From the IMG/VR virus record IMGVR_UViG_3300033121_002193, positions 1-64,000 of that record: a stretch of 64,000 nucleotides of DNA. One strand, given 5' to 3'. This document shows, piece after piece, positions 1 through 64,000 of the stretch (the stretch's first letter is position 1; the number at the start of each line of letters is the position of its first letter). Source of the stretch: a virus. Its lineage: Duplodnaviria; Caudoviricetes. The notes beneath the pieces are model-generated. The model made no database searches. It saw only the letters and a list, made by a program, of their open reading frames with translations, and was not told the DNA's origin. The translations under genes and the position numbers were made by a program.

Positions 1-33
1 AAATATTAAATTGATAATATTAATCTTTTTTTC

Positions 34-627
34 ATGAATTATGCAAAAAACATTCTTATAGCAATGTTGTTAATTATCATTTCCTGCAATCCAGAAAAAG
101 TCAAATATATTATGTATAGCGCAAACTCAGAAGAACATCAAAATGTTATTTCGTATTCGTTTGAATTTTTTAATTCTATTATAGGTTGTGAAGCGGCTGA
201 AATTGTTTTTAATGCTAATGACAATTTTTTGTTTAAAGAAAACAATTTTATTTCAGAAATTGCATTTACAAAAAAATGGGAAATTTGTAATTCAAATACT
301 CCATTTTTTTCTGTTGGATGTATAATTGGATTAGATAAAGATATTGTAATGTTAACAGAAAACACATTTGAAAAATCGAGAAAATGTGAATTAATTTACA
401 ATAAAATTTTAAAAAACTATTTTTATGATTGTGATTATAGAATTATTGGAATTTTACACGAATTGGGTCATTCTTTTGGATTGTCTCATATTAAGAATAA
501 AGATGATATTATGAATGAAATAGGGCCATCTTATGTTTCAATAGAATTATTTGACAATTTTAGAGATGAACTCATAAAAAACACAAATATATGTAAAACG
601 TTTTTTAAAAATCAGATGAATTATTGA
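34..627 (+). CDS. Matrixin/metzincin-like Zn metalloprotease, predicted lipoprotein
   Basis: HELGHSFGLSH (HExxHxxGxxH) followed by a Met-turn (DIM); N-terminal signal with lipobox-like IISC. Confidence 0.75.
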   Translation: MNYAKNILIAMLLIIISCNPEKVKYIMYSANSEEHQNVISYSFEFFNSIIGCEAAEIVFNANDNFLFKENNFISEIAFTKKWEICNSNTPFFSVGCIIGLDKDIVMLTENTFEKSRKCELIYNKILKNYFYDCDYRIIGILHELGHSFGLSHIKNKDDIMNEIGPSYVSIELFDNFRDELIKNTNICKTFFKNQMNY

Positions 628-687
628 CAATTTGATAGTACTTGCTATTATCTGTTTTATTGCGATATTTTTTTTGGAGATAAAAAA

Positions 688-1253
688 ATGAAAAAAATAA
701 TTTTGTTTGTTTTTTTTCTTATTAAATGCAATTTAGACAATCCAGCAACGTTTATTTATTACGATACAGGAAATGAAAACCATAAACAATTACTAAAAAA
801 CAGTTTTAAAAAAAATAATAATTTTAGTTAGATGCAAAACAATTACCCTTGAAATATCAAACGAGAAAAAAAGATTTTGAATTAAATAATGGAATAACTG
901 AGATTAAATTTGTTGATCAAGAAAAATTATAATCTACAATGATTGAATTAAAAATAGATATTATATACACTGATATTGCAGGATTTTCTGCATTAAAAGA
1001 CAGAGATATTCTTTTTTTAGAAAATAACGCTTTTGAATATTGCATGTATAAAGAATTTGACAAATTAAAATATAATAGATTAGATGTTGTGATTTTTCAT
1101 GAACTAGGGCATGCTTTTGGATTAAGTCATGTTAATGACAATACAGATGTTATGTTTGCATCATGCTTAGCTTCTATTGATCAATTAAATTTTAAGTCTT
1201 TTGCAGATGATTTGCATAAAAAAACAAGAATGTGTAAGGTGACATATGAGTAA
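688..1253 (+). pseudogene. Disrupted paralog of the upstream metalloprotease lipoprotein
   Basis: GGAGA RBS and ATG at 688 (MKKIILFVFFLIKC) ending at TAG 829-831; continuation needs frame changes at poly-A tracts (808-815, ~866-872) and passes an in-frame TAA; C-terminal ORF 939-1253 keeps HELGHAFGLSH...DVM. Confidence 0.65.
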
Positions 1254-2067
1254 AAATGTTGTTGCCTATTTAAGAGTAAGTTCAGAAGGACAAAGTGAAG
1301 ACGGATTTAGCTTAGAAAATCAAATACAAAAAATAAAAATATATGCAATTAACAACAATTTAACATTAAAAAGCAATAATATTTTCATAGATGTTGATAG
1401 TGGTTCTAATCCAAATAGAACAAAATATTTGCAAATGAAAGAGGCTGTTTTAAATGCAGATAATCAAATAGAGGCTGTTTTAGTATATGCAATCGATCGA
1501 TGGACAAGAACCGCAGTCGATGGACTGATGCTGTTTAAAGAATTTGCACAAAAAAACATATCTCTAATTTCTGTATCTGAATTTTTTGACACAAATACAG
1601 CAACAGGAAAACTCTATTGTGGTTTGTTACATCTTTTAGCAGAATTTAATAAAGATGTTTTGATAGATAAATTAACCACAGGAAAAAAACAAATGATAAA
1701 ACAAACTGGCAAATGGGCCGGTGGAATTTCCCCTTATGGGTATAGACCTCTAGGAAAAAGAAAAAAAAGAAATGAAGAAGCTATTTTAAATGGACGCGGA
1801 CAATTGTTAGAAAACAATGAAGAAACAAAAATAGTTCAGTATATTTATTATTTAAAAGATGAAAAAAAAATGAGCTATGGTAAAATTTGTGAAGAATTAA
1901 CCGCACAAAATTACTACAATAGAGTCGGAAAAAACTTTAACAAAGCTACAGTATACAGGATTTTGCAAAGACGAGATTTTTATTTAGGTCAATCTCATAT
2001 AAATTCATCAATCGAATTAGATGATAGTATAAAACCTCAACAACCGAGTATTTTGAATGTTAAATGA
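1246..2067 (+). CDS. Serine recombinase (resolvase catalytic domain + recombinase DNA-binding domain)
   Basis: VAYLRVSS...Q...SLENQ catalytic motif, D-SGS...R, DRWTR, then PYGY and a recombinase-type domain; no C-terminal Zn ribbon/coiled coil. Confidence 0.9.
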   Translation: MSKNVVAYLRVSSEGQSEDGFSLENQIQKIKIYAINNNLTLKSNNIFIDVDSGSNPNRTKYLQMKEAVLNADNQIEAVLVYAIDRWTRTAVDGLMLFKEFAQKNISLISVSEFFDTNTATGKLYCGLLHLLAEFNKDVLIDKLTTGKKQMIKQTGKWAGGISPYGYRPLGKRKKRNEEAILNGRGQLLENNEETKIVQYIYYLKDEKKMSYGKICEELTAQNYYNRVGKNFNKATVYRILQRRDFYLGQSHINSSIELDDSIKPQQPSILNVK

Positions 2068-3046
2068 AATTTTTGATATTGTTTTTTTTGATAATGTGGG
2101 AACTACTTTTACAAGCTCTACTCCTTGTTTTGTGGGGTTAGGAGGCTCCGAGTTACAAATAGTTTTGTTGGCAGAATATTTTGCACAAAAAGGTAAAAAA
2201 GTTTTAGTTTTAAACAATAACTCTTTTCCATGTAAAGAAAATAATGTTTTGTATTATCCAAATGAAGTAATAAAACATAAAAAAATCAAATGTAAGAATT
2301 TGATACTTAACAGATGTTCGAGAATAGAAACTAACAATATTGATTTTTCTTCTTTGATTTTTTTACTGCAAGATATCTATAATCAAGAACACGTTGCTTA
2401 TTTTCAATATATACAGTCTCAATATCCAAAAGTTATATTTGTAACAGTTTCTAATTGGCTAAAATCTATTTTGCCACAAAATTTAAATACGATTGTAATT
2501 CATAATTCAATTCCTGAATGGATTTATGAATTTAAACCGAAACAAAAAAATAACAATAAATTTATTTATTGTAGTGCTGCTTTCAAAGGTCTGGAAGAGA
2601 CTATAGAAGCTTGGAAAAAAATAAAACAAAACAATCAATGTAAAAAAATTGAACTTGTTGTTGCTAATCCTGGATACGATTTAGTTGATGTATCTTTATT
2701 GGAAAAAAATAAAATAAAGTTTTTGGGTAATTTATCATTATTCGATTTAGTTGAAGAAATTGCATCGTCTGCTGGGTTATTTTACGTAAATAAAATTCCA
2801 GAAACTTTTTGCATAGTAGCTGCTTTGGCAAATGCAGTAAAAACAAGAACACATATTTTGTGTATTAATAATTTTGGAGCATTACCTGAAATTCTAAACA
2901 ACAATCAATTAATTACAAATAATTACAACAAATTTACAGAAGATTTTTTGAAATATTATACATCAAATAAGTATGATTTTTTAGATGTTTTTTATAGAAG
3001 TAATGAAATTTGTGTGAATTGGGAAAAGATTTTAATTAAACATTAA
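2057..3046 (+). CDS. GT-B (family 4-like) glycosyltransferase
   Basis: GLGGSE N-terminal motif, KGLE, PETFCI acceptor/donor-site motif. Confidence 0.7.
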   Translation: MLNEIFDIVFFDNVGTTFTSSTPCFVGLGGSELQIVLLAEYFAQKGKKVLVLNNNSFPCKENNVLYYPNEVIKHKKIKCKNLILNRCSRIETNNIDFSSLIFLLQDIYNQEHVAYFQYIQSQYPKVIFVTVSNWLKSILPQNLNTIVIHNSIPEWIYEFKPKQKNNNKFIYCSAAFKGLEETIEAWKKIKQNNQCKKIELVVANPGYDLVDVSLLEKNKIKFLGNLSLFDLVEEIASSAGLFYVNKIPETFCIVAALANAVKTRTHILCINNFGALPEILNNNQLITNNYNKFTEDFLKYYTSNKYDFLDVFYRSNEICVNWEKILIKH

Positions 3047-3390
3047 AACCAAAAAATTAAAGCAGCGCATACATCATTTATATTTCCAGCTGTTAATGCT
3101 ATTCCAACGGCAGAATCTGTTAATCCTTTTTTCTTAAAATTTCCATTTGTACTTGATGTTAAAATGTCTTTTGCTGCAATATTTTCTGTAATTTTTACAA
3201 TCACTGGACCAGTTCCTAAAAGAATAGCATCAGAAAGAGTCGAGTCAGAAATGTAATTATTGGCATATCCGTGTATTTGTTCGCTTGCAATTGGCAAATC
3301 TACTTCCCAGTTATCTCCGTTTGAATTTCCTGTAAAAATAAAACCACATCCAGGATCAATTGTAACACCAGTTTTTGCATAAAATTGCAT
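3043..3390 (-). CDS. Small virion-associated protein (DUF2190/cement-like)
   Basis: GPVIVKITENIAAKDILTSSTNG...VGIALTAG pattern; last gene of the structural strand. Confidence 0.4.
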   Translation of the reverse strand: MQFYAKTGVTIDPGCGFIFTGNSNGDNWEVDLPIASEQIHGYANNYISDSTLSDAILLGTGPVIVKITENIAAKDILTSSTNGNFKKKGLTDSAVGIALTAGNINDVCAALIFWF

Positions 3391-4437
3391 TTTAAAAATC
3401 CTTTCAATAAGTTAAAACAACAACGATGCCTGCTGCTCCATTGCCTCCAGCTCCGCTGTTAAACCCAGATAATGAAGCACCTCCACCAGCACCACCGCCA
3501 CCATACAAACCCCCATTGCCGCCAGATCCGCCAGCCTGTGTGTCTCCAGATGCACCGCCACCGCCGCCAGCACCAGACTGATACCCTCCAGTTGTTCCGC
3601 CATTCCCTCCAGACGCTCCAGCTAAAGCGCCACCTACTCCAGCAGAAACAAGAATGGCGCCAGGACTACCACCTGTTGCACCATTTCTAAAACCAGTGTT
3701 TTGAGTGCCTCCGCCACCACCACCAGAACCAGGAGCCATTGTGCTAAATCCTACGGGGGTAGCGTTATTTACAGAGCCATTTCCTCCGGCAATTGCAAGA
3801 AATTGACCTCTTGTATTAAAATTTCCTCCAGTTCCGGCGGCAGGAGTACCTCCATTTCCGCCGGAGCCTCCATATGCCAACACAAAAGAACCAAAACTTG
3901 AATTTCCGCCAGCTGCACCATTGTTTCCATTTGTATTATCAGTAGTTATTGCCAATCCTCCAGCGCCTCCGTTTCCGACAGAAACAGATACAGAAGCTGG
4001 CATTGCGCTGAATAAAAATACGGCTTCTGAAAAATTTCCACCGGCTCCGCCGCCACCACCACATGCGGTTGCAGTTCTTCTGCCAGAACCACCACCGCCG
4101 CCACCACCTATACAAATAACTTTTACAAAAATTCCATAATTTGGCCTTGTCCATGTTCCATTAGCATTAAAAACCTGAACATTTGATACGCCACTAAATT
4201 CTAGTAGATTTAATGTAGCACCGCCGGCTAAAACAGCAGAATTATTTAAAAATCTTTTGTATGTTGTTCCGTCGCATTGTAAACTATTTGCAGGACCCGT
4301 GAATGTACCTGAAATATCGCAATTGACAAATCCTGCAGGCTTGATGTCGGTACTTGCACTTGTAAGAGTTAAACCAGCAGCATAAGTGCTAGTATTGCTT
4401 ACACTATGTCTTTCAAGTGTTGCTAATCCATCAAATT

Positions 4438-4469
4438 GACAATTCCGGTATTATGTAGCAGCTGCACCT
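4438..4469. repeat. Left TSD (GACAATTC) + left TIR of R-M cassette
   Basis: Read directly; partner at 6801-6832. Confidence 0.95.
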
Positions 4470-6012
4470 AGTAAAGGCTCAACTGTGTCGCAACCTTTTC
4501 CATGCCTGTGGTGGTATATCGGGCATAGATCTCATCACACTTTAAAAAACAAGCGAGCTTTGCCAATGAGAGGCGCTTAAGGATGTCGATTGTGATTGGC
4601 CGTTTATCATTCCAAAATATCATTGATTTCAGAAAGGCATGAGCTTCGGCCGAGTTCAGCAGCTCACAAATAAACTCTGCCTCATCCTGCGACTTACAAG
4701 ACAGGAAATAGATCGTATCATCAAAAACCACAGGCTGAGCGTTGATCGGGCCAACGGTGAAGAATTTAAGCCGCTTGTAGAATGCTGAAATAGCTACCTT
4801 CCAAAATGAGAAACTGTAATGGCCTACCCCAAAAATTGAAAATGGCGGACGATTCTTGTAGATGGAGCTTTTGCGGGCAGCGAAGGAGGACTCGTGCTCT
4901 TGCAGGTAAGCCCATGTCTTCGGTGCGGTGCGCCGAATCATGGCCGTATCCTCATTTACATAACTTTGGGTCACGATAATCTTCTTGCGACACTCTTTTA
5001 CCTTACCATTGCCGAGGTCGGAGCTTTTCAGCAGCGGATAAGTGTATTTCTGTTCAATATTCACTTGTCGGCCTAGGCCGTTCGTCAACGTGTTGCCGTT
5101 CCAATCCAGTTCCATTACCCGGCTGCAATCGTGTTTGATTCCCGACCGCCAAACATAAGAAGCGTCTGAACCCTTGAGATTGGCAAACTCCGAGTAGGCG
5201 TCTATATCCGATAGAATCATATTGTCTTTATACCCAATATGCCCACAGATTTTCGGGGTTGTTAGGCCATCATAAACGTAGCATTCAAAGCTTCTTTTTG
5301 TACCAACTTGTACGACGAACAGACACGCATCAACCGAAGCGCCGAAGTGAGCAGGCGCGTCAATCATGTAGATGGCCGCAAATTCTATCGGTTTGCTTTG
5401 CTTCCATGCTTGAAGCAGAATTTTTCGGGCAACGGCTGTTTTGCAGAGAATCCCTATCGTACCTTGTTTGTCTTTCAGCCATTCCAGGTATTGGAGCACC
5501 ATCCACTCGGAAATATCGAAGTTCGCCTTGCCGGTGATTGCATCAAGACCACTTCTTGCTTGGAAGTTCGCTTTCATGGGCAGGTTGGTTGCTTCCCATG
5601 CACCAAGGCTTGAATTTGTCACCCAAGGCGGATTGCCTGTTATCAGGATAGGTTCAGGAAGCGAAGCTACTAGCTTGCGCCAATTGACCGCAAAAAAATC
5701 GGCGTTCAATATTTGAACGTCTGTGCGTCTATCCAAATCTTTCAAGGATTGATTAAGCTCGTCATAATAGCGGGCGTTGATCTCAACACCGAGATATTTG
5801 GAAGTTGCAGGCAAGCCATGGATTGCCGCCAGCAAAAAAGTACCTTTTCCACAAGTAGGTTCAATGACGCTGGCCGGAGCGAGAGATAAGGATCGTTTAA
5901 GACAACTGATGGCTTCAGCCGCCAAGTGATGAGGTGTTTGGAAATCGCCAAAAATCTTGGTTCTGGCGATATCCGTGATTTCCGGCGTCTCAACGCACTT
6001 TATAGATACCAT
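4468..6012 (-). CDS. N6-adenine DNA methyltransferase (gamma-type; resembles NspV-like modification methylases)
   Basis: GDFQTP, IEPTCGKGTF (motif I), GNPPW (motif IV); stop codon overlaps the left TIR. Confidence 0.85.
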   Translation of the reverse strand: MVSIKCVETPEITDIARTKIFGDFQTPHHLAAEAISCLKRSLSLAPASVIEPTCGKGTFLLAAIHGLPATSKYLGVEINARYYDELNQSLKDLDRRTDVQILNADFFAVNWRKLVASLPEPILITGNPPWVTNSSLGAWEATNLPMKANFQARSGLDAITGKANFDISEWMVLQYLEWLKDKQGTIGILCKTAVARKILLQAWKQSKPIEFAAIYMIDAPAHFGASVDACLFVVQVGTKRSFECYVYDGLTTPKICGHIGYKDNMILSDIDAYSEFANLKGSDASYVWRSGIKHDCSRVMELDWNGNTLTNGLGRQVNIEQKYTYPLLKSSDLGNGKVKECRKKIIVTQSYVNEDTAMIRRTAPKTWAYLQEHESSFAARKSSIYKNRPPFSIFGVGHYSFSFWKVAISAFYKRLKFFTVGPINAQPVVFDDTIYFLSCKSQDEAEFICELLNSAEAHAFLKSMIFWNDKRPITIDILKRLSLAKLACFLKCDEIYARYTTTGMEKVATQLSLY

Positions 6013-6643
6013 CTACTTCACCAGCCTTCTGGATCACGCGGCTATATTGCAGTCGCCATTGCAGCGCATTCGAAATAGTAAGGTAACCTTGTAGCGGAGG
6101 AGCCTGCAAGACAGTCTCAGCAATGCTCCTAGCTTCAATTTCATCGACCGGCAGATTCTTGTCCCAAATAAAAGCCAACAGGTCATCCAAGTTGCCGTCA
6201 CGACTAAGAAGCTCTAAAATGCCTCTGGTCGTTTGATAGTCGGCAGTACGATCCTTTCGTACAAAAATGGTATGCAGCATTTTAAGCCTTCCAGTATGTT
6301 GCTTAGTGTCGTCGAATTTATCATAAACAAAAACCAGCAGATTATAGCCAAGTCCATAAATTTTCTGGCGAGCTGATCTGAAGGGACATGAAGATTGAGG
6401 TTGCTTAATGCTTGTCACCTTCAAATCGATTTCGAGACCGGGGAAATCAATCCCCGATGCTGAGTTTCCCGCCTCATACTGATATTTTCCGGCTAAATAG
6501 GCCTTGAACTTGTGCTCCAAATAGGTACCTATAGCCTTGCCATCCGTTATTCCGTACAAGGAAGGTTCGTCATATTTGCTCTCTATCTCAGCAAACTGAG
6601 CAGCTTCTTGTAGTAGGGTGTCCACGGTAAGCAGCAAATTCAA
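5990..6643 (-). CDS. Type II restriction endonuclease (PD-(D/E)xK; NspV-like by recollection)
   Basis: E...GIDFP..EIDLK catalytic pattern; AGAGGA RBS 7 nt before TTG start; overlaps MTase gene. Confidence 0.75.
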   Translation of the reverse strand: MNLLLTVDTLLQEAAQFAEIESKYDEPSLYGITDGKAIGTYLEHKFKAYLAGKYQYEAGNSASGIDFPGLEIDLKVTSIKQPQSSCPFRSARQKIYGLGYNLLVFVYDKFDDTKQHTGRLKMLHTIFVRKDRTADYQTTRGILELLSRDGNLDDLLAFIWDKNLPVDEIEARSIAETVLQAPPLQGYLTISNALQWRLQYSRVIQKAGEVDGIYKVR

Positions 6644-6800
6644 ATTCTTATCCTCTATGTGTAGGGCAATAAATATATATTATTTAAAACATGGACCTTT
6701 TTGATGGAAATCCATTAGTTTTCCCAAGAAAGCACAGCAATGTCGAATATCATAAAAAATCTATACGCTCCATATGATGGATTTTTAAACAAAGATTCTC

Positions 6801-6832
6801 AGGTGCGGCTGCTACATAATACCGGACAATTC
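6801..6832. repeat. Right TIR + right TSD (GACAATTC) of R-M cassette
   Basis: Read directly; inverted match to 4446-4469. Confidence 0.95.
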
Positions 6833-7833
6833 ATTGCTTGCTGTAATCTGAGTTGAGTTCCAGAAATTGCACTTTTAAATCTTGCTCTGTGTGCGTAAAG
6901 CATTGTCACTCCAGTAGGAGCGCCAACACCAGAGACACTAAAGCAAGTACCTGTTGCTGAAAAATCTTCAATTACACAAGACAAATAAACTTCTTTAGTT
7001 GTTCCACCAACAACAGAATCTACTACATTTATAATCCCGCTAATTCTAGGAACTGTATTGTATCCAATATGAGTAGTAGAACCTTCTGCCGGTATTCCTA
7101 ATGTTCCAATTCTTAAAGAATGTCTAATGCTGTCAATGTTGCCAGCTGTAATTGTCCAAGTAATATTTCGTGCATTTGTTGGTGCATAATTTGCGGTTCC
7201 TGGAGCGTATGCGCCTAAATTAAATGGCCCTCCGTTGCCCATTAAAGCAATATGCATAGAAGTTCCATCAAAAGAAATATCTTCATCATAACTTCCTGGA
7301 CTAATTAAAATGCACCACTCATATCTTACTCCGGTTGTTGTTAATGGCGTAGCTGTTCTGGCTGCCGAAATTGCAGCAGAAATTGTAACATATGGGTCTG
7401 CAATTGTTCCAGTTGGTGCAACCGCCGTTGAGTTTAAATCAACGTATAAAATTCTTGTTAATGGTGAAATTGCGGTAGAAGCTACATCTGGTTGCCACTG
7501 AGTACCATTATATTTTAATATTTGCCCAGCAAGTGGAGGCGTTGCCGAAACATTTACACCTTGTATTTTTGCTGCATCTGTACCTGAAGGTATTCTATTT
7601 ATATTAAAAACGCCAGATGATATTTTGCTAGCATCTAAATTTGGGATTGCCGCCGAAGTTAATCCGCCTACTGTCATAGCTCCACCAGAAACAATGGCGA
7701 CCTGATCATTTATTAGACCAGCGCTAACATCTTGACCAAATCCTCCATTTTCTTTAGGTACATTATTTACTGCAATTACACTACCAGAATTATAAGTTAA
7801 AATTTTTGCCATTTTTCACCTTACAAAAAAAAA

Positions 7834-8361
7834 TTACAAAATAACGGGAACTTGAGGCTGCCAAATACAAGGAAGTGCAGACCCAGTCATAGGATTGTAA
7901 CTTGATACGTCTAAAACTCTGCCAAGAATATAACTAATGTGTGTAGCTATGGTAGGCGCAACATTAGATACTTTTCCGCTCATATCATCAGACAAATACA
8001 CAAAATTTCCAGCACTTATAGTTAAACCAGGTACAAATAACAAATTAATCAATCCTGCTATAGAAATTGTACCAGAAACTCCTTGATATGCGCCTATAGC
8101 AGCAGATTGATTAAAAGTAGTTGCATTTGCTAAGTCTAGTGTATTATTTCCAATAATATAAGCTACCTGTCCAACTTGTGGATTTTCCCATAAAGTCAAT
8201 CCTGATATTTCAAGATCAAAACTAGCACTTGTTGTTAATGTTGTGGGAGTCCATTCTTTTGTTGCGTCAATAAATTTCAAAAATTGACCATCTTTTGGGT
8301 ATAAAGAGCTTACATCAAAACTTTGAATTTTTACAGCATTTCCGGCGTTATAATAAGACAT
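7834..8361 (-). CDS. Tail fibre-associated virion protein
   Basis: N-terminal KIQSFDVSS..PKDGQFLKF...EWTP segment parallels KIQGVNVS..PLAGQILKY...QWQP in the adjacent fibre; in structural module. Confidence 0.55.
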   Translation of the reverse strand: MSYYNAGNAVKIQSFDVSSLYPKDGQFLKFIDATKEWTPTTLTTSASFDLEISGLTLWENPQVGQVAYIIGNNTLDLANATTFNQSAAIGAYQGVSGTISIAGLINLLFVPGLTISAGNFVYLSDDMSGKVSNVAPTIATHISYILGRVLDVSSYNPMTGSALPCIWQPQVPVIL

Positions 8362-8367
8362 GCCATT

Positions 8368-8375
8368 AGATTAAG
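8368..8375 (-). promoter_or_regulatory. Putative late-promoter motif CTTAATCT
   Basis: One of 8 exact copies, each directly upstream of a minus-strand gene in the structural module. Confidence 0.65.
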
Positions 8376-8380
8376 TTTAT

Positions 8381-8409
8381 TTGACATAAATTGATTTTTT
8401 TTGTATACT
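8381..8409 (+). promoter_or_regulatory. Sigma70-type promoter
   Basis: TTGACA (8381-8386), 17-bp spacer, TATACT (8404-8409), upstream of ATG 8424. Confidence 0.75.
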
Positions 8410-8423
8410 TTTTTTTAAAACAA

Positions 8424-9452
8424 ATGATTTCAATAGATTTAATAAAAAAAGACGCATTAGATATTTGCATAAAAACTGAAATTTTTTCAATAGAAGAAAT
8501 TTCATGGATTACTTCTATTTTGTATAGATTAGATGGGAAAAATGGATTAGAACAATTAAAACCATTAATATTAGCATGCGAAAAATTTAATTTAGAAAAA
8601 AATAAATTAACCCCTTTTCAACAATATGTAATGATTTTAGAAATTCAGCATTGTTTATATGCAACAAAATCTTTGTACTCTAGACAGAAATCAATTTTAA
8701 TAGGAGTTCCACAAAGAAAAAAACATTATAAATATAGCGTTCCTAATTTATATGGCTTTGCAAATCCACAAGGAATAAAAGTAACAATTGATACTTGTTA
8801 TGGTTTGGGATATTGTGAAAGCAGAAATTACTTTGTTGAAAAAGCATTGCAAAAAAACACAGATTATACTCATATTTTTTTTATAGATGATGATATTTTA
8901 ATTCCTCAAAATGCATTATCTATAATGCTTAATTCTTGTGAGCCTATTGTTTCCGCAAATTATATGAAAAGAAGCGAATTGTATGAATCTGTTTGCACTT
9001 CTATAGAACCAGATGAACAGCTTATTTTTGGACATAAAGAAGTTAAGGCCAAAAAAGATGATTTTTCTTTAGTGTCAGTAAATGCAATGGGTTTAGGTTG
9101 TACACTAATAGATTTAAATGTTTTTAAAAAATTAGAACCTCCATATTTTCAGTTTATATATGATAATTTAGAAAACAACCAAAAGGGGAATTTGATTTTA
9201 GGTGAAGATACTTATTTTGTACATAAATCAATTGCAAATGGATTTACACCAAAAGTGATAGTTGGTTTAATACCTATTCATACCAATTTAAAAAATGGAA
9301 AAATGTATGCTCCAGATTGGGTTATTGATAAAGAAACAAATAAAATAAAAAATGAATATATTGATAAATATTGTCAATTTGCGTGTAATCCCAAAGAGTT
9401 ATATTCTGAAGATATAGACACTGTATTTAAACAACCAACGAGGTTAATGTAA
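8424..9452 (+). CDS. GT-A (family 2-like) glycosyltransferase
   Basis: SRN..VE.AL, HIFFIDDDI (DxD), GLGCTLID, GEDTYF; ATG 8424 preferred to TTG 8391, which lies inside the promoter. Confidence 0.75.
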   Translation: MISIDLIKKDALDICIKTEIFSIEEISWITSILYRLDGKNGLEQLKPLILACEKFNLEKNKLTPFQQYVMILEIQHCLYATKSLYSRQKSILIGVPQRKKHYKYSVPNLYGFANPQGIKVTIDTCYGLGYCESRNYFVEKALQKNTDYTHIFFIDDDILIPQNALSIMLNSCEPIVSANYMKRSELYESVCTSIEPDEQLIFGHKEVKAKKDDFSLVSVNAMGLGCTLIDLNVFKKLEPPYFQFIYDNLENNQKGNLILGEDTYFVHKSIANGFTPKVIVGLIPIHTNLKNGKMYAPDWVIDKETNKIKNEYIDKYCQFACNPKELYSEDIDTVFKQPTRLM

Positions 9453-10462
9453 TGAATCAAATTAAAAATTTTTCTCAAATATTAATGGAAAGACAACAAA
9501 ATCAAAAACAAAAAGAAACAGAGACAAAAGAATTAACAACCGTTTCTGATAAAAATAAAAATTTAGTCACAAGCTTTAAAACACAAGTATTATCTAAAGA
9601 TTTAAACGAAATACCTGCATTAAATATAGATCTTGTTTTGCACAATGATAGCATTACAAAAGAAACAAAAGAAAAATTATCATTAATAAAAGATGAATTA
9701 ATACATGGATATCACGTTGTATCAAGAAGAAGAACTGATTGTGAAAAAAGAATATCTGTTTTGCAAGAAAACAGATTTACAACTCATGGTGCAAAATTTT
9801 TTCAAGCAAATTTAGAACAACAAGTACATACTCAAAATCTTGTTAATTTAACATTAGAAATTGAAGAAACTAATATTGAATTAGAAAAACTTCTTTTTGA
9901 ATATAAACAATTAGAAAATAAAATAAACAAAATAAAATCAAAACAAGAAAATAATTTTACAGAAACAAATGATGCTTTTGTTATTGATAAAAATACAGAT
10001 GAAATTTTTTTACTAGAAAAAGAATTACAACTTTTATCTATTAAAATAAGAAGAAAACTTGTTCAATTAAAAGAACAAAAAATGAATGCAGAAAATGAAT
10101 CACAAGAATTATTAGAATGGAGCCAAATAAAAACAGAAGAATTTGCTTTAGCAAAAGTATCTGGTGAGGCTTTTGACTCTGAAGATCAAAACTTTGGTCA
10201 ATTTATTCACTTGGCTAAAAGATTTTTTATGAATTACATAGTTGCGCATAGTGGCAATTCAGACGCAACTACAAGTGATATTATTAATATAGATGGACTT
10301 TGCTTAACAGCTTTGAAATTAGGCAGAGAACAGAATTTATTAGGAAAAATGTTTGAAGGATTTTCAAAAGAACAAATTGCTTTTATTTGGAAAGGTATTT
10401 ATAATTCAGAAATAGAATTTTATACAGATGAACAGGGCTTAGAACATTTCAGAGCCAAATAA
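9452..10462 (+). CDS. Coiled-coil phage protein (possible fibre assembly factor)
   Basis: Long E/K/Q/L-rich heptad region; RRRTDCEKRISVL...RFTTHGAKFFQANLEQ motif; translationally coupled to GT gene. Confidence 0.45.
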   Translation: MNQIKNFSQILMERQQNQKQKETETKELTTVSDKNKNLVTSFKTQVLSKDLNEIPALNIDLVLHNDSITKETKEKLSLIKDELIHGYHVVSRRRTDCEKRISVLQENRFTTHGAKFFQANLEQQVHTQNLVNLTLEIEETNIELEKLLFEYKQLENKINKIKSKQENNFTETNDAFVIDKNTDEIFLLEKELQLLSIKIRRKLVQLKEQKMNAENESQELLEWSQIKTEEFALAKVSGEAFDSEDQNFGQFIHLAKRFFMNYIVAHSGNSDATTSDIINIDGLCLTALKLGREQNLLGKMFEGFSKEQIAFIWKGIYNSEIEFYTDEQGLEHFRAK

Positions 10463-10463
10463 A

Positions 10464-12455
10464 TTACCATTTTTCATAGTTTGCATCATTGCTTGTATTT
10501 GTAATTAAATTCATCCTGTTATTATATCCTAATACAAAATCTTCTGATTCTGAAAAATCTTTAGCAATAATATGATTTAAAATCTCAACAGATGTACAAT
10601 TAATAGTTTCTGTTGCATGTTGCGAATGAATAGAAGAACAAGTAATTGTATTACTGCTAATTGATTTTACAACATAAGTTCCATAATTATACTGACTTCC
10701 TGTTGTTCCACTTGGACTTGAAAAAGGAACATACAAAATAGAATTAACAGATATTAACTTTGACAAAGTTGCTGCAGTAATTGTTCCAGTCAAATCAAAA
10801 GTAAAAATAATATTTGGAGCTGTATAAGTAATTGCAGTAGTTGGTAATCCAATAATTCTATTACCCCATAATAATGCAGCAGTTCCACTAGCACCTTGAT
10901 TAATAGCGTTTGGATTTTTAACAGTTACGCTTGAACCGCCAGAAAAATTAACAACAGGGAATGTTCCATTATTTACGCTTGTAGATGAACCCGAAACAAA
11001 AAATAACATACCTTTTGTTATTTCTGTATTTGAAGAAGCTAAAACAATAGTAGCTGTGCCATCTCCATTTGCAGTAATAGATGAAATGTTTCTTGCAGTT
11101 TCTAAATAATATTTAGAAGGATAATGAATAAAACGATTTAAAGCAAAAAATTTACTATAAGGCGTTCTGTGAGAAATGATATCTCCAGACATAATTGAAG
11201 CAGTATAAGAAGAATTGTTTGTGTCAAAAGCAATTCCAATATCAATAGCCCCCATTGCAGAGGTATAATTTAATTTTCTATAAATACTTTGAGTATGAAA
11301 TTCTGTACTATTTAATTTAGTAGTTCCGTTACTTGTACCCGCAGCAATCATTGCTATATTTCTATCACCCCCATTAGCCCCTTTAGCTCGTGCACTTATA
11401 CTTAAATTATTTCCTGTTCCCCAGGTGCTCCCATTGAAAAATTCAGATGTTGTGTAAAAACTAATACCTGAAGCTCCGCCAGACATTATTGAATTCAATG
11501 TAGTTCCAGATAATTGATGTTCTCTACGAGAAATATTTATATTTGGTCCATAATAATAAACATTTCCATTATAAAACACTGTTGTTGATAATCCGGAACC
11601 ACCAAATCTAGAAGAGGTTCCGCCACAAACAAAATTTGAATTACTAGATCCAATGCCTTTATTTCCACCATATAAAAAAGTTAATAATACTGTACTGTTG
11701 TATTTTACCCAAGAATAACCATTGTAATATTCTGCATACGCAACAGAAGAAACCGCACTACCGCTCTCTGCACCTTCCATGTGCCAAGCTGAAAATAAAG
11801 TGCCATTTGCTGCCCCGTAAGCAGTACCAGAAGCAAAAGAAGAATTTGCCCCCAATGTCCAGGTATCACCATTAAAAATCTGCATAAAAGTATAAGCAGT
11901 AGCTTCTCCACCAGCCCATGTATGTCCACCAATTGCCCAAGCAGCAGTTTGAGAACCTCCGCCCATTAAATCATATAATTCGCCAGTTCCAGGAATAACC
12001 GGTGATGTCAATAAAGAATTAGCAGACATTGCCCAGTTAACTCCATTAAAAGTCTCTGTTGAACTTAATGCCGCAGTTGCAGTTTTCCCACCTGCTAACC
12101 AAGCTGAAAATTCAGATCCAGAAGAAGCGCAAGAATCTCGTGCTGTATTAATGGTTGCACTGCCATTTGCCCAAGTTCCTGCACCGTATATTCCAATAAA
12201 ATCGCCCTCTTGCACATCTGTATCTATTTTAATTCCTACGCCAGATTGAGAATAGAAAGGCAACCATCCATTTACACTATTAATGGTTGTACATGACCAA
12301 ATATTACCACTAATATAATCTATGTAAATTGCTCCAAGATTAGGTGATGTTTTCTGACCAATTGGCGAGCCTTCCCCTCTATAAATCATCCCTTGAATTT
12401 GATGAATTCCTGGGGGATTTTTAAAATCTTCTAATCTTACAATTGCTTGACTCAT
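10464..12455 (-). CDS. Kelch-like beta-propeller tail/receptor-binding protein
   Basis: Repeated GG...TE-x-FNG-xx-W blades. Confidence 0.65.
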   Translation of the reverse strand: MSQAIVRLEDFKNPPGIHQIQGMIYRGEGSPIGQKTSPNLGAIYIDYISGNIWSCTTINSVNGWLPFYSQSGVGIKIDTDVQEGDFIGIYGAGTWANGSATINTARDSCASSGSEFSAWLAGGKTATAALSSTETFNGVNWAMSANSLLTSPVIPGTGELYDLMGGGSQTAAWAIGGHTWAGGEATAYTFMQIFNGDTWTLGANSSFASGTAYGAANGTLFSAWHMEGAESGSAVSSVAYAEYYNGYSWVKYNSTVLLTFLYGGNKGIGSSNSNFVCGGTSSRFGGSGLSTTVFYNGNVYYYGPNINISRREHQLSGTTLNSIMSGGASGISFYTTSEFFNGSTWGTGNNLSISARAKGANGGDRNIAMIAAGTSNGTTKLNSTEFHTQSIYRKLNYTSAMGAIDIGIAFDTNNSSYTASIMSGDIISHRTPYSKFFALNRFIHYPSKYYLETARNISSITANGDGTATIVLASSNTEITKGMLFFVSGSSTSVNNGTFPVVNFSGGSSVTVKNPNAINQGASGTAALLWGNRIIGLPTTAITYTAPNIIFTFDLTGTITAATLSKLISVNSILYVPFSSPSGTTGSQYNYGTYVVKSISSNTITCSSIHSQHATETINCTSVEILNHIIAKDFSESEDFVLGYNNRMNLITNTSNDANYEKW

Positions 12456-12460
12456 TTTTT

Positions 12461-14245
12461 TTATTTTCCTGTTCTTGAAAAATAACCAGTAGATTGAAAC
12501 ATTTTATCTAATGTTAATATTCCATTTCCATCGATCGAACCGATAACAATATCATCAGAACCAATGTAATCTACACATAACATAGTTGTAATAAATTTCA
12601 TCGTTCCTGTGCCTGGATTTTGATTTGTTGCGCTTGCATTAGCAACAATAACTGTATTTGAAGAAATAATAATACTTTTAACTACAAAAATACCAATATT
12701 ATTTGAACTTAAAGGGTTTGCGCCACCAGCAGTTATAATAGAAATTGTTCCTGGAACTATTTGCAAAGAAGGACTAGAACCAACAGAATAAGTTCCTAAT
12801 CCACTTCCTGCGCTTACTTGCAATACATTATATCCAGATGATATATCCGCTTCATTGGAACTTATGGTTAATGCATTTTTATTAACAATTAAATATTTAT
12901 TAGCTGGATATTTCACTATTTGTTGATAACTTCTAGAAACTGAACTGTTAGATCCAGTATAAATTGATGGTTTGTTAAAGCTTTTAACGTATTGAGGATA
13001 TAATTTTTTATAAGTAACCGTTTCAGTATAATTCTCTGATGAATTTAATCCAGAAATAGTATTGCCTCGTCCTTGAGATCTTCCACCCATAACCAAACAA
13101 TTAGATACATTTCCTGGAGCTTTTGATTGTGCCGATGCTCTTGCTGTGTTTAAATCTACATGTGTATTCCAAGTAATGCCATTGAAAATCTCTGTTTTGT
13201 TTGATGCAGTATATGGCGCTGTTTGAGCTGCACCTCCAGCTTTTATTGCCATTAAAGATGTTCCGCTTAAAAAAGAACCAACAAATGTATTATTATATGT
13301 TCCTGTTAAAAATTGAGCTGAAATGCCGTTATAAGCATAAGAAATAGGGATGTAACCTACTGGATTCAAATAACCATGAATAATTGAATTATTTGAAGTC
13401 CCAGACGCAGACATGAAAACATCGCCATTATACAATGAAACAAATGGAAATTGAATGCCCTCAGATGCCCACGTAGCACCATTGAATCTTACCATTATTC
13501 TTAATGGATTAAAATCACCACCACAAAGCAAACCAGAATAAGAAGTGCCGGTCATTGCACAACCCGATGCTGTACTAATTCCAACTGGAACACTGCCAGA
13601 ACAATTGACCCAAGATGAGCCATTGTATAGTTCAGTAGATGTTAAAAAAGCAGTTCCAGTGTATCCACCCGCAACTACAGCTCCGTTTGCACTTCCAAAA
13701 ATATTTGCTCCATAACTTTTCTCGATTCCACCGCCATCTATAGTATTATATCTGTTTGAATTCAATGCAGAACCATTTGCCCAAGTTGCGCCATTATAAG
13801 TTTCTGTAAGATTATAGCTAACTCCATCGCCACCACAGTTAACAGCTTGATTTTTAGTTCCACATCCATTGTTGATTTTATACGTATTATTTAAATTTCC
13901 AGAATTAGACCAAGATCCTAATCCAAATGTTCCAATTAAATCACCAACAGAAGGTTTGTAAGAACCTGCAGCTGTTATTGTTAACCCTGTTTCAGCTGCG
14001 CGTCTATGATGTCCAATTTCATCATTGACAGAATTATTACTTAATTCAATCCATGTAGTACCTGGAGTTGGAGACGAAATATTTAAAAAAAATCCGCCTG
14101 TAGCTGTATTAATATACAACGAACCTGTTGGTGCACTAAAAACGGGATCGATAATGCCTGTAGTAAAATATTTAGGGGATACTAAAAATTTACTTGGTGC
14201 AATTTCATCATTAAACACATCTTGAAAAGTTAATTTAGCTGTCAT
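12461..14245 (-). CDS. Kelch-like beta-propeller tail/receptor-binding protein
   Basis: Repeated TE-x-YNG-xx-W blades; shares GDLIGxxG and terminal E..Q/T..YKKL motifs with neighbours. Confidence 0.65.
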   Translation of the reverse strand: MTAKLTFQDVFNDEIAPSKFLVSPKYFTTGIIDPVFSAPTGSLYINTATGGFFLNISSPTPGTTWIELSNNSVNDEIGHHRRAAETGLTITAAGSYKPSVGDLIGTFGLGSWSNSGNLNNTYKINNGCGTKNQAVNCGGDGVSYNLTETYNGATWANGSALNSNRYNTIDGGGIEKSYGANIFGSANGAVVAGGYTGTAFLTSTELYNGSSWVNCSGSVPVGISTASGCAMTGTSYSGLLCGGDFNPLRIMVRFNGATWASEGIQFPFVSLYNGDVFMSASGTSNNSIIHGYLNPVGYIPISYAYNGISAQFLTGTYNNTFVGSFLSGTSLMAIKAGGAAQTAPYTASNKTEIFNGITWNTHVDLNTARASAQSKAPGNVSNCLVMGGRSQGRGNTISGLNSSENYTETVTYKKLYPQYVKSFNKPSIYTGSNSSVSRSYQQIVKYPANKYLIVNKNALTISSNEADISSGYNVLQVSAGSGLGTYSVGSSPSLQIVPGTISIITAGGANPLSSNNIGIFVVKSIIISSNTVIVANASATNQNPGTGTMKFITTMLCVDYIGSDDIVIGSIDGNGILTLDKMFQSTGYFSRTGK

Positions 14246-14248
14246 TAA

Positions 14249-15739
14249 TTAACCCCATCTTTTTACATTATTATAAGTTTTTTGTAAATTATTAAATACA
14301 TGTATTTTTGTATTTACAGAGTCGTATTTTCCGTAAACATAATCTTCTGCGGTTGGTTTGCTTGTTGATATTTGATAATTATTAAAACTACCATTATCTA
14401 AAGATGTAGTTTGAACAACTAAAAAATCATTAGCAGTTCCTATTGGCATATCTTTTAAAAATCCTGAAATTTTAACACTACATCTGTTTGCAGCGGGAAT
14501 ACTGCTATTGTAAAATACGCCAATTCCAGCGGCGCTATTAATGTTTTCTGGAGTTATTTTTTTAAATTCATTTTGAGAAAATTGTTCACATACATTTAAA
14601 GCAGCAATATTACTATTTCCACAAATTATTGAGTTGATAGTTGTTCCTGCCATAGAATGATGTGAGCGCGCGATACTAGAGCTAGTGGCCAATGACCACA
14701 AATGACCATTAAATAATTCTGTAGTTGCTAATAAAGAACCATTGTAACCGCCATTATTTACTGCAGCAGTTCCAGTTCCACTTGCAGAAGCTTTGCTATT
14801 TGTAGAATTTAAATTAGCTCCAATTGAAGGGGTATAACCATTATACAAATAAGTTAAATTATAAAAAGTTCCACCACTATCAACGCCACCGCTTAATAGC
14901 CCGTTGTAGAAACTTCCTGTTGCCGTAGTATAAACTATTTGTTCGCTTAAACCAAAACCTGCTGCCCAAGAATTGCCATTAAAAACAGATGAATTGCCAT
15001 AAGGACCAATTCCATTTTGTCCGTTTTTTAACAAAGCAGAGTTATAACTTCCCAATGCAGCGGCACTCTTTTGTAAAAGAGCAGCATTAACATCAGCTGC
15101 CCAAGAATTGCCATTAAAAACAGATGTACTTGAAATTATGATAGATAAATCGTTTATTCCTGTTGTAAATGCCATAGCAAAAGAAGAGCCAAAACTCGCA
15201 CCTTCTGCTTTTGACATATTTAAATTATTTGCAGAAACAAAAGAAATACCATTAAACAATTCAGTACTTGAAATGGCATTGCCTCCACTATTATAACCAC
15301 CAACAATTGTAAATCCATTATAATTTCCAGCACATCCATGCGCATATCTATTTGTGTTTAATGCACTTCCTGCGCCTAAATTTGTCCAGATACCTGGACC
15401 ACCGTAAACACCAATTAAATCACCGTGGTTTAATGTTGCTGTTATTGAATTATATTTAAAAGTTCCAGGTGAACCAGTTACAGAATAAAAAGCAACATTC
15501 GTCTCATCATATGTTTGATTATGTAAAGTAACATCTTGTTCATCTGTCCATTCAAAATTTGAATTTATACCAAATTCTTTTATTTGAAGAGGAGAGCTGG
15601 AATCTAATCCAAATCCTAATGCAAATTTTGTTGCAACTGTGGCATTATTTAACTCATTTCCTGAATTAATTTTATAGGTTTCTACAAGACTTGCTGGCAA
15701 AAGAGCATCAACAATATCTTCTTGTCTAATAAAAGGCAT
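14249..15739 (-). CDS. Kelch-like beta-propeller tail/receptor-binding protein
   Basis: Repeated TELFNG/SVFNGNSW blades. Confidence 0.65.
   Translation of the reverse strand: MPFIRQEDIVDALLPASLVETYKINSGNELNNATVATKFALGFGLDSSSPLQIKEFGINSNFEWTDEQDVTLHNQTYDETNVAFYSVTGSPGTFKYNSITATLNHGDLIGVYGGPGIWTNLGAGSALNTNRYAHGCAGNYNGFTIVGGYNSGGNAISSTELFNGISFVSANNLNMSKAEGASFGSSFAMAFTTGINDLSIIISSTSVFNGNSWAADVNAALLQKSAAALGSYNSALLKNGQNGIGPYGNSSVFNGNSWAAGFGLSEQIVYTTATGSFYNGLLSGGVDSGGTFYNLTYLYNGYTPSIGANLNSTNSKASASGTGTAAVNNGGYNGSLLATTELFNGHLWSLATSSSIARSHHSMAGTTINSIICGNSNIAALNVCEQFSQNEFKKITPENINSAAGIGVFYNSSIPAANRCSVKISGFLKDMPIGTANDFLVVQTTSLDNGSFNNYQISTSKPTAEDYVYGKYDSVNTKIHVFNNLQKTYNNVKRWG
14961..15126. repeat. Identical 31-bp direct repeat, 135 bp apart, in adjacent Kelch blades
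   Basis: GCTGCCCAAGAATTGCCATTAAAAACAGATG at 14961-14991 and 15096-15126. Confidence 0.9.
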
Positions 15740-18513
15740 TATCTACCCCATGTGTAAACAAATGCACCTAAAGGTGGCACTTGATAAGTCTTAATTCCAT
15801 TAAATCCTACCCAATAATAATCATATGGATTTGTATAACTTGTGTTTCCCACTGAATTCATTATAGGAAACTGAGCAACACCATCAATTGCAACAAATGC
15901 ACCATTTGGATTTTTAATATCTTGATGATATGTAAAAAATTCACGAGTTCCATTTGGTACAGGTAAACATTCCATTTGATCCCCAAATAAATTATCATTA
16001 CTAGTTGTATAAAAAAATGTAATAATAGAACCAATTGATGGATTAAATGTAAAAGTTACATTAACGCCAACAATAGAAAAATCTGTACCATATCTTCTTA
16101 ATAAACCGTTAATAAAAACTGCAACTCCTTTTACATTTCCTGGAGCAACTGACAGCGTATAGTTAGGAGTTAACGCAACAACTGTTACATTTTGTTGTAC
16201 ATAAGAATAAGGAATCGTTTTACCTACAGGCATTTGTGCAACTATTTCAGATCCAACTAAAGGAGCTGTTTTGAAAGTCACTGTATTTCCAACAATAGAA
16301 TAGTCTATAGTAGGATCTTGAATCTGAAATAGACCATTTTTAAATAAACAAAATCCACCAGCAGAATAAGGAGTTGAATTAAATGTAAATATTTTGTTTA
16401 TTCCATTAATAGCACCACTTGCGGGCAATTCTTGACGCCAACTGTGAAAATTAGCAGCACCAATTGTACCAATAGAAGCTGAATTAAATCCTGTGCTATT
16501 ATTTGTGCCATCTGCTATTAAATGAGAAAAACCATCTAAACCAACCCAAACATCGGCAGTGGATAATCTTCTTGCAAAAACATAAGTGTTTTCAGTCAAA
16601 GGAAGCGCTGCAAAAGTGGATGTACTTGCAGTTAATACAGAGTTATTATTTCTGTCAATGGTAACATAAGCACAACCATTAACAGGAACCGTTATATTTC
16701 CAGCAAGCATAGTATTCAAAGTACCTGCGCCAGGTCCATTGATAACAAAAGTAGCCGTACTATCCCAAGAAATATTACCAGCAGCGTTAGCAACAGTTCC
16801 ACCACCTAATAATGTTATATTTTTATTTTGCGCCTGATCTGCGGCAGCAGTACTAATTAAAGAAACACGTGTTGTTAAATTATCCCCTAATGCACCTGGG
16901 TAATTAGTCTGAGATGGGGCAGTAACGCCTCCTGTAATTGTAGACGAATAAGTGGGAGATGAAGTTGCTTCTAATGGAGACCCTATATAATTTAAGATAT
17001 TTACAGTAGTGTTATCTGATATATATCTTATTTCACCAGGCTCCATTTCACCCATGTGTTTGATATATATCAAATTTCCTTGTCTTAATGCTAACCAGTA
17101 AACATTTTCTAAATTTGTCAAACCTAATACAGATATTTTATTTGCAACAGTAACATCTGTTAGTGCGCTATAAAATGTTTTATTATACAGAATAGATTGT
17201 GCGCCATTACTTCCTGTATATGCTGCATCTAATACTAAATAAGTAGCATTTGCTGCAGTTGATATTGCGCCTAAAGCATCATAAAACTCTTCTATTTGTC
17301 TAAAGTATCTATTGTCATCGTTTTGAGAGCGAACAAAATCACCTTTGCCTGCACCAGCTGAATTTGCAACAAGAGGTGAAAATTGACCGACTGCGGTAAC
17401 TTGGAAAATTCTAGCTAAATTTCCACCAGCAGCGGCTAAAACAGCAGGTGGAACAGCTCCCGGTTGAATAATAACATTTCCAGCAATAACTTTATATCTT
17501 AAAATAGAAATATATAATACTTGTCCGTCTGTTAAGGTTTTTGTAAATTGTTCTATTCTAAAATATGAATCAGTAACAATATTTCTTATATAAATATCAG
17601 AAGTAACCGATAATTGCCCAACAGTTACAAAATCATGAGTAAAATAGCCTGTTCCAGTTAATTCAGATAGATTTGCGTCATCATTAACAGATAAAAGAGA
17701 TAAACCACTTGCTCCGCCACCGCCACCAACACTAAACCAATATGGAGTACCTTTAATCTCTTTGATGGATGTCATTACGGCATCCATCCATTCTTTCATT
17801 GTGTTAATTTGTTTATCGGCTCCAGCGAAAGGATTTTGCAAAGGATTTGTTGATATAATTGGTGGTTCTGTTCTACCGCTTACCCATCCATAAGAATATA
17901 AAGGATTAGGAACAGCTCCACCCGTGCCTAATCTAAAAATCAAATTTCTAGAATCTACTATGCTTGTGGGTATATTTCCTGCATTTGTCGTGACAGTAGC
18001 AATTGGCAAATTATCAGAAAAACCAGTTGTACTTATATTAATTCTATAATCAAGAATAGTTGCGGTTGGAATTAACTTCGGTCGTTCTGTTGAAGAGTTT
18101 ACATCCCATAGAACAATAGTGTCAACACTATTGGGATCTGCCGTTCTCACTAAACTTAAAGAAATATAATTAGTTGCTCCAGCTACAAATGAACCTTTTA
18201 CTTTAGAATTTGTTGCAGAAAGCGAATCGCCAGCATTACCATTAACAATTAATAAAGTTCCTGATTCTGTGCCTTTTACATGTAAAATTCCACTATCGAT
18301 AGTGTTAATAGTTAAATTATCAGCTGTTTGAGTAAAAGAATTTCCAAGAATATTTAAGAAAAACCCTCTAATTACATACGGATTAGAAGAGCCAGCAAAA
18401 AACCCTCTTAATAAATCATCAAAATCTGAACACATGCCAGATTCAATGGCTTTCATAACAGGAACGGTTAACCGTTGTTGAGATAAGAAACGATTTTGTC
18501 TTTTGATTGCCAT
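15739..18513 (-). CDS. Baseplate-attached tail fibre / structural protein
   Basis: 924 aa, beta-rich; C-terminal repeats GxNxxFT...NG.....DYSIxGxxVTFxxAP; follows baseplate genes. Confidence 0.6.
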   Translation of the reverse strand: MAIKRQNRFLSQQRLTVPVMKAIESGMCSDFDDLLRGFFAGSSNPYVIRGFFLNILGNSFTQTADNLTINTIDSGILHVKGTESGTLLIVNGNAGDSLSATNSKVKGSFVAGATNYISLSLVRTADPNSVDTIVLWDVNSSTERPKLIPTATILDYRINISTTGFSDNLPIATVTTNAGNIPTSIVDSRNLIFRLGTGGAVPNPLYSYGWVSGRTEPPIISTNPLQNPFAGADKQINTMKEWMDAVMTSIKEIKGTPYWFSVGGGGGASGLSLLSVNDDANLSELTGTGYFTHDFVTVGQLSVTSDIYIRNIVTDSYFRIEQFTKTLTDGQVLYISILRYKVIAGNVIIQPGAVPPAVLAAAGGNLARIFQVTAVGQFSPLVANSAGAGKGDFVRSQNDDNRYFRQIEEFYDALGAISTAANATYLVLDAAYTGSNGAQSILYNKTFYSALTDVTVANKISVLGLTNLENVYWLALRQGNLIYIKHMGEMEPGEIRYISDNTTVNILNYIGSPLEATSSPTYSSTITGGVTAPSQTNYPGALGDNLTTRVSLISTAAADQAQNKNITLLGGGTVANAAGNISWDSTATFVINGPGAGTLNTMLAGNITVPVNGCAYVTIDRNNNSVLTASTSTFAALPLTENTYVFARRLSTADVWVGLDGFSHLIADGTNNSTGFNSASIGTIGAANFHSWRQELPASGAINGINKIFTFNSTPYSAGGFCLFKNGLFQIQDPTIDYSIVGNTVTFKTAPLVGSEIVAQMPVGKTIPYSYVQQNVTVVALTPNYTLSVAPGNVKGVAVFINGLLRRYGTDFSIVGVNVTFTFNPSIGSIITFFYTTSNDNLFGDQMECLPVPNGTREFFTYHQDIKNPNGAFVAIDGVAQFPIMNSVGNTSYTNPYDYYWVGFNGIKTYQVPPLGAFVYTWGR

Positions 18514-18552
18514 GTAATTCGTTCTCTAATGTTGTAAATTAAACAATTATAT

Positions 18553-18560
18553 AGATTAAG
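18553..18560 (-). promoter_or_regulatory. Putative late-promoter motif CTTAATCT
   Basis: Intergenic, upstream of 18513 start. Confidence 0.65.
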
Positions 18561-18561
18561 T

Positions 18562-19044
18562 TTATTTTCTTACCAGAGAAATAGAACTACCTGAATAATT
18601 AACATCTATTAAATTACTTCCATTTAATGCAGTAAAGCCAATACCACTTAAATTGAAATTTAATATTCCTTTGCTTGCGGAATTATATTGCACTGATTCT
18701 ATCATTGCAGATTGTATATTTAATACGGGTTCGTTTGTTATTCTATCTAAAACCGCAATAGAAATATATGGCAACACATAATTTAATCCAGGATTGGCAA
18801 TTAATCTTAAATCTTCAAAATATTGTTTTATTATTTTGATTCCTGTAAAAGAAAATTTTATGCTATAAGAACCTGGGGCTAATTCTCTAGGTACAATTCT
18901 ATCAATTTCGTATATAGCTCTAACACCAAAATCAATAGTCCAAACTGCATTATTAACAAAACCACAAACAGAATTGTTTAATATTATTTTTAAATTTGCT
19001 GCTGTAACTGACTTTGGACCACCAAAAACAGAACCGTTTGCCAT
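18562..19044 (-). CDS. Tail tube-like protein (paralog of 38090-38578)
   Basis: Alignable to tube protein: G-V/F..vs..v..G..AI..l.R...E/Q-I/L...Y. Confidence 0.55.
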   Translation of the reverse strand: MANGSVFGGPKSVTAANLKIILNNSVCGFVNNAVWTIDFGVRAIYEIDRIVPRELAPGSYSIKFSFTGIKIIKQYFEDLRLIANPGLNYVLPYISIAVLDRITNEPVLNIQSAMIESVQYNSASKGILNFNLSGIGFTALNGSNLIDVNYSGSSISLVRK

Positions 19045-19046
19045 TT

Positions 19047-20858
19047 TTATACCTCTCCAAAATAATCAGGTCCCCATACTTTATATTTATCAGAATAAAT
19101 TTTACCATAATTTCCTAGACCTAAATCGCTAGGATACAAAACGGTTATATTCTTTTTAATTCCAGCAGCTGAAGAATCTTTTAAATAATCGATTGCAGAT
19201 TGCCTTGCATTAGCAACGTCGGTCAAATAAGAACCAAAATCAGTGCCGTCTCCTGGTGATGTATATCTATTCTTGCTAAATAAAAGAGTTACATCTGTGC
19301 CCGCGGCGTGTGTAAATTTCCAAACATAAGAAGAATCTATTATAATTTCAGTGCTATTCAAAACTTTCACAAAAGGTACTAAAGTTTCTTCTGTATCATA
19401 ACCAAGATCTATTACTAAAACACCAATGTCTGGAAAGTTATTTGTAGATAATAATTTAATACTGGTACCATTTGTTCCTTGAATTACTATTTGATCTAAT
19501 TTTGTAGAAGTATTTGTATAAACAAATGAATTAAAATCAATTAAATAATTTCCTTGAACAGATGTATCTAATTGAGTAGAAAAAGAAATTAAAACTACGG
19601 ATAAATTACTTTCTTCGCCGATGATGTTTTCTGCAGCCAAAAACTTGCCGTAAACCATGCCTAGAATAGTTAAACCACTAATGGAACTTAAAACAATTCC
19701 AGAAGCACCAGAAATATCTCCGTATACAGTTTCCCCAACGGTAAAAGTTCCTGGTCCATGGTTTAAAGTATAAAAAACTTCTGCTATATAAGCGCCACCA
19801 CTAAACGGGGTTCTTTCTATAATTGTAGTTGAAACAGGTATTATCACATCGATTTCTTGCGGCTTTACTTCATATAAAGTTGCATATTGCTGATTCGATG
19901 TTACTACTTTTTTTTCTGGATAAAAAAACATTAAATCAGTTGCTTGTAATAAAACAACAACTTGAGAAATTCCTTTTTCATTGTTTATTTCAAAATATGC
20001 ATTTCCGACAGAACCATTTACTACTTTTGTTATGGTAAAAGTTCCCTTGTTTAAAAAATCAAAATTACTTCCAAAAACATTTACATAATCATTTTGTTTA
20101 ACAATTCCTAAATTTGGATTTGGACCATTTGTCCAAGTGAATCTAAAAATATTATCAATTGGATTGGATATTGTAAATTCTGTATTTGTTGTTTGTGTTG
20201 TGTTTAATAAAGTGGAAAACTGCAAAATGTTGTTTGCTTTTCCACCTAACACTGAAACTCGACTTCTTGGCCCTTTTGTATTAGATAAAATACGAACTTT
20301 TTTGCTTTTAGAATTGATATCATAATATGATACTGCAAAACCGTTACTGTTTAAATCATGAAGTTTTTGTGTAATAACGTCTGCCACTTCTTCTGCTGTT
20401 GCGTTTCCAATATTTCTAAAATTATCAGTCAAAAAAGTAAATTCATATCTTTCATTATTATCAAAAACAACAATTAAATTATCTCCATCTGATAGTGTAT
20501 AATTTTCCGAAATTTTTGATTCAATCCATGCTTTTGTTTGAAACTGAGAAAAATATATATCTAAAATAGTTAATAGATTATTTGAAATAGTATGATCATT
20601 TAAAGTTTCGCAAATAATTCTTTTAATTATTTCATCTTTTACACCTATATTATTAGGGCGTATGATTCCATAATTACCAGCTAAAGTATCTAAATATTGG
20701 CCAGATGCAGTTTTTACAAACATATTTAAAAACATTGCATCTGAATTTTTTATATTATATTCATCGCCTTGAGAAATGGCATACAAAACGCCATCAATAT
20801 ATTTTCCTGAAATAGCTTGATTAAAATACTGTTTAAAGGTTTCATAAGCAGAAGTCAT
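19047..20858 (-). CDS. Baseplate wedge protein
   Basis: TASGQYLDTLAGNYGIIRP motif typical of wedge proteins; follows baseplate J. Confidence 0.65.
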   Translation of the reverse strand: MTSAYETFKQYFNQAISGKYIDGVLYAISQGDEYNIKNSDAMFLNMFVKTASGQYLDTLAGNYGIIRPNNIGVKDEIIKRIICETLNDHTISNNLLTILDIYFSQFQTKAWIESKISENYTLSDGDNLIVVFDNNERYEFTFLTDNFRNIGNATAEEVADVITQKLHDLNSNGFAVSYYDINSKSKKVRILSNTKGPRSRVSVLGGKANNILQFSTLLNTTQTTNTEFTISNPIDNIFRFTWTNGPNPNLGIVKQNDYVNVFGSNFDFLNKGTFTITKVVNGSVGNAYFEINNEKGISQVVVLLQATDLMFFYPEKKVVTSNQQYATLYEVKPQEIDVIIPVSTTIIERTPFSGGAYIAEVFYTLNHGPGTFTVGETVYGDISGASGIVLSSISGLTILGMVYGKFLAAENIIGEESNLSVVLISFSTQLDTSVQGNYLIDFNSFVYTNTSTKLDQIVIQGTNGTSIKLLSTNNFPDIGVLVIDLGYDTEETLVPFVKVLNSTEIIIDSSYVWKFTHAAGTDVTLLFSKNRYTSPGDGTDFGSYLTDVANARQSAIDYLKDSSAAGIKKNITVLYPSDLGLGNYGKIYSDKYKVWGPDYFGEV

Positions 20859-20871
20859 ATTTACCTTTATA

Positions 20872-23800
20872 TTATAAAAAAGTTACTGAAACATCATTTT
20901 CAGAAACAACTATAGGTTTTTCGTTTGGATTAACAACAATTACATCATTAGCCGAAGTATAATTTGGATAAATAATACTAACAGCATAAACGCCATCTAT
21001 TTGCTGAACCGCTCTAACAATATCAGACAAACTTATGCTTTGTCCTATTTTTGTATTATTGATAATTCCTGCTGCTGTAGAACGAATATTATTTAAAACG
21101 GTAGAAAACGGAGTACCGGTTCTAAGTCTTATTCCTAAAGAAATTTTTATACGTTTTGGTAAAGGCGGCAAAATATCAATATAGGTTCCTGCCGCTTTTA
21201 CTCCTGGATATAAAGATGGACTTCTTGGATCTCCATATACAACTTTGGTCGATTCGCCGATTAATCCTTTATAAGTAGAATAAGCATCGATACCAAACGT
21301 AGTGTATTCTGCAAAATTTAACTTATTTAAAGCTATAAAAGTGAAACCATAAATATCATTTATTTTTCCCAAAAGTTGAGAAACTGAATCAGTTAAAATA
21401 ATATCTGACAAAACAGAAGAAAAAGCACTTTTTTGAGCAATTGTTTTTATTTGTTTATAAAAAATAGCTATATTTTTGTCATAAGATTTTAAGTTATCAA
21501 AACCAGCGCCAAGATTTGTTGCTATAACAGAATTTTGAAAAGTTTCATTTATTGTAATGGTGGTTGAAGTTGAACTAAATACGGTATACGTTCCATTGTT
21601 ATTTGAATTTAAAATAGATCCGCTTAAAATTAAAGTATCTCCAGGTAAAACAGAATCCGCACTAAAAAATTGCAAATCTGAATTTCCAGTAATAGTTTTT
21701 GTTTCTTCAATTGCCAAAGAATTTTCTACCCAAAACATATTAGATAAAGCTCTAATAACTCTAAACGTTCCACAATTTTGAGCAGAAAAATTGCTACTAT
21801 TTGGAATTATAACAAAATCTCCTTGAACAACATTGACAAAATTAGGATTTGTCCCAGCTGTCCATATAAACGCAACAAAATTTCCATGTTTTTCTACTGT
21901 AATATTTGTTGTATTATCTCCCGAATGAACTCTTTGTGTTTTAAAACTTCCAGACCCGGCAGTTATTGTAATAGTGTTGATGGGCGCGCCACCAATACTA
22001 ACAAAGGTGGTATTGCTAAGGCCCAAGTTTTTCTTTAATGGTGTGGCCGATGTAAATTGTAACCATTGTCCTTTGTGCAAGCCTATTGTCGATCCATAAT
22101 TTGTTCTTATTAATGAATATTGTGTTGGCGATCCTACCAAAATATCATTATTGACAACAGTTCCCCCAGATAAATTTGCTTTACCACCGGAAATTTTAAC
22201 AGCTCCTACTGTCCCTGTATTTTGTGAATTTATTTCTATTTTTCCGCCATTACTAGAAACTAATACGCCACTTAAATTTGACAAACTAGAAACAGCTGGC
22301 TTATTTAAAAAATTTTGAATTTGTTGCGCTGTATGCGGAATTAAAACAACATTTTCTCCAACCAAAGAATATAATGGAGCTAAACTTGTTAAATTTTTCT
22401 CTATAGTAAACTGTGGTGAGCCCGATAAATTAGAAGAATAAACCCAATTTTCACCATCTATTAAAGAAACAAATAAACTAATAGAACCTGTAAAATCGTG
22501 AGTAGAACGATCTATTATTCCAGAGCCAGTTTGTCCAATGCCTAAAACAGCAGAAATATAATCTCCAAGATTTGAGTTAATATAATTAATTAAGGCGGTA
22601 GCCGTGCTACTTACATCAATTGGATAAATAGTAAAATCGTTTGCTGAATTAAGAGTTACTGTTTCTGCAATTGGAATGCCATTGTAAGCATGATTTGTTA
22701 CAGTAATTGCGGTTGCTGTAACATTTGTAATTCTAAAAGTTCCTTCGTTTACAGAATTAAAAGCAGAAGTAGAAGGAATTGTTACAATATCACCAATAGT
22801 AACATTATTTGCTAACCAAGTTGGGGCGCTTCCTAATCCTGTCCACGTATATGTAACATCATAAGGACCCGCGCCAACAACAGTAACAGCAATTTGGGTT
22901 GTATTATCGTGAGTTTTAGTTCTTGCTGTTCCAGATGGTAAAAATATATTAATATCTATTCCGCCGATTGTATTTCCCGAAACAACAGAATAGCTAAAAG
23001 ACAAATTAGGAGCAGTTGGATATTGAATTGAAAATCTATATAATTCACCGGTTGGCCCATAATGAATGCTTTTAACAACAAAAGCATTGTTAGCCCCATC
23101 TGGATCTATAACATTTTTTGCTTTTAACCATAGTCGATAATTAGTAAAACTAAAAGAACCACCAAACGTTGTAAGTAAACTTAATCCGCCACCATCAAAA
23201 TCTGTAGCTGAAAATGTATTAATAGTAGGAGCTGGGCTATTTATTATAGTTATTGTTCTAAATAAAGGTATATTTAAAGTTTTATTTGTCGGATCATCAT
23301 CAATAACTACACTTAATTTATCGTCATATGAAAAATCAAATGAATTAGATATATATGCACGGTCTAAAGTTAATCGTTCTTTGATTGTATTTTTACTCAA
23401 TAAAGAAATGTTGGTTGATGCTACAACTAAATGAGAAACCCCATCGTAATTATAACGATTACTAGAATATCTATCTGTTAATAAAGGCTTTAAGAAAGCC
23501 AGCATATTATCTGGATTAATATTTTGTGCAACTGAAGATACAAAAACAGGGGGATTTGCAGAATTATTAGAATTTTCTGTTAAATAATTTACAAATAAAG
23601 GACTTCCTAATTCAGAATTATTGCTTTGCACTGAAGCTATATGAGTCGCTTCATTTGAAACAATTGCAGGAGTAATGAAACCCAAATAAGTTCCATCTAA
23701 ATCAGCACTAAGTAAACTTATTTTTCCTTCTGATTCTAAAAAGTTATTAGTTGTTATTTTTATTTTATCTGCACCAAAAACAGAAGCGGTTGCGCCAATT

Positions 23801-26130
23801 AAAATTGAATTATAGGCAGTTGCCAAGGCATCCATTGAATATGTGCCAACAGGAATAGTGATCTGTTGAACAATGCCAGAAGTTCTAGCAAAAGTAATAG
23901 AATTTGGATTTATTAATACAACAGCTTCTACAGTTCCTAAGCTTTTTTCAATTTCAATATAAGAAAAATTGACAATATCTATTTTAGAAATTCGCCAATA
24001 ACCCTGATTATTTGCAGAAAAAGAATTATCCCAATTAACAACCCAATCACCAACTTTTACATTTAAAAAAGTATTTGTCGTTCCTGTGTAGCGCCAAATA
24101 TTTACTAATGGGTTTGTTACAGAAATTAAAGTACCTGGCACTGCGTTATGAGAAATAATTTCCGTGCTTGCATCTACAACTAACCATAAATTAGCAGGAT
24201 TTGCTAATACAAGAGTTCCACCCAAAATAGAACTACTTAAAGCATATGCCCTGAAATTTGTAGTGCCAGCTTTGTAATTATCTCCAGGAGCGGCAGGAGT
24301 GTTTAATTTTATTTGTCCAGTTCCTCTGATTAAAGAATATTCGCTGCTTTTTCCCAGATATGTTGCTGCAGTAAATATACTAGCTAAAGACACTAAAGTT
24401 CCGCCAATGCCAATAGTTAGCGCAGCTAAATCGTCTTGCCCTTTGTTTGATGTTAAAACAAGCCTGTTTCCATTTATAGAAGCAGTTATGCCTGGAATTG
24501 TTTTATTTATTGCGTTTTTCCACGTTTCTAATGGAGCCGTAGAGGGGGTATAAGGATTTAAATTAATGCTATCAAAAGTGTAAATAATTGAAGGAGTATT
24601 GTCTATGCCAACTTCAAGAGTATAAGAGAATAAAGGCAATACCCAAGGAAAAGCTATACTTGTGACAGAAGCATATTGTCCATCTTTTCTTAATTCTTTA
24701 TCATTTTTATATAATCTTAAAGAATATACTTTATTTAGAGAAAATCCTAAACCTAAATTTGCATCAGATGCCGCAACAGGCACTACTATTTGTAAATTTT
24801 CATTATTATCAGCTTTTGCAAAAATAACAACTCTAGATCCACCCGCTGAAGTTCTTGCTGAAAATAACAAAAGAGAATTTGAATTTATACTAGAGACAAT
24901 TTCATATGCAGTTGCCGCACCATTAGACTGAAAATCAGACGATGAAAAAGTATGCTCCGATAAAACACCGCCAACCATAACAGATAATTTGTATTGTGGA
25001 AATATTTCAAAAGGCTGTGTATTTTGAGTGGTTAATTGAGCTTTTACTAAACCGACGTTAGCTAACTGTAAATATTTTTCGCCACCAATAGCTTCATCAA
25101 TTATAGATTCTTGACCAACAGAAGTAAAAATTGGTTCGTATGACGTGCCATCGTCTATTCTTAAAATCGTTGGAGTTAAATCTGTGCTTTCTTCTACTGA
25201 AGAAGACAAGACACGTTTTTGTTCATCAGTAGCAACTAATCCAGTTACAGCATTAATAAGAGCTGTATTTGTGCCTTTTGACCTTGATTGTCGAGCACGT
25301 TTAATCCTATCTCTTAATTCAAAATCTGTTTCAACATCTCGTCCATTTGAAAAAGGAACTTCATTTTTTACACTTAAATTAGGAAAAGGCGCAGCGGCAA
25401 ATTGAGTTAAACTATTTGAGGCAATATTACCAACGGTTCCGTTTTCATTACATAAAACGGGAATGCCCTGAATAGTAGTTTCGCCATCTGGAATTGTAAC
25501 AGAATTAATAATTGAAAAAGGAATAGAAGCAGCAGCCCCAATTGTTGCAGTTTGAATAATAGTGCCTGCTGGCAATACTCTATTTCCGCCCTGAGAAAGA
25601 ATAACAAAATCACCAGTGCTATGTTTTTTTGCTAAAGCAGCAGATAAATTTATTTGGTAATAAGTACCAATTAAAATAATAGAACTGTAATTTATAGGAC
25701 CTTCTACATTAGAAGTTCCTCTTGATATATAAAGTGAGCCCGAAGTTGGCCATGTTGATGCATCATTTACATAAATAATAGTTGACCCAATAATAGGAGG
25801 TGGTTGATTAGGATAAATATTTGTAGATTTTTTTTGAAAAGAATTATCAACTACAGTAACCGCACCACTAGTTTTTGAAGACGAATATCTTGTAAGCCCT
25901 TCTTCTTGGGCTAATAAATCAAGTGCAGTCCCAATAGCTCTGTCTACTGATTGTTCATCTAATGCGGCAAAAATATTATTGCTTATATTAAAATCTTGCT
26001 GGGCTGCTGCTTCTAAAATATCTAAAATGACAGAACCGGGATTTAAATCATTTAATCCAACTCTTGATTGCAAAGAAGAGATTAAATCTCCTAAAATTTG
26101 CTCATATGATTTTATTTCTAAATCTGCCAT
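20872..26130 (-). CDS. Baseplate J/gp6-like wedge protein with large insertions (1752 aa)
   Basis: DLNPGSV..ILEA, AIGTALDLLA, G..GNI, GRDVETDFELRDRI N-terminal motifs; C-terminal IGQSISLSDIV...IDGV. Confidence 0.85.
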   Translation of the reverse strand: MADLEIKSYEQILGDLISSLQSRVGLNDLNPGSVILDILEAAAQQDFNISNNIFAALDEQSVDRAIGTALDLLAQEEGLTRYSSSKTSGAVTVVDNSFQKKSTNIYPNQPPPIIGSTIIYVNDASTWPTSGSLYISRGTSNVEGPINYSSIILIGTYYQINLSAALAKKHSTGDFVILSQGGNRVLPAGTIIQTATIGAAASIPFSIINSVTIPDGETTIQGIPVLCNENGTVGNIASNSLTQFAAAPFPNLSVKNEVPFSNGRDVETDFELRDRIKRARQSRSKGTNTALINAVTGLVATDEQKRVLSSSVEESTDLTPTILRIDDGTSYEPIFTSVGQESIIDEAIGGEKYLQLANVGLVKAQLTTQNTQPFEIFPQYKLSVMVGGVLSEHTFSSSDFQSNGAATAYEIVSSINSNSLLLFSARTSAGGSRVVIFAKADNNENLQIVVPVAASDANLGLGFSLNKVYSLRLYKNDKELRKDGQYASVTSIAFPWVLPLFSYTLEVGIDNTPSIIYTFDSINLNPYTPSTAPLETWKNAINKTIPGITASINGNRLVLTSNKGQDDLAALTIGIGGTLVSLASIFTAATYLGKSSEYSLIRGTGQIKLNTPAAPGDNYKAGTTNFRAYALSSSILGGTLVLANPANLWLVVDASTEIISHNAVPGTLISVTNPLVNIWRYTGTTNTFLNVKVGDWVVNWDNSFSANNQGYWRISKIDIVNFSYIEIEKSLGTVEAVVLINPNSITFARTSGIVQQITIPVGTYSMDALATAYNSILIGATASVFGADKIKITTNNFLESEGKISLLSADLDGTYLGFITPAIVSNEATHIASVQSNNSELGSPLFVNYLTENSNNSANPPVFVSSVAQNINPDNMLAFLKPLLTDRYSSNRYNYDGVSHLVVASTNISLLSKNTIKERLTLDRAYISNSFDFSYDDKLSVVIDDDPTNKTLNIPLFRTITIINSPAPTINTFSATDFDGGGLSLLTTFGGSFSFTNYRLWLKAKNVIDPDGANNAFVVKSIHYGPTGELYRFSIQYPTAPNLSFSYSVVSGNTIGGIDINIFLPSGTARTKTHDNTTQIAVTVVGAGPYDVTYTWTGLGSAPTWLANNVTIGDIVTIPSTSAFNSVNEGTFRITNVTATAITVTNHAYNGIPIAETVTLNSANDFTIYPIDVSSTATALINYINSNLGDYISAVLGIGQTGSGIIDRSTHDFTGSISLFVSLIDGENWVYSSNLSGSPQFTIEKNLTSLAPLYSLVGENVVLIPHTAQQIQNFLNKPAVSSLSNLSGVLVSSNGGKIEINSQNTGTVGAVKISGGKANLSGGTVVNNDILVGSPTQYSLIRTNYGSTIGLHKGQWLQFTSATPLKKNLGLSNTTFVSIGGAPINTITITAGSGSFKTQRVHSGDNTTNITVEKHGNFVAFIWTAGTNPNFVNVVQGDFVIIPNSSNFSAQNCGTFRVIRALSNMFWVENSLAIEETKTITGNSDLQFFSADSVLPGDTLILSGSILNSNNNGTYTVFSSTSTTITINETFQNSVIATNLGAGFDNLKSYDKNIAIFYKQIKTIAQKSAFSSVLSDIILTDSVSQLLGKINDIYGFTFIALNKLNFAEYTTFGIDAYSTYKGLIGESTKVVYGDPRSPSLYPGVKAAGTYIDILPPLPKRIKISLGIRLRTGTPFSTVLNNIRSTAAGIINNTKIGQSISLSDIVRAVQQIDGVYAVSIIYPNYTSANDVIVVNPNEKPIVVSENDVSVTFL

Positions 26131-26160
26131 GAAATACCTATTATAAAATGGTTTAAATCA

Positions 26161-26168
26161 AGATTAAG
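26161..26168 (-). promoter_or_regulatory. Putative late-promoter motif CTTAATCT
   Basis: Upstream of baseplate J start 26130. Confidence 0.65.
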
Positions 26169-26222
26169 TTGTAAAAATAAACAATAAGTTGCATATTTGG
26201 AAAACAATAATATACTTAATAA

Positions 26223-26399
26223 ATGACCGAAATAGGAAAATACAAAGATATAAAAATATATAAAAATAATGATTTTTTTTGGTTTGTTTTTAATCAAAAA
26301 AAATTTTTTTTTGAAAAAAGTTCTTATGAAAGTAACGAAGATTTAGTTATGTTTTGCACAATTGAAATTAATAAGTTGATTTTAACTAATGTTTATTGA
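26223..26399 (+). CDS. 58-aa hypothetical protein, antisense to structural module (not in ORF track)
   Basis: MTEIGKYKDIKIYKNNDFFWFVFNQKKFFFEKSSYESNEDLVMFCTIEINKLILTNVY; TTGCAT-16-TATACT promoter ends 6 nt before ATG. Confidence 0.5.
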   Translation: MTEIGKYKDIKIYKNNDFFWFVFNQKKFFFEKSSYESNEDLVMFCTIEINKLILTNVY

Positions 26400-28994
26400 A
26401 AAAGGTAAAATTCCATCAAGTCCTTTTACATTAACAGAACCATTTATTATTGCCGCTGGCCCAAAAATAGATACATTTAAATTATTTGCGCTTGTAAAAC
26501 GAGAATCACTTACAATTGAATCGAATAATCTTTCTTTTATTAAATCAACTGTTATGGCACTTGTATTTATGCCAACTGGCACAGCAAAACCATAACTAGG
26601 GTGTTTTATTAAAGAACCTATTGGAGTAATTATTTTTAATTTTAATGCTTGAATTAAGTTTGCCATTCCAGCAGAAAGAGCGACATTTCCTGATTTATCT
26701 AAAATAATATCATTATCAGTACTTAAAGCTAAATCAATTTTGCTTATTTCTATAAGTTTATCATCATCAGGTGTAAATCTTGGAATTGGCTTTAATCTTT
26801 GAGGAATATCCGAAGGGGCGATTTCTGATGGTATATAAATCAAATCTCTTGAAGATACAGTGTTAGGCTTGAAATATTGAATTTGTGCATTATCTGCTAT
26901 TTTTAGTTTTCCCAAATCAGATTTTCCATCTACAGTAATTAAAAAACTTGTTAAAGACAAAGGCTTTATATCTGTTATTTTTCTAGCAAATTGAGGGATT
27001 TTTGAGCTAGATAGTATTATTTTTTGATTAATATATAAATTATCCGCATTAGAAACAGTGATAGAATTATTTAATCCATTGTTGTTTATTAATTGAAAAG
27101 TTCCCGCTTCATCTATAAAAGGTGGCTCCAAACCATTTAAAGCAATTATCTCTAACGCTCTTTTTTCGTCCCCTAAATATTGAAATGCCAATTGATCTAT
27201 TGTAATGCCGTAAACTACAGGTACTGCAGTTTTCCCAGGACTTACATTGAAATCAATATTAGCTGTAGTTGCAAGTTTTCCAATAAAATTAAAAGAATCA
27301 ACGATTGTATCTTGTTGATAAGTATCCTGTGCGCAAAAATGATCTAAAACTTGCGCTAATTTTCTAAAAGAAAAAAGTATATCTAATTCAAATCTACCTG
27401 GTTGCTTTTTTGTTTTTGGATACGCAACACCAACAGAACCTAAAGTTTTATCATAAACAGGACTGCCAAGCCCAAAATAAGTCGCCATATCTCTGCTTAC
27501 TTCATTTATATAATTTCTGTAATTTTCAAAATCTTGTCTTGTTAATAAAGAAACTCGATCTTTTTCTTGCTGAATTCGCAATAAAATGTTTTCAGGTAAT
27601 GATAATTTGTCTAGTGTCATTTCATTAAAAAAATCTGGGAATTTATCGGGATTGGCTAATGCATATGCTGTAATAGATCCTGGCCCCGTATTTTTTATTT
27701 CTGTAGCGCCTCCAGATGGGGCAGGAGTATTTGAATTTGATAATCCACCAGCTTTTATTTCTACATTTCCTGCATTAGTTTGTAAATTTGCAGTTTCCGA
27801 TGTCATATTTGTTTCATCTAATTTTGAAAATTCATCGTTTATAGAACGAAACAAGGTATCGTAGTTTCTTTTATAATTTTCTATTTTATTTTCTGCTGTT
27901 TTAAATTCTTGTACGGTATCATTTAATGGAGCAATAATAGAAGAAACCGCATCTTTAATAATAGAAGATGGCAAATCTAACAAACTATTAACTAAACCTA
28001 AAGATTCTTTTGAAATAATTAAGCAGCTTTTAACTACGCCTAAAATTCTATTAATGTCGCCACGAACAGCTGTTATTACATCAGATGCAGAAGCAATTGA
28101 TTTAGATACATTATTTAAAGTATCTAAAATATTTTGCATCAAATTTTTATTTTGAAAAGGATTTATTATCAAACTATCTTGAAAATTTTGATTTTGGTTA
28201 CCTTCAAGTTTGATTCTTTTCCATGCCTCTAAAGTGATATTATATCTGTATTCATTTGGCGATTCAAGTACACGTGTTAATGTAAAAGTTTTTGGAGTAA
28301 CTAAATATGTAATGTTATCTTTGGCTAAATCAATTGCTAATCGTAAATCTTTATTTTCAGGTTGTTTTGCTAAAAAAGCATAATATTGTAAAAATTCAGA
28401 TAATTTATGAAAATGTTCGTATCCTGTGTTTTCTAAAAATTGATCGGTTTTATCAATTTTATCTACGTTTGAACTAAAGTTTTTAAATGACGCAACTAAA
28501 TTTCTGCCAGCCTGTACAGTTGTAAAAATAGAACCAATATCTTTTGCATCATAACTCGCTTGATTAGTTTCTCTAAATGGCAAAATTCCCGTAGTTCCAT
28601 TTATAACAATTTGCCGTATTGGTATACCATTTCCTTCTACCAAGATGCCATCAGCTAAAACTGTAGTACGCATCGCAAATGGCATATTTATAGATAAATT
28701 TTGAGGGGAAATAGGCAATACATATGCCATTAATTTGCCTAAATTATTTTTTACAGTTTCATATGATTTTACATTATTATTTTTATCAATATTAGCTTTT
28801 ACAATAAGTAAACTGTAGGGTAATATTGCATTCCATTTAGATGGACTTTTGTTAAAAGTAGTAATTGGGAAAAAATCATTTTTGTCATCGCTTTTTATAT
28901 TAGCAACACTTAATGGGCTATTGATTCTAAAATTATTAGATGCAGTTAAATTGCTTTTATTATCAACTGTTGGTAATATATTTGGCGAAACCAC
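26382..28994 (-). CDS. Baseplate protein (tube-initiator/LysM-like region plus C-terminal gp25-like domain)
   Basis: LPISPQNLSI N-terminus; TIDQLAFQYLGD...EIIALNGL LysM-like; NLIQALKLKIITPIGSLIKHPSYG gp25-like; GGAG RBS before GTG. Confidence 0.7.
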   Translation of the reverse strand: MVSPNILPTVDNKSNLTASNNFRINSPLSVANIKSDDKNDFFPITTFNKSPSKWNAILPYSLLIVKANIDKNNNVKSYETVKNNLGKLMAYVLPISPQNLSINMPFAMRTTVLADGILVEGNGIPIRQIVINGTTGILPFRETNQASYDAKDIGSIFTTVQAGRNLVASFKNFSSNVDKIDKTDQFLENTGYEHFHKLSEFLQYYAFLAKQPENKDLRLAIDLAKDNITYLVTPKTFTLTRVLESPNEYRYNITLEAWKRIKLEGNQNQNFQDSLIINPFQNKNLMQNILDTLNNVSKSIASASDVITAVRGDINRILGVVKSCLIISKESLGLVNSLLDLPSSIIKDAVSSIIAPLNDTVQEFKTAENKIENYKRNYDTLFRSINDEFSKLDETNMTSETANLQTNAGNVEIKAGGLSNSNTPAPSGGATEIKNTGPGSITAYALANPDKFPDFFNEMTLDKLSLPENILLRIQQEKDRVSLLTRQDFENYRNYINEVSRDMATYFGLGSPVYDKTLGSVGVAYPKTKKQPGRFELDILFSFRKLAQVLDHFCAQDTYQQDTIVDSFNFIGKLATTANIDFNVSPGKTAVPVVYGITIDQLAFQYLGDEKRALEIIALNGLEPPFIDEAGTFQLINNNGLNNSITVSNADNLYINQKIILSSSKIPQFARKITDIKPLSLTSFLITVDGKSDLGKLKIADNAQIQYFKPNTVSSRDLIYIPSEIAPSDIPQRLKPIPRFTPDDDKLIEISKIDLALSTDNDIILDKSGNVALSAGMANLIQALKLKIITPIGSLIKHPSYGFAVPVGINTSAITVDLIKERLFDSIVSDSRFTSANNLNVSIFGPAAIINGSVNVKGLDGILPFSINIS

Positions 28995-29002
28995 AATTGC
29001 TC

Positions 29003-29185
29003 CTAATTTTCATACCAATGTGTAACATTTTTTATTTCATTGCCTGTATCCCATATTTTAAAAGACTGTTTATTTGTATCTGATTTTGGAAAAAAAACAG
29101 CTTTATATTCTTTTAAAGAGGCAGTTCTTACTTTTGTTTTTATTACAGAATTTGGCAATCTTTTTTTAATATCTATCCAATGCAT
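29003..29185 (-). CDS. DUF551-like small phage protein
   Basis: WIDIKKRLP...VTHW signature. Confidence 0.55.
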   Translation of the reverse strand: MHWIDIKKRLPNSVIKTKVRTASLKEYKAVFFPKSDTNKQSFKIWDTGNEIKNVTHWYEN

Positions 29186-29195
29186 AATTTAAAAA

Positions 29196-29203
29196 AGATT
29201 AAG
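29196..29203 (-). promoter_or_regulatory. Putative late-promoter motif CTTAATCT
   Basis: Upstream of 29185 start. Confidence 0.6.
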
Positions 29204-29204
29204 A

Positions 29205-29678
29205 CTATAAAATAGGAACTGGAGGCGGCGCTATAATTGTAGCAGTTCCTCCTAAATTCAATGTATGCATAACCACAGAAATTGCATTCGCTGACACTGG
29301 TCTAGATAAACTACCAATGGTGTTTGCAGCAAAAACGGGTATTAATGCTGTGCTCAATCCTGACAATCCAGGGGGTGGAGTCACAGCGGTAGCCGTTGGA
29401 TAAACTAAAGCAAAAGAAGCAGAAACCCCGCCCCAAAAAGCAAGTATACCGTTTTGCAAAGCAACGGCTCCTGTAGTTGATAACGTTGTCATCGCTGCTT
29501 TCATTAAAGTTTTTGGCAAACCAAATAAAACCGGTTTTACACATGGAACTGGACCAGCAGACGATTGAGAAAAATATTCAATCCAGGCATTTGCCCAGCC
29601 TTCTATTGCTATGTTTACATCCATGGTTAAAGGTAAGTTAATAATTTGATTCGCTAGTGTAGTTGGTAACATTGGCAT
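29205..29678 (-). CDS. Structural protein downstream of spike gene
   Basis: Pro/Ala-rich 157 aa; position in baseplate cluster. Confidence 0.4.
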   Translation of the reverse strand: MPMLPTTLANQIINLPLTMDVNIAIEGWANAWIEYFSQSSAGPVPCVKPVLFGLPKTLMKAAMTTLSTTGAVALQNGILAFWGGVSASFALVYPTATAVTPPPGLSGLSTALIPVFAANTIGSLSRPVSANAISVVMHTLNLGGTATIIAPPPVPIL

Positions 29679-29681
29679 AAA

Positions 29682-30782
29682 TTAACCATCTGGAAATTTA
29701 AGTTTATTAGATTCAATTTTAGAATCCCAAGCAGGCGCTTGGAGCATAGGAGTAGGCGGGCCTGATGGGCCCATTCCTGTAGGATGCGTATGTGCATCAA
29801 ATAAATCTGCTTTTGCTTTAAATTGTGTCCACAGTGTTTTTAAATGATCTGCTATTGCAGCTTTGACCCCTGCATTTCCCAATAGAGTTGTTGTGTTGCC
29901 ATCTTTATCTGATATTTTTAATCCTGCACCACCATTTAATTTTAATTCGATTTGTTTTTCTTTAAATTCAATAGTGTTTTTTTCATCAATGTTGATAATT
30001 ATTTTTCCATCTTTTTGAATTTTAATATATCTATTTGGTTTATTGACATCATCTGTTGCATTTGCAGATACAGTAATATCACCTTTTTTATCTATTTTTA
30101 AAAAAGAATTGCTGGCTTTTGGATCGCCTACAATATTTGAATTTGGATTATTTGAATTAGTAGAACCTTTTTCTATATCATTAGAAGAGCCTCTTAAAAT
30201 TCCTTGGCTGTTTGTTGGACCAAAAAAATTTAAAAATAATTCACCGTATTTATTTATAGATGTTGTAATTCCATTAAAAGAAAAATTCAAAAAATGTCCA
30301 TTATCTTTTTTGTCTTTTATTTTGGTATCATAATTAGGATTTTTATTTAAAAGTACATTTTTTATTCCACCTACAATAATAGGATTAGCTGCAGTTGCGC
30401 CTATACATAATATTAAAACCATGCTACCTAATAATTTATTTAAATCAGAATCTTTCAATGGTCCTTGTGTTAATTTAAAACTCATTAAATCTTGCACGTT
30501 TGGTCTTAAAGTATATTCTAAAAAATCAGAAACTCCGCCAAACATATCTGAAACTGGACAATTATAATACACAGTTGTATGTTTGTTTTCGTTCAATTGT
30601 TCTTGCACTAAAACATCATATGTAATAATTGCAGTATTTGCAGAACTATCATTATCTTGAGGATAGTTTATCTTTAAAATTTGTCCTACTTTTAAAGAGA
30701 AATTATTGTACATAACATCTTTAAAAGATATCGGCTGTTCTGTAAATAAAAAGCTTGGCGCAACATATCCATTATTTTGCAT
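29682..30782 (-). CDS. Baseplate central spike (gpV/gp5-like)
   Basis: OB-fold-like N-terminus (LILCIGATAANPIIVG), beta-repeat, C-terminal HTH (HxH) metal-binding tip FDAHTHPTGMGPSGPP. Confidence 0.75.
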   Translation of the reverse strand: MQNNGYVAPSFLFTEQPISFKDVMYNNFSLKVGQILKINYPQDNDSSANTAIITYDVLVQEQLNENKHTTVYYNCPVSDMFGGVSDFLEYTLRPNVQDLMSFKLTQGPLKDSDLNKLLGSMVLILCIGATAANPIIVGGIKNVLLNKNPNYDTKIKDKKDNGHFLNFSFNGITTSINKYGELFLNFFGPTNSQGILRGSSNDIEKGSTNSNNPNSNIVGDPKASNSFLKIDKKGDITVSANATDDVNKPNRYIKIQKDGKIIINIDEKNTIEFKEKQIELKLNGGAGLKISDKDGNTTTLLGNAGVKAAIADHLKTLWTQFKAKADLFDAHTHPTGMGPSGPPTPMLQAPAWDSKIESNKLKFPDG

Positions 30783-30787
30783 AACAA

Positions 30788-32713
30788 TTATCCTAATTCA
30801 TCAATATCTTGAACTATTTTTTTATTAGAAAAAATCCCATTGTTCGGTTCAGGTTTTAATTCCTGTGAATAACCACCTAAATTTTGATATAATTTTTTTG
30901 TTTTTTCATTTGTTACACCAGCACTTCTAAAATATCCATTAATATTGTCAATTACTTCTAAATCTCCTGATTTATGTGTGCCATGTGATAAAGACAAAGT
31001 TGTCAAAAAAGATGTAATGCCGCTTGGCTGTTCAACAATATATTGATGATCAACTCCCTCTATATGAAAAACAAAATCATTATATTCTAAGTTTTCACCA
31101 ATACAAATAGGCTCTACAATACCAACACATTTAAGAACTCCCGTCAATCTTAAATGCATATTTGCCATAAAATCACTAATTAAAAAATTATAAGTTTCAA
31201 GTTTTTTTACATTATCTTTGTGTTGTGTAGATAGATTAAAATAATCTTGATCTATTTTTGCCTGATATAGTTTCAAACCGTTTCTTTTTACATCATTTGC
31301 ATCATAAACCCATCCAGCTTCACTAATAGCTAAACTATCAACAATAACTGAATAACCAGCAGATGCAAAATCAACATCATTTTTAATAGTCACACAATTA
31401 GTTCTTAAAGCTTCTGTTCTGCCAAATTCGTAACCAACTACCAATGAATTATGAATTTCAAATCTTGGTAAATCCAAATATAAAGTATAAGGTATATCAT
31501 CTTGACTAATATTTACAGTAGATAACATTCCTGCTGTTGATTTTGAAAATTGCGTATTTGTAGTAAACGGAATTTGCCGACAAACTACACTAGGAACAAT
31601 TGGAGATAAAGGGCTAGGTTCTGGTCTTAAACAAAAGTACATTTCGTTTAATAACGGATTGCTGTGTTGTTGTAAAATAGTTTGAATCGTACCGTTAAAA
31701 TTAGGAGATATATTAATTATCTTTCTGCCTGGTAATTTAAACTTATCATTTGACGGTTCCCAATACATCCCGTATTTACGACCATTTGTACCTTTTGCAA
31801 AGTCTCTAACAATAAAATCTGGTCCTAAAACGCCATTATTCCCTTCGTCGAATTTCTGAACTCCGATAAAAACATTAATCAAATCACCATAAGTATGAAA
31901 TTGATTGCTATTTAAAGGCAAATCTCTATTAAATAATTGAGCAATAATTTTAGGAATTCCAAATGTTCCGTTGACCGTTTTCACAGGACTGTCTTTGCCG
32001 CCAGATTCACCAGAACCAGGCCCTAACAATACTTTGTGCCAAAATATAAATTGATCATGAACACTGAAACGTTCTTTAGCTAAAACAGATAAAAAATTAT
32101 TTTTTTCATTGTTAACAAATTTAAAAAAATTATCTGTAAATAATTGATTAGAAACAGTTCCTTGTTCGCCAAGATTTAAAAATGGACTATAGTATATTTG
32201 AGAATTATACTGATCAAAACCTACCCCATTTAATCTGTATCTAATTTCTTTTATTCCAGCACTAACCTGAAAAACTTCTTGAATTGTATAAGCTTTGCCA
32301 AAAAACTTTAATCCACTATCATAACTATTTGCACTTTTACCTGTTTGAATTCTGTCTATTAAATCATCTAATTTGGTATGATCGTTGACAATCCAAGCCA
32401 TCATATAATCACCTGGACAAATTAATGATAAAAAATTTCTTCCACTTGTCAATATGGTAGATAAATTATGTGATATCCCTTGTTTTTTTGTGCTAATACT
32501 CAATGATAATATTTCGCTTGTAATGATAATAGGTTCTGATCTTAATTCTAAATAATCATTTAAATTAATAATTTTATCTTTATTTTTTACAGCAGAAATA
32601 TTGTCTATTTTTCTTTTTCTGTATGGAAAAATAGCAATTAAAGCTCTCGGGCTTTGGAAATGAACATCTCCAGAGTTTGCTTTTAATACAATGTTTTTGT
32701 ATTTATTAGACAT
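30788..32713 (-). CDS. Baseplate hub protein
   Basis: Between tape measure and spike; C-terminal G...ICIGENL...FHIEGVDH...TTLSLSHG pattern. Confidence 0.65.
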   Translation of the reverse strand: MSNKYKNIVLKANSGDVHFQSPRALIAIFPYRKRKIDNISAVKNKDKIINLNDYLELRSEPIIITSEILSLSISTKKQGISHNLSTILTSGRNFLSLICPGDYMMAWIVNDHTKLDDLIDRIQTGKSANSYDSGLKFFGKAYTIQEVFQVSAGIKEIRYRLNGVGFDQYNSQIYYSPFLNLGEQGTVSNQLFTDNFFKFVNNEKNNFLSVLAKERFSVHDQFIFWHKVLLGPGSGESGGKDSPVKTVNGTFGIPKIIAQLFNRDLPLNSNQFHTYGDLINVFIGVQKFDEGNNGVLGPDFIVRDFAKGTNGRKYGMYWEPSNDKFKLPGRKIINISPNFNGTIQTILQQHSNPLLNEMYFCLRPEPSPLSPIVPSVVCRQIPFTTNTQFSKSTAGMLSTVNISQDDIPYTLYLDLPRFEIHNSLVVGYEFGRTEALRTNCVTIKNDVDFASAGYSVIVDSLAISEAGWVYDANDVKRNGLKLYQAKIDQDYFNLSTQHKDNVKKLETYNFLISDFMANMHLRLTGVLKCVGIVEPICIGENLEYNDFVFHIEGVDHQYIVEQPSGITSFLTTLSLSHGTHKSGDLEVIDNINGYFRSAGVTNEKTKKLYQNLGGYSQELKPEPNNGIFSNKKIVQDIDELG

Positions 32714-35103
32714 TATTGTCCTTTAACTTGTCCAGAATTTGGAAATTTTAACTCTTCTGGTTGTGGGGAAAAGGAAGGAACAGCGCCCCTCATCCAATTA
32801 TAGCCGCGTTCTGGCAAAGTAATTTCATTTGGTGCATTATAGCCTTCAGGATGTTGAGGGATAGGGCCGCCAAGTCTTCTTTCTAATGCGTTTGTATTAT
32901 CAACAATAGCTCTTTCTAAACGACTCATTTGAACGACCAAAGGTGACCCTTCGTCAAATAATGATGGGGTGCCTTTTTTTGTGAAATCTGTGGCCGCTTC
33001 TTTTTGCTGTGCCATAGCTTCGCTAAATTGTTTTGCAAATTCTGGTCTGCCTCGCAAGGTTTCTCGTGCTCTTTCAACGCCAGCACCAAACAATACGTCA
33101 CCAAAAGGGGCGGTTCCTGCTGCTGTGTTTTCAATTTTTGCTTCTGTATTTAATCCAATTGCTTGACCGCCAAATTGATTTACAAATTTTTCAGCTTGCT
33201 GATATGTAACGCCACGAGAAGCCTGATAAGCTAAAATCAATTTGTCACGTAAATTTTCTGAATATGCACGAGACTCTGTTGATGCACCTGGCAGTAAACC
33301 TTGTTGATATTGTTTTAAACCTTCTGGCGATGAAATTTCTTCGGCTGCACTATAGCCTTCCATTTGCATTGCAGCGCCAAGGGTTTTGTGCAATCCAATT
33401 CCAGTTAATCCACGATTTACTTTTTCTATGTTTCCGCCAGCGCCTTTTGTTAATTCTCGCATCAATGATTTATTTGCTACAATTTCATCTACACTCCTTG
33501 CGGTTGTTAATCCCATAAGAGCTGCTGTAGATAAATTTTGAACATCTATGCCTGCTCCAGATAATGCTTCTTGTATGGCCAATGACTGAATCGCCATCCC
33601 CATAACGGTTCCGCCACCACCTTTCATTGAGCGAAATTCATTTGTGGCATTTTGAGCTTCTATAATATCTTGTCTGCCAATTTGAGAGGCATTTAATGAA
33701 CTCAATGATGTTCTTAGTTCTTTTAAAACATTATCTACATTGTCTATTCTTGCTGTGCCACCTTCTGCTAGGCTCTCTGCAGCAAATACCAAATCTTTAA
33801 CTAATGATTTTTCTATGCCAGTTTGAACTCCTCTTGTCATTGCTTGTTCAAACATTTTTAAAACACTTTGTTGATTAGATACAACACCGCCCATTCTTCT
33901 GGTTAACTCAGATGTCTCACCAGGTGAAGAAAGTCCGGCTCGCTCCATTAAAGCCATTGTTCCAATATTAGCTCGTTCTGCGCCGATAAGCCCAGAAGCA
34001 CTATTCATTTGCAACAAAGCTGAAGTTTCAGGAATAGAATATCCGTATTTCCAACCAGTAGAATAAGCCCCTGATAATTTTCTAGCTAACGCTCCGGGTT
34101 TTTCATAACCAGCAATAGCTTGTAAACCCGCTAATTTAGCAGGTGCAAGCCCTAATCTTTCATTTGCTAAATCAATTGAAAAAGCATATTTTGCTCTTAA
34201 ATTCTCTAAAGCCTCTGCCGTCAACTGTCCTTTTTCGGCAGTTAATGCAGATTTTCTTAAAGCAGGATCTATAATATCTTTATTTTCACCGATAGCTTTT
34301 GCAGCGCCCGCACCCGCACCAAAAAGACTGCCAAAAAAGCCTTTTATCGAACCTAAAACACCTCCAGTTGCAACATCAGTGACCCCGCCAATTACTCTAT
34401 TTACTGTAGACCCTGTTTGTGCTGTTTGAGACGCCTCTAATGCTCTTTTCAATCCACCTGTTGCCGCTAAAATTCCATAATCAAGATTTTTGCTAAAAAT
34501 CATGTTTGCAATTTTATTTGGCGCAGCCTGACCTTGTGCTTCATAGCCAATTCTTCTTAAATCAGCACCGGCTACATGACTTACAACTTCTTTTGCAACT
34601 GCACCTACTGCCTGAATCATTCCAGCTGTTTTTAAAGCATCTATAAAACCTGCTCTTTTTGGCATTGATTCTAAGATATCTTTTCTGTGCTGCGCATTTT
34701 CGCGAATATCTCCCATTAGATTTCGCGTAGTCTGTATTTGCTGTTCTTGTTTTCTTAATAAAAGTTCTTTTTCTTTGGCGTTTGTTGTTTTTAGAATTGC
34801 GTCAGCTAAAGCTTCTTGTTCAGATACAGCGTCTTTTAAAATTCTAGCTTGCTCTTTTAATGTATTGTTTATGTTCTTAAGTTGTTCTTGAGCTTCTTTT
34901 TTTGATAATTTATTGAAAAATTTACCTGCATCAGCATCGATATCTTTTAGTATGCTTTTTGTTTTTCTAAATTCATCATTCATTTTATGAAATGATGTTT
35001 TTTCTAATTTAGAAAAAGATTTTCCAATATCATTTAAAGAACGTTGAGCTTGATTAACGTCAAAATTTATTAAACCTTTTATTGTAATTTGTTTATCTGC
35101 CAT
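32713..35103 (-). CDS. Tape measure protein
   Basis: 796 aa Ala/Gly-rich helical; follows two small chaperone-like genes. Confidence 0.7.
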   Translation of the reverse strand: MADKQITIKGLINFDVNQAQRSLNDIGKSFSKLEKTSFHKMNDEFRKTKSILKDIDADAGKFFNKLSKKEAQEQLKNINNTLKEQARILKDAVSEQEALADAILKTTNAKEKELLLRKQEQQIQTTRNLMGDIRENAQHRKDILESMPKRAGFIDALKTAGMIQAVGAVAKEVVSHVAGADLRRIGYEAQGQAAPNKIANMIFSKNLDYGILAATGGLKRALEASQTAQTGSTVNRVIGGVTDVATGGVLGSIKGFFGSLFGAGAGAAKAIGENKDIIDPALRKSALTAEKGQLTAEALENLRAKYAFSIDLANERLGLAPAKLAGLQAIAGYEKPGALARKLSGAYSTGWKYGYSIPETSALLQMNSASGLIGAERANIGTMALMERAGLSSPGETSELTRRMGGVVSNQQSVLKMFEQAMTRGVQTGIEKSLVKDLVFAAESLAEGGTARIDNVDNVLKELRTSLSSLNASQIGRQDIIEAQNATNEFRSMKGGGGTVMGMAIQSLAIQEALSGAGIDVQNLSTAALMGLTTARSVDEIVANKSLMRELTKGAGGNIEKVNRGLTGIGLHKTLGAAMQMEGYSAAEEISSPEGLKQYQQGLLPGASTESRAYSENLRDKLILAYQASRGVTYQQAEKFVNQFGGQAIGLNTEAKIENTAAGTAPFGDVLFGAGVERARETLRGRPEFAKQFSEAMAQQKEAATDFTKKGTPSLFDEGSPLVVQMSRLERAIVDNTNALERRLGGPIPQHPEGYNAPNEITLPERGYNWMRGAVPSFSPQPEELKFPNSGQVKGQ

Positions 35104-35110
35104 TAATCAC

Positions 35111-35512
35111 CTAAAAGCTCATATTGATATCAGGAGGTAATTCTTTTTGTTTATTTAGTGCTTCTTGTTCTTTTTTTAATTCATTAAACTCATTTTCTTT
35201 AATCCATTCCTGATCTTCTTCTTCCTTGGTTTTTGAATTTGTGTTTTCATTGTTTTTACTTTTTAAAAGATTATGTTTTGCTTTTAAAACATCATCATTT
35301 GATAAATTAGAGTAATAATTTTCATATAGATGTAACATTATATATGTTATATCTAATTTTTCAACATCAAGTAATGATACATGAAATAAAGAAGAAAATT
35401 GTCTTTGCATTGCTCTTATTTGACTATAAAAATCAGGATTTAATCTATTTTTTAGAGCAATTAAATTAATGGATTCTATGAGGTCTAATTCGGTCAAAAA
35501 ATTTTGTTTCAT
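35111..35512 (-). CDS. Tail assembly chaperone-like protein
   Basis: Position immediately upstream of tape measure. Confidence 0.45.
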   Translation of the reverse strand: MKQNFLTELDLIESINLIALKNRLNPDFYSQIRAMQRQFSSLFHVSLLDVEKLDITYIMLHLYENYYSNLSNDDVLKAKHNLLKSKNNENTNSKTKEEEDQEWIKENEFNELKKEQEALNKQKELPPDINMSF

Positions 35513-35513
35513 A

Positions 35514-35909
35514 TTATTCTGAAACTATTGATTTTTTTGCTTTTTCGCCTTCTTGTTTAATTGAACTTAACCATTTTTGTGCTTCTTCTTGTATTTTTGC
35601 ATATAATTCAGAAGGTATATTTGCGTCAAAACACTGAGTTAAACTATCTGTTTCTGTGTACCATTGTGGGGCTTCGATTATATAAGCTTTTAATGTTGCT
35701 AAAATATTAGCAGCTCCCTCTACAGTAGGTTCAATAGACTCATCGTTTTTTGGATGATTTAACAATTCTCTTTTTTTGTTTTCTATATTAAACCAATCCA
35801 TTAAATTTAAAATGGGTTTAATGGTAAAAACCCCTTGATAATTGTTTTTTGTAATTGTGCCTTTAGATTCAAATGGGAATTTTAATTTTTCAAATGGATT
35901 TAAATTCAT
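35514..35909 (-). CDS. Tail assembly chaperone-like protein
   Basis: YQGVFTIK...LATLKAYIIEAPQW pattern; synteny. Confidence 0.55.
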   Translation of the reverse strand: MNLNPFEKLKFPFESKGTITKNNYQGVFTIKPILNLMDWFNIENKKRELLNHPKNDESIEPTVEGAANILATLKAYIIEAPQWYTETDSLTQCFDANIPSELYAKIQEEAQKWLSSIKQEGEKAKKSIVSE

Positions 35910-35915
35910 TAAAAT

Positions 35916-35944
35916 ATTATAGCAAAATATCAGCGTTTAATCAA
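35916..35944 (-). promoter_or_regulatory. Sigma70-type promoter, probably leaderless
   Basis: TTGATT-17 bp-TATAAT with extended TGn; -10 ends 6 nt before ATG 35909. Confidence 0.6.
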
Positions 35945-35963
35945 TTATTTTTTATAGTAAAAT

Positions 35964-36845
35964 TTACGTAAAGGTCAAAGTAGGTTGAAAAGTAAAATTA
36001 GCACAAAAAGAAACCCCGCTTACATCAACTGCAGAGCCACCAGAAACAGGTACAGACATCCATAAACCAAACATATCACCTTTAGATACAGGATAACCAG
36101 CAGGAGAATAAATATTAATACTATCAACATCACCAGGGAGAGCTACCACAACCGGAGCAATTGCAACTGGATTCGTTCGATTAATCTTTGTCGCTTTAAT
36201 AACCAAGCCATTAACTTCTGTTACTTTATACAATCCAACATTTTCACAATTAGGCCCTAAAAACGGGGTTCCGTTGATATTAAAATCAAGAAAATCGCCA
36301 ACAGATGGAGTATTTCTAAAAACAGTAGTAGCAGTAAAAACAATATCTTTACCACTTACAGTCATAGCATATTGTCCTCCATTTTGCAGCAATCCAACAT
36401 TTAAAGATAAAGGAATATCAACATATGTGTTATTTTCCATCCCGGTTAGTAAATGAATGCCAGAATTAATATAATTAGAAAAATTATTATAATAAGTAAA
36501 TGCCGTCAATCCATAGTCTTTGCTAGCTGTCGTAGCTGAAGTAAAAGAGCCGCCCACAACAAGTGAATCATAACAATATAAATCACCTTTTGTAATAAAT
36601 CCGTTACAAGGAACCTTGAAAATTGGCATGTGCTGATAATAAAGACCTACTGCTGGAGCAGGAAGCTTAAACATATGTGAAATATATTTATTCTTTATTC
36701 CATCAATTAAACCATCGCCAGCAATTAAATTACCTAATTTAATATCATCTTTTGTATTTCCAGTTAATTGCCCAAATGGTTTAAATGCTGGTTGTGAATT
36801 GCCAAAATCATTTAAAGTTTTTCTTTGTATTTCTAACATTGCCAT
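35964..36845 (-). CDS. Virion structural protein, hypothetical
   Basis: Contains the GD-x-L...N-x-G-x-Y-x-V module shared with sheath/baseplate; preceded by late motif and GGAG RBS. Confidence 0.45.
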   Translation of the reverse strand: MAMLEIQRKTLNDFGNSQPAFKPFGQLTGNTKDDIKLGNLIAGDGLIDGIKNKYISHMFKLPAPAVGLYYQHMPIFKVPCNGFITKGDLYCYDSLVVGGSFTSATTASKDYGLTAFTYYNNFSNYINSGIHLLTGMENNTYVDIPLSLNVGLLQNGGQYAMTVSGKDIVFTATTVFRNTPSVGDFLDFNINGTPFLGPNCENVGLYKVTEVNGLVIKATKINRTNPVAIAPVVVALPGDVDSINIYSPAGYPVSKGDMFGLWMSVPVSGGSAVDVSGVSFCANFTFQPTLTFT

Positions 36846-36873
36846 TGTATAAATTCTCCTATTTTACTAAATT

Positions 36874-36881
36874 AGATTAAG
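36874..36881 (-). promoter_or_regulatory. Putative late-promoter motif CTTAATCT
   Basis: Upstream of 36845 start. Confidence 0.65.
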
Positions 36882-36884
36882 TAA

Positions 36885-37343
36885 TTATTTTACTTCATTA
36901 TTTTTTTTAAAGTTCATATAATCAGCAATTTTTTGCCAAAAATCTAAACCAGTTATTAATGCCAAATTTTCTAAATTAGATTTTAATTCAGTAACAGCAA
37001 TTAATCCTGCAACCAATTTAACAACTGGAGCTCCTAAGCCAAAGACAGTTTCAACAACATAACTAAGAATAACTGCTAATTCATAAGCTAACATTTTATT
37101 CACAGTTCTTCTTAAACCAATTGAAGTTATTTTTTGTTTGTTTTTTATAACGGCCCATAAAGCTGTAATTAAATCTGAAATAACTAAAACAACAATCGCT
37201 GTCATAATTGCATGAATGGGTGACACAAAAACAATCAACCATCCCGCAAATTGACTAATAGCTAAAAATAAATCATCAAATTTAATATGTGCTATTATGT
37301 TTTTTAAAAAAAATAATATTTTTTCTTTATATAATTGTAACAC
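36885..37343 (-). CDS. Holin (phage holin 4-like)
   Basis: Hydrophobic helices; DLITALWA...ITSIGLRRT..K...Y...ELKSNLEN. Confidence 0.75.
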   Translation of the reverse strand: MLQLYKEKILFFLKNIIAHIKFDDLFLAISQFAGWLIVFVSPIHAIMTAIVVLVISDLITALWAVIKNKQKITSIGLRRTVNKMLAYELAVILSYVVETVFGLGAPVVKLVAGLIAVTELKSNLENLALITGLDFWQKIADYMNFKKNNEVK

Positions 37344-38058
37344 TTGCTGTTCCAGTTGTGGGCGGAGTATTAGTATAAAACACGCTAATATCTTTATCTG
37401 TAACCATTTTTAATAAATTAGAGCCAAAGTCTAAAACCATTTCTTTGCCTGGAGCAAGATCCCATCCTTGACTATAATCATAAGCAAATCCAAGTTCAAC
37501 ATCTGTATAATTACACAAAATTAACATTGTTCTATCAGAATCAGTTGTTAAAATTAAATTAGAAGTAGCTGCGTTATTACTTGTAATAAAACTAAAATCA
37601 ACGGTATCCATTAATGGAGCAATTGGAGTTAATTTAGAAATTGCTGTTGTTGGAGATGTAGTTTTTCCTAATCCATCCACTAAATGAACCCTAAATGCAT
37701 TTACTGGACTTGTTTCGTATGCCGCCAATGGAATATGATCAGATTCAGGAATTTCTCGTCTTTCTGGAATAATACGAATAGATGCGCCATTTGCTAACAA
37801 AAACATAGAACAATCCTTTACTGATACATAATTTTTATCTGCTGTTGGTGCAATACCAGCAACAAACTGTGTATCAGATAGAACTTCTAAAATTTCTAAT
37901 TGAACACGTTCTGTACCAAGCAAATCAAATAACATAAATTTTTGTTTAACAAACAGCCCCTCTGTACTAGCAACTGTTAATACACCATTGCTGCCACCAT
38001 CAGCTGTTAAAACAATCAATAAATCTTCATAAATGTCTGCTTGTTTTCTTAACGCCAT
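37327..38058 (-). CDS. Hypothetical structural protein
   Basis: 243-aa ORF with GAGG RBS, downstream of tube. Confidence 0.45.
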   Translation of the reverse strand: MALRKQADIYEDLLIVLTADGGSNGVLTVASTEGLFVKQKFMLFDLLGTERVQLEILEVLSDTQFVAGIAPTADKNYVSVKDCSMFLLANGASIRIIPERREIPESDHIPLAAYETSPVNAFRVHLVDGLGKTTSPTTAISKLTPIAPLMDTVDFSFITSNNAATSNLILTTDSDRTMLILCNYTDVELGFAYDYSQGWDLAPGKEMVLDFGSNLLKMVTDKDISVFYTNTPPTTGTASVTII

Positions 38059-38089
38059 TTTTTTTTACCTCTATAATTAAATATAATTA

Positions 38090-38578
38090 TTATTGAAATT
38101 TAGCTGGATCGCCCGGATCTTCAAATAAAACACCTTCTTCAATTGATTCGTCTTGAAGAGCAATACCCAAAAATGTTACAGTATATGTATTTGTAGCTTT
38201 TGCTCCTAGTTCACTGGATACACCTGTGTTTCGACATCGTGTAACGCGTCTAATTACTTTTTTTGTTTCTCTATCTTCAATATGTATGTCAAATTCAACA
38301 TTTTTAAATAATTCACCCAATGGAGTTGCAATAGATTTTCCATTTTCTTTATGGTAAACCCCTTTGCCAATTACAACAAATCCATTTAGAGTTACTGAAA
38401 CAGCTTCATAAGAAGTCAAAACAATTTCTTGAGCCTCAAACCTTCCCAGTGTATGAATTGCTTCAGCTCCATGACTAACATTAAAACTAACACTTGTGGC
38501 AACACCAACAAGTCTATTTGCCACATAGACTTTGGCGCGCGCTCCCTGCATTGTTTCTGCAATACCATTAATTGCCAT
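38090..38578 (-). CDS. Tail tube protein
   Basis: 162 aa directly after sheath; GARAKVYV...VG...EAIHTLG. Confidence 0.75.
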   Translation of the reverse strand: MAINGIAETMQGARAKVYVANRLVGVATSVSFNVSHGAEAIHTLGRFEAQEIVLTSYEAVSVTLNGFVVIGKGVYHKENGKSIATPLGELFKNVEFDIHIEDRETKKVIRRVTRCRNTGVSSELGAKATNTYTVTFLGIALQDESIEEGVLFEDPGDPAKFQ

Positions 38579-38597
38579 AAATTAAATCCTTTTAAAA

Positions 38598-41465
38598 TTA
38601 AGCTGTTTGAGTTACTTGCGATACGTTTAAAGTAATTGGAACAAACGCAATTGCATTTGTAATGTACACGTTAACATTTACTCGCATAACTGGACCTGAT
38701 ATTTGAACTGATGCCGCATCAAATCCGGCTGGAGCCCCATCGCTTGGTGAAATTAATTTGTTTTGCAAATATTGATCCATTTTGTATTTTAAAAATACTA
38801 AAGCATTTGCTGCAGAAATATCAGAAATTGCTTGACCAACAGCAAAATTATCAAAAGATTGTAATAAATCTAAAGCCATAAAATCTGCTGTGTACATTAC
38901 CTGTAAACTATTAAAGACAAAATTATTATCTTTGCCATAAGTAGTTTGATCACTTACCCAACGGAAACCACCGGTAGGTGGATTTTCTAATATTAATAAT
39001 CCTGACAAAATGGCGTCTTCTAATTGTCCATTGTTTCTCGGATTAAAATCATTAAACGGTGTAATTATTCCTGATATGTTTGCATACTTGTGCATTATTG
39101 ATTTATACAAACCAATTGCTTGCATAGAGGCTGCAACTGCAGCAGTGTACCAGGGTTGAAACTGCACGATATTACCAGAAATTCCGACAGCCTTTACGTC
39201 TTGAAATGTAAGCGCAACTCTTGCAGATGCCAAATTTTGAGCTTGTATTTTGCAATTTGCATATGTATTTCTATAAGACAAAACCGCAAGTCTGTTTTTT
39301 CTCATTTTAATTTGAGACATTGCCAAAACATGACTTTTTGTATATGCATTTATAGCGTCAATAGTATATGTAGAACTCACATCGGTCAAACCATCTACAA
39401 TATCTAATGATGCGTCTCTGCTAAACAAAGGAACTATGAAATTACAATCAATATCTGCCAATTTGTCAATTGTCGCAATAACCGCAGCACCAGAGGTTCC
39501 TGCTTTTGTTCCACCAGCAAAAAATGTTGGCATTAAACTGGATTCTGGCAAACCTGCAACAGCAATGCTTGTAAAAGACACGTTAGAAGAAAGAGCTAAT
39601 TTTGTTTTAAAATCGTACAAATCTCTTTTAATTCTACAAGGATATAAAGTTCCAGCTGTTGAAGTAGCACACGAATATACACCTTGATCTAAAATAGTGG
39701 GCGATAATTGCCCCACAGAAGCAGTTGCAACCGCAGCAGTATAACCCGTTTGTGAATTAATATATCCGACTAAATCTGATAAAGTTGGATAATTTGAGAA
39801 ATTTAAAGTCAAATTTGCGCCAGATCCGCCAGTTACAGAAGTCGATAAAGAAGTTCCAGTAACAGTAACTGTTGCGGTTGTTCCTACATAAGAAAGTTTA
39901 AGAGCAACATTGCCACCTATTGCCGTATATGATTCTTGTAAATTATCCGTAGAACGACTAATTAACAAATTAGCTTGATAATCTATTCCAGCCACGAAAT
40001 AAGGAATTGATGCTGTAGAAATCCATGTTGCAGCAGTAGTAGTTCCTAAATTATAAAATACTTGATTTACATTTCTTGTTCCGCCACCATCTGAAAGTTC
40101 AAAACCTAATTGAATTCCATCAATCCAAGGACGAGATACTCTTGCGTCATTATCAGGGGTTGCACTAAAAGTAGTCGCAGCTACGTTTACCGGTGAGCCA
40201 TTAGATAATCTAGCAGCAATACAATATGCGGAACTAGTAACATTGTTAACTGTACTGACTGTGTAATATCCAACATTAGCATTTCCTGCCCCCGAGATAG
40301 AAGACCCACTTGGTATATAAAAAATATCTCCAACCCTTGGAGCATTAGCTCCTTGCGCAAAAGCAGTAGCGCCTGTTAAATTTAATCGTAAATTTGCACC
40401 AGATGCAGTTACAGAAACGCCTGCACTTGCCAATGCAGCAAATGAATTTCTGTTTGTGCCCGATTTGTCAGTTATTGACATTGGGCTATACACTTGCATA
40501 TCATTTGTTACTGTTGCGCTAAATGGAGTTGCAACAACACTTACAGGGGCGGTCACGGTTGCATTTACGTGATCTGCTACCTTGGTTGCCGTAATAAACG
40601 CAGATAAAGTGGTATTAGAAACAGATGTAACAACATATGTTCCTAAATTTGCACTGCCAGCACCAGCGAAAGCCGAATCAGCAGTTGCTCCATATAATGT
40701 ATTTGCGGGTAACACTAATAAATCACCAGGAACAGGAGTCGTTGCAAATACACTTCCGGCTGCTAATGTAAATGTTGCAGAATTTCCAGCAGCAACCGTT
40801 GTTACATTTATTGTTGCCAAACCAGTAAAAGCACTTCTATTTACACCGCCAGTTGCTAATAAAGATCCACTTGTTAATGTAGAAACTAATGTATTAGGAG
40901 GTATGTTCGGATTTATTGTCAAAGAAGTATTTGCCCCACCTCTAATTCTATAATTTAAAATAGCAGAAGTGGCCGCACTTGGAACAGGAATATAACTAAA
41001 AGTTCCTGTTGTTGGAGCTATTGCATTGGTATAAACTGATGTTTCCCATTTTAAATTACTACCATTTGCGCCAGCTTTTAAAGCAGATAAAGTGCCATAA
41101 GTCGTAGATATTGTTGGAATTGCACTTGAAGCAATTGTGCTAGGATTTGTTTTATATAAATAAATCCTAGTTACACTTCCCGGAAGGTTTGGGTCGTTTG
41201 CGGGAGCAACTGCCGCTTTAAAGGCTTCAACCAATGGGCCTGATGTATATTTATTAATTACATCACCCATTTGAGAAGGGGTGTAATAATTCAAAGACAG
41301 GTCTTCGGTAGCCGCGCTAGTCGCCAAGCCTTCGTCTGCTTCTCCGATTAAAGCTAAAATACCAGCTACACCAATTCCAGAAGCAGGAGTTTGTACATTT
41401 AATCTAGTATAAGCGCCAGGGATAATTAATGTCCCAAAATCAGAAGAAGAATATGTAAGTGCCAT
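38598..41465 (-). CDS. Contractile tail sheath protein
   Basis: IIPGAY...LALIGEADEG N-terminus; C-terminal RWVSDQTTY...VPITLNV; two inserted repeat domains. Confidence 0.88.
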   Translation of the reverse strand: MALTYSSSDFGTLIIPGAYTRLNVQTPASGIGVAGILALIGEADEGLATSAATEDLSLNYYTPSQMGDVINKYTSGPLVEAFKAAVAPANDPNLPGSVTRIYLYKTNPSTIASSAIPTISTTYGTLSALKAGANGSNLKWETSVYTNAIAPTTGTFSYIPVPSAATSAILNYRIRGGANTSLTINPNIPPNTLVSTLTSGSLLATGGVNRSAFTGLATINVTTVAAGNSATFTLAAGSVFATTPVPGDLLVLPANTLYGATADSAFAGAGSANLGTYVVTSVSNTTLSAFITATKVADHVNATVTAPVSVVATPFSATVTNDMQVYSPMSITDKSGTNRNSFAALASAGVSVTASGANLRLNLTGATAFAQGANAPRVGDIFYIPSGSSISGAGNANVGYYTVSTVNNVTSSAYCIAARLSNGSPVNVAATTFSATPDNDARVSRPWIDGIQLGFELSDGGGTRNVNQVFYNLGTTTAATWISTASIPYFVAGIDYQANLLISRSTDNLQESYTAIGGNVALKLSYVGTTATVTVTGTSLSTSVTGGSGANLTLNFSNYPTLSDLVGYINSQTGYTAAVATASVGQLSPTILDQGVYSCATSTAGTLYPCRIKRDLYDFKTKLALSSNVSFTSIAVAGLPESSLMPTFFAGGTKAGTSGAAVIATIDKLADIDCNFIVPLFSRDASLDIVDGLTDVSSTYTIDAINAYTKSHVLAMSQIKMRKNRLAVLSYRNTYANCKIQAQNLASARVALTFQDVKAVGISGNIVQFQPWYTAAVAASMQAIGLYKSIMHKYANISGIITPFNDFNPRNNGQLEDAILSGLLILENPPTGGFRWVSDQTTYGKDNNFVFNSLQVMYTADFMALDLLQSFDNFAVGQAISDISAANALVFLKYKMDQYLQNKLISPSDGAPAGFDAASVQISGPVMRVNVNVYITNAIAFVPITLNVSQVTQTA

Positions 41466-41492
41466 AAAAATATCCTATGAAAGTTTAATAAT

Positions 41493-41500
41493 AGATTAAG
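41493..41500 (-). promoter_or_regulatory. Putative late-promoter motif CTTAATCT
   Basis: Upstream of sheath start. Confidence 0.7.
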
Positions 41501-41734
41501 TTATATACCAAAATGTTTACAACAAAATTCCCATTTTTCTGGCGTGTCTAAAAAACCCATTGTCTGAATGTGTAATTTAACGGGTTCTTTCCATTCTTGT
41601 TTAATATTATGTGTTTTTGCATAATACATGAAAAAATCATCAAAATTATAAAACATAATGGCAGGTTGTGTGTTTTCAACATTTATTTGATTTTCTTCTG
41701 TAAAAACCAGGTCATCTTTTTTCTTAAAAGCCAT
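41501..41734 (-). CDS. Hypothetical protein
   Basis: GAGG RBS, ATG at 41734; preceded by late motif at 41758-41765. Confidence 0.5.
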   Translation of the reverse strand: MAFKKKDDLVFTEENQINVENTQPAIMFYNFDDFFMYYAKTHNIKQEWKEPVKLHIQTMGFLDTPEKWEFCCKHFGI

Positions 41735-41757
41735 ATTCAAAATTCCTCTTGTGAAAT

Positions 41758-41765
41758 AGATTAAG
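41758..41765 (-). promoter_or_regulatory. Putative late-promoter motif CTTAATCT
   Basis: Overlaps stop of upstream gene; upstream of 41734 start. Confidence 0.55.
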
Positions 41766-42699
41766 TTTTTAATAATTTTGCATAAACCGTTTTAGTAGGA
41801 TCATTTATTTTTACTAAATTAATATCTGTAATAACGCCTTCATATAATTGTGAAAAATCTTGAACCCAACGAGATTGAACTAAAGAATCCATATAAATAG
41901 TTTTTGAATAAATGATGTTTTTTCCATGGGCTTCATCATTTTCCATATTAACCCCAGTAGAAGAAACTGATGATAAACTAAAAGTATTTTGTTCTAATAA
42001 AGATCTGTATCTTAAAATTATATATAATAAAATATCATGTAACCAAATGATTGCGGCAGTTTCGCCATTTACTCTGCAAGTTATTTCATATTTTTGTTCA
42101 AAATGAGCTATATGTCTATTTATTTTTAATTTATTAAATTGTGGTCTAACATAACTTTCTGTAAAATCATCACGTACATTTTTTTGTATTCTAAATTCTT
42201 TTTCCGATAAAATTTCCTCAATTGGATATACTGTATTACTTTTTTTGCTAACTAATCCTTGTCCCTTGAAAATAAAAGGATATTCTATTAAAGTATTAGG
42301 CAAAGTAACTATTCCACTAGATAAATCATAACTTACGTTTATTGGTCCAAGTATATAGATTGGTTGCTCTATTAAATCCTGTTCTGTAATATATTCTTCA
42401 TGTGGCATATCGCAATCACCAAGACTAGCCATTGGTTTTGATTCTACAGAAGACGGGTTTGAAATAATAATAGAAGGATATCTTGCTTGATCAAATGACC
42501 ATTCAAAACCAACATCTATGTAATTTTGCAAAAACCAGTTTTTAGCTCGTTCAATTTCTTTTTTTCCATAGTTTAAATTAACTAAATCTAACTGATCGTA
42601 TTCAAAAACGAAATCAATAAAAAATGGATGTTTTCTTAAATCAGCAATTCCTTGTTTAATAACATTTAATAGTAAAATATCACTTTGCGCAATAGACAT
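41761..42699 (-). CDS. Tail terminator/completion protein
   Basis: YPSIII...E, later YEITC...WLHDILLYIILRYR; position before sheath. Confidence 0.55.
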   Translation of the reverse strand: MSIAQSDILLLNVIKQGIADLRKHPFFIDFVFEYDQLDLVNLNYGKKEIERAKNWFLQNYIDVGFEWSFDQARYPSIIISNPSSVESKPMASLGDCDMPHEEYITEQDLIEQPIYILGPINVSYDLSSGIVTLPNTLIEYPFIFKGQGLVSKKSNTVYPIEEILSEKEFRIQKNVRDDFTESYVRPQFNKLKINRHIAHFEQKYEITCRVNGETAAIIWLHDILLYIILRYRSLLEQNTFSLSSVSSTGVNMENDEAHGKNIIYSKTIYMDSLVQSRWVQDFSQLYEGVITDINLVKINDPTKTVYAKLLKT

Positions 42700-42700
42700 A

Positions 42701-43477
42701 TTATTCTAATAGATTAATTCTTATTAATTGCTCTGTTATGATTTTTAAATAATTTTCCAAAATCCATGAAAATACTTCATCTAAAATTTTAACACCTTTA
42801 AGTTCTGGAATATCCCAGCCTTTTGAGTTCTTGTTTAGTGTTCTAAAAGTCATAATTGTTTTTTGAACGCTTTTCCCTTTAGGGGTTTTTGTTTCATGTT
42901 GATAAATGGTCAAATTATTTAAAATGCTTTTTCCTGTTTGTTTGCTTTTGAATTGTGATGGCACATCGGTAATGATGGCAGCAGGTATTATTTTTTTAAC
43001 TGTACTAATAACAGGCACCCCTTGCGTATTTGTAATTGGATTTTTTAAACTTATTTTTTCTTTTTTTAAGGTGTTTTTTATTTCATTATAAATCACTTGT
43101 TGTTTTGAACTCATTAAACTTGGAATATTTTGATTGTGTTTAAATGGAATAACAACAGAATTTCTATTCTTTAAATGTGTTTTTTTTAAGTTATGTGCGG
43201 GTACGCCTTCTTCAATCCAAGTTGCTTTATCTCTTAAAACAATAATATATACTGGATTTTTTTTACTTTTTGGCTTTTCTAAGATTAAATTTTCAAGATA
43301 TAAATTCCTAGTAGTTCTTAATTTATTTTGTGCTAATCTAACTGCTTCGCTATAAGCTTGAACCGCAACAACATCTAAGGCGTTTAAAAAAATATTTTCT
43401 ATTCCTGAAATTTTAGAAAGCTGCTGTCTAAATTGATCAAAGTTTATATCAAGTTTAAAGCCGCTGTCATTTGCCAT
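42701..43477 (-). CDS. Neck/tail completion protein (basic)
   Basis: TRNLYL...ATWIEEG...VIPF...TFRT...GW.IP pattern; synteny. Confidence 0.5.
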   Translation of the reverse strand: MANDSGFKLDINFDQFRQQLSKISGIENIFLNALDVVAVQAYSEAVRLAQNKLRTTRNLYLENLILEKPKSKKNPVYIIVLRDKATWIEEGVPAHNLKKTHLKNRNSVVIPFKHNQNIPSLMSSKQQVIYNEIKNTLKKEKISLKNPITNTQGVPVISTVKKIIPAAIITDVPSQFKSKQTGKSILNNLTIYQHETKTPKGKSVQKTIMTFRTLNKNSKGWDIPELKGVKILDEVFSWILENYLKIITEQLIRINLLE

Positions 43478-43481
43478 AAAA

Positions 43482-43790
43482 CTATTCAGCTGAGGTTTGT
43501 GTTTGAATTTCTTCTTTTAATTCTTGATCTTTTTCAACTTCTTTATCTGTTTTTAAAACACCATTTTCTAATAAAATTTGTGCTAAATTAATCATGCAGG
43601 AAGCTAATTCTAATAATGATTCATACGCATTAGGATTTGTTACTTGTATCATTTCAAATGCCGGCAAATGATTTTTAAAATTATTTAATACAGTTTCAAT
43701 ATCAGAAACTTTATTTTTAAAATCATAAACATTCAATCTTTTTATAGAATTGTCCATTGTATTTGCTGATGCTTCTATATTATCTTTCAT
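43482..43790 (-). CDS. Hypothetical protein
   Basis: 102-aa ORF in operon. Confidence 0.5.
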   Translation of the reverse strand: MKDNIEASANTMDNSIKRLNVYDFKNKVSDIETVLNNFKNHLPAFEMIQVTNPNAYESLLELASCMINLAQILLENGVLKTDKEVEKDQELKEEIQTQTSAE

Positions 43791-43792
43791 GT

Positions 43793-44503
43793 TTATTTAA
43801 TTTCCCCCTTTTTATTCCACAAAGCTTTCAATAACAAAGAAATATTTTCTTTGCTCCATTTATCGCTAAATAACACTTTTATATTTTCATTATTATCTTT
43901 GTAAATATGTAAACTGTTTTTTCCTAAAATTTTAAAACATATACACAGACGTTTGTGTTCTGGATTTAAAATAATAGATTCTTGACAATCTGGACAAGTA
44001 TATTTATCTTCTGTTTTATTTAATTTTATTTCTATTTTTTTTTCTGGGAAAAAGTTATTGTTTACAAGAAGATTAACTGTTTTTTGTAAGGATTTATTTA
44101 AATTTGTATCTAAATTAAATACACTTTCATTAAAAGTTGACTCTAACGATAAACACGTGGCTAGTACATTTGGCATGTCTTTATTATCAATAAAAGCAAT
44201 TGTTTGTTCGTTTTTAAACAATCTCCCACAAAACAAATCTTTTTCTTTTTTAATAATCTCTAATTGATATTCCATTGATGGAATCTTTAAAATAATCGGC
44301 ACATTTGAATTTTTTAAGTTTTTCAAACTTTTCGAGAGCCAATAAGAAATTCCACGCGGAACAATTTGCATTTGTTCTAAATATTCTTCTGTATTTTCTT
44401 TATTAACGTTAGGCAAGGATAAAACAGCCTTTTTTAAAATGCAATATCCTTTATTGCCTACCAATTCTTCTATTTTTTCATTATATGTTTTTTTGTTTAG
44501 CAT
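43793..44503 (-). CDS. Hypothetical protein with C-terminal Zn-binding motif
   Basis: CPDC...CIC. Confidence 0.5.
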   Translation of the reverse strand: MLNKKTYNEKIEELVGNKGYCILKKAVLSLPNVNKENTEEYLEQMQIVPRGISYWLSKSLKNLKNSNVPIILKIPSMEYQLEIIKKEKDLFCGRLFKNEQTIAFIDNKDMPNVLATCLSLESTFNESVFNLDTNLNKSLQKTVNLLVNNNFFPEKKIEIKLNKTEDKYTCPDCQESIILNPEHKRLCICFKILGKNSLHIYKDNNENIKVLFSDKWSKENISLLLKALWNKKGEIK

Positions 44504-44541
44504 TTATCATGCTCCGATCATTACAATATAAGTATAAGTTT

Positions 44542-45375
44542 CTATTTAATAGACAAATTCATTCCTGAACTAGGAGACAACCCCTCTCTGGATGAATCAT
44601 CTTCTGCCCTATTTAATTCATTTAAATAGTAAATTTCTCTTTGTAAAATTAATAGTTGAGGGTATCTAACTTGTATTTTTTCAGAAGATTGAGGAATAAC
44701 CGTATTACACAATCTTATTTCGTGTAATACAACGCTAACATACCAAGATGGTCGATAGTAATATCTTATTTGATAAACTCCGCCATCTCCAGTAGATTGA
44801 ATATATTGTGGTCTATTTTGACCAATCCATTGTAAGTTGCCGCCAGAAATAACAAAATCACTTCCCTCAAAATATTCCTTTCCATTCATATCAATAACAT
44901 ATTCTATTTTTACAATTGGAAACATTGCTCTATCAATTCCAGTAGGCGAACAAATCATTTTTTCAAATCTAGGAACTACTACGGTTTCATCTACCAAATC
45001 AATTCTATCGTTTACACAGAAAAACAATTGACAATCGCTTTCTTTATATTGTCTAGGTACGTGTAAAGTAGTTATAGAAGAATCAATTATACCTTCTACA
45101 TTGAAATATTTTTTAGTGCTATTATTATCAAATACACCTAAAAAACATTTTCCACCTCTATAATAAAAACCATTACTACAAGTATGATTTAAATGAGATG
45201 AACGTGGGCTGCCTCGATCGGTATCGCCCCCTGCGCACGGAACCGCTTTCCAATGTTTAAAATCAACTCCATGCGCTTCTATCAAATTATCAAAAGCAAA
45301 AGGATCAAAATACAATTGATCTTGTGCAAATTGCAATGGATTTTCTATATAATTCCCTCTAGTTGCCATCATCAA
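44542..45375 (-). CDS. Neck/head-closure protein
   Basis: FDNLIEAHG...KAVPC...CSNGFYY...DRI pattern of large-myovirus neck proteins. Confidence 0.55.
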   Translation of the reverse strand: MMMATRGNYIENPLQFAQDQLYFDPFAFDNLIEAHGVDFKHWKAVPCAGGDTDRGSPRSSHLNHTCSNGFYYRGGKCFLGVFDNNSTKKYFNVEGIIDSSITTLHVPRQYKESDCQLFFCVNDRIDLVDETVVVPRFEKMICSPTGIDRAMFPIVKIEYVIDMNGKEYFEGSDFVISGGNLQWIGQNRPQYIQSTGDGGVYQIRYYYRPSWYVSVVLHEIRLCNTVIPQSSEKIQVRYPQLLILQREIYYLNELNRAEDDSSREGLSPSSGMNLSIK

Positions 45376-45577
45376 TCCATTTTATGTTGTTATATTTTTT
45401 ATCTGCCATATATTTAGCGATTTCTTTATGAGATCCAGCGCCTAATATTTCTGTTTTGTTTTTATTAGAAAAAAACAAAACATTAAATCCGCCAAAAGTT
45501 ACAACTAAATCTATAGGCAAATTATTCATATACCCAATTGTCTTTTTTAATTTAATATGTTTTTGAGTTATTTTCAT
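45359..45577 (-). CDS. Hypothetical protein
   Basis: 72-aa ORF coupled to neighbours. Confidence 0.5.
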   Translation of the reverse strand: MKITQKHIKLKKTIGYMNNLPIDLVVTFGGFNVLFFSNKNKTEILGAGSHKEIAKYMADKKYNNIKWIDDGN

Positions 45578-45582
45578 AATTT

Positions 45583-46416
45583 TTAAAAAGTAGACATCAT
45601 AATTGAATTATAATACATCATTCTAATATTTTTAATTAATTCGTCTCTTTTTTCCTTTAAGTCATTAATTCTAAGTGCATATATATTAGGTCCTGGACTG
45701 CCAATTGATTGACTCATTCCATCTAAGCCTAAACTTGAACTTGTTGTTCTTACAAGTGGGCCTAATCTGGATAATAAATCTATAGCGGCTTCCGTGGCGA
45801 TTAAATCATTAATAATTCCTGGCATTTTATCTTCAGGAAATCCGGCTGTATATTTTATAGAGAAAAATGCGGGAATAAATCTAGGATACACATTTGCCAA
45901 TAACCAATTACCAAACGGGCTAGCTACGCCATTTGCACTAAAAAAAGAATTTGTATAAACATTAGTAACATATCCCAACGTAATTAAACCTGTTTGAAAA
46001 TTTCCTGTCTCTATTAATGTAGGTGGAAAAACAAAAATATTAGTACCGGTAGCATCCGCAATCGCAAGCTCTTCTACTGATAAAATCGGACGATAGGGCA
46101 TTTCTAAATAACAATAGGCTTGATACAAATTTTTATCATATTCTTTCCTAACTTTTCTTTGAACAGGAAATATATTTATTTTTATTTCTGTTTCTATGCG
46201 ATTCATGGCATAGTCTAAAGTTCTTTTTAGGTCTTCATTGTTCAAAACTTCGCCTGTAATAGGACTTTTTAAACTAATTCCAAACAAATAATCTTTTTTG
46301 AAAATTTCAGGAGTAATAAGAGGTTGATACCTGTTAACATTTGCGCCTGCATCAATTGCATATAAAGGATATACACAGCCCATAGATGGACGACTATTTG
46401 TATAATCTGCACTCAT
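45583..46416 (-). CDS. Head-tail adaptor protein
   Basis: YLFGI...RPILSVE...IKYTAGF...SSSLGLDGMSQS pattern. Confidence 0.65.
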   Translation of the reverse strand: MSADYTNSRPSMGCVYPLYAIDAGANVNRYQPLITPEIFKKDYLFGISLKSPITGEVLNNEDLKRTLDYAMNRIETEIKINIFPVQRKVRKEYDKNLYQAYCYLEMPYRPILSVEELAIADATGTNIFVFPPTLIETGNFQTGLITLGYVTNVYTNSFFSANGVASPFGNWLLANVYPRFIPAFFSIKYTAGFPEDKMPGIINDLIATEAAIDLLSRLGPLVRTTSSSLGLDGMSQSIGSPGPNIYALRINDLKEKRDELIKNIRMMYYNSIMMSTF

Positions 46417-46417
46417 A

Positions 46418-46822
46418 TTAACACAAACTCGGGTTTAAAGATTGTACGGTAATAGCCCTAGAAATAACACCAGTTTTTACAATTCCGTTTTCTGTTAATG
46501 AAAACATTAAATTTCCTTGTGATATTTTATCTGTAGACAAAATATTGAATTGCCAAATACTTGCATCTAAAGGAAATGGTTGAGTAGCGTTTCTTGTGAT
46601 TACATTTGTGCTATTAATACTTGAAATTGTAATCGTCACTGTAGAACCTACGGCAGGCATATATCTTAATCCTTGCCCATTGGTTAAATCAGAGGCTTGT
46701 TCGTCGTCAGTTAATTGAAAATAAACAGATGTACTGCTGCCTTCTCTTAATAAAACAGCAGTAGCTACCTGCCAACTGTTGACATTTTGTACGTTTTTTA
46801 ACATTCTGCCACTAAGAAACAT
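46418..46822 (-). CDS. Hypothetical virion protein (first gene of the late block)
   Basis: AGGA RBS; late motif at 46847-46854. Confidence 0.5.
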   Translation of the reverse strand: MFLSGRMLKNVQNVNSWQVATAVLLREGSSTSVYFQLTDDEQASDLTNGQGLRYMPAVGSTVTITISSINSTNVITRNATQPFPLDASIWQFNILSTDKISQGNLMFSLTENGIVKTGVISRAITVQSLNPSLC

Positions 46823-46846
46823 ATTATCCTTTTGTATTATTTAATA

Positions 46847-46854
46847 AGATTAAG
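46847..46854 (-). promoter_or_regulatory. Putative late-promoter motif CTTAATCT
   Basis: At the head of the structural block. Confidence 0.7.
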
Positions 46855-46879
46855 TAAATTAGATTTTAAAAAAGTAATT

Positions 46880-47577
46880 ATGAAAAAAACAAAATGTACG
46901 TTTGTTGTTATAGATGGAATAAAATTGGAAAAGATACTCAAATAAATCAATTGAAAAATTATTTTTCCTCAAAAAACAAAACATATCTTTCTATTGATTG
47001 TATTGGATGGTCTCAACATAAAGATTTTATTCATTTGAAAGTTTTAAGAGAATTAATTTTTAATGCAAAAGAATTATCATCAAAATTAGAAGAAAAAACT
47101 TTTGCACTGGCTTCTTTTTTGAATTTACAAATAGTACAAAAATTAAAGGAAACTAATGAGTATGAATATATACTACAAAATAGAGGTCCTTTAAGCCATA
47201 TTGCTTATGGCTTAACGAAAAATCATTCTCGTAAACAATTAAATACTTATTACAAACAAGTAAATGAAATTTTGAACAATTTTAAGGCAAACTATATTAA
47301 TATTTGCTTGTTACCAAGAAATTTTGAATTATTTATAAAACAAAGAATTGATTTGGCAAAAAATAAACATAAAGAAATAAGTGCAAGACATGAAAAGCTA
47401 GAAAACATTGATTTTCAAAAAAAAGTATACTACAATATGTTAAATGAATTTAAATTAGCAAAAATGAATAAATCTTATTTTTTGCAAAAAGATAGCTGTA
47501 AAATGTTATTAATTGAAGAAAATTCTTCAATTGAAGACGTGAAAAAACAAATAATAAGCATAATAGAAAAGGAATAG
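46880..47577 (+). pseudogene. Thymidylate kinase-like gene frameshifted in the P-loop
   Basis: ATG 46880 gives MKKTKCTFVVIDGI then soon stops; -1 frame continues NKIGKDTQINQL...ILQNRGPLSHIAYG; joined = FVVIDGI-NKIGKDTQ (TMK P-loop). Confidence 0.6.
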
Positions 47578-47579
47578 AA

Positions 47580-48125
47580 ATGGATTTTTATATGGTAAAA
47601 CGATTTTTTTATAATTTACTGAACAGATTTAAAGGCACAAATTATAATGAATATAAATGTAAAAATTGCGAATATGATATTTTAAGTTTGAAACAAGAAG
47701 TTTCTTTTGTTAAACTAAACACAGAAGCTAAAGCACCGTTTAAAAAACACGAGGGCGATGCAGGATACGATTTATTTGCCAATTTACCAGAAAAACAAAG
47801 TATTACAATCGAACCAAATGACCAAGCAAAAATACCAACGGGAATTGCGGTATCTTTGAATAAATGTACAGTAGGAATAATTAACGATCGTTCTAGTATG
47901 GCATTTAAAAAACAAATTGTGACTGGTGGAGTTATTGATGAGCCGTACACGGGTGAAATTTCTGTTTTATTGTTTAATTTATCAAAAGAACCATATAAAA
48001 TAAATCATGGTGATAAAATAGCACAAATGGTCATTTTTCCAATTGTGCAAGCAACTTTTATTGAAAAAGAATCTCTGCAAGAAACTGAGCGTGGCAACAA
48101 TGGCTTTGGAAGCACTGGAACCTAG
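47580..48125 (+). CDS. dut: Trimeric dUTPase
   Basis: All five motifs: AGYDL, RSS, GVIDEPYTGEI, IAQMVI, RGNNGFGSTG. Confidence 0.95.
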   Translation: MDFYMVKRFFYNLLNRFKGTNYNEYKCKNCEYDILSLKQEVSFVKLNTEAKAPFKKHEGDAGYDLFANLPEKQSITIEPNDQAKIPTGIAVSLNKCTVGIINDRSSMAFKKQIVTGGVIDEPYTGEISVLLFNLSKEPYKINHGDKIAQMVIFPIVQATFIEKESLQETERGNNGFGSTGT

Positions 48126-48642
48126 ATATATTTTTTTATATATAAGTTCTCCAGAACCTGAAATTAGCGCAGAAATATTTGATAATAAAGACACAATAAA
48201 CAAAGTAATTGTAGCTTGTGTGATTTTTTTGAATAATGCCATTATACTCAATGGCGGTTTTCGATTTAACAAATATATAGCTGTTAAACACGAAAATAGC
48301 AAAGGTTCTTTATGGGTAAGACAGACTAGAAATAATTATAGATGGACATGTACATATTTAAAAATTTTACTAAAAAAATTCATTGAAATTACAAACAAAC
48401 CACATCATTACAATCATGCTTATGAATGGTTTTTAAAATATACACATTTGATTCCTGTTGGTAAATTAACTGATTTTGTAAATGACACCAACTATACTAA
48501 ATTAGAATCAACAGAGGCAAACAAAACATACATATTGAAAAAATGGTTTTGCGAGAATGTTAACCTAATTCTTGAAAGTAATCAGCTTACAGACACAGAT
48601 ATGCAAAAAATAGATTTTCTATACAAAAACATTTCTTTGTAA
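48100..48642 (+). CDS. Pyrimidine-dimer DNA glycosylase-like phage protein (divergent)
   Basis: IF...P..SA...D...NKVIV...H.N....WVRQTRNNYRW pattern; ATG 48100 used. Confidence 0.45.
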   Translation: MALEALEPRYIFLYISSPEPEISAEIFDNKDTINKVIVACVIFLNNAIILNGGFRFNKYIAVKHENSKGSLWVRQTRNNYRWTCTYLKILLKKFIEITNKPHHYNHAYEWFLKYTHLIPVGKLTDFVNDTNYTKLESTEANKTYILKKWFCENVNLILESNQLTDTDMQKIDFLYKNISL

Positions 48643-48714
48643 TGTGAAAAGAAAACAATTGATATTGCAAAAAAACATGATACACTATTAACAACAAACA
48701 AGGAAACCACAAAA

Positions 48715-48954
48715 ATGAAATTCCTAATAAAAATAACTTTTAATATAATAATAAACCAAGAATATCAATACGTAGAACATTTTTGTTCTTCTTACGAAGA
48801 CATAGATGATAAATTAAACTTGTTTGATGGTAATAAAGATATTTTGTGTGTCTTCAATAAATCAGCTGTTTTAAAATACGAAGTCGAAACAATAGAAGAA
48901 GAACCACAAACAATAATAAAATCAACAAAAAGAAAATCAAAACTTTCCACTTAA
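48715..48954 (+). CDS. Hypothetical protein
   Basis: AAGGA RBS; 79 aa. Confidence 0.5.
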   Translation: MKFLIKITFNIIINQEYQYVEHFCSSYEDIDDKLNLFDGNKDILCVFNKSAVLKYEVETIEEEPQTIIKSTKRKSKLST

Positions 48955-48967
48955 TAAAAGAAAATAT

Positions 48968-49603
48968 ATGAATATTGTTTTTAAAGCGATAATCAATCAC
49001 AAATATTGTGATTTGCCAATGACTCATACAGACTTGGAAATAAAAGGAATTTATCAGCAATCTAATGAAGATATTCTTGGGCTCAATTACAAAGAAAAAA
49101 TAAGCCTTATAGAAAAAGAGAGTTATTTTGAAATTGGTTATTTCTTAAGCAAATTAATAGAAGGCGTTCCAGAATTTGTTGAATTATTGTTTTTGCCAAA
49201 AAATCAAATATTGCAAATTTCAAAAGTCTTTCATGAAATTATGCATTTCAATCATGTGTTTTTAACCAAACGTTCTATAGAAAAATTTTTAACTAGAGCG
49301 TTGAGCTATTCTACTGATTATATCATAACAAAAGACAATTTGTGTTTATTTCAATCAATAAGAATGCTTAAAATATGCAAAAATTTATTAGAAAAAAACA
49401 CAAATGATTTTTTAATTAATAATCAATTTGATTTCAATCGTCCTCATATTACAGATATTATTATTCAAGAAGTTAATTTGTTATATAAACAATTAAATTT
49501 GTCAGATTTTCCAGATGAAGTTGATAAAAACTTTACGCATACTCTTCTTTTATCTATTAGAAACGAATATGGTAATTTTTTAGAAGATAAAACAAATGAA
49601 TAA
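48968..49603 (+). CDS. Pol-beta superfamily nucleotidyltransferase-like protein, catalytic motif eroded
   Basis: Scaffold KGIYQQ...DILGL.Y...FEI..FL..L..G.P..VELLF retained; canonical GS..YG...SDxD reads NHKYC...TDLE. Confidence 0.55.
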   Translation: MNIVFKAIINHKYCDLPMTHTDLEIKGIYQQSNEDILGLNYKEKISLIEKESYFEIGYFLSKLIEGVPEFVELLFLPKNQILQISKVFHEIMHFNHVFLTKRSIEKFLTRALSYSTDYIITKDNLCLFQSIRMLKICKNLLEKNTNDFLINNQFDFNRPHITDIIIQEVNLLYKQLNLSDFPDEVDKNFTHTLLLSIRNEYGNFLEDKTNE

Positions 49604-49668
49604 AACAAGAAATAAATTAACTTTATCCGATGCATTAAATGAACAATTTAATTTAGGCACCTATATAC

Positions 49669-49697
49669 TTGTTTAACCCAAAATAATTTGATATAAA
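49669..49697 (+). promoter_or_regulatory. Transposase promoter, -35 inside the left TIR
   Basis: TTGTTT-17 bp-TATAAA with TGn extension, 7 nt before ATG 49705. Confidence 0.5.
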
Positions 49698-49704
49698 AAC
49701 CGTT

Positions 49705-50622
49705 ATGGAATTCACGAATCTCATAGAAGTGACTGAATACTTTTCAGACAAGCAGAAATGCATTGAGTATTTGACTCACATGAGATGGGCCAATGGTGTG
49801 CAATGTGTTTTTTGTGCCAATGAAAAAGTTTACGAATTAAAAGGTGAAAACAAGCGATACAAATGTGCCAAGTGCAGGAAGCAGTTTTCAGCCATTAAAG
49901 GCACCATTTTTGAAAACAGCCCAATTTCTCTGCAAAAATGGTTTTTGGCGGTTTACATTCTCACGTCTTATAAAAAAGGCATCAGCTCTGTTCAATTAGC
50001 CAGTGATTTAGGTGTGACTCAAAAAACCGCCTGGTTCATGGCTCAAAGAATCAGGTATGCCTTAAAAGTAAAATCCTTTGATTCACAATTAGAAGGCCCT
50101 GTCCAATGTGACGAAACGTTTATAGGCGGCAAAAATAAGAACAGGCATGCTGATAAAAAGGTACCTGAATCACAGGGTAGAAGCCTCAAAGACAAAACGC
50201 CTGTTTTTGGTGTTTTACAAACAGGTGGCCAATTGCATACGTCTGTCGTGCCAGATACCAAAGCTTCCACGTTAAAACCCATCATTAAAGAGCTGGTTAG
50301 AAACGGTTCTATTATTGTCACTGATGAGTGGACTGCTTACCAAAACCTGTCAAAAGATTACGATCACGTTGTCATTAATCACAAAAAACGTGAATATGTT
50401 AAAGGTGTACATCACATCAACGGCATAGAAGGGTTTTGGAGCGTCTTTAAAAGGGGTATTTACGGAATTTATCACCAAGTAAGCCCTAAACATTTGCACC
50501 GTTATTGTGATGAATTTGCGTTTAGGTACAACACCAAAAATTTGAACAACACCTGCAAATTTGATCTGTCATTAAAACGGACAGACTGCAGGTTGACCTA
50601 TAAGAACTTAATCTCTAAGTGA
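49705..50622 (+). CDS. IS1595-family transposase
   Basis: Zn ribbon CVFC...CAKC, GISSVQLA...QKTAW HTH, DETFIGG, TDEW, HINGIEGFWS, HLHRYCDEF. Confidence 0.97.
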   Translation: MEFTNLIEVTEYFSDKQKCIEYLTHMRWANGVQCVFCANEKVYELKGENKRYKCAKCRKQFSAIKGTIFENSPISLQKWFLAVYILTSYKKGISSVQLASDLGVTQKTAWFMAQRIRYALKVKSFDSQLEGPVQCDETFIGGKNKNRHADKKVPESQGRSLKDKTPVFGVLQTGGQLHTSVVPDTKASTLKPIIKELVRNGSIIVTDEWTAYQNLSKDYDHVVINHKKREYVKGVHHINGIEGFWSVFKRGIYGIYHQVSPKHLHRYCDEFAFRYNTKNLNNTCKFDLSLKRTDCRLTYKNLISK

Positions 50623-50674
50623 GATGAATATTTATTTTTAAAATATTTTTTAGGAAAAATTTAAACTAGCCAGT

Positions 50675-52672
50675 ATGTCACAAGTGAAAGATAATTCCCC
50701 ACTCAATTTAAATTTGGCGTCTCATGATGTTCTTGCTGAGCGTATTGAGAAACTAAAAGCGTTAATGCCCGAAGTTTTTACCGAGGGCAAGATTGATTTC
50801 GATCAGCTCAAACGATTCTTGGGTGAATGGGTTGAGCCCGGCAAAGAACGCTTTGGCCTGCAATGGCCTGGTAAAGCTGATTGTATAAAGATCATCCAGC
50901 AAACCAGCGTTGCCACACTGAAACCCTGTCGAGAAGAATCCGTCAACTTTGATGAAACAGAAAACGTATTTATTGAAGGTGAAAATCTTGAAGTTTTAAA
51001 ACTTTTACAGAAGGCCTACTTTGGCAAGATCAAAATGATATACATTGATCCGCCTTACAATACAGGCAAAGAATTCATCTATCCCGACAAATATTCTGAA
51101 ACGCTCGAGTCCTACCTTGCTTATACTGGCCAAGTTGATGATGAAGGGAAAAATTTTTCAACTGATAAAGACGCACAGGGACGTTTTCATACACGTTGGC
51201 TAAACATGATGTATCCACGTCTGCTTCTTGCGCGAAATTTACTCAGAGAAGATGGAGTGATTTTTATCTCTATCGATGACAATGAATTCAGTAATCTTGA
51301 AAATTTATGTAATGAAATCTTTGGTGAAGAAAATCACTTAACAACACTTCATATAAAGGTCAGGTATGAGGGTAAAACATTGGTAGAAGATATGGATTTT
51401 CAAAAGCTTGTTGAGCAAGTTTTAGTCTACGCAAAATCAAAGGCGCAGGTTAAATTGAACAAGCCGAGAAGTTCATACTCTTTTGATAAATTCAGATACA
51501 AAATCATTGAAAAAGGAGTTCCTAAAACAATTAACCTTGGCGGAAAAAAAGTAGAGATATTTTCTAGCAGCCAATTTGAAATTATAGATGCTGGCCCTTC
51601 TAAAGAAAATCTCAAAGAAATATGGGCTTCAGGAAAGATTTTGGATGGGAATTCATCTGGCAGGTTTTTCCGGGATTATCTATCCGGAAGAAGTGAAACC
51701 GACGGCTTAGGTGTACTTTATAAAGTACACGAGATAGGCAGTGATAATCTGTCGTATAGGTACTTTACAGGACCGAAGAGAGAGAGTGCTACAAAGGGAA
51801 GATATTATCAAGGTGTTCCATCGGATGTATTAATTGAAGAGCGGACTGAGCGGGCAATGCCAATAACAACGTTTTATGACTTCGCTGACAACTTTGGAAA
51901 TTGTAGACATGAGGGAAATATAGATTTTCGTGACGGGAAAAAACCCGTCGAATTTTTAAAAACTCTTATCAATTTGATCCATCATGATTCTGATGAGATA
52001 CTGTTGGACTTTTTCGCTGGTTCGGGATCGTTCGCGCATGCAGTATTAGATTTTGCCCAGGAACACGATCTTCGACTCAAGACTATTTCTATACAATTAC
52101 CGGAACCTCTTAAAGAAGAAGGTGAAAGTTCTAAAATTGGCTTTAAGACCATAGCAGATATAGGTAAAGAGCGTTTCCGTAGGGTTATCGGCAAATTGGC
52201 GAACAGCCTTGATGGGCAATTACGATTCTCGAAAAATAAATTTGATCTTGGTTTTAAAGTTTTCAAGCTTGATCGATCCAATTTCAAAATTTGGGAGCAT
52301 CATTCGGAAAAAGCCGACAACTTTGTTGAGCAACTCTCCCTATATGTAGATCATATTGATCCCCAAAGTACCCCTGAAGCTCTCCTTTACGAATTACTCC
52401 TTAAATCGGGCTTTCCACTGACTGCGACGGTTAACCAAATCACCTTGGCGGGCAAACAGGTTTTCTCAATTGATAGTGGCAAGATGTTGCTGTGTTTTGA
52501 GGATCCGATCAAAGAAGAAACCCTTTTAGAGATGCTAAAGCATCAGCCTGCAATAATGGTTGCACTTGATAAGGCCTTTCATGGCAACGATCAGTTAAAA
52601 ACTAACATTAAGTTACAAGCTGAAGCCATAGGTGAATCTGAACACGGCCGAGTGTTATTTAAGACGGTATAA
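50675..52672 (+). CDS. mod: Type III R-M methyltransferase subunit
   Basis: FIEGENLEVLKLL, IYIDPPYNTG, KKP..L, LDFFAGSGS (beta-class order). Confidence 0.93.
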   Translation: MSQVKDNSPLNLNLASHDVLAERIEKLKALMPEVFTEGKIDFDQLKRFLGEWVEPGKERFGLQWPGKADCIKIIQQTSVATLKPCREESVNFDETENVFIEGENLEVLKLLQKAYFGKIKMIYIDPPYNTGKEFIYPDKYSETLESYLAYTGQVDDEGKNFSTDKDAQGRFHTRWLNMMYPRLLLARNLLREDGVIFISIDDNEFSNLENLCNEIFGEENHLTTLHIKVRYEGKTLVEDMDFQKLVEQVLVYAKSKAQVKLNKPRSSYSFDKFRYKIIEKGVPKTINLGGKKVEIFSSSQFEIIDAGPSKENLKEIWASGKILDGNSSGRFFRDYLSGRSETDGLGVLYKVHEIGSDNLSYRYFTGPKRESATKGRYYQGVPSDVLIEERTERAMPITTFYDFADNFGNCRHEGNIDFRDGKKPVEFLKTLINLIHHDSDEILLDFFAGSGSFAHAVLDFAQEHDLRLKTISIQLPEPLKEEGESSKIGFKTIADIGKERFRRVIGKLANSLDGQLRFSKNKFDLGFKVFKLDRSNFKIWEHHSEKADNFVEQLSLYVDHIDPQSTPEALLYELLLKSGFPLTATVNQITLAGKQVFSIDSGKMLLCFEDPIKEETLLEMLKHQPAIMVALDKAFHGNDQLKTNIKLQAEAIGESEHGRVLFKTV

Positions 52673-52682
52673 GGAATTTAGA

Positions 52683-55412
52683 ATGAAAATTAAATTTGAT
52701 GCCTCCCAACAATACCAGCTCGACGCTATTCAATCAGTTGTAAATTTGTTTAATGGCCAACCTATGGCCGGGCAGGAATTTAGAATCAACTCCGTGTTCG
52801 GTTCGTTAAGCATGCCGCACTCCGCACTTGGCTTTGGTAACCGCCTGATTTTGTCAGATGCTAAGCTATTGGAAAATCTTCATGCCGTGCAAGCAAAAAA
52901 TGGTCTTAACCTCTCAGAAAAACTTTTAGGAGAGAGTGTCGAATACGACGCCCAAAATCTCGAATATCGGCTTACCAGCAACGCCAGAGAGAATGGCTGG
53001 TGTGTTCCACATTTTTCCGTTGAAATGGAAACGGGCACAGGCAAGACTTATGTTTATTTACGTAGTATTTTTGAGTTGCATAAAAATTATGGTTTTACCA
53101 AGTTCATTATCGTTGTGCCGACTGTGGCGATTCGTGAAGGCGTTAAAGCCAGTATTGACCTCACAGCTGAACATTTCAAAACGCTTTACGACAACACTCC
53201 ACTCAATCATTGGATTTATGATTCCAAATATGCTTCACGCTTACGTGATTATGCTGCTAGCAATCAAATTCAAATTCTAATCATTAATATCGATGCTTTT
53301 AATAAAAAGGATATCGCAGTCATCCATAACGAACGCGATCAGACATCGGGCAGGAAACCTATTGAGTTTATTCAAGCATGTAATCCTATCGTTATTATTG
53401 ACGAGCCCCAAAATATGGAGTCCGAGATCGCTAGACGAGCGATTACCAGTCTCAATCCGCTTTGTACACTACGCTATTCTGCAACTCACCTTAATCCGTA
53501 CAATGTTGTTTATCGGCTTGGACCTGTAAAAGCCTACGATTTAGGCTTGGTGAAGCGGATCGAAGTTAATTCTATCCTAGAAGAATCCAATTTCAGCAAA
53601 CCTTTTATTCATGTGCAGAGCATACAAAATACCAGCAAGAACAAGATTGTTGCCAAGTTGATTGTTGACGTTGAAGAAAAATTAGGACCACAGCGCAAAA
53701 CCATCAAGGTTGAAAAGCGTGGCGATGACCTTCATCAACTGACAAAGCGTGAGGCTTATAAAGGTTATTTCGTTGAAGAAATTCGTACTGACTATAAAAT
53801 CATTTCCTTCTCCAACGGTGTGACTCTCACAGAAGGACAAATTCACGGCGAACGAATTGATGATCGCTTGCGTATCCAAATTAAGGAAACGGTTAAGGAA
53901 CATTTTGAAAAAGAACTTTATATTTCTAAGCTATCCGAAAGCCAACGACTCAAAGTGCTATCGTTATTTTTTATCGATCGTGTATCAAATTATCGTTTAG
54001 ATAATGGAGGTAAAGGCAAAATCGCCCTTTGGTTTGAAGAAGCTTACGAAGAACTCCGCCATCATGACCGCTATAAATTCTTAGATTTGCCCTCAGTCGA
54101 CAAGGTTCATGACGGATATTTCGCTCAGGATAAAAAAGGCAATTATAAGGATTCGAGGGAAACCACTGAAAATCAGGAAGATCGCGATACTTATGTTGTT
54201 ATCATGAAGGATAAGATGCGTTTGTTGTCCTTTGCTGAGCCATTAAAATTCATCTTTAGTCATAGCGCGCTGCGCGAAGGTTGGGACAATCCTAATGTCT
54301 TTCAGATTTGCACGCTAAATGAAACACGTTCTGAGTTTAAAAAGCGTCAGGAAATTGGCCGTGGCCTCCGTCTTCCTGTGCGAGTGAATGGAGAGCGCTG
54401 TTTTGATAACGTTATTAATCGCCTTACTGTTATTGCCAACGAAAGTTACGATGATTTTGCACGTAACCTGCAAACTGAAATCGAAAAAGAAACGGGTGAG
54501 AAATTTGAAGGACGCATTAGAAATGTGCGGAGTCGCCGACGCGTCCAACTTAAAAAAGGGTGGCGTTTGGATCAGAACTTTGTTGAAATCTGGAATCGTA
54601 TTAAGCACAAAACACGTTATGCAGTTAGGTACTCAACTGAAGAACTTATCGAAAAGAGCGCTAAAGAACTATCCAAGAGCAAACCTATCTCTACTCCTAA
54701 ATTTACCATTCGCAAAAGCGAAATTATTACTACAAAGTCAGGTTTAGAGACTGAACTGCGCTCAGCTCGTGAAGAATTTATTGAATATTTTCACACTCAA
54801 GTTCCTGATTTAATTGGTTACCTTCAATCAAAGACAGAATTGACTCGTGGGACTTTAGCTAAAATCATTATTGAATCAGGACGTATTTCGGAAATTCACA
54901 AAAATCCTCAAAAATTCTTAGAACAAGCCTTAGAAGCCATCCAGCGAACATTGCGCAAGCTTATGGTTGACGGCATTAAGTATGAAAAAATTGATGGTGA
55001 TGAGTATGCAATGATGTTGTTTGAAGAACATTATGAACACAAGGAAATTTATAGTTATCTGGATCGTTTGATAGCTGTTGATCATTCAATTGTTAATTAT
55101 CTTGAATACGAATCAGAAATAGAGAAAAATTTTGCTGAGGCGTTAGATAAGCGTTCTGATATTAAATTGTTTTTCAAATTGCCTAGATGGTTTTTCGTTA
55201 AAACGCCCCTAGGAAATTACAATCCAGATTGGGCCATTGTGAAAGAAGAACAGGGTAAGTTTTTTAAATTATACCTCGTACGTGAAACAAAAGGAAAAAC
55301 AAGCAAGTCTGAATTACGCTCAAGTGAAGAGATGAAAATTGATTGTGGTTCTGCACACTTCAAAGAATTGAATGTCGATTTTGGCTGGATAGAAAATGCA
55401 GAGCAAATTTAG
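52683..55412 (+). CDS. res: Type III restriction endonuclease/helicase subunit
   Basis: METGTGKT, DEPQ, YSAT, LREGWDNPNVFQIC, QEIGRGLR, YNPDW...ETK; AAGGA RBS before ATG 52683. Confidence 0.93.
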   Translation: MKIKFDASQQYQLDAIQSVVNLFNGQPMAGQEFRINSVFGSLSMPHSALGFGNRLILSDAKLLENLHAVQAKNGLNLSEKLLGESVEYDAQNLEYRLTSNARENGWCVPHFSVEMETGTGKTYVYLRSIFELHKNYGFTKFIIVVPTVAIREGVKASIDLTAEHFKTLYDNTPLNHWIYDSKYASRLRDYAASNQIQILIINIDAFNKKDIAVIHNERDQTSGRKPIEFIQACNPIVIIDEPQNMESEIARRAITSLNPLCTLRYSATHLNPYNVVYRLGPVKAYDLGLVKRIEVNSILEESNFSKPFIHVQSIQNTSKNKIVAKLIVDVEEKLGPQRKTIKVEKRGDDLHQLTKREAYKGYFVEEIRTDYKIISFSNGVTLTEGQIHGERIDDRLRIQIKETVKEHFEKELYISKLSESQRLKVLSLFFIDRVSNYRLDNGGKGKIALWFEEAYEELRHHDRYKFLDLPSVDKVHDGYFAQDKKGNYKDSRETTENQEDRDTYVVIMKDKMRLLSFAEPLKFIFSHSALREGWDNPNVFQICTLNETRSEFKKRQEIGRGLRLPVRVNGERCFDNVINRLTVIANESYDDFARNLQTEIEKETGEKFEGRIRNVRSRRRVQLKKGWRLDQNFVEIWNRIKHKTRYAVRYSTEELIEKSAKELSKSKPISTPKFTIRKSEIITTKSGLETELRSAREEFIEYFHTQVPDLIGYLQSKTELTRGTLAKIIIESGRISEIHKNPQKFLEQALEAIQRTLRKLMVDGIKYEKIDGDEYAMMLFEEHYEHKEIYSYLDRLIAVDHSIVNYLEYESEIEKNFAEALDKRSDIKLFFKLPRWFFVKTPLGNYNPDWAIVKEEQGKFFKLYLVRETKGKTSKSELRSSEEMKIDCGSAHFKELNVDFGWIENAEQI

Positions 55413-55419
55413 AAAACCC

Positions 55420-55557
55420 ATGAAAACCCAAACCAAACACCCATCTAAAAAATCCAGCAAATTGTCTGCTTTTGAAGCAGCCATGATTAAAATTGCTCAG
55501 ACTCCTAAAAAAGACGTTGAAAAAGCCATTGCTCAAGATAAGAAAAAGAAAAACTGA
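55420..55557 (+). CDS. 45-aa basic peptide at right end of IS1595 element (not in ORF track)
   Basis: MKTQTKHPSKKSSKLSAFEAAMIKIAQTPKKDVEKAIAQDKKKKN. Confidence 0.5.
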   Translation: MKTQTKHPSKKSSKLSAFEAAMIKIAQTPKKDVEKAIAQDKKKKN

Positions 55558-56001
55558 AGGACTTGAGATCTGGGAATTTTTGGTTTGATTTGAATTTGTT
55601 TTGAATAGTCTGTTTGATAATTGGGTTAAACAGGTATGTAGGTGCCTTAATTTAATTCAAGGATTAATAGTCGGAATAAATCCGCAAGAGACTATATGGA
55701 TTTGCACTTGTTGTAATCAAATTCATAAACCTATTGATGTATGTGCTTTAGCTCCTCGTGGATTATATAACTTGTACAAAAAAGAAAAAAGAGAAATTTG
55801 GGAGAATTTTTCAAATGCTTACAGTACATCAAATAATAATGAATTATGGTGTCTTTCTTGTGCTCCTAAGAACAAAAAAATAAAAGTAAAATCTATTGTT
55901 TTGAGTTTTTTATTTGTTTTTTTTCAAAAAAATATTGATTAGTATTTCAATAATTGCTAACTATTTTCTTAACAATAAAGCTGAATAAATGGAGATGAAA
56001 A

Positions 56002-56280
56002 ATGTTTAAAGATAATGAAGATAAGAATAAAATTTTCAGTATAAACGAACTAAAAGATAATTTATATAAAGAACTAAATTGTAATAAAGATAACTTACAA
56101 ATAAGTTTTTCGTTTCCAAAAACACAAGAAACAAAAATTACTTTTAAAGGCTTGATTTCAGAGTTGAAGAAAGTACAAAATCATTTTTTTTTAAAAAAAA
56201 CATATCAAACCATGGAAATTAATTTTACAAAAGGAAAAAACTCAAAAGAAAATTTTCTTATTGTTAAGAAAAAAGCATAG
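56002..56280 (+). CDS. Hypothetical protein
   Basis: GGAG RBS; 92 aa. Confidence 0.5.
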   Translation: MFKDNEDKNKIFSINELKDNLYKELNCNKDNLQISFSFPKTQETKITFKGLISELKKVQNHFFLKKTYQTMEINFTKGKNSKENFLIVKKKA

Positions 56281-56289
56281 CGAAAAAAA

Positions 56290-56649
56290 ATGAAAAGCGA
56301 AAACATAAAAATCAAAAAAGGAATTTTTACAAAAAAAGACCTTGTAAAATGGTTGGTGCAAGATAATGTTCATTTAAATTTGCACGAAATAAAAACTTTT
56401 GCAACATCTTTTATAGATGCTTTAGAATATGGAATTTTAAGCGGCAAGAGAGTTTATTTGCCTAAAATTGGTATTTTTTCTTTGCAAAATTATGTTAGTA
56501 GAAAAAAATTGCCAATGGAACTTAATTCCGATAAAATAGAAACAGAACAGTCTATAAAAATAAAATTTGAACCGTCTTCGTATTTAAAAGCAAAAGCGAG
56601 AAAAAACAAAAAACGACATTTAGATCAAAAAAGGAATTTCAATGTTTGA
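56290..56649 (+). CDS. HU/IHF-family DNA-binding protein
   Basis: TKKDLV...FIDAL...L.GKRVYLPKIGIFSL...R...IKFEPS..LK. Confidence 0.75.
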   Translation: MKSENIKIKKGIFTKKDLVKWLVQDNVHLNLHEIKTFATSFIDALEYGILSGKRVYLPKIGIFSLQNYVSRKKLPMELNSDKIETEQSIKIKFEPSSYLKAKARKNKKRHLDQKRNFNV

Positions 56650-57148
56650 TTTACAAATAAAAATTTTAGAACAAGTATTTGATTCAAGTAATAAATGGAC
56701 GATTCCGTTTATTTTACCAGAACTCAATCAAAAAACTGGATTGGATAAATACAATATTCAAGCAGAAATGTGTACAAACTTAGATGAAACTTTTTACGAG
56801 TTTTTAATTAAACTTAATACACATCCGCTTCCAACACATCCAGAAATTCAATTTGACCATTGTTTAAAACAAGAGTTGTTAAATAAATATCAAATTGATG
56901 TTTTTGCTCAAAACTATATTGATTTTAATCTATTTTTAGTTGATGATATAAAAAGAGGAGATACTTTATATAAAAACAAATTTGAAAGACCGCATGCTTT
57001 TTTTATAAGTGCTTTGAAAAGAATTGAGTTTTATTACAATAAAGGATTTCAAGATTATAGACTTTTATTCTTTTTTAAAAAACCAATAATCAATATTAAA
57101 AATGATAATTCTATACTATCGCAAACAGATCAATATTCTTTATTTTAA
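56642..57148 (+). CDS. Hypothetical protein
   Basis: 168 aa, coupled to upstream gene. Confidence 0.5.
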   Translation: MFDLQIKILEQVFDSSNKWTIPFILPELNQKTGLDKYNIQAEMCTNLDETFYEFLIKLNTHPLPTHPEIQFDHCLKQELLNKYQIDVFAQNYIDFNLFLVDDIKRGDTLYKNKFERPHAFFISALKRIEFYYNKGFQDYRLLFFFKKPIINIKNDNSILSQTDQYSLF

Positions 57149-57208
57149 AGTAAATAAAGAATACGTTATAACGCTGAATTTTTTTTTGATAAAATATTAG
57201 GAGATAAT

Positions 57209-58762
57209 ATGATTAAAATACTATGTTTGTTTGTTTCTTTTTTTCCGTTTTGTATATTTGCCAATGAAGTAAATTTTCAAAAATTAAATTTGAATTCAAT
57301 TGATTACAACCAACCACTAATTATTAAAAAAGAAGACAGAATAGCAAAAGAAAGACATGATAGTTACGTTGGTTTTGGTTTTTGTAACAAAACAACTAGA
57401 TTTACAAGTGTTGCTGATTTACAAAACATAACAGATGCAATAACAGTCATGTTTGCACCACTTTTTAGTTCTGTAAATATCAACGGAAATATATTTACTC
57501 CAGTTGAAACAAAAAGTATTATAACTCAAGAATTAGATTTAAAAAAATGGCAAGATTTAAGCTCCATTGGAGACTTTAATTCATATCTTAGTTCTGATTT
57601 TTCGTTTTCTAAATTGCCATATAATGGAACAAAAATATTATCTAGATTTATTGGCTATTGGAATGTTAAAATTCCAATCGAAGGTACAATTGGGTTAAAT
57701 TCAGATGATGGCGCTTTAATTATTTTAGGGAATCAACCTTTTATATATTCTGCTGGTTTAAATCCAGGGAAAAGGCTAACAAGAAAATATAAATTCGAAT
57801 CTAGTGGTTTATATCCTGTTTATGTTTTTTATTATCAAAATTTAAACTCTTCCTATTTAGAAGTAAGCGACTTACTCGGTGAACCAACAAATAATAATTT
57901 CATGTTTGGAGAAACAGATATTCCATTAAACTTATTAGAAAATACAACTGTAATAAACGAAGATGGCAGCTATGCAAAAATGGAAATATTTGGAAATGAA
58001 AATATTTACACAACTATTATAGACCAACCACCATATACTTGTGAAATGTGTAATTATGACAGCGACTGTACTGTTGGAAATAAATGTTTATATGGTTTGT
58101 GTCAAAATATAAAACAAGTATGTGTTACTACAGATTTTTGTGGTAATAATTGTCAAGCTTGTCCAGTCGGAAGTAATGTGTGTGTAGACGGAAAATGTAT
58201 AGAATGTAATCAAGACTCAAACTGTTTTTTAAATCAGATATGTAAAAACAATAAGTGCATTCCAAAACCACCTGAATGCACTCAAGATATTGATTGTAAA
58301 TATACCTGGACGACAACTGAATATATTTGTAATAAAACATTGCTTAAATGCGAACTAAAAAAACCTGAATGCTCAATAAATACAGATTGTAAAGATAATC
58401 AAATTTGTAATTTGCAAAACAAATGCCAAGATAAAGTAGAAAATCCAATTTACAACTGCGATAAAGATGAAAATTGTATGTTAATACAATATTGCGATTT
58501 AACTTCAAAAATTTGTAAAAAATTGCCTCAAAACGGGTGTCGAATTCAATTACAATGCTTACAAAATTATACTTGCGATACTGCTGCACATTTATGTATT
58601 GAGAATAAAGATAATAAAACAGATGATTCAACAGAACAAAAGCCGAAAGCAATAGAAAACAAAGGTTGTAATCAATCGTCTTTAAATGGAAGTATAAATA
58701 TTCTCCTTGTTGCTTTTATTATATTCTATAAAAAAATAAAACATTTAACTATATTTACTTGA
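57209..58762 (+). CDS. TraA-like cell-surface protein (PA14-like domain, Cys-rich repeats, MYXO-CTERM-like anchor)
   Basis: Signal peptide; GFGFC; SRFIGYWNV...GLNSDDG...FESSGLYPV.V.YYQN...YLEVS; ~7 C-xx-D-x-D/N-C repeats; C-terminal KGC-linker-hydrophobic helix-KKIK. Confidence 0.75.
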   Translation: MIKILCLFVSFFPFCIFANEVNFQKLNLNSIDYNQPLIIKKEDRIAKERHDSYVGFGFCNKTTRFTSVADLQNITDAITVMFAPLFSSVNINGNIFTPVETKSIITQELDLKKWQDLSSIGDFNSYLSSDFSFSKLPYNGTKILSRFIGYWNVKIPIEGTIGLNSDDGALIILGNQPFIYSAGLNPGKRLTRKYKFESSGLYPVYVFYYQNLNSSYLEVSDLLGEPTNNNFMFGETDIPLNLLENTTVINEDGSYAKMEIFGNENIYTTIIDQPPYTCEMCNYDSDCTVGNKCLYGLCQNIKQVCVTTDFCGNNCQACPVGSNVCVDGKCIECNQDSNCFLNQICKNNKCIPKPPECTQDIDCKYTWTTTEYICNKTLLKCELKKPECSINTDCKDNQICNLQNKCQDKVENPIYNCDKDENCMLIQYCDLTSKICKKLPQNGCRIQLQCLQNYTCDTAAHLCIENKDNKTDDSTEQKPKAIENKGCNQSSLNGSINILLVAFIIFYKKIKHLTIFT

Positions 58763-58861
58763 CATAAAAATCATTTGTAGTATTCTTTGAATATAAGTTG
58801 ATAGTTGAATAATCTAAACATCATTAAACAATACAAACAATAAATCAAAAGAGGCAAAGGT

Positions 58862-59116
58862 ATGAATTTTGGCGAAATATTAGAAAGTTTAAAAAAAGGG
58901 AACAGTGCGGCACGAATGGGTTGGAATGGAAAAGGTATTTTTATTGCAATACAACAACCCGATGAAAACAGCAAAATGACCGCTCCTTATATTTATATAG
59001 ATACAACAGGTCTTAAAACAGATAATATTTATTCGCCAAAAAAACTAGTTCCATGGTTTGCTAGCCAAACAGATATATTAGCAGAAGACTGGTTTGTTGT
59101 AAAAGAAGAAGATTGA
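58862..59116 (+). CDS. DUF2829/Tad2-family anti-defence sponge protein
   Basis: MNFGE.LE.LKKG...ARMGWNGKG.F...PY.YI...VPW.ASQTDILAEDW family signature. Confidence 0.85.
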   Translation: MNFGEILESLKKGNSAARMGWNGKGIFIAIQQPDENSKMTAPYIYIDTTGLKTDNIYSPKKLVPWFASQTDILAEDWFVVKEED

Positions 59117-59184
59117 TTTAGATTACAAAGAATATGATTATTGCCGGCCATTTATAACTTCTCAAAAAGACTACGATTGTCTTG

Positions 59185-59223
59185 TCAAACATGGACAGCT
59201 TTATTAAAGCTGTCCATGTTTGA
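59185..59223. terminator. Perfect 18-bp inverted repeat between convergent genes (bidirectional terminator or cruciform site)
   Basis: TCAAACATGGACAGCTTT-ATT-AAAGCTGTCCATGTTTGA. Confidence 0.55.
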
Positions 59224-59267
59224 TTCAAGTCTGCTGATTTGTACCTAAACAATTATGTCTCATTTTA

Positions 59268-59289
59268 AGGTGAAACTGCGACATAATAC
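59268..59289. repeat. Degenerate solo copy of the R-M cassette TIR
   Basis: AGGTGAAACTGCGACATAATAC vs AGGTGCAGCTGCTACATAATAC (reverse complement of left TIR), 19/22. Confidence 0.55.
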
Positions 59290-59295
59290 TTAAAT

Positions 59296-59724
59296 TCAAT
59301 TAAAACAAAGCAATAGTCTGTAATCACAGTAACCATTGATTAGATAAAAATTACCTTTTAATATGTATGTTTTAAAAAAAGTGTGAGTTTTTTGTTTTTT
59401 CGTATATTCTTTTTTACAATTTTTGCAAAATTTAGCAGTTTTTCTTGTTAATTCTTTGTATTTTTTTGAAGCTATTTTCAATTCTTGTATTGAATAAGTA
59501 GTTAATCCATAACAACTTATTATATCATGATCTATTAAATCAACATTTTCTACATTTTTCCATTTATCTGGGGTTTTAAATGGATCAATAGTTCCTCTTA
59601 TGCCAGATAAAAAACTAAAAAGCTTATAATCCCTTCCTTCATAAGTTTGATCGGTTTTTATTGTTTCCCATGAATCTTTTGAAGTTTTCTTATATTGCTC
59701 TATGATATGAATATCTACGCCCAT
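59296..59724 (-). CDS. Hypothetical phage protein (MG-x-DIH...R-x-Y-x-LF family)
   Basis: MGVDIH...GRDYKLFSFLSGIRG. Confidence 0.55.
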   Translation of the reverse strand: MGVDIHIIEQYKKTSKDSWETIKTDQTYEGRDYKLFSFLSGIRGTIDPFKTPDKWKNVENVDLIDHDIISCYGLTTYSIQELKIASKKYKELTRKTAKFCKNCKKEYTKKQKTHTFFKTYILKGNFYLINGYCDYRLLLCFN

Positions 59725-59781
59725 AAAGATAGATTAACATAAAATGAAGAAAAAAAAAACAAATTAAATCACACGGTTTAA

Positions 59782-59982
59782 TTAAAACAAAATTGTTTTT
59801 TGTTCTGTTATTTTTCCTTTTTTATATACAAATTGATTAATTGACTTGCCATTTTCATAAAATGATTTGTACATACCTTGTCTTAAATCATTTTCTTCTA
59901 CAAAGTATCTTTCTTTTACTTTTGTCTTTTCTTCATTGTAGTACGTTTCAACTTGAGTTAAGTTAGTATTATTGTTTGTCAT
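59782..59982 (-). CDS. Short MORN-variant repeat protein
   Basis: QGMYKSFYENGK....YKKGK. Confidence 0.5.
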   Translation of the reverse strand: MTNNNTNLTQVETYYNEEKTKVKERYFVEENDLRQGMYKSFYENGKSINQFVYKKGKITEQKTILF

Positions 59983-59986
59983 TTTT

Positions 59987-60208
59987 TTATATGTGAATAT
60001 TTAAATCAAATTTATATTTATAGTTTACTTTAATTTCATCATTAGGATAAAATGTAATCGTAAAATTATCAAAATTGAAAACAATGGCACTAAATTTATC
60101 TCCAATATTATACTTTGCCAATGGTTTTTTTAAAACACAATTACAAAATTGAATTTCCATAAAGTCGGTTTCGTCATAGTCTTCATAATCAAACAATGTT
60201 GAATACAT
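59987..60208 (-). CDS. Hypothetical protein
   Basis: 73 aa with GAGAG RBS. Confidence 0.5.
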   Translation of the reverse strand: MYSTLFDYEDYDETDFMEIQFCNCVLKKPLAKYNIGDKFSAIVFNFDNFTITFYPNDEIKVNYKYKFDLNIHI

Positions 60209-60487
60209 TTTATTTCTCTCTTTTTATTTTTAGGCTGGTTAATTAATGTTTAAAGTTACAATATTAAAGCTTCACCCATTCTTTGAATGTTCATTTAATT
60301 TTTGATTTTTCGTAGTACGTTTCAATTTTAGTTAAGGTTGTATTTGTCATTTCTCTTTTTTTTATTTCAGCGTTATTTATTTTATTAACTGCAAATTTTT
60401 GCAATCATAATTCACTATTGTTTATTCATTTATGATTGTATCATATCTATAGGATGAAATAAAGATTATTCTTGTGCAGGTAGTGGG

Positions 60488-61381
60488 TCAGTTTGAAATA
60501 ATTAATTTCTTTTTGTAATTTCCTCGTTTTTTAGGTTCTTTTCTGTTTTCCCATTCCTCAACAATGTTTGCAACGTCTTCAACAGACCAAAGCTTGTCTG
60601 TAACTCCAGCCGCCATAGCAGGAGTAATACGCAAAGTTTGATGAATTCTTACAAAGTTATAATGCATAAAATAAAGCGCCATTGAATAAGCGTGATTTTC
60701 TGCTTTTTTAGAAAATGCGTTGGTAAGACGAGTGTGCCGACGATTAGCCATACGTATATTTAAATTCTGACGTTCAATGTAGCTTGTAGATACGCCTTTT
60801 TCATCAGGGTTACCTGCAATAGAACGTTTGGTGCAGCCAGTACATTCAGCTGGACTGTACTTGCCCTTCATTGATTCAGTTGTATTGCCATACATTTTAA
60901 CTAACATTGCGTAATCAATATCAGCGCCAAAAGCGCCCTCAACTGCTTCAAGATAAGCTTTCAGTCCATCGCTGGTTAATTGAATACGAGAAGCCATACG
61001 ACCAGCTAAATCTTGCATAAATTCATTTGCATACTCAGCATCACGTCCACCTACTAACCAAGATGGAATCAATTTTGTTTCTGCATCCATGGCAATCCAT
61101 GTCCATATATCACCTGCGCCTTCTGGGGCTGCTTTAGCTTCAGCGACATTCTTTTGCTTGGCATAACAGAAAGCCCAGATCTCATCGACTTGAATGCGTT
61201 TACAATGCAGATTACGAAGTTTTTTATCTTGGTACTCTGTAACGGCTTGCCCTGCATCTACCATGAACTTAATGACAGTGTTCTTGCTGCAACCAGTTAA
61301 CCTAACAATGGAACGAATTGAATTGCCTTCGGCCATGAGAGCTAAGATTTGAACACGTTTGTCAGTAGCAAGCTTATTCAT
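60488..61381 (-). CDS. IS1-family DDE transposase (single ORF)
   Basis: N-terminal HTH (EGNSIRSIVRLTGCSKNTV), IQVDEIW, LTSDG, IERQNLNIRM..RR.TRLTNAFSKK. Confidence 0.92.
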   Translation of the reverse strand: MNKLATDKRVQILALMAEGNSIRSIVRLTGCSKNTVIKFMVDAGQAVTEYQDKKLRNLHCKRIQVDEIWAFCYAKQKNVAEAKAAPEGAGDIWTWIAMDAETKLIPSWLVGGRDAEYANEFMQDLAGRMASRIQLTSDGLKAYLEAVEGAFGADIDYAMLVKMYGNTTESMKGKYSPAECTGCTKRSIAGNPDEKGVSTSYIERQNLNIRMANRRHTRLTNAFSKKAENHAYSMALYFMHYNFVRIHQTLRITPAMAAGVTDKLWSVEDVANIVEEWENRKEPKKRGNYKKKLIISN

Positions 61382-61426
61382 ATTTATTCAATATGACTTT
61401 TTATGCTTAACGTCAAGCATTAAGAG

Positions 61427-62890
61427 CTATTCATTGGTATTGAGTTGCTCCTGAATCCATTTAGTAGCTGTTTCTTCATCCTGTTCAATTGCTATTTCAA
61501 CAGCTCGTTTGGCTACATTGAGTAATCGCTTACTTTTAACTTTAAGAGCAAAGCTTTCTTCTATTAATACGGAAATTTGACGTTGTTTGTCATAGTCAAT
61601 CAACGGAATAATTAAATCTTTGAGTGTTTCTTGATTCAATCGCTGTTGAACGGAACCTCTGGCCAATCTGTCAATCATTTCGAAGAAAAATTTGCTATTA
61701 AATAGCAGGGTATAAACACTCGGGATATAGTAATCGGGGAGGTAAAAGCACAAAACATTGTCTGAATAAATCGCCCCATTTAGTTCGTCTCTTATTTCAC
61801 CAAAAACTCCTAAAGAACCTACTCGCGCAGTTATTATCCCCCCTTTTTTTGCCATACGAACGAAATTTTTCTTTTTGACGTAATAGTTATCGTCAAACTC
61901 TATTTGGCCACATTTAATGTTGGTACTTCTTATATAAAACGTTAGTCCCTCAATTTCATTTTTTCTGAAGTATTCCGGCGAATACTCTCCGGTATCAATA
62001 TGAATGATAAGATTAGCCAAAGAATCCCATCGATTGTGATGTTTAATGTGGCTCTCAATATCATGATATTTTTTCTGGTAATACTCTGCATCTAATCTGC
62101 CTGTAAGCATGAAAGAATCTTTAAAACTTTTAATGTTTACAGGAGATGTGCTGGGTTCAAAATCATTTAAACCAATCGTTTCGAGCAAAAGGGTTTCAGC
62201 AGAATTATATAATGCTTTGCTTTCAGTTAGCTTATCTTGCGCTTTGTAAAAAGATTTTTCTATTTCTTTTTGAAAACCTTCGGAATATGTAGGAATAATC
62301 ACAGTTTTTAAATCGTCAAGATTTAAACCCTTTTGAATTGCTCCTCTTTCTTTTCTTATTAATAATTCACGACCATATTTACAATTAAGAAAAGTTAATA
62401 TGTAAACTGGATTGATTTTAGAAATTCTTATAACCGTACTTTTACAACTAAAAATAGCAGGTAAATCTTTAGTTTGAACAATACAAGCATTTCCAAGTGT
62501 CCCAACTACTGAAACTAAAATATCTTTTTCTTTAAGAGCATATTTTTTTAATCTTTCATAATCGTCAAATGGAACAAATCTATTCTCACCGTCTTTTAAT
62601 ATAAAAGGCTTTACATCTTGGCCTCTTACGTATCGATATTCTCCATTTTCGACATAATTTTCAGTGTCAAAAGCTGAACCAAAAGGACCAATTAAGAAGT
62701 TGGCAACACTATTAAGTGCCGTATAGTTATTCTTGCAAACTTGTTTCTCGAAAGACAGTAGATGCTTCCTATAATACTCACTATCTATCCTTCCACTATA
62801 TTCTAAATCTGATTTTAAAATTTCTATTATCTCAAGCCCTTCTAACAAAGCTTTATATTTAGCTTCGTTAGAAGGGCTTAGACGAAAAAA
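61427..62890 (-). CDS. R-M specificity (HsdS-like, two TRDs) domain, probably translated as a -1 frameshift fusion
   Basis: RIDSEYY and RLDAEYY repeats, GAIQKGLN / GSVQQRLN; frame open from the slippery site at 62884-62890; only TTG 62848 as independent start, no RBS, buried in a hairpin. Confidence 0.8.
   Translation of the reverse strand, partial: FFRLSPSNEAKYKALLEGLEIIEILKSDLEYSGRIDSEYYRKHLLSFEKQVCKNNYTALNSVANFLIGPFGSAFDTENYVENGEYRYVRGQDVKPFILKDGENRFVPFDDYERLKKYALKEKDILVSVVGTLGNACIVQTKDLPAIFSCKSTVIRISKINPVYILTFLNCKYGRELLIRKERGAIQKGLNLDDLKTVIIPTYSEGFQKEIEKSFYKAQDKLTESKALYNSAETLLLETIGLNDFEPSTSPVNIKSFKDSFMLTGRLDAEYYQKKYHDIESHIKHHNRWDSLANLIIHIDTGEYSPEYFRKNEIEGLTFYIRSTNIKCGQIEFDDNYYVKKKNFVRMAKKGGIITARVGSLGVFGEIRDELNGAIYSDNVLCFYLPDYYIPSVYTLLFNSKFFFEMIDRLARGSVQQRLNQETLKDLIIPLIDYDKQRQISVLIEESFALKVKSKRLLNVAKRAVEIAIEQDEETATKWIQEQLNTNE
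62834..62890 (-). promoter_or_regulatory. Candidate programmed -1 ribosomal frameshift signal
   Basis: T_TTT_TTC in MTase frame, 4-nt spacer, then 19-bp stem AAGCCCUUCUAACGAAGCU / AGCUUUGUUAGAAGGGCUU with 8-nt loop. Confidence 0.75.
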
Positions 62891-64000
62891 CTGAATTTTT
62901 CCTTTTTAGCAAATTCGGCAAAAGCTTCGGCAATACCGTCCTTTGTTAGTCCATCGTGATTAAAAAGATCGTGCTTAACTATTAAATGCCCGTGGGTATC
63001 TAACAGGTATTCGTCCAAAATTTGTGGCGTTGCTTCGTAATGGTCAAATGGTACGGCAACTAACGTAACATTATTTTCTTTTTCGGTCGATTTTGAAAAA
63101 TCATTTTTACGGACAAATATTTTTTCACCGCTGTTGTCCTTACTTGACTCTTGCATGGTGGCAAAAAAAATAGGATAATCATCTACCTTTGGGCAAAGCT
63201 TATCGTCCCACTTTTGCACGAACAATACACTTGTTTTAGTTCCGGTATGGGGCTTAAAAACATTTCCGTGCAAGCCCACCACTGCTAATATGCGGCATCG
63301 TTCTGCAATGAAATCACGTATTTGTTTGTCGCCGCTGTTGTTGAAACGACCTTGAGGCAAAACAAGAGCCATGCGCCCACCAGGTTTTAAGAAACTTAAA
63401 TTGCGTTCAATAAATAAGATATCACGGCCCAAAGCACTTTGATATTTTCCGCTTATTTTTTTACCAAGTTCATACTTTGCTATCATGCGCGGTTCTTTGA
63501 TATCACCAGCAAAAGGCGGATTAGCCATTACAACATCAAAGCCAAAATCTCGATTATCATCTTTTGTTAAACGTAATTTACGTAGCTTTTTCCAACCCTC
63601 ACCATAAATATCTAACCAATTTTCGTCTTTTGTTTTTTCATCCCATCGTTCATAATCAAGAGTGTTCAAATGCAATACATTAGTTTGTCCATCACCAGCT
63701 ATCAAATTTAAAGTACGACCAACACGAACTGCTTTTTCATCAAAATCGATAGCAAAAACTTTGCTATTCACATAATCTTCGCAGCGAGCAGATTTTTTTT
63801 CTGTAGTATAAAGATGGTTTTGGCTGGTTCCTTCAATTTGTTGCCATACATGAAAAATTGCGTGCATAGGAAAACCACAACTTCCAGCGGCAGGATCAAT
63901 CAATGTTTCATTTTCTTTAGGATTAAGCATTTTGACGCACATGTCGATAACATAGCGTGGTGTAAAATATTGTCCTTTTTCACCTTTACTGGATTTGTTG
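62878..64000 (-). CDS. N6-adenine methyltransferase of Type I-like/IIB-IIG R-M system (5' end outside window)
   Basis: GQYFTPR (upstream of track start), DPAAGSCGF, ANPPF, LKPGGRMALVLP; frame open to window edge. Confidence 0.9.
   Translation of the reverse strand, partial: NKSSKGEKGQYFTPRYVIDMCVKMLNPKENETLIDPAAGSCGFPMHAIFHVWQQIEGTSQNHLYTTEKKSARCEDYVNSKVFAIDFDEKAVRVGRTLNLIAGDGQTNVLHLNTLDYERWDEKTKDENWLDIYGEGWKKLRKLRLTKDDNRDFGFDVVMANPPFAGDIKEPRMIAKYELGKKISGKYQSALGRDILFIERNLSFLKPGGRMALVLPQGRFNNSGDKQIRDFIAERCRILAVVGLHGNVFKPHTGTKTSVLFVQKWDDKLCPKVDDYPIFFATMQESSKDNSGEKIFVRKNDFSKSTEKENNVTLVAVPFDHYEATPQILDEYLLDTHGHLIVKHDLFNHDGLTKDGIAEAFAEFAKKEKFSFFV

Follow-up and report, generated by a model that had tools for sequence, protein, structure and literature searches.

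Transporter insertion sequences (ISs) resident in a clade of large phages appear to circulate functional restriction-modification (R-M) systems, which are retained for excluding rival DNA; we give this reading a probability of roughly 55%. The window, the whole 64,000-nucleotide stretch that was analysed, is part of a circular phage genome of 135 kb. The genome contains three whole elements with R-M cargo, E1, E2 and E3, each with an 8-bp target site duplication (TSD) (Table 1). An earlier note on this DNA had reported a Type II pair, a Type III mod-res and a Type I-like/IIB system, and the genes were confirmed: a restriction endonuclease (REase) and a methyltransferase (MTase) in E1; an IS1595 transposase, Mod and Res in E2; and an IS1-like transposase, an S subunit and an RM fusion in E3. 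It had placed all three elements in the window, which holds for E1 and E2, but E3 continues beyond its end. The clade that hosts the elements consists of uncultured myoviruses with genomes of about 140 kb from wastewater, and Myxococcus phage Mx1 is a distant relative. The same three vehicle types recur in sister phages, at 13 sites with readable cargo.

Table 1. Positions of the elements and their genes; numbers above 64,000 are contig positions beyond the window.
Feature	Position	Strand	Description
E1	4446–6824	.	Transposase-less cassette with IS1595 (presumably ISNha5-type) ends; 2,379 bp; GC 45%
Type II N6-adenine MTase (E1)	4468–6012	-	514 aa; NPPW motif
NspV-family Type II REase (E1)	5990–6643	-	217 aa; PF27258, PADLOC REase_II
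E1 target gene, tail-fibre-like or Gly-rich	3404–7812	-	One 673-aa frame with E1 and one TSD removed
E2	49656–55646	+	IS1595-family transporter element; 5,991 bp; GC 39%; splits a 115-aa ORF
IS1595 transposase (E2)	49705–50622	+	305 aa; DDE intact; PF12762/PF12760 and NF033547 above cut-off
Type III Mod (E2)	50675–52672	+	665 aa; DPPY
Type III Res (E2)	52683–55412	+	909 aa; Walker A/B and PD-(D/E)XK intact
E3	60479–64000, on to 65275	-	IS1-like transporter element; 4,797 bp; 21-bp TIRs
E3 transposase	60488–61381	-	Single ORF, HTH + DDE; 297 aa
S subunit (E3)	61427–62848	-	About 473 aa; two TRDs, which vary among sister copies
RM/S junction (E3)	62834–62890	-	U-rich slippery-like heptamer and 18–20-bp hairpin; -1 frame opens into S
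Nuclease (HSDR_N_2)-MTase fusion (E3)	62878–64000, start at 64935	-	685 aa
E4	66679–70508		IS1595 element beyond the window; TIRs present, TSD imperfect

The ends of E1 and E2 identify both as complete elements, as the earlier note had claimed. E1 is flanked by the TSD GACAATTC at positions 4438–4445 and 6825–6832, and its 24-bp terminal inverted repeats (TIRs) match at 23 of 24 positions. E2 has a perfect 8-bp TSD, TTAATTTA, and TIRs of about 24 bp that match at 22 of 24. Two such pairs of TIRs with an 8-bp TSD lie wholly inside the window, compared with none in 12 shuffles. An inverted-repeat candidate at 79568–85752 is AT-rich and was taken as a chance occurrence.

E1 is a non-autonomous IS1595 cassette, which lacks a transposase and has the same TIR as the transposase-bearing E4. 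The PD-(D/E)XK motif of its REase is intact, and the enzyme is 73% identical to a protein annotated as NspV. By family match, the cargo is predicted to be an NspV-type Type IIP system that recognizes TTCGAA. No promoter consensus was found upstream of the REase gene. The 8-bp TSD and the target ORF, which is restored in frame when E1 is removed, point indirectly to an insertion; a tail-fibre-like function of this ORF is weakly suggested. The ORF sits in an accessory island (3043–8361); one relative lacks the island, and three more have other sequence in its place. No empty E1 site was obtained, because none of the relatives searched has an orthologue of the target gene. The left junction of E1 was found again in a second JGI contig; L156, which switches to high-GC DNA at a Gly-rich repeat and is probably a mis-join, was used for the E1 junction only. 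The exact E1 TIR had no match in viral contigs.

The transposases of E2 and E4 both have a zinc ribbon and a DDE domain and match the IS1595 models above threshold, with NF033547 scores of 217 and 154 bits against a cut-off of 75. They are 30% identical to each other. Because the ends of E1 match those of E4, the vehicles of E1 and E2 both belong to the IS1595 family, and the description of the three vehicles as unrelated has to be dropped. The group names ISNha5, ISPna2 and ISMhu11 are used here tentatively. Besides XRE and DUF6471, the cargo of E4 encodes a toxin-antitoxin-like pair of a Panacea antitoxin and a putative toxin. The statement that all recognizable cargo is R-M is thus correct within the window but not beyond it. 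The E4 transposase had no match in viral contigs.

The cargo of E2 is a Type III R-M system with neighbouring mod and res genes, the latter encoding an SF2 helicase and a C-terminal nuclease. Res was matched in 19 of 50,697 records. The Tnp-Mod-Res unit of E2 also occurs, with 97% identity, at another site with a separate TSD, indicating that the passengers move with the element. An exact empty E2 site is present in data from a different study as well as in several of the sister contigs, whereas none was found for E3 and E4 among the loci compared. In Logan contigs from the probable source run, both junctions of E2 and both of E3 are bridged at 66–73x with 0 differences. RNA run X4 covers E2 and E3 in part and with low depth; it was left out of the evidence because contigs cannot show expression.

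E3 is complete and has the 8-bp TSD CTTGTGCA. IS1 is the best family for its transposase, with scores below the cut-offs (PF03400, 22.7 against 24.1; NF033558, 56 against 100), and its ends fit IS1, with TIRs that begin with GGT and a TSD in the range of 8–9 bp. From these features of the sequence we call the transposase IS1-like, and the element presumably belongs to the ISMhu11 group. The cargo has the Type IIB (BcgI/BsaXI-like) layout of an RM fusion with a separate S subunit, for which cleavage to either side of a bipartite site is predicted. The best PDB match of the fusion is RM.BsaXI, and the system is Type IIB/IIG-like, with no motor subunit. A Type I system, the other half of the earlier classification as Type I-like/IIB, was ruled out: the nuclease is fused to the MTase, and there is no helicase within the TIRs. 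The slippery-like heptamer and hairpin at the RM/S junction are retained in five sister copies, and it is possible that a -1 frameshift joins RM to S. The S subunit of sister copy L125 has TRD1 in common with L137 and TRD2 in common with L135. One phage has an E3 transposase with 94–96% identity although its backbone proteins reach only 30–66%.

R-M cargo was found at 12 of the 13 readable sites in sister phages and comprises six distinct R-M systems across the three vehicles. The sister elements therefore do not carry random cargo, and the IS-borne R-M delivery network proposed in the earlier note is supported and extended: the same vehicles occupy many sister sites and nearly always carry R-M. 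At sites picked blind to cargo the fraction was 8/10, compared with 3/35 delimited distant relatives (p 3e-5) or at most about 12/79 (p 6e-5). The sites are not independent, and when they were recounted as new captures the fraction was 3/5 (p 0.014–0.027). L133 was not counted because its left flank comes from one site and its right flank from another. About 10–20% of the distant relatives of these ISs have R-M or a methylase, and in other phages R-M was found in 4–6 of 29 transposase clusters. The nearest outside relatives of E2 (L029, L158-160, L162) often have R-M or a methylase, so the bias partly predates the clade. Complete R-M systems are reported to be very rare in phages, with nine in 831 genomes (PMC4176335), and so are transposases (PMC10879196).

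The dN/dS ratios are 0.06–0.07 for nuclease domains, 0.04 for methylase parts and 0.03–0.10 for transposases. Catalytic motifs are intact, and so are the nuclease domains in every full-length copy examined. These comparisons of coding sequence support selection on the R-M cargo, which could be located in the phage or in a host chromosome; of the earlier proposal that selection retains this cargo, the part concerning addiction fits only the separate R and M pair of E1. The dS between element copies reaches 0.3–0.8 and seems to be above the divergence of the backbone (about 95% nucleotide identity). It may therefore have been in an unseen host reservoir that the copies were under purifying selection. 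The suggested depletion of cognate sites in the backbone was not observed, as TTCGAA occurs 9 times against 11 expected (14 sites in the genome).

The R-M systems in these phages probably serve to shut out rival DNA. According to the preferred reading, three transporter-IS lineages, two IS1595 groups and one IS1-like, would be resident in the Mx1-related clade, and each would take up complete R-M systems between its inverted repeats. The elements transpose to new sites, as the 8-bp duplications show, and pass between phage lineages, as seen for E3, with exchange of cargo and recombination of specificity domains, both of which are observed. Since the ends of E1 and E4 are identical, E1 is probably mobilized in trans by an E4-type transposase. 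Insertions that leave essential genes intact would persist. The R-M systems would cut unmethylated DNA of rival phages and plasmids, including sister phages of other specificity, whereas the phage's own DNA and progeny would be protected by methylation; the benefit would last while the phage persists in a cell or co-infects it. Rare specificities would be favoured, resulting in turnover, and dead copies would decay to the lone TIRs and deletions seen in the phage genome. Against this reading, one vehicle also has non-R-M cargo.

The strongest competitor, though clearly less probable, is spill-over from a host chromosome rich in R-M-carrying transporter ISs, which would hop into the phage as near-neutral passengers, so that the enrichment would be that of the host or of the IS lineages. 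The unameliorated composition of the cargo (GC3 0.25–0.51, against 0.14–0.22 in backbone genes), the decayed copies and the R-M bias of the nearest outside relatives of E2 fit such an origin. Among named E2 transposases, the closest come from Bacteroidota, and ends of the E1/E4 type are found in Alphaproteobacteria. In addition, ISs are often lost from short-read MAGs. However, all transposase copies of at least 90% identity on interpretable contigs are on phage contigs of the clade and none was found on bacterial contigs, and the identity of the E2 transposase drops from 96% in the clade to 71% or less outside it. The depth of E3 equals that of the backbone (70.7x in the probable source run), although the host may be rare in that run. 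Further points against spill-over are R-M and other defence genes inserted in the clade outside any IS (a 1065-aa IIG and DUF262) and the 2–6 kb of neutral cargo per element, which would presumably be costly to a packaged genome. Selfish addiction, in which a cell would be killed on losing its resident phage or plasmid, with no gain against rivals, is unlikely. It would predict diverse specificities as well, and the separate R and M pair of E1, a known addictive class, and the Panacea-type pair of E4 are in keeping with it, but among the six cargos, five belong to the Type III or fused RM(-S) classes, which are not known for appreciable post-segregational killing.

Slightly less likely still is that only methylation matters, with progeny pre-methylated against host R-M of the same specificity and the nucleases along for the ride. 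Solitary MTases are the usual solution in phages (PMC4176335), but no fully read element of the clade contains one, and conservation of the nuclease domains is similar to that of the methylase parts. In favour of this reading, host restriction does matter to the phage, because its backbone avoids several GANNTC words (GAAATC is at 0.36 of expected) and encodes a Dam-like MTase. Disarming of the phage by host defence transposons, and likewise chimeric assembly, are very improbable. E1 breaks the tail-fibre-like ORF, and IS remnants are numerous at 65–87 kb of the phage contig. Nevertheless, the earlier claim that E1 and E2 disrupt backbone genes was not upheld: one ORF is accessory, the other is small, and insertions hit accessory or small genes, intergenic stretches or the ends of genes, with none found in structural or replication genes. 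At the contig break, the insertion restores the stop codon of dnaE, provided that the left end of E2 comes next. As core genes are undisrupted, disarming is unsupported. A chimera is contradicted by the bridged junctions of E2 and E3 and by the empty E2 sites. More tentatively, the preferred reading may extend to ISs that pass from phage to phage with no chromosomal reservoir. The R-M sets and shuffled TRDs would then form an interchangeable, frequency-dependent self/non-self code that cuts co-infecting or superinfecting sisters, possibly in a mostly lytic cycle.

The clade-wide system of three vehicles appears to be undescribed in the literature searched, although its parts, namely transporter ISs, TIR-flanked R-M and the mod-res of P1, are known. 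Transporter ISs (tIS) of the IS1595 family (PMC9330008; Siguier, Gagnevin & Chandler 2009, cited in PMC2853133) share the single-ORF transposase, TIRs of about 24 bp, 8-bp TSD and passengers between the ends. These sources provide the definition and the context of resistance genes, whereas in the phage clade the passengers are entire R-M systems, as large as Type III, that are swapped among near-identical vehicles. In Xanthomonas oryzae and Neisseria gonorrhoeae, transposon-like R-M units between TIRs, a IIG + S unit among them, have 8-bp duplications, empty sites and no intact transposase (Furuta, Abe & Kobayashi 2010, PMC2853133). They have the design of E1 and are close to the cargo of E3; however, they are single chromosomal cases with no identified helper, while here E4, on the same genome as E1, is the likely helper and there are many phage sites. 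P1/P7 are large phages with a complete Type III system, and phage-plasmids exchange transposases and R-M (PMC10879196). The E2 phage differs from P1 in its own replisome and its kinship with Mx1, and the Res proteins are 33% identical. The mod-res of P1 is a fixed locus and is not known as IS cargo. BsaXI and BcgI (Type IIB/IIG) have the same nuclease-methylase fusion and two-TRD S without a motor, whereas E3 is IS-borne, with TRD shuffling and a possible -1 frameshift.

Single genomes with at least three intact systems, brought in by three vehicles and shuffled from strain to strain, offer a natural series for distinguishing exclusion, addiction and methylation. The clade shows transporter ISs exchanging their cargo and S subunits exchanging TRDs, with identifiable donor alleles. 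The clade may also supply compact R-M enzymes of predicted new specificity. No tyrosine integrase was found in the phage. It encodes a 273-aa serine recombinase, similar to large serine recombinases over their N-terminal half, and a ParA-like gene that scores under the NCBIfam cut-off and is confined to the close clade.

The three R-M elements claimed by the earlier note all exist in the phage, which is a single virus record of 135,485 bp with a backbone GC of 29%; E3, the IS1-like element, is complete when the contig is followed beyond the window (see the table). Every cargo enzyme and transposase has, by sequence, intact catalytic motifs, and no pairs of terminal inverted repeats (TIRs) and target site duplications (TSDs) were found in shuffled sequence. 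The four junctions of E2 and E3 are bridged without differences by contigs of the probable source run, which represent a second assembly but probably not a second sample, and the left junction of E1 was found again in a second contig. Bridging of the E2 and E3 junctions argues against a chimeric assembly. An exact empty E2 site from a different study (the alignment skips 5,999 bp, with 8 bases ambiguous) was found, and seven sister contigs have this empty site too. E2 splits a 115-aa ORF, the position of E3 is apparently intergenic, and E1 interrupts a 673-aa ORF within an island without counterpart in one relative and with different cargo in three others. The proposed disruption of backbone genes was not borne out, as no insertion in a core gene was found.

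Elements and other features of the phage and its relatives. Positions refer to the phage record unless a contig is named; sister insertion sites are given as matching positions in it. Some sister elements lack one end on their contig or have an imperfect duplication.
Feature	Position	Description
E1	4446-6824	NspV-family REase, N6-MTase inside 24-bp TIRs; 8-bp duplication; no transposase
E2	49656-55646	IS1595 transposase, Mod, Res
E3	60479-65275 (ends past window)	IS1-like transposase, two-TRD S, nuclease-methylase fusion, 74-aa ORF
E4	66679-70508 (L001 10679-14508)	IS1595 element; XRE, DUF6471, Panacea antitoxin, putative toxin
E2-type, sisters	49656, near 107,775	Type III cargo; 97% identical; own TSD at 107,775
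E2-type, sisters	near 55,783	1,273-aa single-chain IIG
E2-type right ends, sisters	two further sites	cargo outside readable-cargo count
E3-type, sisters	60479, near 47,100-47,390, 107,703, 59,772; one site in a distant phage	
E1/E4-type, 95% relative		781-aa BcgI-like fusion; only a 468-bp deletion remnant in this phage
E1/E4-type, sisters	near 101,004, near 3,040	1,032-aa IIG with ISP-type TRD
E1/E4-type, sisters	3,040 hotspot	non-R-M derivative
E1/E4-type, this phage		E1, E4
Further E2-type element	135485/1 (contig break)	8-bp duplication; dnaE 3' end
Lone TIRs/fragments	59291, 70902-71128, 84633-85100	
Serine recombinase, 273 aa	1246-2067 (+)	resolvase and partial recombinase domains; beside variable island
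TraA-like protein	57209-58762 (+)	Atlas 0.96 to Myxococcota TraA cluster; weak NCBIfam match
RM/S junction	62834-62890 (-)	U-rich slippery-like heptamer, 18-20-bp hairpin; -1 frame enters S
DarG C-terminal-like ORF, 470-bp duplication	82263-82732, 84162-84631	directly beside E1-type TIR
Single-chain IIG gene, 1,065 aa, sisters	L121 18619-21816	ahead of terminase gene; none of three TIR types
IrrE-like peptidase	71252-71794	adjoins lone TIR
MORN-like and pentapeptide repeat gene arrays	73200-78500	N-terminal modules shared
IS3-like fragment	78565-79080	
DUF262/PD-T4-2-like gene	86215-87480	kept in relatives
ParA-like gene	101042-102127	361 aa vs 376 aa in sisters

The genome is circular. In contigs of the probable source run, each contig end joins an E2-type inverted repeat, and the two ends have an 8-bp word in common, of which a 95%-identical relative, continuous at this position, has one copy. 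A further E2-type element thus lies at the contig break. A transposase variant about 92% identical is present in the same run at about 40x.

Contrary to the proposal, the vehicles are not all unrelated. The ends of E1 match those of E4, an IS1595 element whose transposase is 30% identical to that of E2, so two of the vehicles share one family. E1 would be mobilized in trans, with E4 the likely helper to judge from the matching ends. Every recognizable cargo gene within the window is indeed R-M, but the cargo of E4, beyond it, is not. The C-terminus of the E4 transposase is altered (353 vs 342 aa) and adjoins an apparent IS21-type fragment. Lone TIRs and fragments indicate older rounds of insertion and decay. 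The duplication of the DarG-like ORF was probably IS-driven, since the ORF is single-copy in a relative (G001). E3 had been described as Type I-like/IIB; the system lacks a motor subunit and, among solved structures, matches RM.BsaXI best, which makes it IIB/IIG-like and not Type I. Five sister copies (L125, L130, L135, L137, and L146) retain the heptamer and hairpin of the RM/S junction although bases in the stem have changed, and a programmed frameshift likely yields an RM-S fusion.

Sister elements do not carry random cargo: R-M genes occupy 12 of the 13 sites with readable cargo and represent six distinct cargos. Outside the clade (transposase identity 43-68%), R-M or methylase genes occur in 3 of 35 delimited relatives, the others carrying P63C, KilA-N, HTH, IrrE, toxin-antitoxin, or unknown genes; adding undelimited loci raises the background to 8-12/79. 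Among transposase clusters in other phages the proportion is 4-6/29. Sites found blind to cargo are R-M in 8 of 10 cases (p ~6e-5 against 12/79), new captures alone in 3 of 5 (p 0.014-0.027), and all distinct cargos in 6 of 8 (p 2e-4 for a 15% background, 0.004 for 25%). The enrichment is real, resting on few independent events, and the nearest outside relatives of E2 lean to R-M cargo as well. The IIG insertion ahead of the terminase gene, lacking the three TIR types, indicates that R-M also reaches the clade by another route. In a complete 144-kb distant relative, neither IS1595 nor N6-MTase matches occur, and the clade's TIRs are absent.

What the elements document is repeated transposition of cargo captured between TIRs, together with exchange of cargo, shuffling of TRDs, phage-to-phage movement, and decay. 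A distant phage with backbone proteins 30-66% identical carries an E3-type transposase that is 94-96% identical. The S subunits are mosaic: that of L125 has TRD1 in common with L137 and TRD2 with L135, and S of the present phage differs in both.

The cargo enzymes are presumably active and would benefit the phage by restricting rival DNA during persistence or co-infection. Nuclease domains have dN/dS values of 0.06-0.07, methylase parts of 0.04-0.13, and transposases of 0.03-0.10; the conserved cutting function argues against a role in methylation only. However, comparisons among E3 copies and among transposases give dS values of up to 0.3-0.8, apparently exceeding backbone divergence, and the purifying selection could thus predate arrival in the phage. 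Type III and fused RM(-S) enzymes settle safely in a naive cell and make poor addiction modules. As most of the cargos are of these kinds, exclusion is favored over addiction. The suggested depletion of cognate sites was not observed for TTCGAA, the putative site of the E1 cargo, as expected for a recent cassette. The backbone avoids GAAATC/GATTTC (0.36 of expected), GAATTC (0.48), and GATC, which suggests that an R-M system of the host has long exerted pressure on the phage.

The weak link of the proposed mechanism is the phage lifestyle. No tyrosine integrase was found in the phage. The serine recombinase, kept in close and 70% relatives, is a candidate integrase, resolvase, or invertase, and the ParA-like gene is confined to the close clade. 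The IS load and defense cargo are similar to those of phage-plasmids (PMC10879196). The TraA-like gene, backbone-like in GC3 and kept in sisters, together with kinship to Myxococcus phage Mx1 (capsid protein identity 44.6%), its closest relative among cultured phages, points towards a host in Myxococcota or a related predatory group, although a GC this low is at odds with Myxococcus.

R-M units that lack a transposase and are flanked by TIRs and 8-bp duplications have been known since 2010 (PMC2853133), and transporter ISs form a recognized class (PMC9330008). P1 also has a Type III system. Apparently new is a phage clade with three vehicles and interchangeable R-M cargo, of which no description was found in an incomplete coverage of the literature. 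The runs containing the region originate from activated sludge, wastewater, and river samples.

What the first reader, a model, noticed from the sequence alone, without database searches (positions are those of the whole stretch)
4438..6832. Minimal transposase-free R-M cassette with IS1595/ISNha5-type ends
Seen: 2379 bp holding only REase + MTase and ~160 bp of upstream DNA between 24-bp TIRs, with an 8-bp TSD; the MTase stop codon overlaps the TIR. Established: IS1595-family elements make 8-bp TSDs, the ISNha5 group has CGGnnTT ends, and non-autonomous passenger cassettes exist in the family. Its ends differ from the IS1595 element at 49656 (GGCACC), so the mobilising transposase is probably elsewhere. 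Inference: a selfish R-M unit moved in trans and kept by post-segregational killing.
Basis: partly seen in the sequence, partly recalled or inferred. Interest (0 to 1): 0.75.

Follow-up and report, generated by a model that had tools for sequence, protein, structure and literature searches.

The report
Transposase-less restriction-modification cassette in a phage
A two-gene restriction-modification system sits between the end repeats of an IS1595-type jumping gene, has no transposase of its own, and has split a tail-fibre-like gene of a large phage; a full element with the same ends and an intact transposase lies 60 kb away in the same genome, so this is a clean example of a known kind of hitch-hiking cassette, here with its likely driver identified.

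Summary
A 2379-bp unit (4446-6824) has 24-bp terminal inverted repeats (23/24) and a perfect 8-bp target duplication (GACAATTC). It holds only a type II restriction enzyme gene, its methylase gene and 157 bp of upstream DNA. The methylase stop codon overlaps the left repeat. Removing the unit and one duplication copy restores a single 673-codon tail-fibre-like gene.

The window is the first 64 kb of a 135-kb virus record. It is a 3.83-kb IS1595-family element whose right end is identical (24/24) to the cassette's left end. It has an intact 353-aa transposase and passenger genes, including a Panacea-type antitoxin pair.

None of 85 homologous restriction-modification loci elsewhere carries these ends, so the capture looks lineage-specific. 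The TTCGAA specificity is not established, and post-segregational killing is untested.

The kind is known: mobile insertion cassettes, IS1595 transporter ISs, and the inverted-repeat-flanked restriction-modification units with 8-bp duplications of Furuta et al. 2010. This scan has noted transposase-less IS1595 restriction-modification cassettes in at least 12 other genomes. What is particular here is the phage setting and the cognate autonomous element in the same genome. I rate it a new member of a known kind, of moderate interest.

The parts
4438..4445 (.). Left copy of the 8-bp target-site duplication, GACAATTC
   Evidence: Identical to 6825-6832
4446..4469 (+). Left 24-bp terminal inverted repeat, CGGTATTATGTAGCAGCTGCACCT
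   Evidence: Matches the right TIR at 23/24 positions. Matches the right end of the autonomous element at genome 70485-70508 at 24/24 positions
4468..6012 (-). Type II N6-adenine DNA methyltransferase, 514 aa, with motif I EPTCGKG and motif IV NPPW
   Evidence: PF02384 at 4.2e-5, above cut-off. PADLOC MTase_II PDLC03310 at 3.7e-161. Homologues align to residue 513-514, so the C-terminus is complete. The stop codon overlaps the TIR
5990..6643 (-). Type II restriction endonuclease, 217 aa, overlapping the MTase start by 23 bp
   Evidence: NF052465 at 1e-105, full profile. PADLOC REase_II at 2.4e-101. All invariant residues of a 33-sequence alignment are present, including D66...D73-x-K75. AF2 model has pLDDT 91.5, and its best, though weak, PDB matches are type II PD-(D/E)XK enzymes
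6644..6800 (-). 157-bp AT-rich upstream region of the REase, the presumed promoter; GAGGA lies 6 nt before the TTG start
   Evidence: Sequence read directly. No sigma-70 consensus site was found here. No similarity to either transposase
6801..6824 (-). Right 24-bp terminal inverted repeat
   Evidence: One mismatch to the left TIR
6825..6832 (.). Right copy of the 8-bp target-site duplication, GACAATTC
6833..7812 (-). N-terminal 326 codons of the interrupted phage tail-fibre-like gene; the present ORF 6799-7812 runs on into the TIR and stops there
   Evidence: Joining this part to 3404-4445 after removing the cassette and one TSD copy gives one open 673-codon frame
3404..4445 (-). C-terminal, glycine-rich 347 codons of the interrupted tail-fibre-like gene, now without a start codon
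   Evidence: PHROG tail families: phrog_863 at 1.8e-25, plus minor tail and tail fibre families

Best explanation
The unit at 4446-6824 is a mobile insertion cassette: two ends of an IS1595-family insertion sequence that enclose a complete type II restriction-modification gene pair in place of a transposase. It entered the phage genome by DDE transposition, which duplicated 8 bp of a tail-fibre-like gene and split that gene. The enzyme that recognises its ends is most likely the 353-aa IS1595 transposase of the 3.83-kb element at 66679-70508 of the same genome, or a near-identical copy in the host, acting in trans. The cassette most likely arose from a passenger-carrying IS (ends, transposase, R-M, ends) by loss of the transposase gene. 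The window holds exactly that architecture, with other ends, at 49.6-55.6 kb. Shown: the anatomy, the insertion event, the intact cargo, and the existence of the cognate autonomous element. Inferred: mobilisation in trans, origin by deletion, and what the R-M pair does. It could act as an addiction module if the phage persists in cells. Alternatively it could serve the phage as a weapon that cuts unmodified host or rival-phage DNA while the phage's own DNA is methylated.
For: The TIRs, the TSD and their chance expectation are given. Excising the unit in silico restores one 673-codon ORF whose C-terminal half matches tail PHROGs. Baseplate genes lie nearby. The cassette is 45.4% G+C against 30.3% for the genome, so it is foreign DNA. 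The same TIR occurs at 66679 (+) and 70508 (-), and the latter is 24/24 identical to the cassette's left end. Between those two ends lies a 353-aa ORF matching PF12762 (2.6e-41, profile 3-153/153) and the IS1595 zinc ribbon. It has no internal stops, and the D, D and E motifs are present. Removing that element plus 8 bp restores a MORN-repeat ORF in register. The cassette and the full element share nothing but their ends. The other IS1595 transposase in the genome is only 30% identical and has different ends. The cargo is complete: both proteins cover their profiles end to end, and 80 of 85 homologous loci keep the same REase-MTase pair. Published background supports each piece. IS1595 elements make 8-bp duplications (PMC8101967). 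[quoted passage not shown] R-M pairs flanked by inverted repeats and 8-bp duplications have been described and proposed to be non-autonomous transposons (PMC2853133).
Against: Only one copy of the cassette is known. None of 85 homologous R-M loci has the TIR, including the closest one, Scytonema, at 84% amino-acid identity. The TIR was absent from viral contigs and from 401 sampled Bacteroidota genomes. It occurred only as two single ends in metagenome contigs. Repeated mobility is therefore not shown. [quoted passage not shown] The left end of the autonomous element starts CAG rather than CGG, and its own duplication is only 5/8. No promoter consensus was found upstream of the REase. Whether IS1595 transposases act efficiently in trans is not known to me.
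Confidence: 0.78

Rival explanations
1. The element inserted here as an autonomous passenger-carrying IS (ends, transposase, R-M, ends) and lost its transposase gene afterwards by an internal deletion in place. On this reading it never moved as a transposase-less cassette and is now a fixed relic.
For: The window's other IS1595 element (about 49656-55646) has exactly that architecture, with a transposase followed by a methylase and a 926-aa ORF. This genome shows other signs of IS-linked rearrangement, namely a hybrid 468-bp element, lone ends and a transposase fragment.
Against: Nothing resembling a transposase remains in the 157-bp non-coding stretch. The perfect duplication and near-perfect ends point to a recent event. 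A cognate transposase is available in the same genome, so the cassette remains mobilisable either way.
Confidence: 0.17
2. The unit was placed here by something other than IS1595 transposition. Candidates are homologous recombination between repeat copies, an activity of the R-M proteins themselves, or a chimeric metagenome assembly.
For: Furuta et al. left open whether R-M products could act as the transposase for such units (PMC2853133). The record is a metagenome assembly.
Against: The ends are those of a transposase-bearing IS1595 element in the same genome. The duplication is exactly 8 bp, as for that family. Excision restores the reading frame to the base. A chimeric join would not create a target duplication.
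Confidence: 0.03

Closest known systems
Transposon-like R-M units of Furuta, Abe and Kobayashi 2010 (PMC2853133): type II R-M genes in Xanthomonas oryzae (65-bp inverted repeats) and Neisseria gonorrhoeae (26-bp inverted repeats), each with an 8-bp target duplication
   Same: R-M genes are the only or main cargo, they lie between imperfect terminal inverted repeats, and an 8-bp duplication is seen at a defined insertion point. The authors proposed them as possible non-autonomous transposons.
   Different: [quoted passage not shown] Here the ends belong to an intact IS1595-family element in the same genome, and the replicon is a phage.
Mobile insertion cassettes (MIC231 of Bacillus cereus, De Palmenaer et al. 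2004; the qnrS2 mic of Aeromonas plasmids), as summarised in PMC3129680 and PMC4444841
   Same: IS ends enclose passenger genes instead of a transposase, and a cognate IS in the same genome can mobilise them.
   Different: The IS family differs (IS231/IS4 there, IS1595 here), as does the cargo (a peptidase or quinolone resistance gene there, a type II R-M pair here). Mobilisation was shown experimentally for MIC231 but not here.
Transporter ISs of the IS1595 family (Siguier, Gagnevin and Chandler 2009; ISNha5 is named as a passenger-carrying member in PMC11891212)
   Same: The partner at 66.7-70.5 kb has the family's zinc-ribbon plus DDE transposase, 8-bp target spacing, passenger genes and an end reading CGGTATT. 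By my recollection of the ISfinder table, that fits the ISNha5-group CGGnnTT ends.
   Different: The cassette itself lacks the transposase. Subgroup placement was not tested by phylogeny against ISfinder references.

Membership tests
IS1595-family non-autonomous derivative (mobile insertion cassette) | Terminal inverted repeats matching those of a transposase-bearing IS of the family | tested here: met
   The left TIR is 24/24 identical to the right end of the element at 66679-70508, which encodes a PF12762 plus PF12760 transposase
IS1595-family non-autonomous derivative (mobile insertion cassette) | 8-bp target-site duplication | tested here: met
   GACAATTC on both sides; excision restores one ORF; the family trait is given in PMC8101967
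IS1595-family non-autonomous derivative (mobile insertion cassette) | No transposase inside; the cargo is unrelated to transposition | tested here: met
   Only the REase and MTase are present; there is no transposase remnant
IS1595-family non-autonomous derivative (mobile insertion cassette) | Moves when the cognate transposase is supplied in trans, or copies occur at several sites | tested here: not met
   A single copy in the genome, and none in viral contigs, in 85 R-M loci or in the sampled genomes. Trans-mobilisation itself cannot be tested with these tools.
ISNha5 subgroup of IS1595 | Ends CGGnnTT and an element of several kb with passenger genes (definition recalled from ISfinder; I could not verify it in the paper library) | tested here: met
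   Both cassette ends and the partner's right end read CGGTATT, while the partner's left end reads CAGTATT. The partner is 3830 bp and carries HTH, DUF6471 and Panacea genes.
ISNha5 subgroup of IS1595 | The transposase clusters with ISNha5-group reference transposases | not testable with these tools
   No ISfinder reference sequences were on hand. The nearest named relative is a Chitinophagales IS1595 transposase at 59% identity.
Type II restriction-modification system | Separate REase and MTase genes, adjacent, both matching curated type II models at full length | tested here: met
   NF052465 scores 351 bits against a cut-off of 290. PADLOC MTase_II and REase_II both match. The pair is conserved in 80 of 85 loci.
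Type II restriction-modification system | Catalytic motifs present | tested here: met
   The MTase has EPTCGKG and NPPW. The REase has the invariant D66...D73-x-K75. The fold matches to PD-(D/E)XK enzymes are weak.
NspV/BstBI-like isoschizomers (TTCGAA) | Recognition of TTCGAA | tested here: inconclusive
   TTCGAA is the second most depleted of 64 palindromic hexamers (O/E 0.44) in 635 kb around homologous R-M loci. However, CTCGAG, GTCGAC and ATCGAT are also depleted, and I had no control set. The closest solved MTase is M.BseCI (ATCGAT), matching only weakly. REBASE was not available.

The most novel reading that the evidence does not exclude
This phage may be an active shuttle for IS1595-borne addiction and defence modules. 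The cassette (type II R-M), the autonomous element (Panacea-type toxin-antitoxin pair) and the second IS1595 element (type III-like R-M) would then all be currently mobile. On this reading the cassette and its partner form a working trans-mobilisation pair that carries restriction systems between bacteria inside virions.
Probability: 0.25. Interest if true: 0.6.

Novelty: new member of a known kind. Interest (0 to 1): 0.42.

Why it matters
Restriction-modification systems are known to spread horizontally, but how they move is usually left unstated. Furuta et al. (2010) found R-M pairs between inverted repeats with 8-bp duplications. They could only say that a transposase acting in trans could not be excluded. 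Here the same anatomy comes with the cognate transposase-bearing element in the same 135-kb genome, so the proposal becomes directly testable with two defined DNA pieces. The phage setting is also unusual. Only 2 of 50,697 deposited phage records gave even a distant match to this transposase. A phage setting means that a virion could deliver the cassette to new hosts. The insertion also shows a cost, because it splits a tail-fibre-like gene.

Tried and rejected
- **TIR in public collections.** I found 0 matches in viral contigs and 2 single ends on 57% G+C soil contigs in metagenome contigs. Their cargo is uninformative, and the adjacent transposase lies outside the end and is only 30% identical. 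There were 0 matches in 401 sampled Bacteroidota genomes. In the three genomes holding close R-M homologues there were only chance-level matches with 3 mismatches.
- **Closest transposase relatives.** These are 93% identical and sit on contigs of up to 13 kb.
- **Empty site in a related phage.** I found no close relative in viral contigs. The longer homologues share only N-terminal repeat motifs or the glycine-rich part and do not span the junction.
- **Transposase remnant inside the cassette.** None was found.
- **Composite of two MITE-like elements.** I rejected this because the cassette has no internal TIR copies.
- **Capture through a fortuitous end-like sequence.** I rejected this because both ends are near-perfect.
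- **TTCGAA specificity from palindrome depletion.** The result is suggestive but not discriminating. The phage itself shows no depletion (14 sites, O/E 0.86).
- **Sigma-70 promoter scan upstream of the REase.** Nothing was found in the 157-bp region.
- **The CGGnnTT definition.** I could not verify it in the paper library.
- **Other ends of this TIR family.** I could not reconstruct a single rearrangement that explains them (notebook, 'unexplained').

Full report
**The observation**

The arms 4446-4469 and 6801-6824 are 24-bp inverted repeats that match at 23 of 24 positions. Their 17-nt core, allowing up to 3 mismatches, occurs exactly twice in the 64-kb window, in inverted orientation. Chance would give 0.07 matches, and none of 100 shuffles gave two. 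The octamer GACAATTC flanks the unit directly on both sides, at 4438-4445 and 6825-6832. The unit is 2379 bp.

Both of its genes lie on the minus strand and overlap by 23 bp.
- The 217-aa protein from 5990-6643 matches the NCBIfam type II restriction endonuclease model NF052465 over the whole profile (1e-105, 351 bits against a cut-off of 290). It also matches PADLOC REase_II (2.4e-101).
- The 514-aa protein from 4468-6012 is an N6-adenine methyltransferase. It matches Pfam N6_Mtase above cut-off and PADLOC MTase_II (3.7e-161, profile 5-474 of 475). It carries the EPTCGKG and NPPW motifs.

The methyltransferase stop codon (4468-4470) shares two bases with the left repeat. Between the endonuclease start and the right repeat lie 157 bp of AT-rich DNA.

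**The insertion event**

Removing 4446-6832 in silico, that is the unit plus one copy of the octamer, fuses the flanks into one open minus-strand frame of 673 codons running from 7812 to 3404. Its C-terminal, glycine-rich half matches PHROG tail families (phrog_863 at 1.8e-25, plus minor tail and tail fibre families). Baseplate proteins are encoded a little further along. The unit is 45.4% G+C in a genome of 30.3%. It is therefore foreign DNA that inserted into a tail-fibre-like structural gene with an 8-bp target duplication, the hallmark of IS1595-family transposition (PMC8101967). I found no related phage with the intact gene, so the evidence for the event is internal to this sequence. That evidence is exact to the base.

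**The partner element**

The window is the first 64 kb of a 135,485-bp IMG/VR virus record. A search of the whole record for the repeat found further ends. Two of them, at 66679 (+) and 70508 (-), bound a 3830-bp element. Its right end is identical to the cassette's left end at 24 of 24 positions, and its left end matches at 22 of 24.

Inside is a 353-aa ORF (68136-69197, minus strand). It has the IS1595 zinc ribbon and a complete ISXO2-like DDE domain (2.6e-41, profile 3-153 of 153), no internal stops, and the D, D and E motifs in place.

The element also carries several passenger genes:
- an HTH_3 regulator;
- a DUF6471 protein;
- a Panacea/SocA-type antitoxin, overlapped by a 138-aa ORF that is probably its toxin.

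Removing this element plus 8 bp restores a MORN-repeat ORF in perfect repeat register, although the two octamers now match at only 5 of 8 positions.

The cassette and this element share nothing except their ends. The other intact IS1595 transposase of the genome (window 49705-50622) is only 30% identical. It sits in a roughly 6-kb element with quite different ends (GGCACCTATATACTTG...) that also carries a methylase and a 926-aa ORF.

**How it most likely works**

The cassette has the anatomy of a mobile insertion cassette: IS ends around passenger genes with no transposase. [quoted passage not shown]

I think it arose from a passenger-carrying IS by loss of the transposase gene. The window's second IS1595 element shows the presumed parent architecture. 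The cargo is an exact, complete copy of a widely conserved two-gene unit.
- 80 of 85 homologous loci keep the same endonuclease-methylase pair, and their methylases align to residue 513-514 of 514.
- All invariant residues of a 33-sequence endonuclease alignment are present, including D66...D73-x-K75.
- The AlphaFold model is confident (pLDDT 91.5). Its best PDB matches are weak but are nearly all type II PD-(D/E)XK enzymes.

What the pair does for its carrier is inference. It may be an addiction module if the phage persists in cells. The partner element carries a toxin-antitoxin pair and the second IS1595 element another R-M system, so addictive cargo is a shared theme. Alternatively it may serve the phage by cutting unmodified host or rival DNA while phage DNA is methylated. 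I cannot separate these readings.

**What speaks against, and rivals**

Only one copy of the cassette is known.
- The endonuclease family is very large, with at least 535 loci in representative genomes. The best match is Scytonema at 84% amino-acid identity but only 71% DNA identity, confined to the coding region. The family also occurs on plasmids of Nostoc, Aeromonas, Klebsiella and lactic acid bacteria.
- None of the 85 loci fetched carries the repeat.
- The repeat is absent from viral contigs and from 401 sampled Bacteroidota genomes.
- In metagenome contigs it appears only as two single ends of a related soil element.

Repeated movement of the cassette is therefore not shown.

The serious rival is that it inserted with its own transposase and lost that gene in place. 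I give this about 0.17, because no remnant is left and a cognate transposase is at hand anyway. Recombination, R-M-driven movement and assembly error are very unlikely given the exact 8-bp duplication and the shared IS ends.

**Specificity**

The recollection of an NspV-like TTCGAA site could not be checked against REBASE. In 635 kb pooled from the homologous loci, TTCGAA is the second most depleted palindromic hexamer (observed/expected 0.44). However, CTCGAG, GTCGAC and ATCGAT are depleted too, and I had no control set. The nearest solved methylase is M.BseCI (ATCGAT), matched only weakly in the catalytic domain. I record this point as inconclusive.

**Comparison with what is known**

Furuta, Abe and Kobayashi (2010; PMC2853133) described type II R-M pairs between imperfect inverted repeats with 8-bp duplications in Xanthomonas and Neisseria. 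They noted that a transposase acting in trans could not be excluded. Their repeats were unique in each genome, and no transposase family was named. IS1595 transporter ISs with passenger genes are established (PMC3129680, PMC11891212).

The notes of this scan list transposase-less IS1595 cassettes with R-M cargo in at least 12 other genomes, and IS1595-type cassettes in another phage. Those are unchecked AI notes and I did not test them, but they agree with the literature that the kind is known.

What this case adds is the cognate autonomous element in the same replicon, a phage as carrier, and a clear cost in the form of a split tail gene. Only 2 of 50,697 deposited phage records gave even a distant match to this transposase. 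I class it as a new member of a known kind, well supported and of moderate interest.

**Limits**

- The ISNha5 end consensus CGGnnTT rests on my memory of the ISfinder table and was not found in the paper library.
- The host is unknown.

Noticed in passing
L007:2679-6508 (genome 66679-70508, outside the window): An autonomous 3.83-kb IS1595-family element with the same ends as the cassette. It carries an HTH_3 regulator, a DUF6471 protein and a Panacea/SocA antitoxin overlapped by a 138-aa ORF (weak PADLOC NsnC hit) that is probably its toxin. It is inserted in a MORN-repeat gene.
   Followed up: yes
L008:1633-2100 (genome 84633-85100): A 468-bp transposase-less element that joins an end of the partner's left type to a variant end (CGGTATTGTATAACAACTGCACCT). 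Its left junction is a breakpoint relative to a 99%-identical duplicate at genome 82601-82732, and its right flank is not continuous with that copy. It therefore marks a rearrangement rather than a simple insertion.
   Followed up: partly
L007:6899-7128 (genome 70899-71128): A fragment of the other IS1595 transposase type, 90% identical to window 50458-50558, lies next to a lone left end (CGGTATTGTATAACAGCTGCACCT at 71105). An IrrE/M78 peptidase gene follows.
   Followed up: partly
window:59268-59291: A degenerate right-end-like copy of the TIR with 5 mismatches (AAGTATTATGTCGCAGTTTCACCT on the minus strand). No partner end was found.
   Followed up: no
window:49645-55657: A second IS1595-family element bounded by 37-bp inverted repeats (89%). 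It holds a 305-aa transposase, an N6_N4 methylase (50675-52672) and a 926-aa ORF (52632-55412). This is a passenger-carrying IS with a type III-like R-M system.
   Followed up: partly
window:1246-2067: A 273-aa serine recombinase (PHROG integrase/DNA invertase families) lies about 1.3 kb from the end of the tail-fibre-like gene. The position recalls the invertases that switch tail-fibre genes in some phages.
   Followed up: no
L018, L024, L038, L048, L054 (match region from 4001): The endonuclease homologues in these genomes, including Thermodesulfovibrio and a Sodalis endosymbiont, each have one internal stop codon. They are probably inactivated restriction genes beside retained methylases.
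   Followed up: no
L094:1582-1663 and L095:328-406: Two 57% G+C soil metagenome contigs share an 82-bp IS end (85% identical) that begins with the same 24-bp repeat (2-3 mismatches). This end family therefore also exists in high-G+C bacteria.
   Followed up: partly
L009-L093 pooled: All four xTCGAx palindromes (CTCGAG, TTCGAA, GTCGAC, ATCGAT) are among the ten most depleted hexamers around loci that carry this R-M family.
   Followed up: partly

Follow-up and report, generated by a model that had tools for sequence, protein, structure and literature searches.

The gene at positions 57,209 to 58,762 of the window, i.e. the first 64 kb (64,000 nt) of the 135,485-bp IMG/VR record IMGVR_UViG_3300033121_002193 (30.3% GC, estimated completeness 84%), encodes, in the reading I prefer and to which I assign a probability of about 0.6, a contact protein of the phage that belongs to the TraA family and would be exported, processed at Cys487 and displayed at the cell surface, thereby altering adhesion. 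TraA and TraB constitute the best-understood bacterial system for kin discrimination and the sharing of outer-membrane goods. The predicted Sec signal peptide, PA14-fold head, disulfide stalk and Cys-TM-basic tag of the protein (P0001), together with its homology to the head and stalk of TraA, are the established part of this reading as far as the sequence goes, and infected cells probably display a contact protein made by the phage. The features of the gene and its product are as follows.

57209..58762, + strand: open reading frame of 517 aa (P0001), from the translation
57199..57203, + strand: ribosome-binding site AGGAG, 5 nt before the ATG, read from the sequence
57209..57265, + strand: Sec-type signal peptide, residues 1-19 (...FCIFA/NE), from the translation, its position kept in 8 of 8 phage homologs
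57266..58033, + strand: TraA_N / PA14-like head, residues 20-275, from hhalign, TIGR04566, Foldseek and a pLDDT of about 90
58034..58609, + strand: stalk of seven Cys-rich repeats, residues 276-467, from invariant Cys columns, alignment to the TraA repeats and the structural model
58610..58663, + strand: polar low-complexity linker, residues 468-485, predicted to be disordered (pLDDT below 50 at residues 469-494)
58664..58762, + strand: MYXO-CTERM-like tripartite tag of Gly-Cys487, TM helix and Lys-rich tail, with the stop codon, from the sequence

All elements that the sequence-only reading had listed, namely a signal peptide, a GFGFC motif, a PA14-type core, approximately seven Cys repeats and a tail of Gly-Cys, linker, TM helix and basic residues, are present in the 517-aa translation. 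GFGFC occupies residues 55-59 and aligns with GTGLC of canonical TraA, and its G57 and C59 are invariant in the alignment of phage and cellular relatives. The PA14-type motifs SRFIGYWNV, NSDDG, GLYPVYVFYYQ and YLEVS are located at residues 145-153, 164-168, 200-210 and 216-220, respectively, and the seven Cys-rich repeats extend from approximately residue 278 to 465 in a protein with 35 Cys overall. The Cys columns of the stalk are invariant in both family alignments (A1 and A2), and C487 is invariant across the phage clade; the linker is the least conserved segment, with a mean identity of 15%. Its C-terminal tail reads ...KGCNQSS-LNGSINILLVAFIIFY-KKIKH.... The AlphaFold2 model, for which a 15-sequence alignment served as input, has a mean pLDDT of 81; in it, the head forms a beta-sandwich, the repeats a string of small hairpins and the C-terminal segment a helix (residues 496-516) preceded by a disordered linker, with low pLDDT for the helix of the signal peptide (residues 2-16). 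A scan of all open reading frames of the record yielded no second protein in which a signal peptide and a high Cys content occur together with a C-terminal anchor, and scans for promoters and terminators gave no signal above that of shuffled sequences.

Judged by profile comparison, P0001 is a genuine but distant TraA homolog with the same domain order. An hhalign comparison of the eight phage-type proteins with six canonical Myxococcaceae TraA sequences gave a probability of 99.8% (E 1.5e-27, 386 columns), and the aligned stretch (residues 43-472 in the phage protein, 6-454 in TraA) comprises both head and stalk. When the phage-clade profile was run against 401 Myxococcota genomes, the top matches were located inside canonical traA genes, with E values down to 4e-23. 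The nearest cluster of P0001 in the ESM Atlas is 'TraA', with PF27866 on 100% of its members (score 0.96), and PF27866 (Myxo_TraA_N) is precomputed on the close homologs P0004, P0005, P0006, P0007 and P0008, and weakly on P0002. The seven-repeat stalk fits the Cys-rich repeat stalk of TraA, of the TIGR04201 type, in its invariant Cys and its alignment, and TIGR04201 itself, the model of the Cys repeat, matches the relative P0004 weakly.

The curated model of the family, NF033759 (exchanger_TraA), however, assigns P0001 23.5 bits against a cut-off of 750 (E 1.8e-5) and covers the Cys repeats alone, whereas canonical traA genes score 1080-1180 bits (13 of the 151 Myxococcota genes fetched were above the cut-off, and six of these were aligned). 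P0001 is placed within the wider TraA superfamily and outside the curated TraA equivalog. The initial identification as a TraA homolog is therefore upheld for homology and domain order, but not for membership of the canonical clade. The TraA_N, PA14 and MYXO-CTERM models, to which the sequence-only reading had looked for confirmation, gave a divided answer. TIGR04566 (myxo_TraA_Nterm) matches P0001 weakly over residues 115-225 (16.4 bits, cut-off 80), as does the Pfam PA14 model PF07691 (12.4 bits, threshold 24, E 0.14), and the MYXO-CTERM model TIGR03901 has no match at E up to 1, the tail being rich in Lys and not in Arg. On the latter model, the cellular relative P0012 obtains 16.6 bits against a cut-off of 20. 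The sole PHROG match of P0001 is weak, lies in the region of the signal peptide and concerns a PHROG of unknown function; no structural PHROG was matched.

With respect to fold, the top 37 PDB matches of the head in Foldseek are all PA14 adhesin domains (Epa/Flo/Cea1/MpIBP), and the relationship between the TraA head and PA14 adhesins has already been published (PMC3325183). The best structural matches, Epa1/6/9, Flo1/5, Cea1 and the Marinomonas RTX adhesin (E 6e-7 to 1e-4), share with P0001 a PA14 head on a stalk and a C-terminal anchor. However, identity to these adhesins is 9-14%, the chemistry of stalk and anchor differs, and the Asp-Asp pair of the calcium site is not conserved across the phage clade.

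A HMMER search of 1.84 billion representatives returned 73 relatives of P0001. The closest seven are low-GC sequences of 458-525 aa with 34-87% identity, and they are followed by proteins of 420-480 aa on high-GC contigs, which are 26-33% identical near full length, carry the same motifs and a Cys-TM-Arg tail, and score 37-52 bits on myxo_TraA_Nterm. Several relatives of approximately 1000 aa (P0009, P0023 and P0025) are single-chain fusions in which a TraA-like head and stalk are joined to TraB, with exchanger_TraB scores of 185-362 bits and an OmpA domain. Among cellular sequences, these fusions and the short TraA-like proteins P0010-P0021, all from metagenomic contigs, come closest to P0001, with 26-34% identity near full length and with the same motifs and style of tail. 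Unlike P0001, they are cellular, stem from DNA of 65-72% GC and are often fused or adjacent to TraB, and none falls inside the phage clade.

The phage-type family consists of eight clusters at 50% identity. In the head-domain trees, from which the MXAN_4924-type paralogs were left out, the eight phage-type proteins form a single clade (SH-aLRT 97), distinct both from that of canonical Myxococcaceae TraA and from the cellular clades of mixed 'short/fusion' type, and no cellular sequence is nested in it. Of the structure prediction and phylogeny that had been proposed as a further check, the former matches PA14 adhesin folds, and the latter sets the phage proteins apart from canonical TraA. Phage genes surround seven of the eight proteins, the exception being P0007, which has a contig of 1.6 kb and similar GC to itself; the contigs are up to 148 kb long and have 29-38% GC. 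The gene is usually placed after an HU-like gene and a gene of 168-174 aa, but its position varies among phages: in one related phage it adjoins a tail-fibre or baseplate module, and another phage lineage carries two paralogs in tandem, 458 and 520 aa long. The TraA-like gene is an accessory gene of related phages, variable in position and sometimes duplicated in tandem.

The substitution pattern indicates that the gene is functional and under purifying selection. Compared with its closest relative, dN/dS is 0.13 overall, with 0.12 for the head, 0.14 for the stalk and 0.06 for the C-terminal tag, values that come from one close pair only (87% amino acid identity, flanks 91% identical at the nucleotide level). 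In this pair the tag is the most constrained region and the head bears no sign of diversifying selection. The deeper members of the clade are 35-45% identical throughout, and their heads are no more variable than their stalks.

When compared with TraA of M. xanthus and other Myxococcaceae (NF033759, TIGR04566, PF27866; PMC3325183, PMC11980579), the order of elements is the same: a signal peptide, GxGxC, a PA14-like head, a Cys stalk, a disordered linker and a Cys-TM-basic tag. P0001 is shorter, however (approximately 517 vs. 700 aa, with seven repeats vs. nine or more), its identity to TraA is 26%, and its scores fall well short of the curated cut-offs. The gene is phage-borne and has approximately 26% GC, with no traB downstream or elsewhere in the record, and the Lys-rich tail of its product is missed by the MYXO-CTERM HMM. 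The head of TraA is polymorphic and sets the specificity of recognition, whereas no hypervariability is seen in the head of P0001 in the one close pair available. The MXAN_4924-type paralogs (PMC3325183; L071-L073 and L075) resemble P0001 in length (approximately 490-526 aa), in architecture and in having no adjacent traB. They differ in being near to canonical TraA (400-460 bits on NF033759) and in their textbook GCGC...RRGRR tag, whereas the phage clade is a separate deep branch. As the paralog in M. xanthus has no role in exchange, such a build can work without TraB.

The source of the DNA is, judging from its structural proteins, an uncultured large phage and distant kin of Myxococcus phage Mx1. 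In a comparison with 50,697 GenBank phage records, Mx1 was the best or sole relative for three of these proteins: the tail sheath (954 aa) shares 41.9% identity with that of Mx1 over 99% of its length, while the next GenBank phages match a quarter of the protein at 24% identity, and two further large proteins match Mx1 alone. The phages that carry P0001-type genes are a clade of low-GC myoviruses related to Mx1. No homolog of P0001 itself was found in any of the 50,697 GenBank phages, Mx1 included. In the 135-kb record no tyrosine integrase was found, one small serine resolvase being the only such recombinase, and scenarios based on lysogeny are therefore set aside; the earlier suggestion that the protein could link lysogens to each other has no basis. 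The neighbours of the gene include an IS1595 element bearing a type III R-M system, genes for an HU-like protein and an IS1-family transposase and, directly downstream, a Tad2-like gene (anti-Thoeris). The region around the gene has approximately 25-26% GC, compared with 30% for the phage and 38-46% for the IS and R-M inserts, in agreement with the initial impression that the gene matches the AT-rich phage backbone and not the IS cargo.

The kinship with Mx1 suggests a host of the Myxococcota type, and known members of the TraA and TraB families come overwhelmingly from Myxococcota. In addition, a Cys-TM-basic tag that is invariant and under strong constraint would require a sorting pathway in the host to match it (PMC11980579). 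However, the phage has 30% GC against approximately 65-72% in the cellular TraA loci fetched, and the best match of the phage profile in the 401 Myxococcota genomes sampled is 82 bits, with no host-like copy seen. The proposed assignment to Myxococcota or a relative is thus supported by the phage kinship, but not by base composition or by the genomes searched. The insertion sequences are of little help. All named relatives of the IS1595 transposase belong to Bacteroidota (57-70% identity), but a 96% copy sits in related phages and not in cells, so that the element says little about the host, and the IS1 transposase has copies on alphaproteobacterial plasmids at no more than 65%. Pattern scans of genomes and metagenomes for a host copy returned generic PA14 proteins only, such as a double-PA14 Balneolaceae protein without Cys repeats, and a pattern scan of viral contigs returned no matches.

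As to the partners of TraA, exchange needs both TraA and TraB, and TraB is needed in both partner cells (PMC3325183). That the phage gene comes without traB, as was stated initially, is borne out by zero candidates for NF033763 across the whole 135,485-bp record (84% complete); P0001 is the sole TraA_N-like gene of the record, and no traB was found in the related phage loci within the flanks fetched. With no traB of its own, the phage could act on outer-membrane exchange only by way of host TraB. The record likewise contains no Rce1/CPBP protease of the myxosortase type. Among cellular relatives, both single-chain TraA-TraB fusions and traA-traB pairs occur. Cys-repeat proteins with this style of tail are also encoded on cellular contigs of lower GC (37-40%), and on one of these contigs, L019 (115 kb, 40% GC), a TraA-like gene is followed directly by traB (347 bits), the product of which is 34-39% identical to TraB in the 401 Myxococcota genomes.

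The proposed sequence of events would be as follows. The precursor would be exported via Sec during infection and held in the inner membrane by its C-terminal helix. The MYXO-CTERM tag is defined by an invariant Cys, a TM helix and an Arg-rich tail, and by analogy with the sorting model of TraA (PMC11980579) a host pathway of this type may process Cys487, by lipidation, myxosortase-like cleavage and outward transport. A rigid stalk would then present the PA14 head on the outside of the infected cell, where the head could bind a partner on a neighbouring cell, be it a like head, a host receptor of the TraA type or a glycan, and the choice of adhesion partners of the infected cell would change.

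What such a protein would do once displayed can be read in different ways. The sequence-only reading favoured a hijack of outer-membrane exchange, in which a virulent phage of a myxobacterium-like host plugs a TraA mimic into the TraB of that host and so rewires or jams kin recognition and exchange, through a new recognition type, docking on uninfected kin or a dominant-negative block. The homology to TraA extends over both head and stalk, the same head is repeatedly fused or adjacent to TraB in cellular relatives, the joint requirement for TraA and TraB (PMC3325183) means that a phage with TraA only could plausibly use host TraB, and the tandem paralogs of some phages would fit several specificities. 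Nevertheless I regard this scenario as unlikely. The phage proteins have diverged strongly from all cellular TraA, and no cellular sequence is nested in their clade, which makes compatibility with TraB or TraA of the host doubtful. The head is, moreover, under purifying and not diversifying selection (dN/dS 0.12, one close pair), and in M. xanthus a TraA paralog with this architecture plays no part in exchange (PMC3325183), so that architecture alone does not imply exchange. A TraB-independent lectin or adhesin, comparable to the MXAN_4924-type paralog, in which the head binds a surface glycan or protein and either clumps cells or masks the phage receptor, has a somewhat better claim, although I consider it tentative as well. 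Receptor masking would amount to superinfection exclusion and would keep progeny off lysed cells, and the gene lies among genes for host takeover and anti-defence (HU, Tad2, R-M). The 517 aa and the build of P0001 match those of the Myxococcaceae paralogs of approximately 490-526 aa with MYXO-CTERM and no adjacent traB, the MXAN_4924-type paralog being without an exchange phenotype (PMC3325183), and the nearest solved folds are sugar-binding PA14 adhesins. Asp-Asp at residues 166-167 of P0001 aligns with Asp183/Asp184 of TraA, a proposed calcium site (PMC3325183), but this pair is not conserved in the phage clade (NANDG, NTSTG and NTDTA in relatives). Furthermore, the phage clade stands apart from the canonical TraA clade, to which the paralogs are closely similar by score. 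Given short Myxococcaceae TraA paralogs of the same build with no adjacent traB, the one in M. xanthus having no exchange phenotype, a TraB-independent role as adhesin or receptor mask appears at least as likely as a hijack of exchange.

Alternatively, the host may not be a myxobacterium at all, and P0001 could be a C-terminally anchored inner-membrane protein facing the periplasm, with TraA-like parts that derive from an old capture and were put to another use. The low GC of the phage (30%), the Bacteroidota relatives of the IS1595 transposase, the silence of the MYXO-CTERM HMM on P0001 and the lack of a close cellular copy in 401 Myxococcota genomes would all fit. However, I hold this to be improbable, as the sheath is 42% identical to that of Mx1 over 99% of its length and two more proteins match Mx1 only, the Cys before the helix is invariant in a tag under the strongest constraint, cellular contigs of 37-40% GC carry tails of the same style, in one case beside traB, and the near-identical IS copy is found in related phages and not in cells. 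A virion component, either a receptor-binding or a decoration protein with a PA14 head, is the least probable of all, and I reject it on account of the export signals in P0001. The gene does adjoin a tail-fibre or baseplate module in one related phage, and PA14 domains occur in phage tail proteins. A cleavable signal peptide, a C-terminal membrane anchor and a disulfide-rich stalk, however, point to export and not to cytoplasmic assembly, the neighbours in this and most related phages are non-structural, and structural PHROGs gave no matches. The preferred reading remains that of an exported TraA-family contact protein displayed on infected cells.

No description of a phage-encoded homolog of the TraA-family receptor was found in the literature searched, and the 50,697 GenBank phages contain no homolog either. 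Toxins delivered by TraA/TraB are carried by mobile elements, and prophages are known to carry such exchange-delivered toxins but not the receptor. The existence of a conserved, selected and phage-only TraA clade suggests that these phages put resources into altering the surface of the cells they infect. This raises the questions whether viruses alter cell-cell contact, aggregation and membrane sharing in bacteria, and whether sorting of the MYXO-CTERM type takes place outside the high-GC myxobacteria. The TraA-like gene also offers a handle on the host of a widespread uncultured relative of Mx1. If the hijack of exchange were true, this would be the first known virus to manipulate bacterial social recognition, and its possible gains would include membrane material from healthy neighbours, the spread of the receptor to new cells and escape from toxin delivery.

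Kinship with a known phage shows in the structural genes. Among the 50,697 GenBank phage records searched, Myxococcus phage Mx1 (OR576727.2) is the best or the sole relative of the tail sheath and of two other large proteins of the window, which are encoded as follows:

38598-41465, minus strand: tail sheath
19047-20858, minus strand: large protein
30788-32713, minus strand: large protein

The sheath is 42% identical to that of Mx1 over 99% of its length. Most other large open reading frames of the phage had no match in the PHROG search, so the lineage is very poorly sampled.

The TraA-like open reading frame is directly followed at its 3' side by a Tad2-like gene, whose product matches PF11195 with an E value of 6e-22 and scores 78 bits, where 25 would suffice to pass the cut-off. 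In one related phage lineage I found two TraA-like paralogs in tandem, of 458 and 520 aa, and the 458-aa type (P0008) forms the deepest branch within the phage clade of TraA-like proteins.

58862-59116, plus strand: Tad2-like gene (Thoeris anti-defence 2)
Related phage contigs L003/L004 4965-7982, L005 and L007: two tandem TraA-like paralogs

Outside the phages, TraA-like proteins occur together with TraB in two arrangements:

P0009, P0023 (contig L010, 6587-9580) and P0025, on high-GC cellular contigs: single-chain TraA-TraB fusions
L019 608-6934, on a 115-kb metagenomic contig of 40% GC: adjacent genes for a TraA-like protein, TraB and a Len-like/DUF1554 protein

In each fusion, a single polypeptide of about 1000 aa combines the head and stalk of a TraA-like protein with a TraB barrel and an OmpA domain, which makes it the traAB pair in one-gene form. 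In L019, the TraA-like protein (748 aa) has an enlarged head, traB scores 347 bits, and the third product (777 aa) carries a domain of the Leptospira Len-like/DUF1554 type.

Further features of the window and of related phage contigs are these:

34-627, plus strand: predicted lipoprotein, lipobox LIIISC
1246-3046, plus strand, at the start of the window: small serine resolvase, then a group-1 glycosyltransferase-like gene
L015 6072-11578, related phage: the same resolvase/glycosyltransferase module
49705-55412, plus strand: IS1595 transposase and type III restriction-modification (R-M) pair, a single module
L076 10001-15708 and L077 1271-6978, two related phage contigs: further copy of the IS1595/R-M module

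In the predicted lipoprotein, a zinc-protease motif of the matrixin type is weakly recognised: the Peptidase_M10 match has an E value of 9.5e-5 and stays under the cut-off. Two genes in L015 resemble the lipoprotein gene. In L015 the resolvase/glycosyltransferase module continues into the TraA-like gene, beside convergent tail-fibre genes; in the window it is broken up by an IS/R-M cassette. The R-M pair of the IS1595 module consists of a Mod of 665 aa and a Res of 926 aa. As the copy in L076 and L077 has a 96% identical transposase and occupies another site, adjoining a PHP-domain gene, the R-M-carrying IS appears to move among the genomes of these related phages.

What the first reader, a model, noticed from the sequence alone, without database searches (positions are those of the whole stretch)
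62834..62890. Probable programmed -1 frameshift joining the R-M methyltransferase to its specificity subunit
Seen on the minus strand: AGT TTT TTC GTC TAA ends the MTase. The heptamer T_TTT_TTC is in the correct phase, and the -1 frame is open (FRLSPSNEAKYKALLEGLE...) into the two-TRD S domain. Four nt downstream is a 19-bp hairpin (18 Watson-Crick pairs + 1 G-U, 8-nt loop) that also buries the only alternative start (TTG 62848, no RBS). Established: slippery heptamer plus nearby 3' stem is the canonical -1 frameshift signal, and Type I (M2S) and BcgI-type IIB (A2B) enzymes use two MTase-bearing chains per S. Inference: partial frameshifting would give short (R)M and long (R)M-S chains from one gene, setting 2:1 stoichiometry by recoding rather than this being a broken gene.
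Basis: partly seen in the sequence, partly recalled or inferred. Interest (0 to 1): 0.85.

Follow-up and report, generated by a model that had tools for sequence, protein, structure and literature searches.

The report
Frameshift signal joining restriction-enzyme subunits
The nuclease-methylase gene of a transposon-borne restriction system in this phage ends in a slippery site plus RNA hairpin, conserved across many bacterial phyla, that most likely makes some ribosomes slip back one base and fuse the enzyme to its DNA-recognition subunit, so one message would yield both chains the enzyme needs.

Summary
On the minus strand a 685-aa nuclease-methyltransferase (RM) gene ends AGT TTT TTC GTC TAA. 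The heptamer T_TTT_TTC is in phase. A 19-bp hairpin starts 4 nt later. The -1 frame runs for 485 codons through a two-TRD specificity (S) domain that has no start codon before its conserved N-terminus.

It is not an assembly error: contigs from four runs of three other studies show the same T6.

It is not a broken gene. Of 106 related loci, 86 have an in-phase T_TTT_TTY, G_GGA_AAR or C_CCT_TTT heptamer, a nearby zero-frame stop, a hairpin 5-6 nt downstream and an open -1 S frame. The hairpin shows compensatory changes at synonymous sites.

The strongest evidence is 11 relatives in which RM and S are fused in frame. They keep the heptamer and a hairpin, and their -1 frame stops at once, as in dnaX. 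Both layouts would therefore give RM and RM-S.

Best reading (about 0.85): a programmed -1 ribosomal frameshift supplies both chains of a BcgI/BsaXI-like (RM)2S enzyme. No frameshift product or efficiency has been measured.

I found no published description. This scan has noted the same signal before on other DNA.

The parts
62878..64000 (-). 3' part of the RM gene. The whole gene runs from contig 62878 to 64935 and encodes 685 aa: an N-terminal PD-(D/E)xK nuclease (HSDR_N_2) plus a gamma-class N6-adenine methyltransferase with DPAAGSCGF and NPPF motifs.
62900..62904 (-). Shine-Dalgarno-like AAGGA, 9 nt upstream of the heptamer. It is a possible upstream stimulator, formed by the conserved Lys-Glu codons. 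It occurs in many but not all relatives.
62884..62890 (-). Slippery heptamer T_TTT_TTC in the zero-frame phase (Phe-Phe codons).
   Evidence: conserved in relatives:
62878..62880 (-). Zero-frame stop TAA, one codon after the heptamer. It ends the short RM chain.
62834..62879 (-). Stimulatory hairpin: 19 bp with an 8-nt loop (arms 62861-62879 and 62834-62852). The conserved core GCCC...GGGC starts 6 nt after the heptamer.
62846..62848 (-). TTG inside the 3' arm. It is the only candidate start in the first 200 codons of the -1 ORF. It codes a Leu of the conserved ALLEGLE motif, and that codon is TTA or CTG in some relatives.
61427..62890 (-). -1 frame reading from the heptamer through the specificity domain. 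It has two TRDs, each preceded by GR[IL]D[SA]EYY, and spans 485 codons after Phe-Phe. The predicted RM-S fusion is 1169 aa.

Best explanation
The junction is a programmed -1 ribosomal frameshift cassette: a Shine-Dalgarno-like AAGGA, the heptamer T_TTT_TTC, a 4-6 nt spacer and a 19-bp hairpin.

Ribosomes that read straight on stop one codon later and release the 685-aa nuclease-methyltransferase (RM). Ribosomes held by the hairpin with Phe-tRNAs on TTT TTC slip back one base. They continue ...SFF-RLSPSNEAKYK... through the two-TRD specificity domain and make a 1169-aa RM-S chain.

One RM plus one RM-S would give the two catalytic chains per specificity module that BcgI/BsaXI-type (Type IIB) enzymes use. 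S has no start codon of its own, so frameshifting is the only evident route to it.

Shown here: the signal, its conservation, its covariation and the mirrored layout in fused relatives. Inferred: that slipping occurs, that its efficiency is high (perhaps near one half), and that RM plus RM-S is the active assembly.
For: 1. The signal is present and far from chance.

2. The RM end is conserved. More than 100 homologues at 76-82% identity are nearly all 685-691 aa and end ...LSFF(x) or ...LSF[VA]GK(x).

3. In 106 loci from many phyla and from viral contigs, 86 have an in-phase heptamer, a zero-frame stop and an open -1 frame.
- Heptamers: T_TTT_TTT 49, G_GGA_AAG 24, T_TTT_TTC 8, G_GGA_AAA 4, C_CCT_TTT 1.
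- The zero-frame stop falls 0-1 codons after the heptamer in 83.
- The -1 frame is open for at least 400 aa in 77.
- All five heptamers belong to the classes found most efficient in E. coli (PMC4066793).

4. The selection acts on nucleotides, not on residues.
- The base before the heptamer is always T or G, while the residue varies (S/G/P/H, or V/P/A/W).
- GC-rich genes with 2 TTT against 32 TTC elsewhere still use TTT TTT at this site.

5. The hairpin behaves as a selected RNA structure.
- The alignment of 73 junctions is gapless, so the spacing is fixed.
- 86% of cells are paired, against 31-60% when the partners are slid.
- Pair 18-51 is UA 51, CG 18, UG 3, AU 1, and is never unpaired. Both of its columns are third codon positions (Pro and Glu).
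- Every one of the 73 folds at -16 to -36 kcal/mol.

6. From the first stem base onward, variability is three-periodic in the -1 frame, upstream of any possible start codon. That stretch therefore evolves as coding sequence.

7. The mirror layout.
- 11 in-frame RM-S fusions keep T_TTT_TTT, a 6-nt spacer and a 13-15 bp hairpin. One is on Picosynechococcus PCC 7002 plasmid pAQ6.
- In all 11 the next codon starts GA or AA, so the -1 frame reads TGA or TAA at once.

8. T6 is confirmed in four independent assemblies.

9. Plausibility from the literature.
- BsaXI is (RM)2S (PMC11997821).
- An engineered EcoKI M-S fusion is active in vitro only when free M is added (PMC3510504).
Against: - No protein, ribosome-profiling or reporter data exist for any member. 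The efficiency is unknown.
- The sequences are related, so counts of loci overstate the number of independent events.
- Part of the stem conservation could come from the conserved peptide SPF[ND]E...LLEGL. Only the lower 10 bp are recovered by RNAalifold, and the upper stem shifts register among relatives.
- About 12 of the loci (TGA stops) have ATG, GTG or TTG overlapping the stop in the S frame. Termination-reinitiation could add free S there.
- Four loci (L007, L026, L032, L035) have shorter T runs that put an intact S ORF in the +1 frame. The -1 model does not explain them.
- A 4-nt spacer, counted to the first pair of this window's stem, is at the short end of the usual 5-8 nt.
Confidence: 0.85

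Rival explanations
1. RM and S are two ordinary genes. S is started on its own, either at the TTG inside the hairpin or by termination-reinitiation after the RM stop. The hairpin only throttles S translation or stabilises the mRNA.
For: - Gene callers annotate S this way.
- A minority of relatives have ATGA, GTGA or TTGA overlaps of the stop with a possible start.
- EcoKI hsdM/hsdS are translationally coupled (PMC3510504).
Against: - In the window and in about 60 of 73 aligned relatives, the S-frame codon over the TAA/TAG stop is NTA, which is not a start.
- The TTG positions are not conserved as TTG; TTA, CTG, ATA and GTG also occur.
- Ten codons upstream of the TTG evolve as coding sequence in the S frame. 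They are part of the protein in the in-frame fusions.
- This reading explains neither the in-phase heptamers of three kinds nor their nucleotide-level conservation. It also does not explain the -1 stop kept in the fused forms.
Confidence: 0.07
2. The shift happens in the mRNA, not on the ribosome. RNA polymerase slips on the T run and adds one U, as in some IS elements and in Thermus dnaX.
For: - T7 runs dominate: 60 of the 97 loci with layout A or B (49 A, 11 B).
- UUUUUUU is under-represented in E. coli genes, partly because of transcriptional slippage (PMC4066793).
Against: - 29 loci use G_GGA_AAR or C_CCT_TTT, which have no homopolymer long enough to slip, at the same position with the same hairpin.
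- The window itself has only T6.
- A hairpin at a fixed 5-6 nt spacing is a ribosomal stimulator, not a polymerase one.
- Contigs from two RNA libraries show T6, but contigs hide minority forms and DNA carry-over is possible.
Confidence: 0.05
3. It is damage or a switch: a fused RM-S gene broken by a 1-nt deletion, an assembly error, or a homopolymer phase-variation site.
For: - T7 instead of T6 would fuse the frames in this window.
- In-frame fusions exist in relatives.
- Four loci have deviant tract lengths.
Against: - T6 is identical in four assemblies from three studies.
- The same frame relation holds in 86 loci across phyla, with intact S ORFs.
- G_GGA_AAG sites are not mutable tracts.
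- The fused relatives differ by a base in the spacer, not in the tract, and they keep the heptamer and hairpin.
Confidence: 0.02

Closest known systems
E. coli dnaX tau/gamma programmed -1 frameshift (general knowledge; reviewed in PMC5009743, efficiency reference cited in PMC4066793)
   Same: - The cassette plan is the same: an upstream Shine-Dalgarno-like element, an X_XXY_YYZ heptamer, a short spacer and a stem-loop.
- Two N-terminally identical chains of one complex are made from one mRNA.
- The 11 fused relatives copy the dnaX polarity exactly: the -1 frame stops at once and gives the short chain.
   Different: - The window has the opposite polarity: the frameshift gives the long chain.
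- The heptamer is T_TTT_TTC rather than A_AAA_AAG.
- The gene family is a restriction-modification enzyme.
- Nothing has been measured.
Phage lambda G/GT tail-chaperone frameshift and IS3/IS911 OrfA-OrfAB frameshift (general knowledge; PMC4066793)
   Same: - A -1 slip near the end of the upstream ORF extends it into the downstream ORF, which has no start of its own.
- G_GGA_AAG, the lambda heptamer, is used by 24 relatives.
- IS911 uses a hairpin plus a Shine-Dalgarno-like stimulator.
   Different: Those systems make a minor fusion product (a few percent to about 15%). Here a near-equal ratio would be needed if RM plus RM-S is the active unit.
BcgI and BsaXI, Type IIB restriction-modification enzymes (PMC11997821; PMC3510504 introduction)
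   Same: - The RM chain has an N-terminal PD-(D/E)xK nuclease and a gamma-class N6A methyltransferase.
- A two-TRD S module is present and there is no ATP motor.
- BsaXI is the best solved-structure match (E = 2.6e-22) and is an (RM)2S heterotrimer.
   Different: - BsaXI was expressed from separate RM and S reading frames. I did not see BcgI's gene layout, but it is described as keeping S as a separate subunit.
- Here S has no start and would exist only as an extension of RM.
- Sequence similarity to BsaXI is limited to the methyltransferase core.
Engineered EcoKI HsdM-HsdS fusion ('Type IMS', PMC3510504)
   Same: - An M-S fusion is functional.
- It needs additional free M in vitro, which is the M plus M-S composition proposed here.
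- The C-terminus of M lies next to the N-terminus of S.
   Different: - The fusion is artificial.
- It is a Type I system with a separate HsdR motor.
- The natural genes are translationally coupled through an overlap, not by a frameshift.

Membership tests
-1 programmed ribosomal frameshift cassette | X_XXY_YYZ heptamer in the zero-frame phase | tested here: met
   T_TTT_TTC lies at 62884-62890 in phase. In-phase heptamers occur in 97 of 106 related loci.
-1 programmed ribosomal frameshift cassette | Stable RNA structure starting about 5-8 nt downstream | tested here: met
   The stem is 19 bp, with z = -6.7. The conserved core starts 6 nt after the heptamer in a gapless alignment of 73 junctions. 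All fold at -16 to -36 kcal/mol.
-1 programmed ribosomal frameshift cassette | Evolutionary conservation of the heptamer and structure beyond what the protein requires (synonymous-site constraint, compensatory changes) | tested here: met
   The X1 base is invariant while the residue varies. TTT is kept in TTC-preferring genes. Pair 18-51 covaries at two third codon positions, and 86% of cells are paired against 31-60% when slid.
-1 programmed ribosomal frameshift cassette | The -1 frame encodes a functional, conserved extension with no initiation of its own | tested here: met
   The extension is 485 codons with Methylase_S hits. Conservation is three-periodic before any start codon. The same residues lie inside the in-frame fusions.
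-1 programmed ribosomal frameshift cassette | A trans-frame protein is detected and its efficiency depends on the heptamer and the stem | not testable with these tools
   This needs a reporter assay, a western blot or mass spectrometry.
Type IIB (BcgI/BsaXI-like) restriction-modification enzyme | One chain joins a PD-(D/E)xK nuclease to an N6-adenine methyltransferase | tested here: met
   HSDR_N_2 matches at E = 2.9e-27 and N6_Mtase at E = 2.7e-33. The D...ELK and NPPF motifs are visible.
Type IIB (BcgI/BsaXI-like) restriction-modification enzyme | A specificity module with two TRDs, and no ATP-dependent motor subunit | tested here: met
   There are two Methylase_S stretches. No third gene is shared among 81 loci. 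The transposon holds only a transposase, S and RM.
Type IIB (BcgI/BsaXI-like) restriction-modification enzyme | Cuts on both sides of a bipartite site; (RM)2S assembly | not testable with these tools
   This is known for BsaXI (PMC11997821). No biochemistry exists for this family.
Type I restriction-modification system | A separate HsdR subunit with a helicase motor | tested here: not met
   No such gene lies in the element or in the flanks of relatives. PADLOC's label 'MTase_I' (1100 bits) is a name only.
MADS (methylation-associated defence system), MAD2/MAD5 | Scores above the NCBIfam equivalog cut-offs, with the other mad genes nearby | tested here: not met
   MAD2 scores 300 bits against a cut-off of 720. 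MAD5 scores 151 against 400. No further conserved neighbours were found.
Homopolymer phase-variation switch | Tract length differs among near-identical copies or reads | tested here: not met
   Four assemblies all show T6. Only contigs could be laid, not raw reads, so minority variants would be missed.

The most novel reading that the evidence does not exclude
The cassette may be a portable stoichiometry device tuned to roughly 50% slippage. At that efficiency both gene layouts give RM and RM-S at 1:1: stop in frame 0 with S in frame -1, or S in frame 0 with a stop in frame -1. That would explain why a single base in the spacer can flip the layout during evolution.

S needs no initiation signal of its own. 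The two-chain enzyme could therefore be expressed correctly after transfer between hosts with very different translation-start rules, such as Bacteroidota, Proteobacteria, Firmicutes, Cyanobacteria and their phages. That could be one reason why this 76-82% identical family is so widely spread. The active enzyme would be an (RM)(RM-S) heterodimer, a subunit composition not described for any restriction enzyme.
Probability: 0.35. Interest if true: 0.85.

Novelty: new variant of a known kind. Interest (0 to 1): 0.78.

Why it matters
Programmed frameshifting in bacteria is documented for few gene families, mainly dnaX, IS elements and phage tail chaperones. A case conserved across phyla in a defence enzyme would add a large family to that list, and one with natural examples of both polarities. 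That gives a built-in comparative test of how the product ratio is set.

For restriction-modification biology it would change three things:
- **Annotation.** S genes are currently given spurious TTG/ATG starts, or the pair is flagged as broken.
- **Cloning.** Expressing 'S' from its annotated start would fail.
- **Subunit composition.** The proposed RM plus RM-S differs from the RM plus S described for BcgI and BsaXI.

It also bears on how mobile defence genes stay expressible in unrelated hosts.

Tried and rejected
**Literature.** Nine full-text searches and five papers were read in part. None describes ribosomal frameshifting in a restriction-modification system. These include the large recoding review PMC5009743, the GeneTack survey PMC3711429, and PMC4066793 with its supplements. 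The library lacks most subscription journals and REBASE notes, so this is not proof of novelty.

**Control that failed.** I looked for stand-alone S proteins with their own Met before SPFNE (P0136, P0144), to ask whether the hairpin persists without a heptamer. Their DNA shows the same cassette, and the gene caller's 'M' is a TTG overlapping the TGA stop. No such control was found.

**MADS membership.** Rejected, because the scores are far below the cut-offs.

**Reads.** Only Logan contigs could be laid, not raw reads. Neither minority T7 transcripts nor expression level could be assessed. The presence of the stretch in two metatranscriptome libraries does not prove transcription.

**RNAalifold.** It recovered only the lower 10 bp of the stem. 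The upper stem pairs in shifted registers in GC-rich relatives, so I did not build a covariance model.

**Not run.** I ran no structure or complex prediction. RM-S binding is a textbook pair, and the natural fusions already show that a covalent link is tolerated.
Full report
**What is there**

The window is the first 64 kb of a 135,485-bp IMG/VR virus record. On the minus strand, an ORF that runs off the window continues to contig position 64935. It encodes a 685-aa protein with two parts:
- an N-terminal PD-(D/E)xK nuclease domain (HSDR_N_2, E = 2.9e-27; D...ELK visible);
- a gamma-class N6-adenine methyltransferase (N6_Mtase, E = 2.7e-33; DPAAGSCGF and NPPF motifs).

The gene ends AGT TTT TTC GTC TAA. 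The heptamer T_TTT_TTC (62884-62890) is in the phase needed for tandem -1 slippage.

Four bases later a hairpin begins. It has 19 pairs (18 Watson-Crick and one G-U) and an 8-nt loop, at 62834-62879. The 111-nt stretch around it folds at -39.9 kcal/mol, against -17.5 +/- 3.4 for shuffles (z = -6.7).

The -1 frame opens five codons before the heptamer and runs to 61427, through a specificity domain with two target-recognition domains. Its first ATG/GTG/TTG is the TTG at 62846-62848, inside the 3' arm. The next one is 180 codons further on.

**Not an error**

One extra T would fuse the frames, so tract length matters. Contigs from four public runs cover the junction without any difference or indel. 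They come from three studies other than the likely source. One has depth 70, and two are from metatranscriptome libraries. These are assemblies, not reads, so they cannot exclude minority forms.

**Not a broken gene: the RM end is conserved**

A search of 5.8 billion proteins gave thousands of homologues. The best 120 are 76-82% identical and nearly all are 685-691 aa. They end ...KEKLSFF(x) or ...KLSF[VA]GK(x).

I fetched 80 loci from species-representative genomes. They come from Bacteroidota, several classes of Proteobacteria, Firmicutes, Verrucomicrobiota, Chloroflexota and others. I added 13 viral contigs, 10 metagenome contigs and 2 plasmids.

Of 106 loci including the window, 86 share the window's layout:

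| Feature | Count among the 86 |
|---|---|
| T_TTT_TTT heptamer | 49 |
| G_GGA_AAG heptamer | 24 |
| T_TTT_TTC heptamer | 8 |
| G_GGA_AAA heptamer | 4 |
| C_CCT_TTT heptamer | 1 |
| Zero-frame stop 0 or 1 codon after the heptamer | 83 (the other three are 7-9 codons later) |
| -1 frame open for at least 400 aa | 77 (5 more are cut by contig ends) |

In E. coli these heptamers fall in the two most efficient classes, V_VVA_AAR and H_HHU_UUY (PMC4066793).

**The constraint is on nucleotides**

The base that completes the heptamer is the third base of the preceding codon. It is always T (AGT, GGT, CCT, CAT) or always G (GTG, CCG, GCG, TGG), although the residue varies.

In GC-rich genes that use TTT for only 6-20% of their other Phe codons, the site is still TTT TTT. 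An example is L063, with 2 TTT against 32 TTC. If codon choice were as elsewhere in each gene, the joint chance would be about 1e-12 for the T type. For GGA in the G type it would be about 1e-17. Relatedness inflates these figures, but the direction is clear.

**The hairpin**

The 73 distinct junctions align without a single gap, so the spacing from heptamer to stem is fixed. The conserved GCCC...GGGC core starts at base 14, six bases after the heptamer.

With the window's 19 pairs as the structure, 86% of cells are standard pairs. That compares with 31-60% when the 3' partners are slid by 1-3 columns, and no shuffle out of 500 reached the observed covariation score.
- Pair 18-51 is UA in 51 sequences, CG in 18, UG in 3 and AU in 1, and is never unpaired. 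Column 18 is the third base of a Pro codon and column 51 is the third base of a Glu codon in the -1 frame, so these are compensatory changes at synonymous sites.
- The Gly codon in the 3' arm is GGG in 72 of 73, and the Ser codon in the 5' arm is always AGC.

More distant relatives carry different but again complementary stems: GCCCATC/GATGGGC, GCCTCTCC/GGAGAGGC and GCTCC/GGAGC. Each of the 73 sequences folds at -16 to -36 kcal/mol. RNAalifold on its own recovers the lower 10 pairs. The upper stem varies in register.

**The stretch before any start codon is coding**

From the first stem base onward, column variability is three-periodic in the -1 frame. Mean entropies for codon positions 1, 2 and 3 over columns 13-42 are 0.78, 0.57 and 1.17. 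The six spacer bases vary at all positions.

The peptide SPF[ND]EA[KR]Y[KR]ALLEGLE therefore evolves as protein, although in most loci nothing can initiate upstream of it. Over a TAA or TAG stop the S-frame codon is NTA. The two Leu codons that gene callers use as TTG starts are TTA, CTG, ATA or GTG in some relatives.

**The mirror layout**

Two genomic loci (L021, L053) have RM and S fused in frame. A targeted protein search found about a dozen more fusions of 1080-1177 aa. I read the DNA of eight of them, and of the 1179-aa gene on plasmid pAQ6 of Picosynechococcus PCC 7002.

All 11 keep T_TTT_TTT in phase, a 6-nt spacer and a 13-15 bp hairpin. In all 11 the next codon begins GA or AA, so the -1 frame reads TTT TTT TGA or TAA and stops at once. 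This is the dnaX arrangement: normal reading gives the long chain and slipping gives the short one.

In one group the hairpin has an unrelated sequence and lies in a linker 12 residues longer. In another group it is the homologous stem, and the layout differs from that of frameshift-requiring relatives by one base in the spacer (L088 against L097).

A cassette kept in both polarities argues that what is selected is the production of both RM and RM-S. I regard this as the strongest evidence. It is also the part I did not see in the summaries of earlier notes from this scan.

**How it most likely works**

BsaXI is the best solved-structure match (E = 2.6e-22) and is an (RM)2S heterotrimer (PMC11997821). 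An engineered EcoKI M-S fusion is active in vivo. In vitro it needs added free M, and the C-terminus of M lies next to the N-terminus of S (PMC3510504).

One RM plus one RM-S would give the same composition. If the efficiency were near one half, both layouts would give the same 1:1 ratio. That is an inference, as is any role of the AAGGA nine bases upstream. The AAGGA is present in most T-type loci and in 8 of 11 fusions, but it is also simply Lys-Glu codons.

**Rivals**

- *Independent initiation or termination-reinitiation of S.* This cannot apply in the window, which has no start codon. It does not explain the heptamers or the fused forms. It may add free S in the roughly 12 loci where ATG, GTG or TTG overlaps a TGA stop.
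- *Transcriptional slippage.* It cannot serve the 29 loci with G_GGA_AAR or C_CCT_TTT.
- *Damage, assembly error or phase variation.* These are excluded.
- *Unexplained cases.* Three Bacteroidales loci with T5 (AGT TTT TCG TAA) and one with T6 put S in the +1 frame. Three of these S ORFs are intact at 488-495 aa, and the fourth is cut by the contig end.

**What family**

The system meets the architectural criteria of Type IIB (BcgI/BsaXI-like) enzymes. No motor subunit occurs in the element or as a shared neighbour in 81 loci.

It is not Type I, despite PADLOC's label. It is not MADS, because its scores are far below the cut-offs. Cleavage behaviour and assembly cannot be tested here.

**Context**

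The RM-S pair and a 297-aa weakly IS1-like transposase lie between perfect 20-bp inverted repeats, which are flanked by an 8-bp direct repeat. The system is therefore transposon cargo inserted in the phage genome.

**Novelty**

None of the papers searched describes a frameshift in a restriction-modification system. This scan has reported the same kind of signal repeatedly on other DNA, mostly in prophage-borne BcgI-like systems with A_AAA_AAG or G_GGA_AAG. Those are unchecked AI notes that agree with my reading, which I formed and recorded before reading them.

Noticed in passing
window 60471-64000, continuing to contig 65283 (L003:472-5284): The transposase, S and RM genes lie between perfect 20-nt inverted repeats (L003 480-499 and 5257-5276). 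The repeats are flanked by an 8-bp direct repeat CTTGTGCA. This is a 4.8-kb IS-like transposon with the restriction system as cargo, inserted in the phage genome. It bears out another first-reader note on this window.
   Followed up: yes
window 60488-61381 (-) and L003:8137-9198 (-): The 297-aa ORF just downstream of S has only sub-threshold HTH and DDE (IS1/IS240) hits. A clear IS1595-family transposase (E = 2.6e-41) lies 3.2 kb beyond the RM start, outside the window.
   Followed up: partly
L026, L032, L035 (Bacteroidales) and L007 (Methyloglobulus): These variants have a shorter T run (AGT TTT TCG TAA, or T6 before CTCTAAG). The hairpin is kept, but S lies in the +1 frame. Three of the S ORFs are intact (488-495 aa) and one is cut by the contig end; their TRDs are diverged. 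This could be a +1 slip on UUU_U, or recent inactivation. It remains unexplained.
   Followed up: partly
L059, L063, L071, L074, L083, L094, L096 (ATGA); L056 (GTGA); L046, L049, L107, L108 (TTGA): In loci with a TGA stop, the S-frame codon overlapping it is often a possible start. Translational coupling could therefore coexist with the frameshift signal there. Gene callers use these codons and print 'MS(S/R)PF...' as the S N-terminus.
   Followed up: partly
L105 (Picosynechococcus sp. PCC 7002 plasmid pAQ6, record 102358-105897): A model cyanobacterium carries the in-frame fused version: 1179 aa, with T_TTT_TTT, then TGA in the -1 frame, then a hairpin. A methylome paper reports an unassigned bipartite motif GGAN5CTTC in this strain (PMC12362590). 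The link between the two is only my guess.
   Followed up: partly
L106 (Klebsiella pneumoniae IncF plasmid NZ_LR890357.1): A conjugative clinical plasmid carries a 58%-identical RM with T_TTT_TTT, a GC-rich hairpin (the 114-nt stretch around it folds at -48 kcal/mol) and a zero-frame stop nine codons later, in the hairpin loop. RefSeq annotates S as a separate gene.
   Followed up: partly
P0125, P0152 (partial fused proteins): The linker that encodes the alternative hairpin (DLDLxGFKNLxGL...) is duplicated in tandem in two fused relatives.
   Followed up: no
L108 and proteins P0137-P0150: Some S chains reached through the same cassette are 690-780 aa and carry an extra C-terminal domain. Fic (PF02661) or PF20217 appears in the precomputed Pfam hits.
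   Followed up: no
window 62300-63500: Contigs assembled from two wastewater metatranscriptome libraries are identical to this stretch. One of them spans the RM/S junction (62733-63302). This is compatible with co-transcription but is no proof of it.
   Followed up: partly
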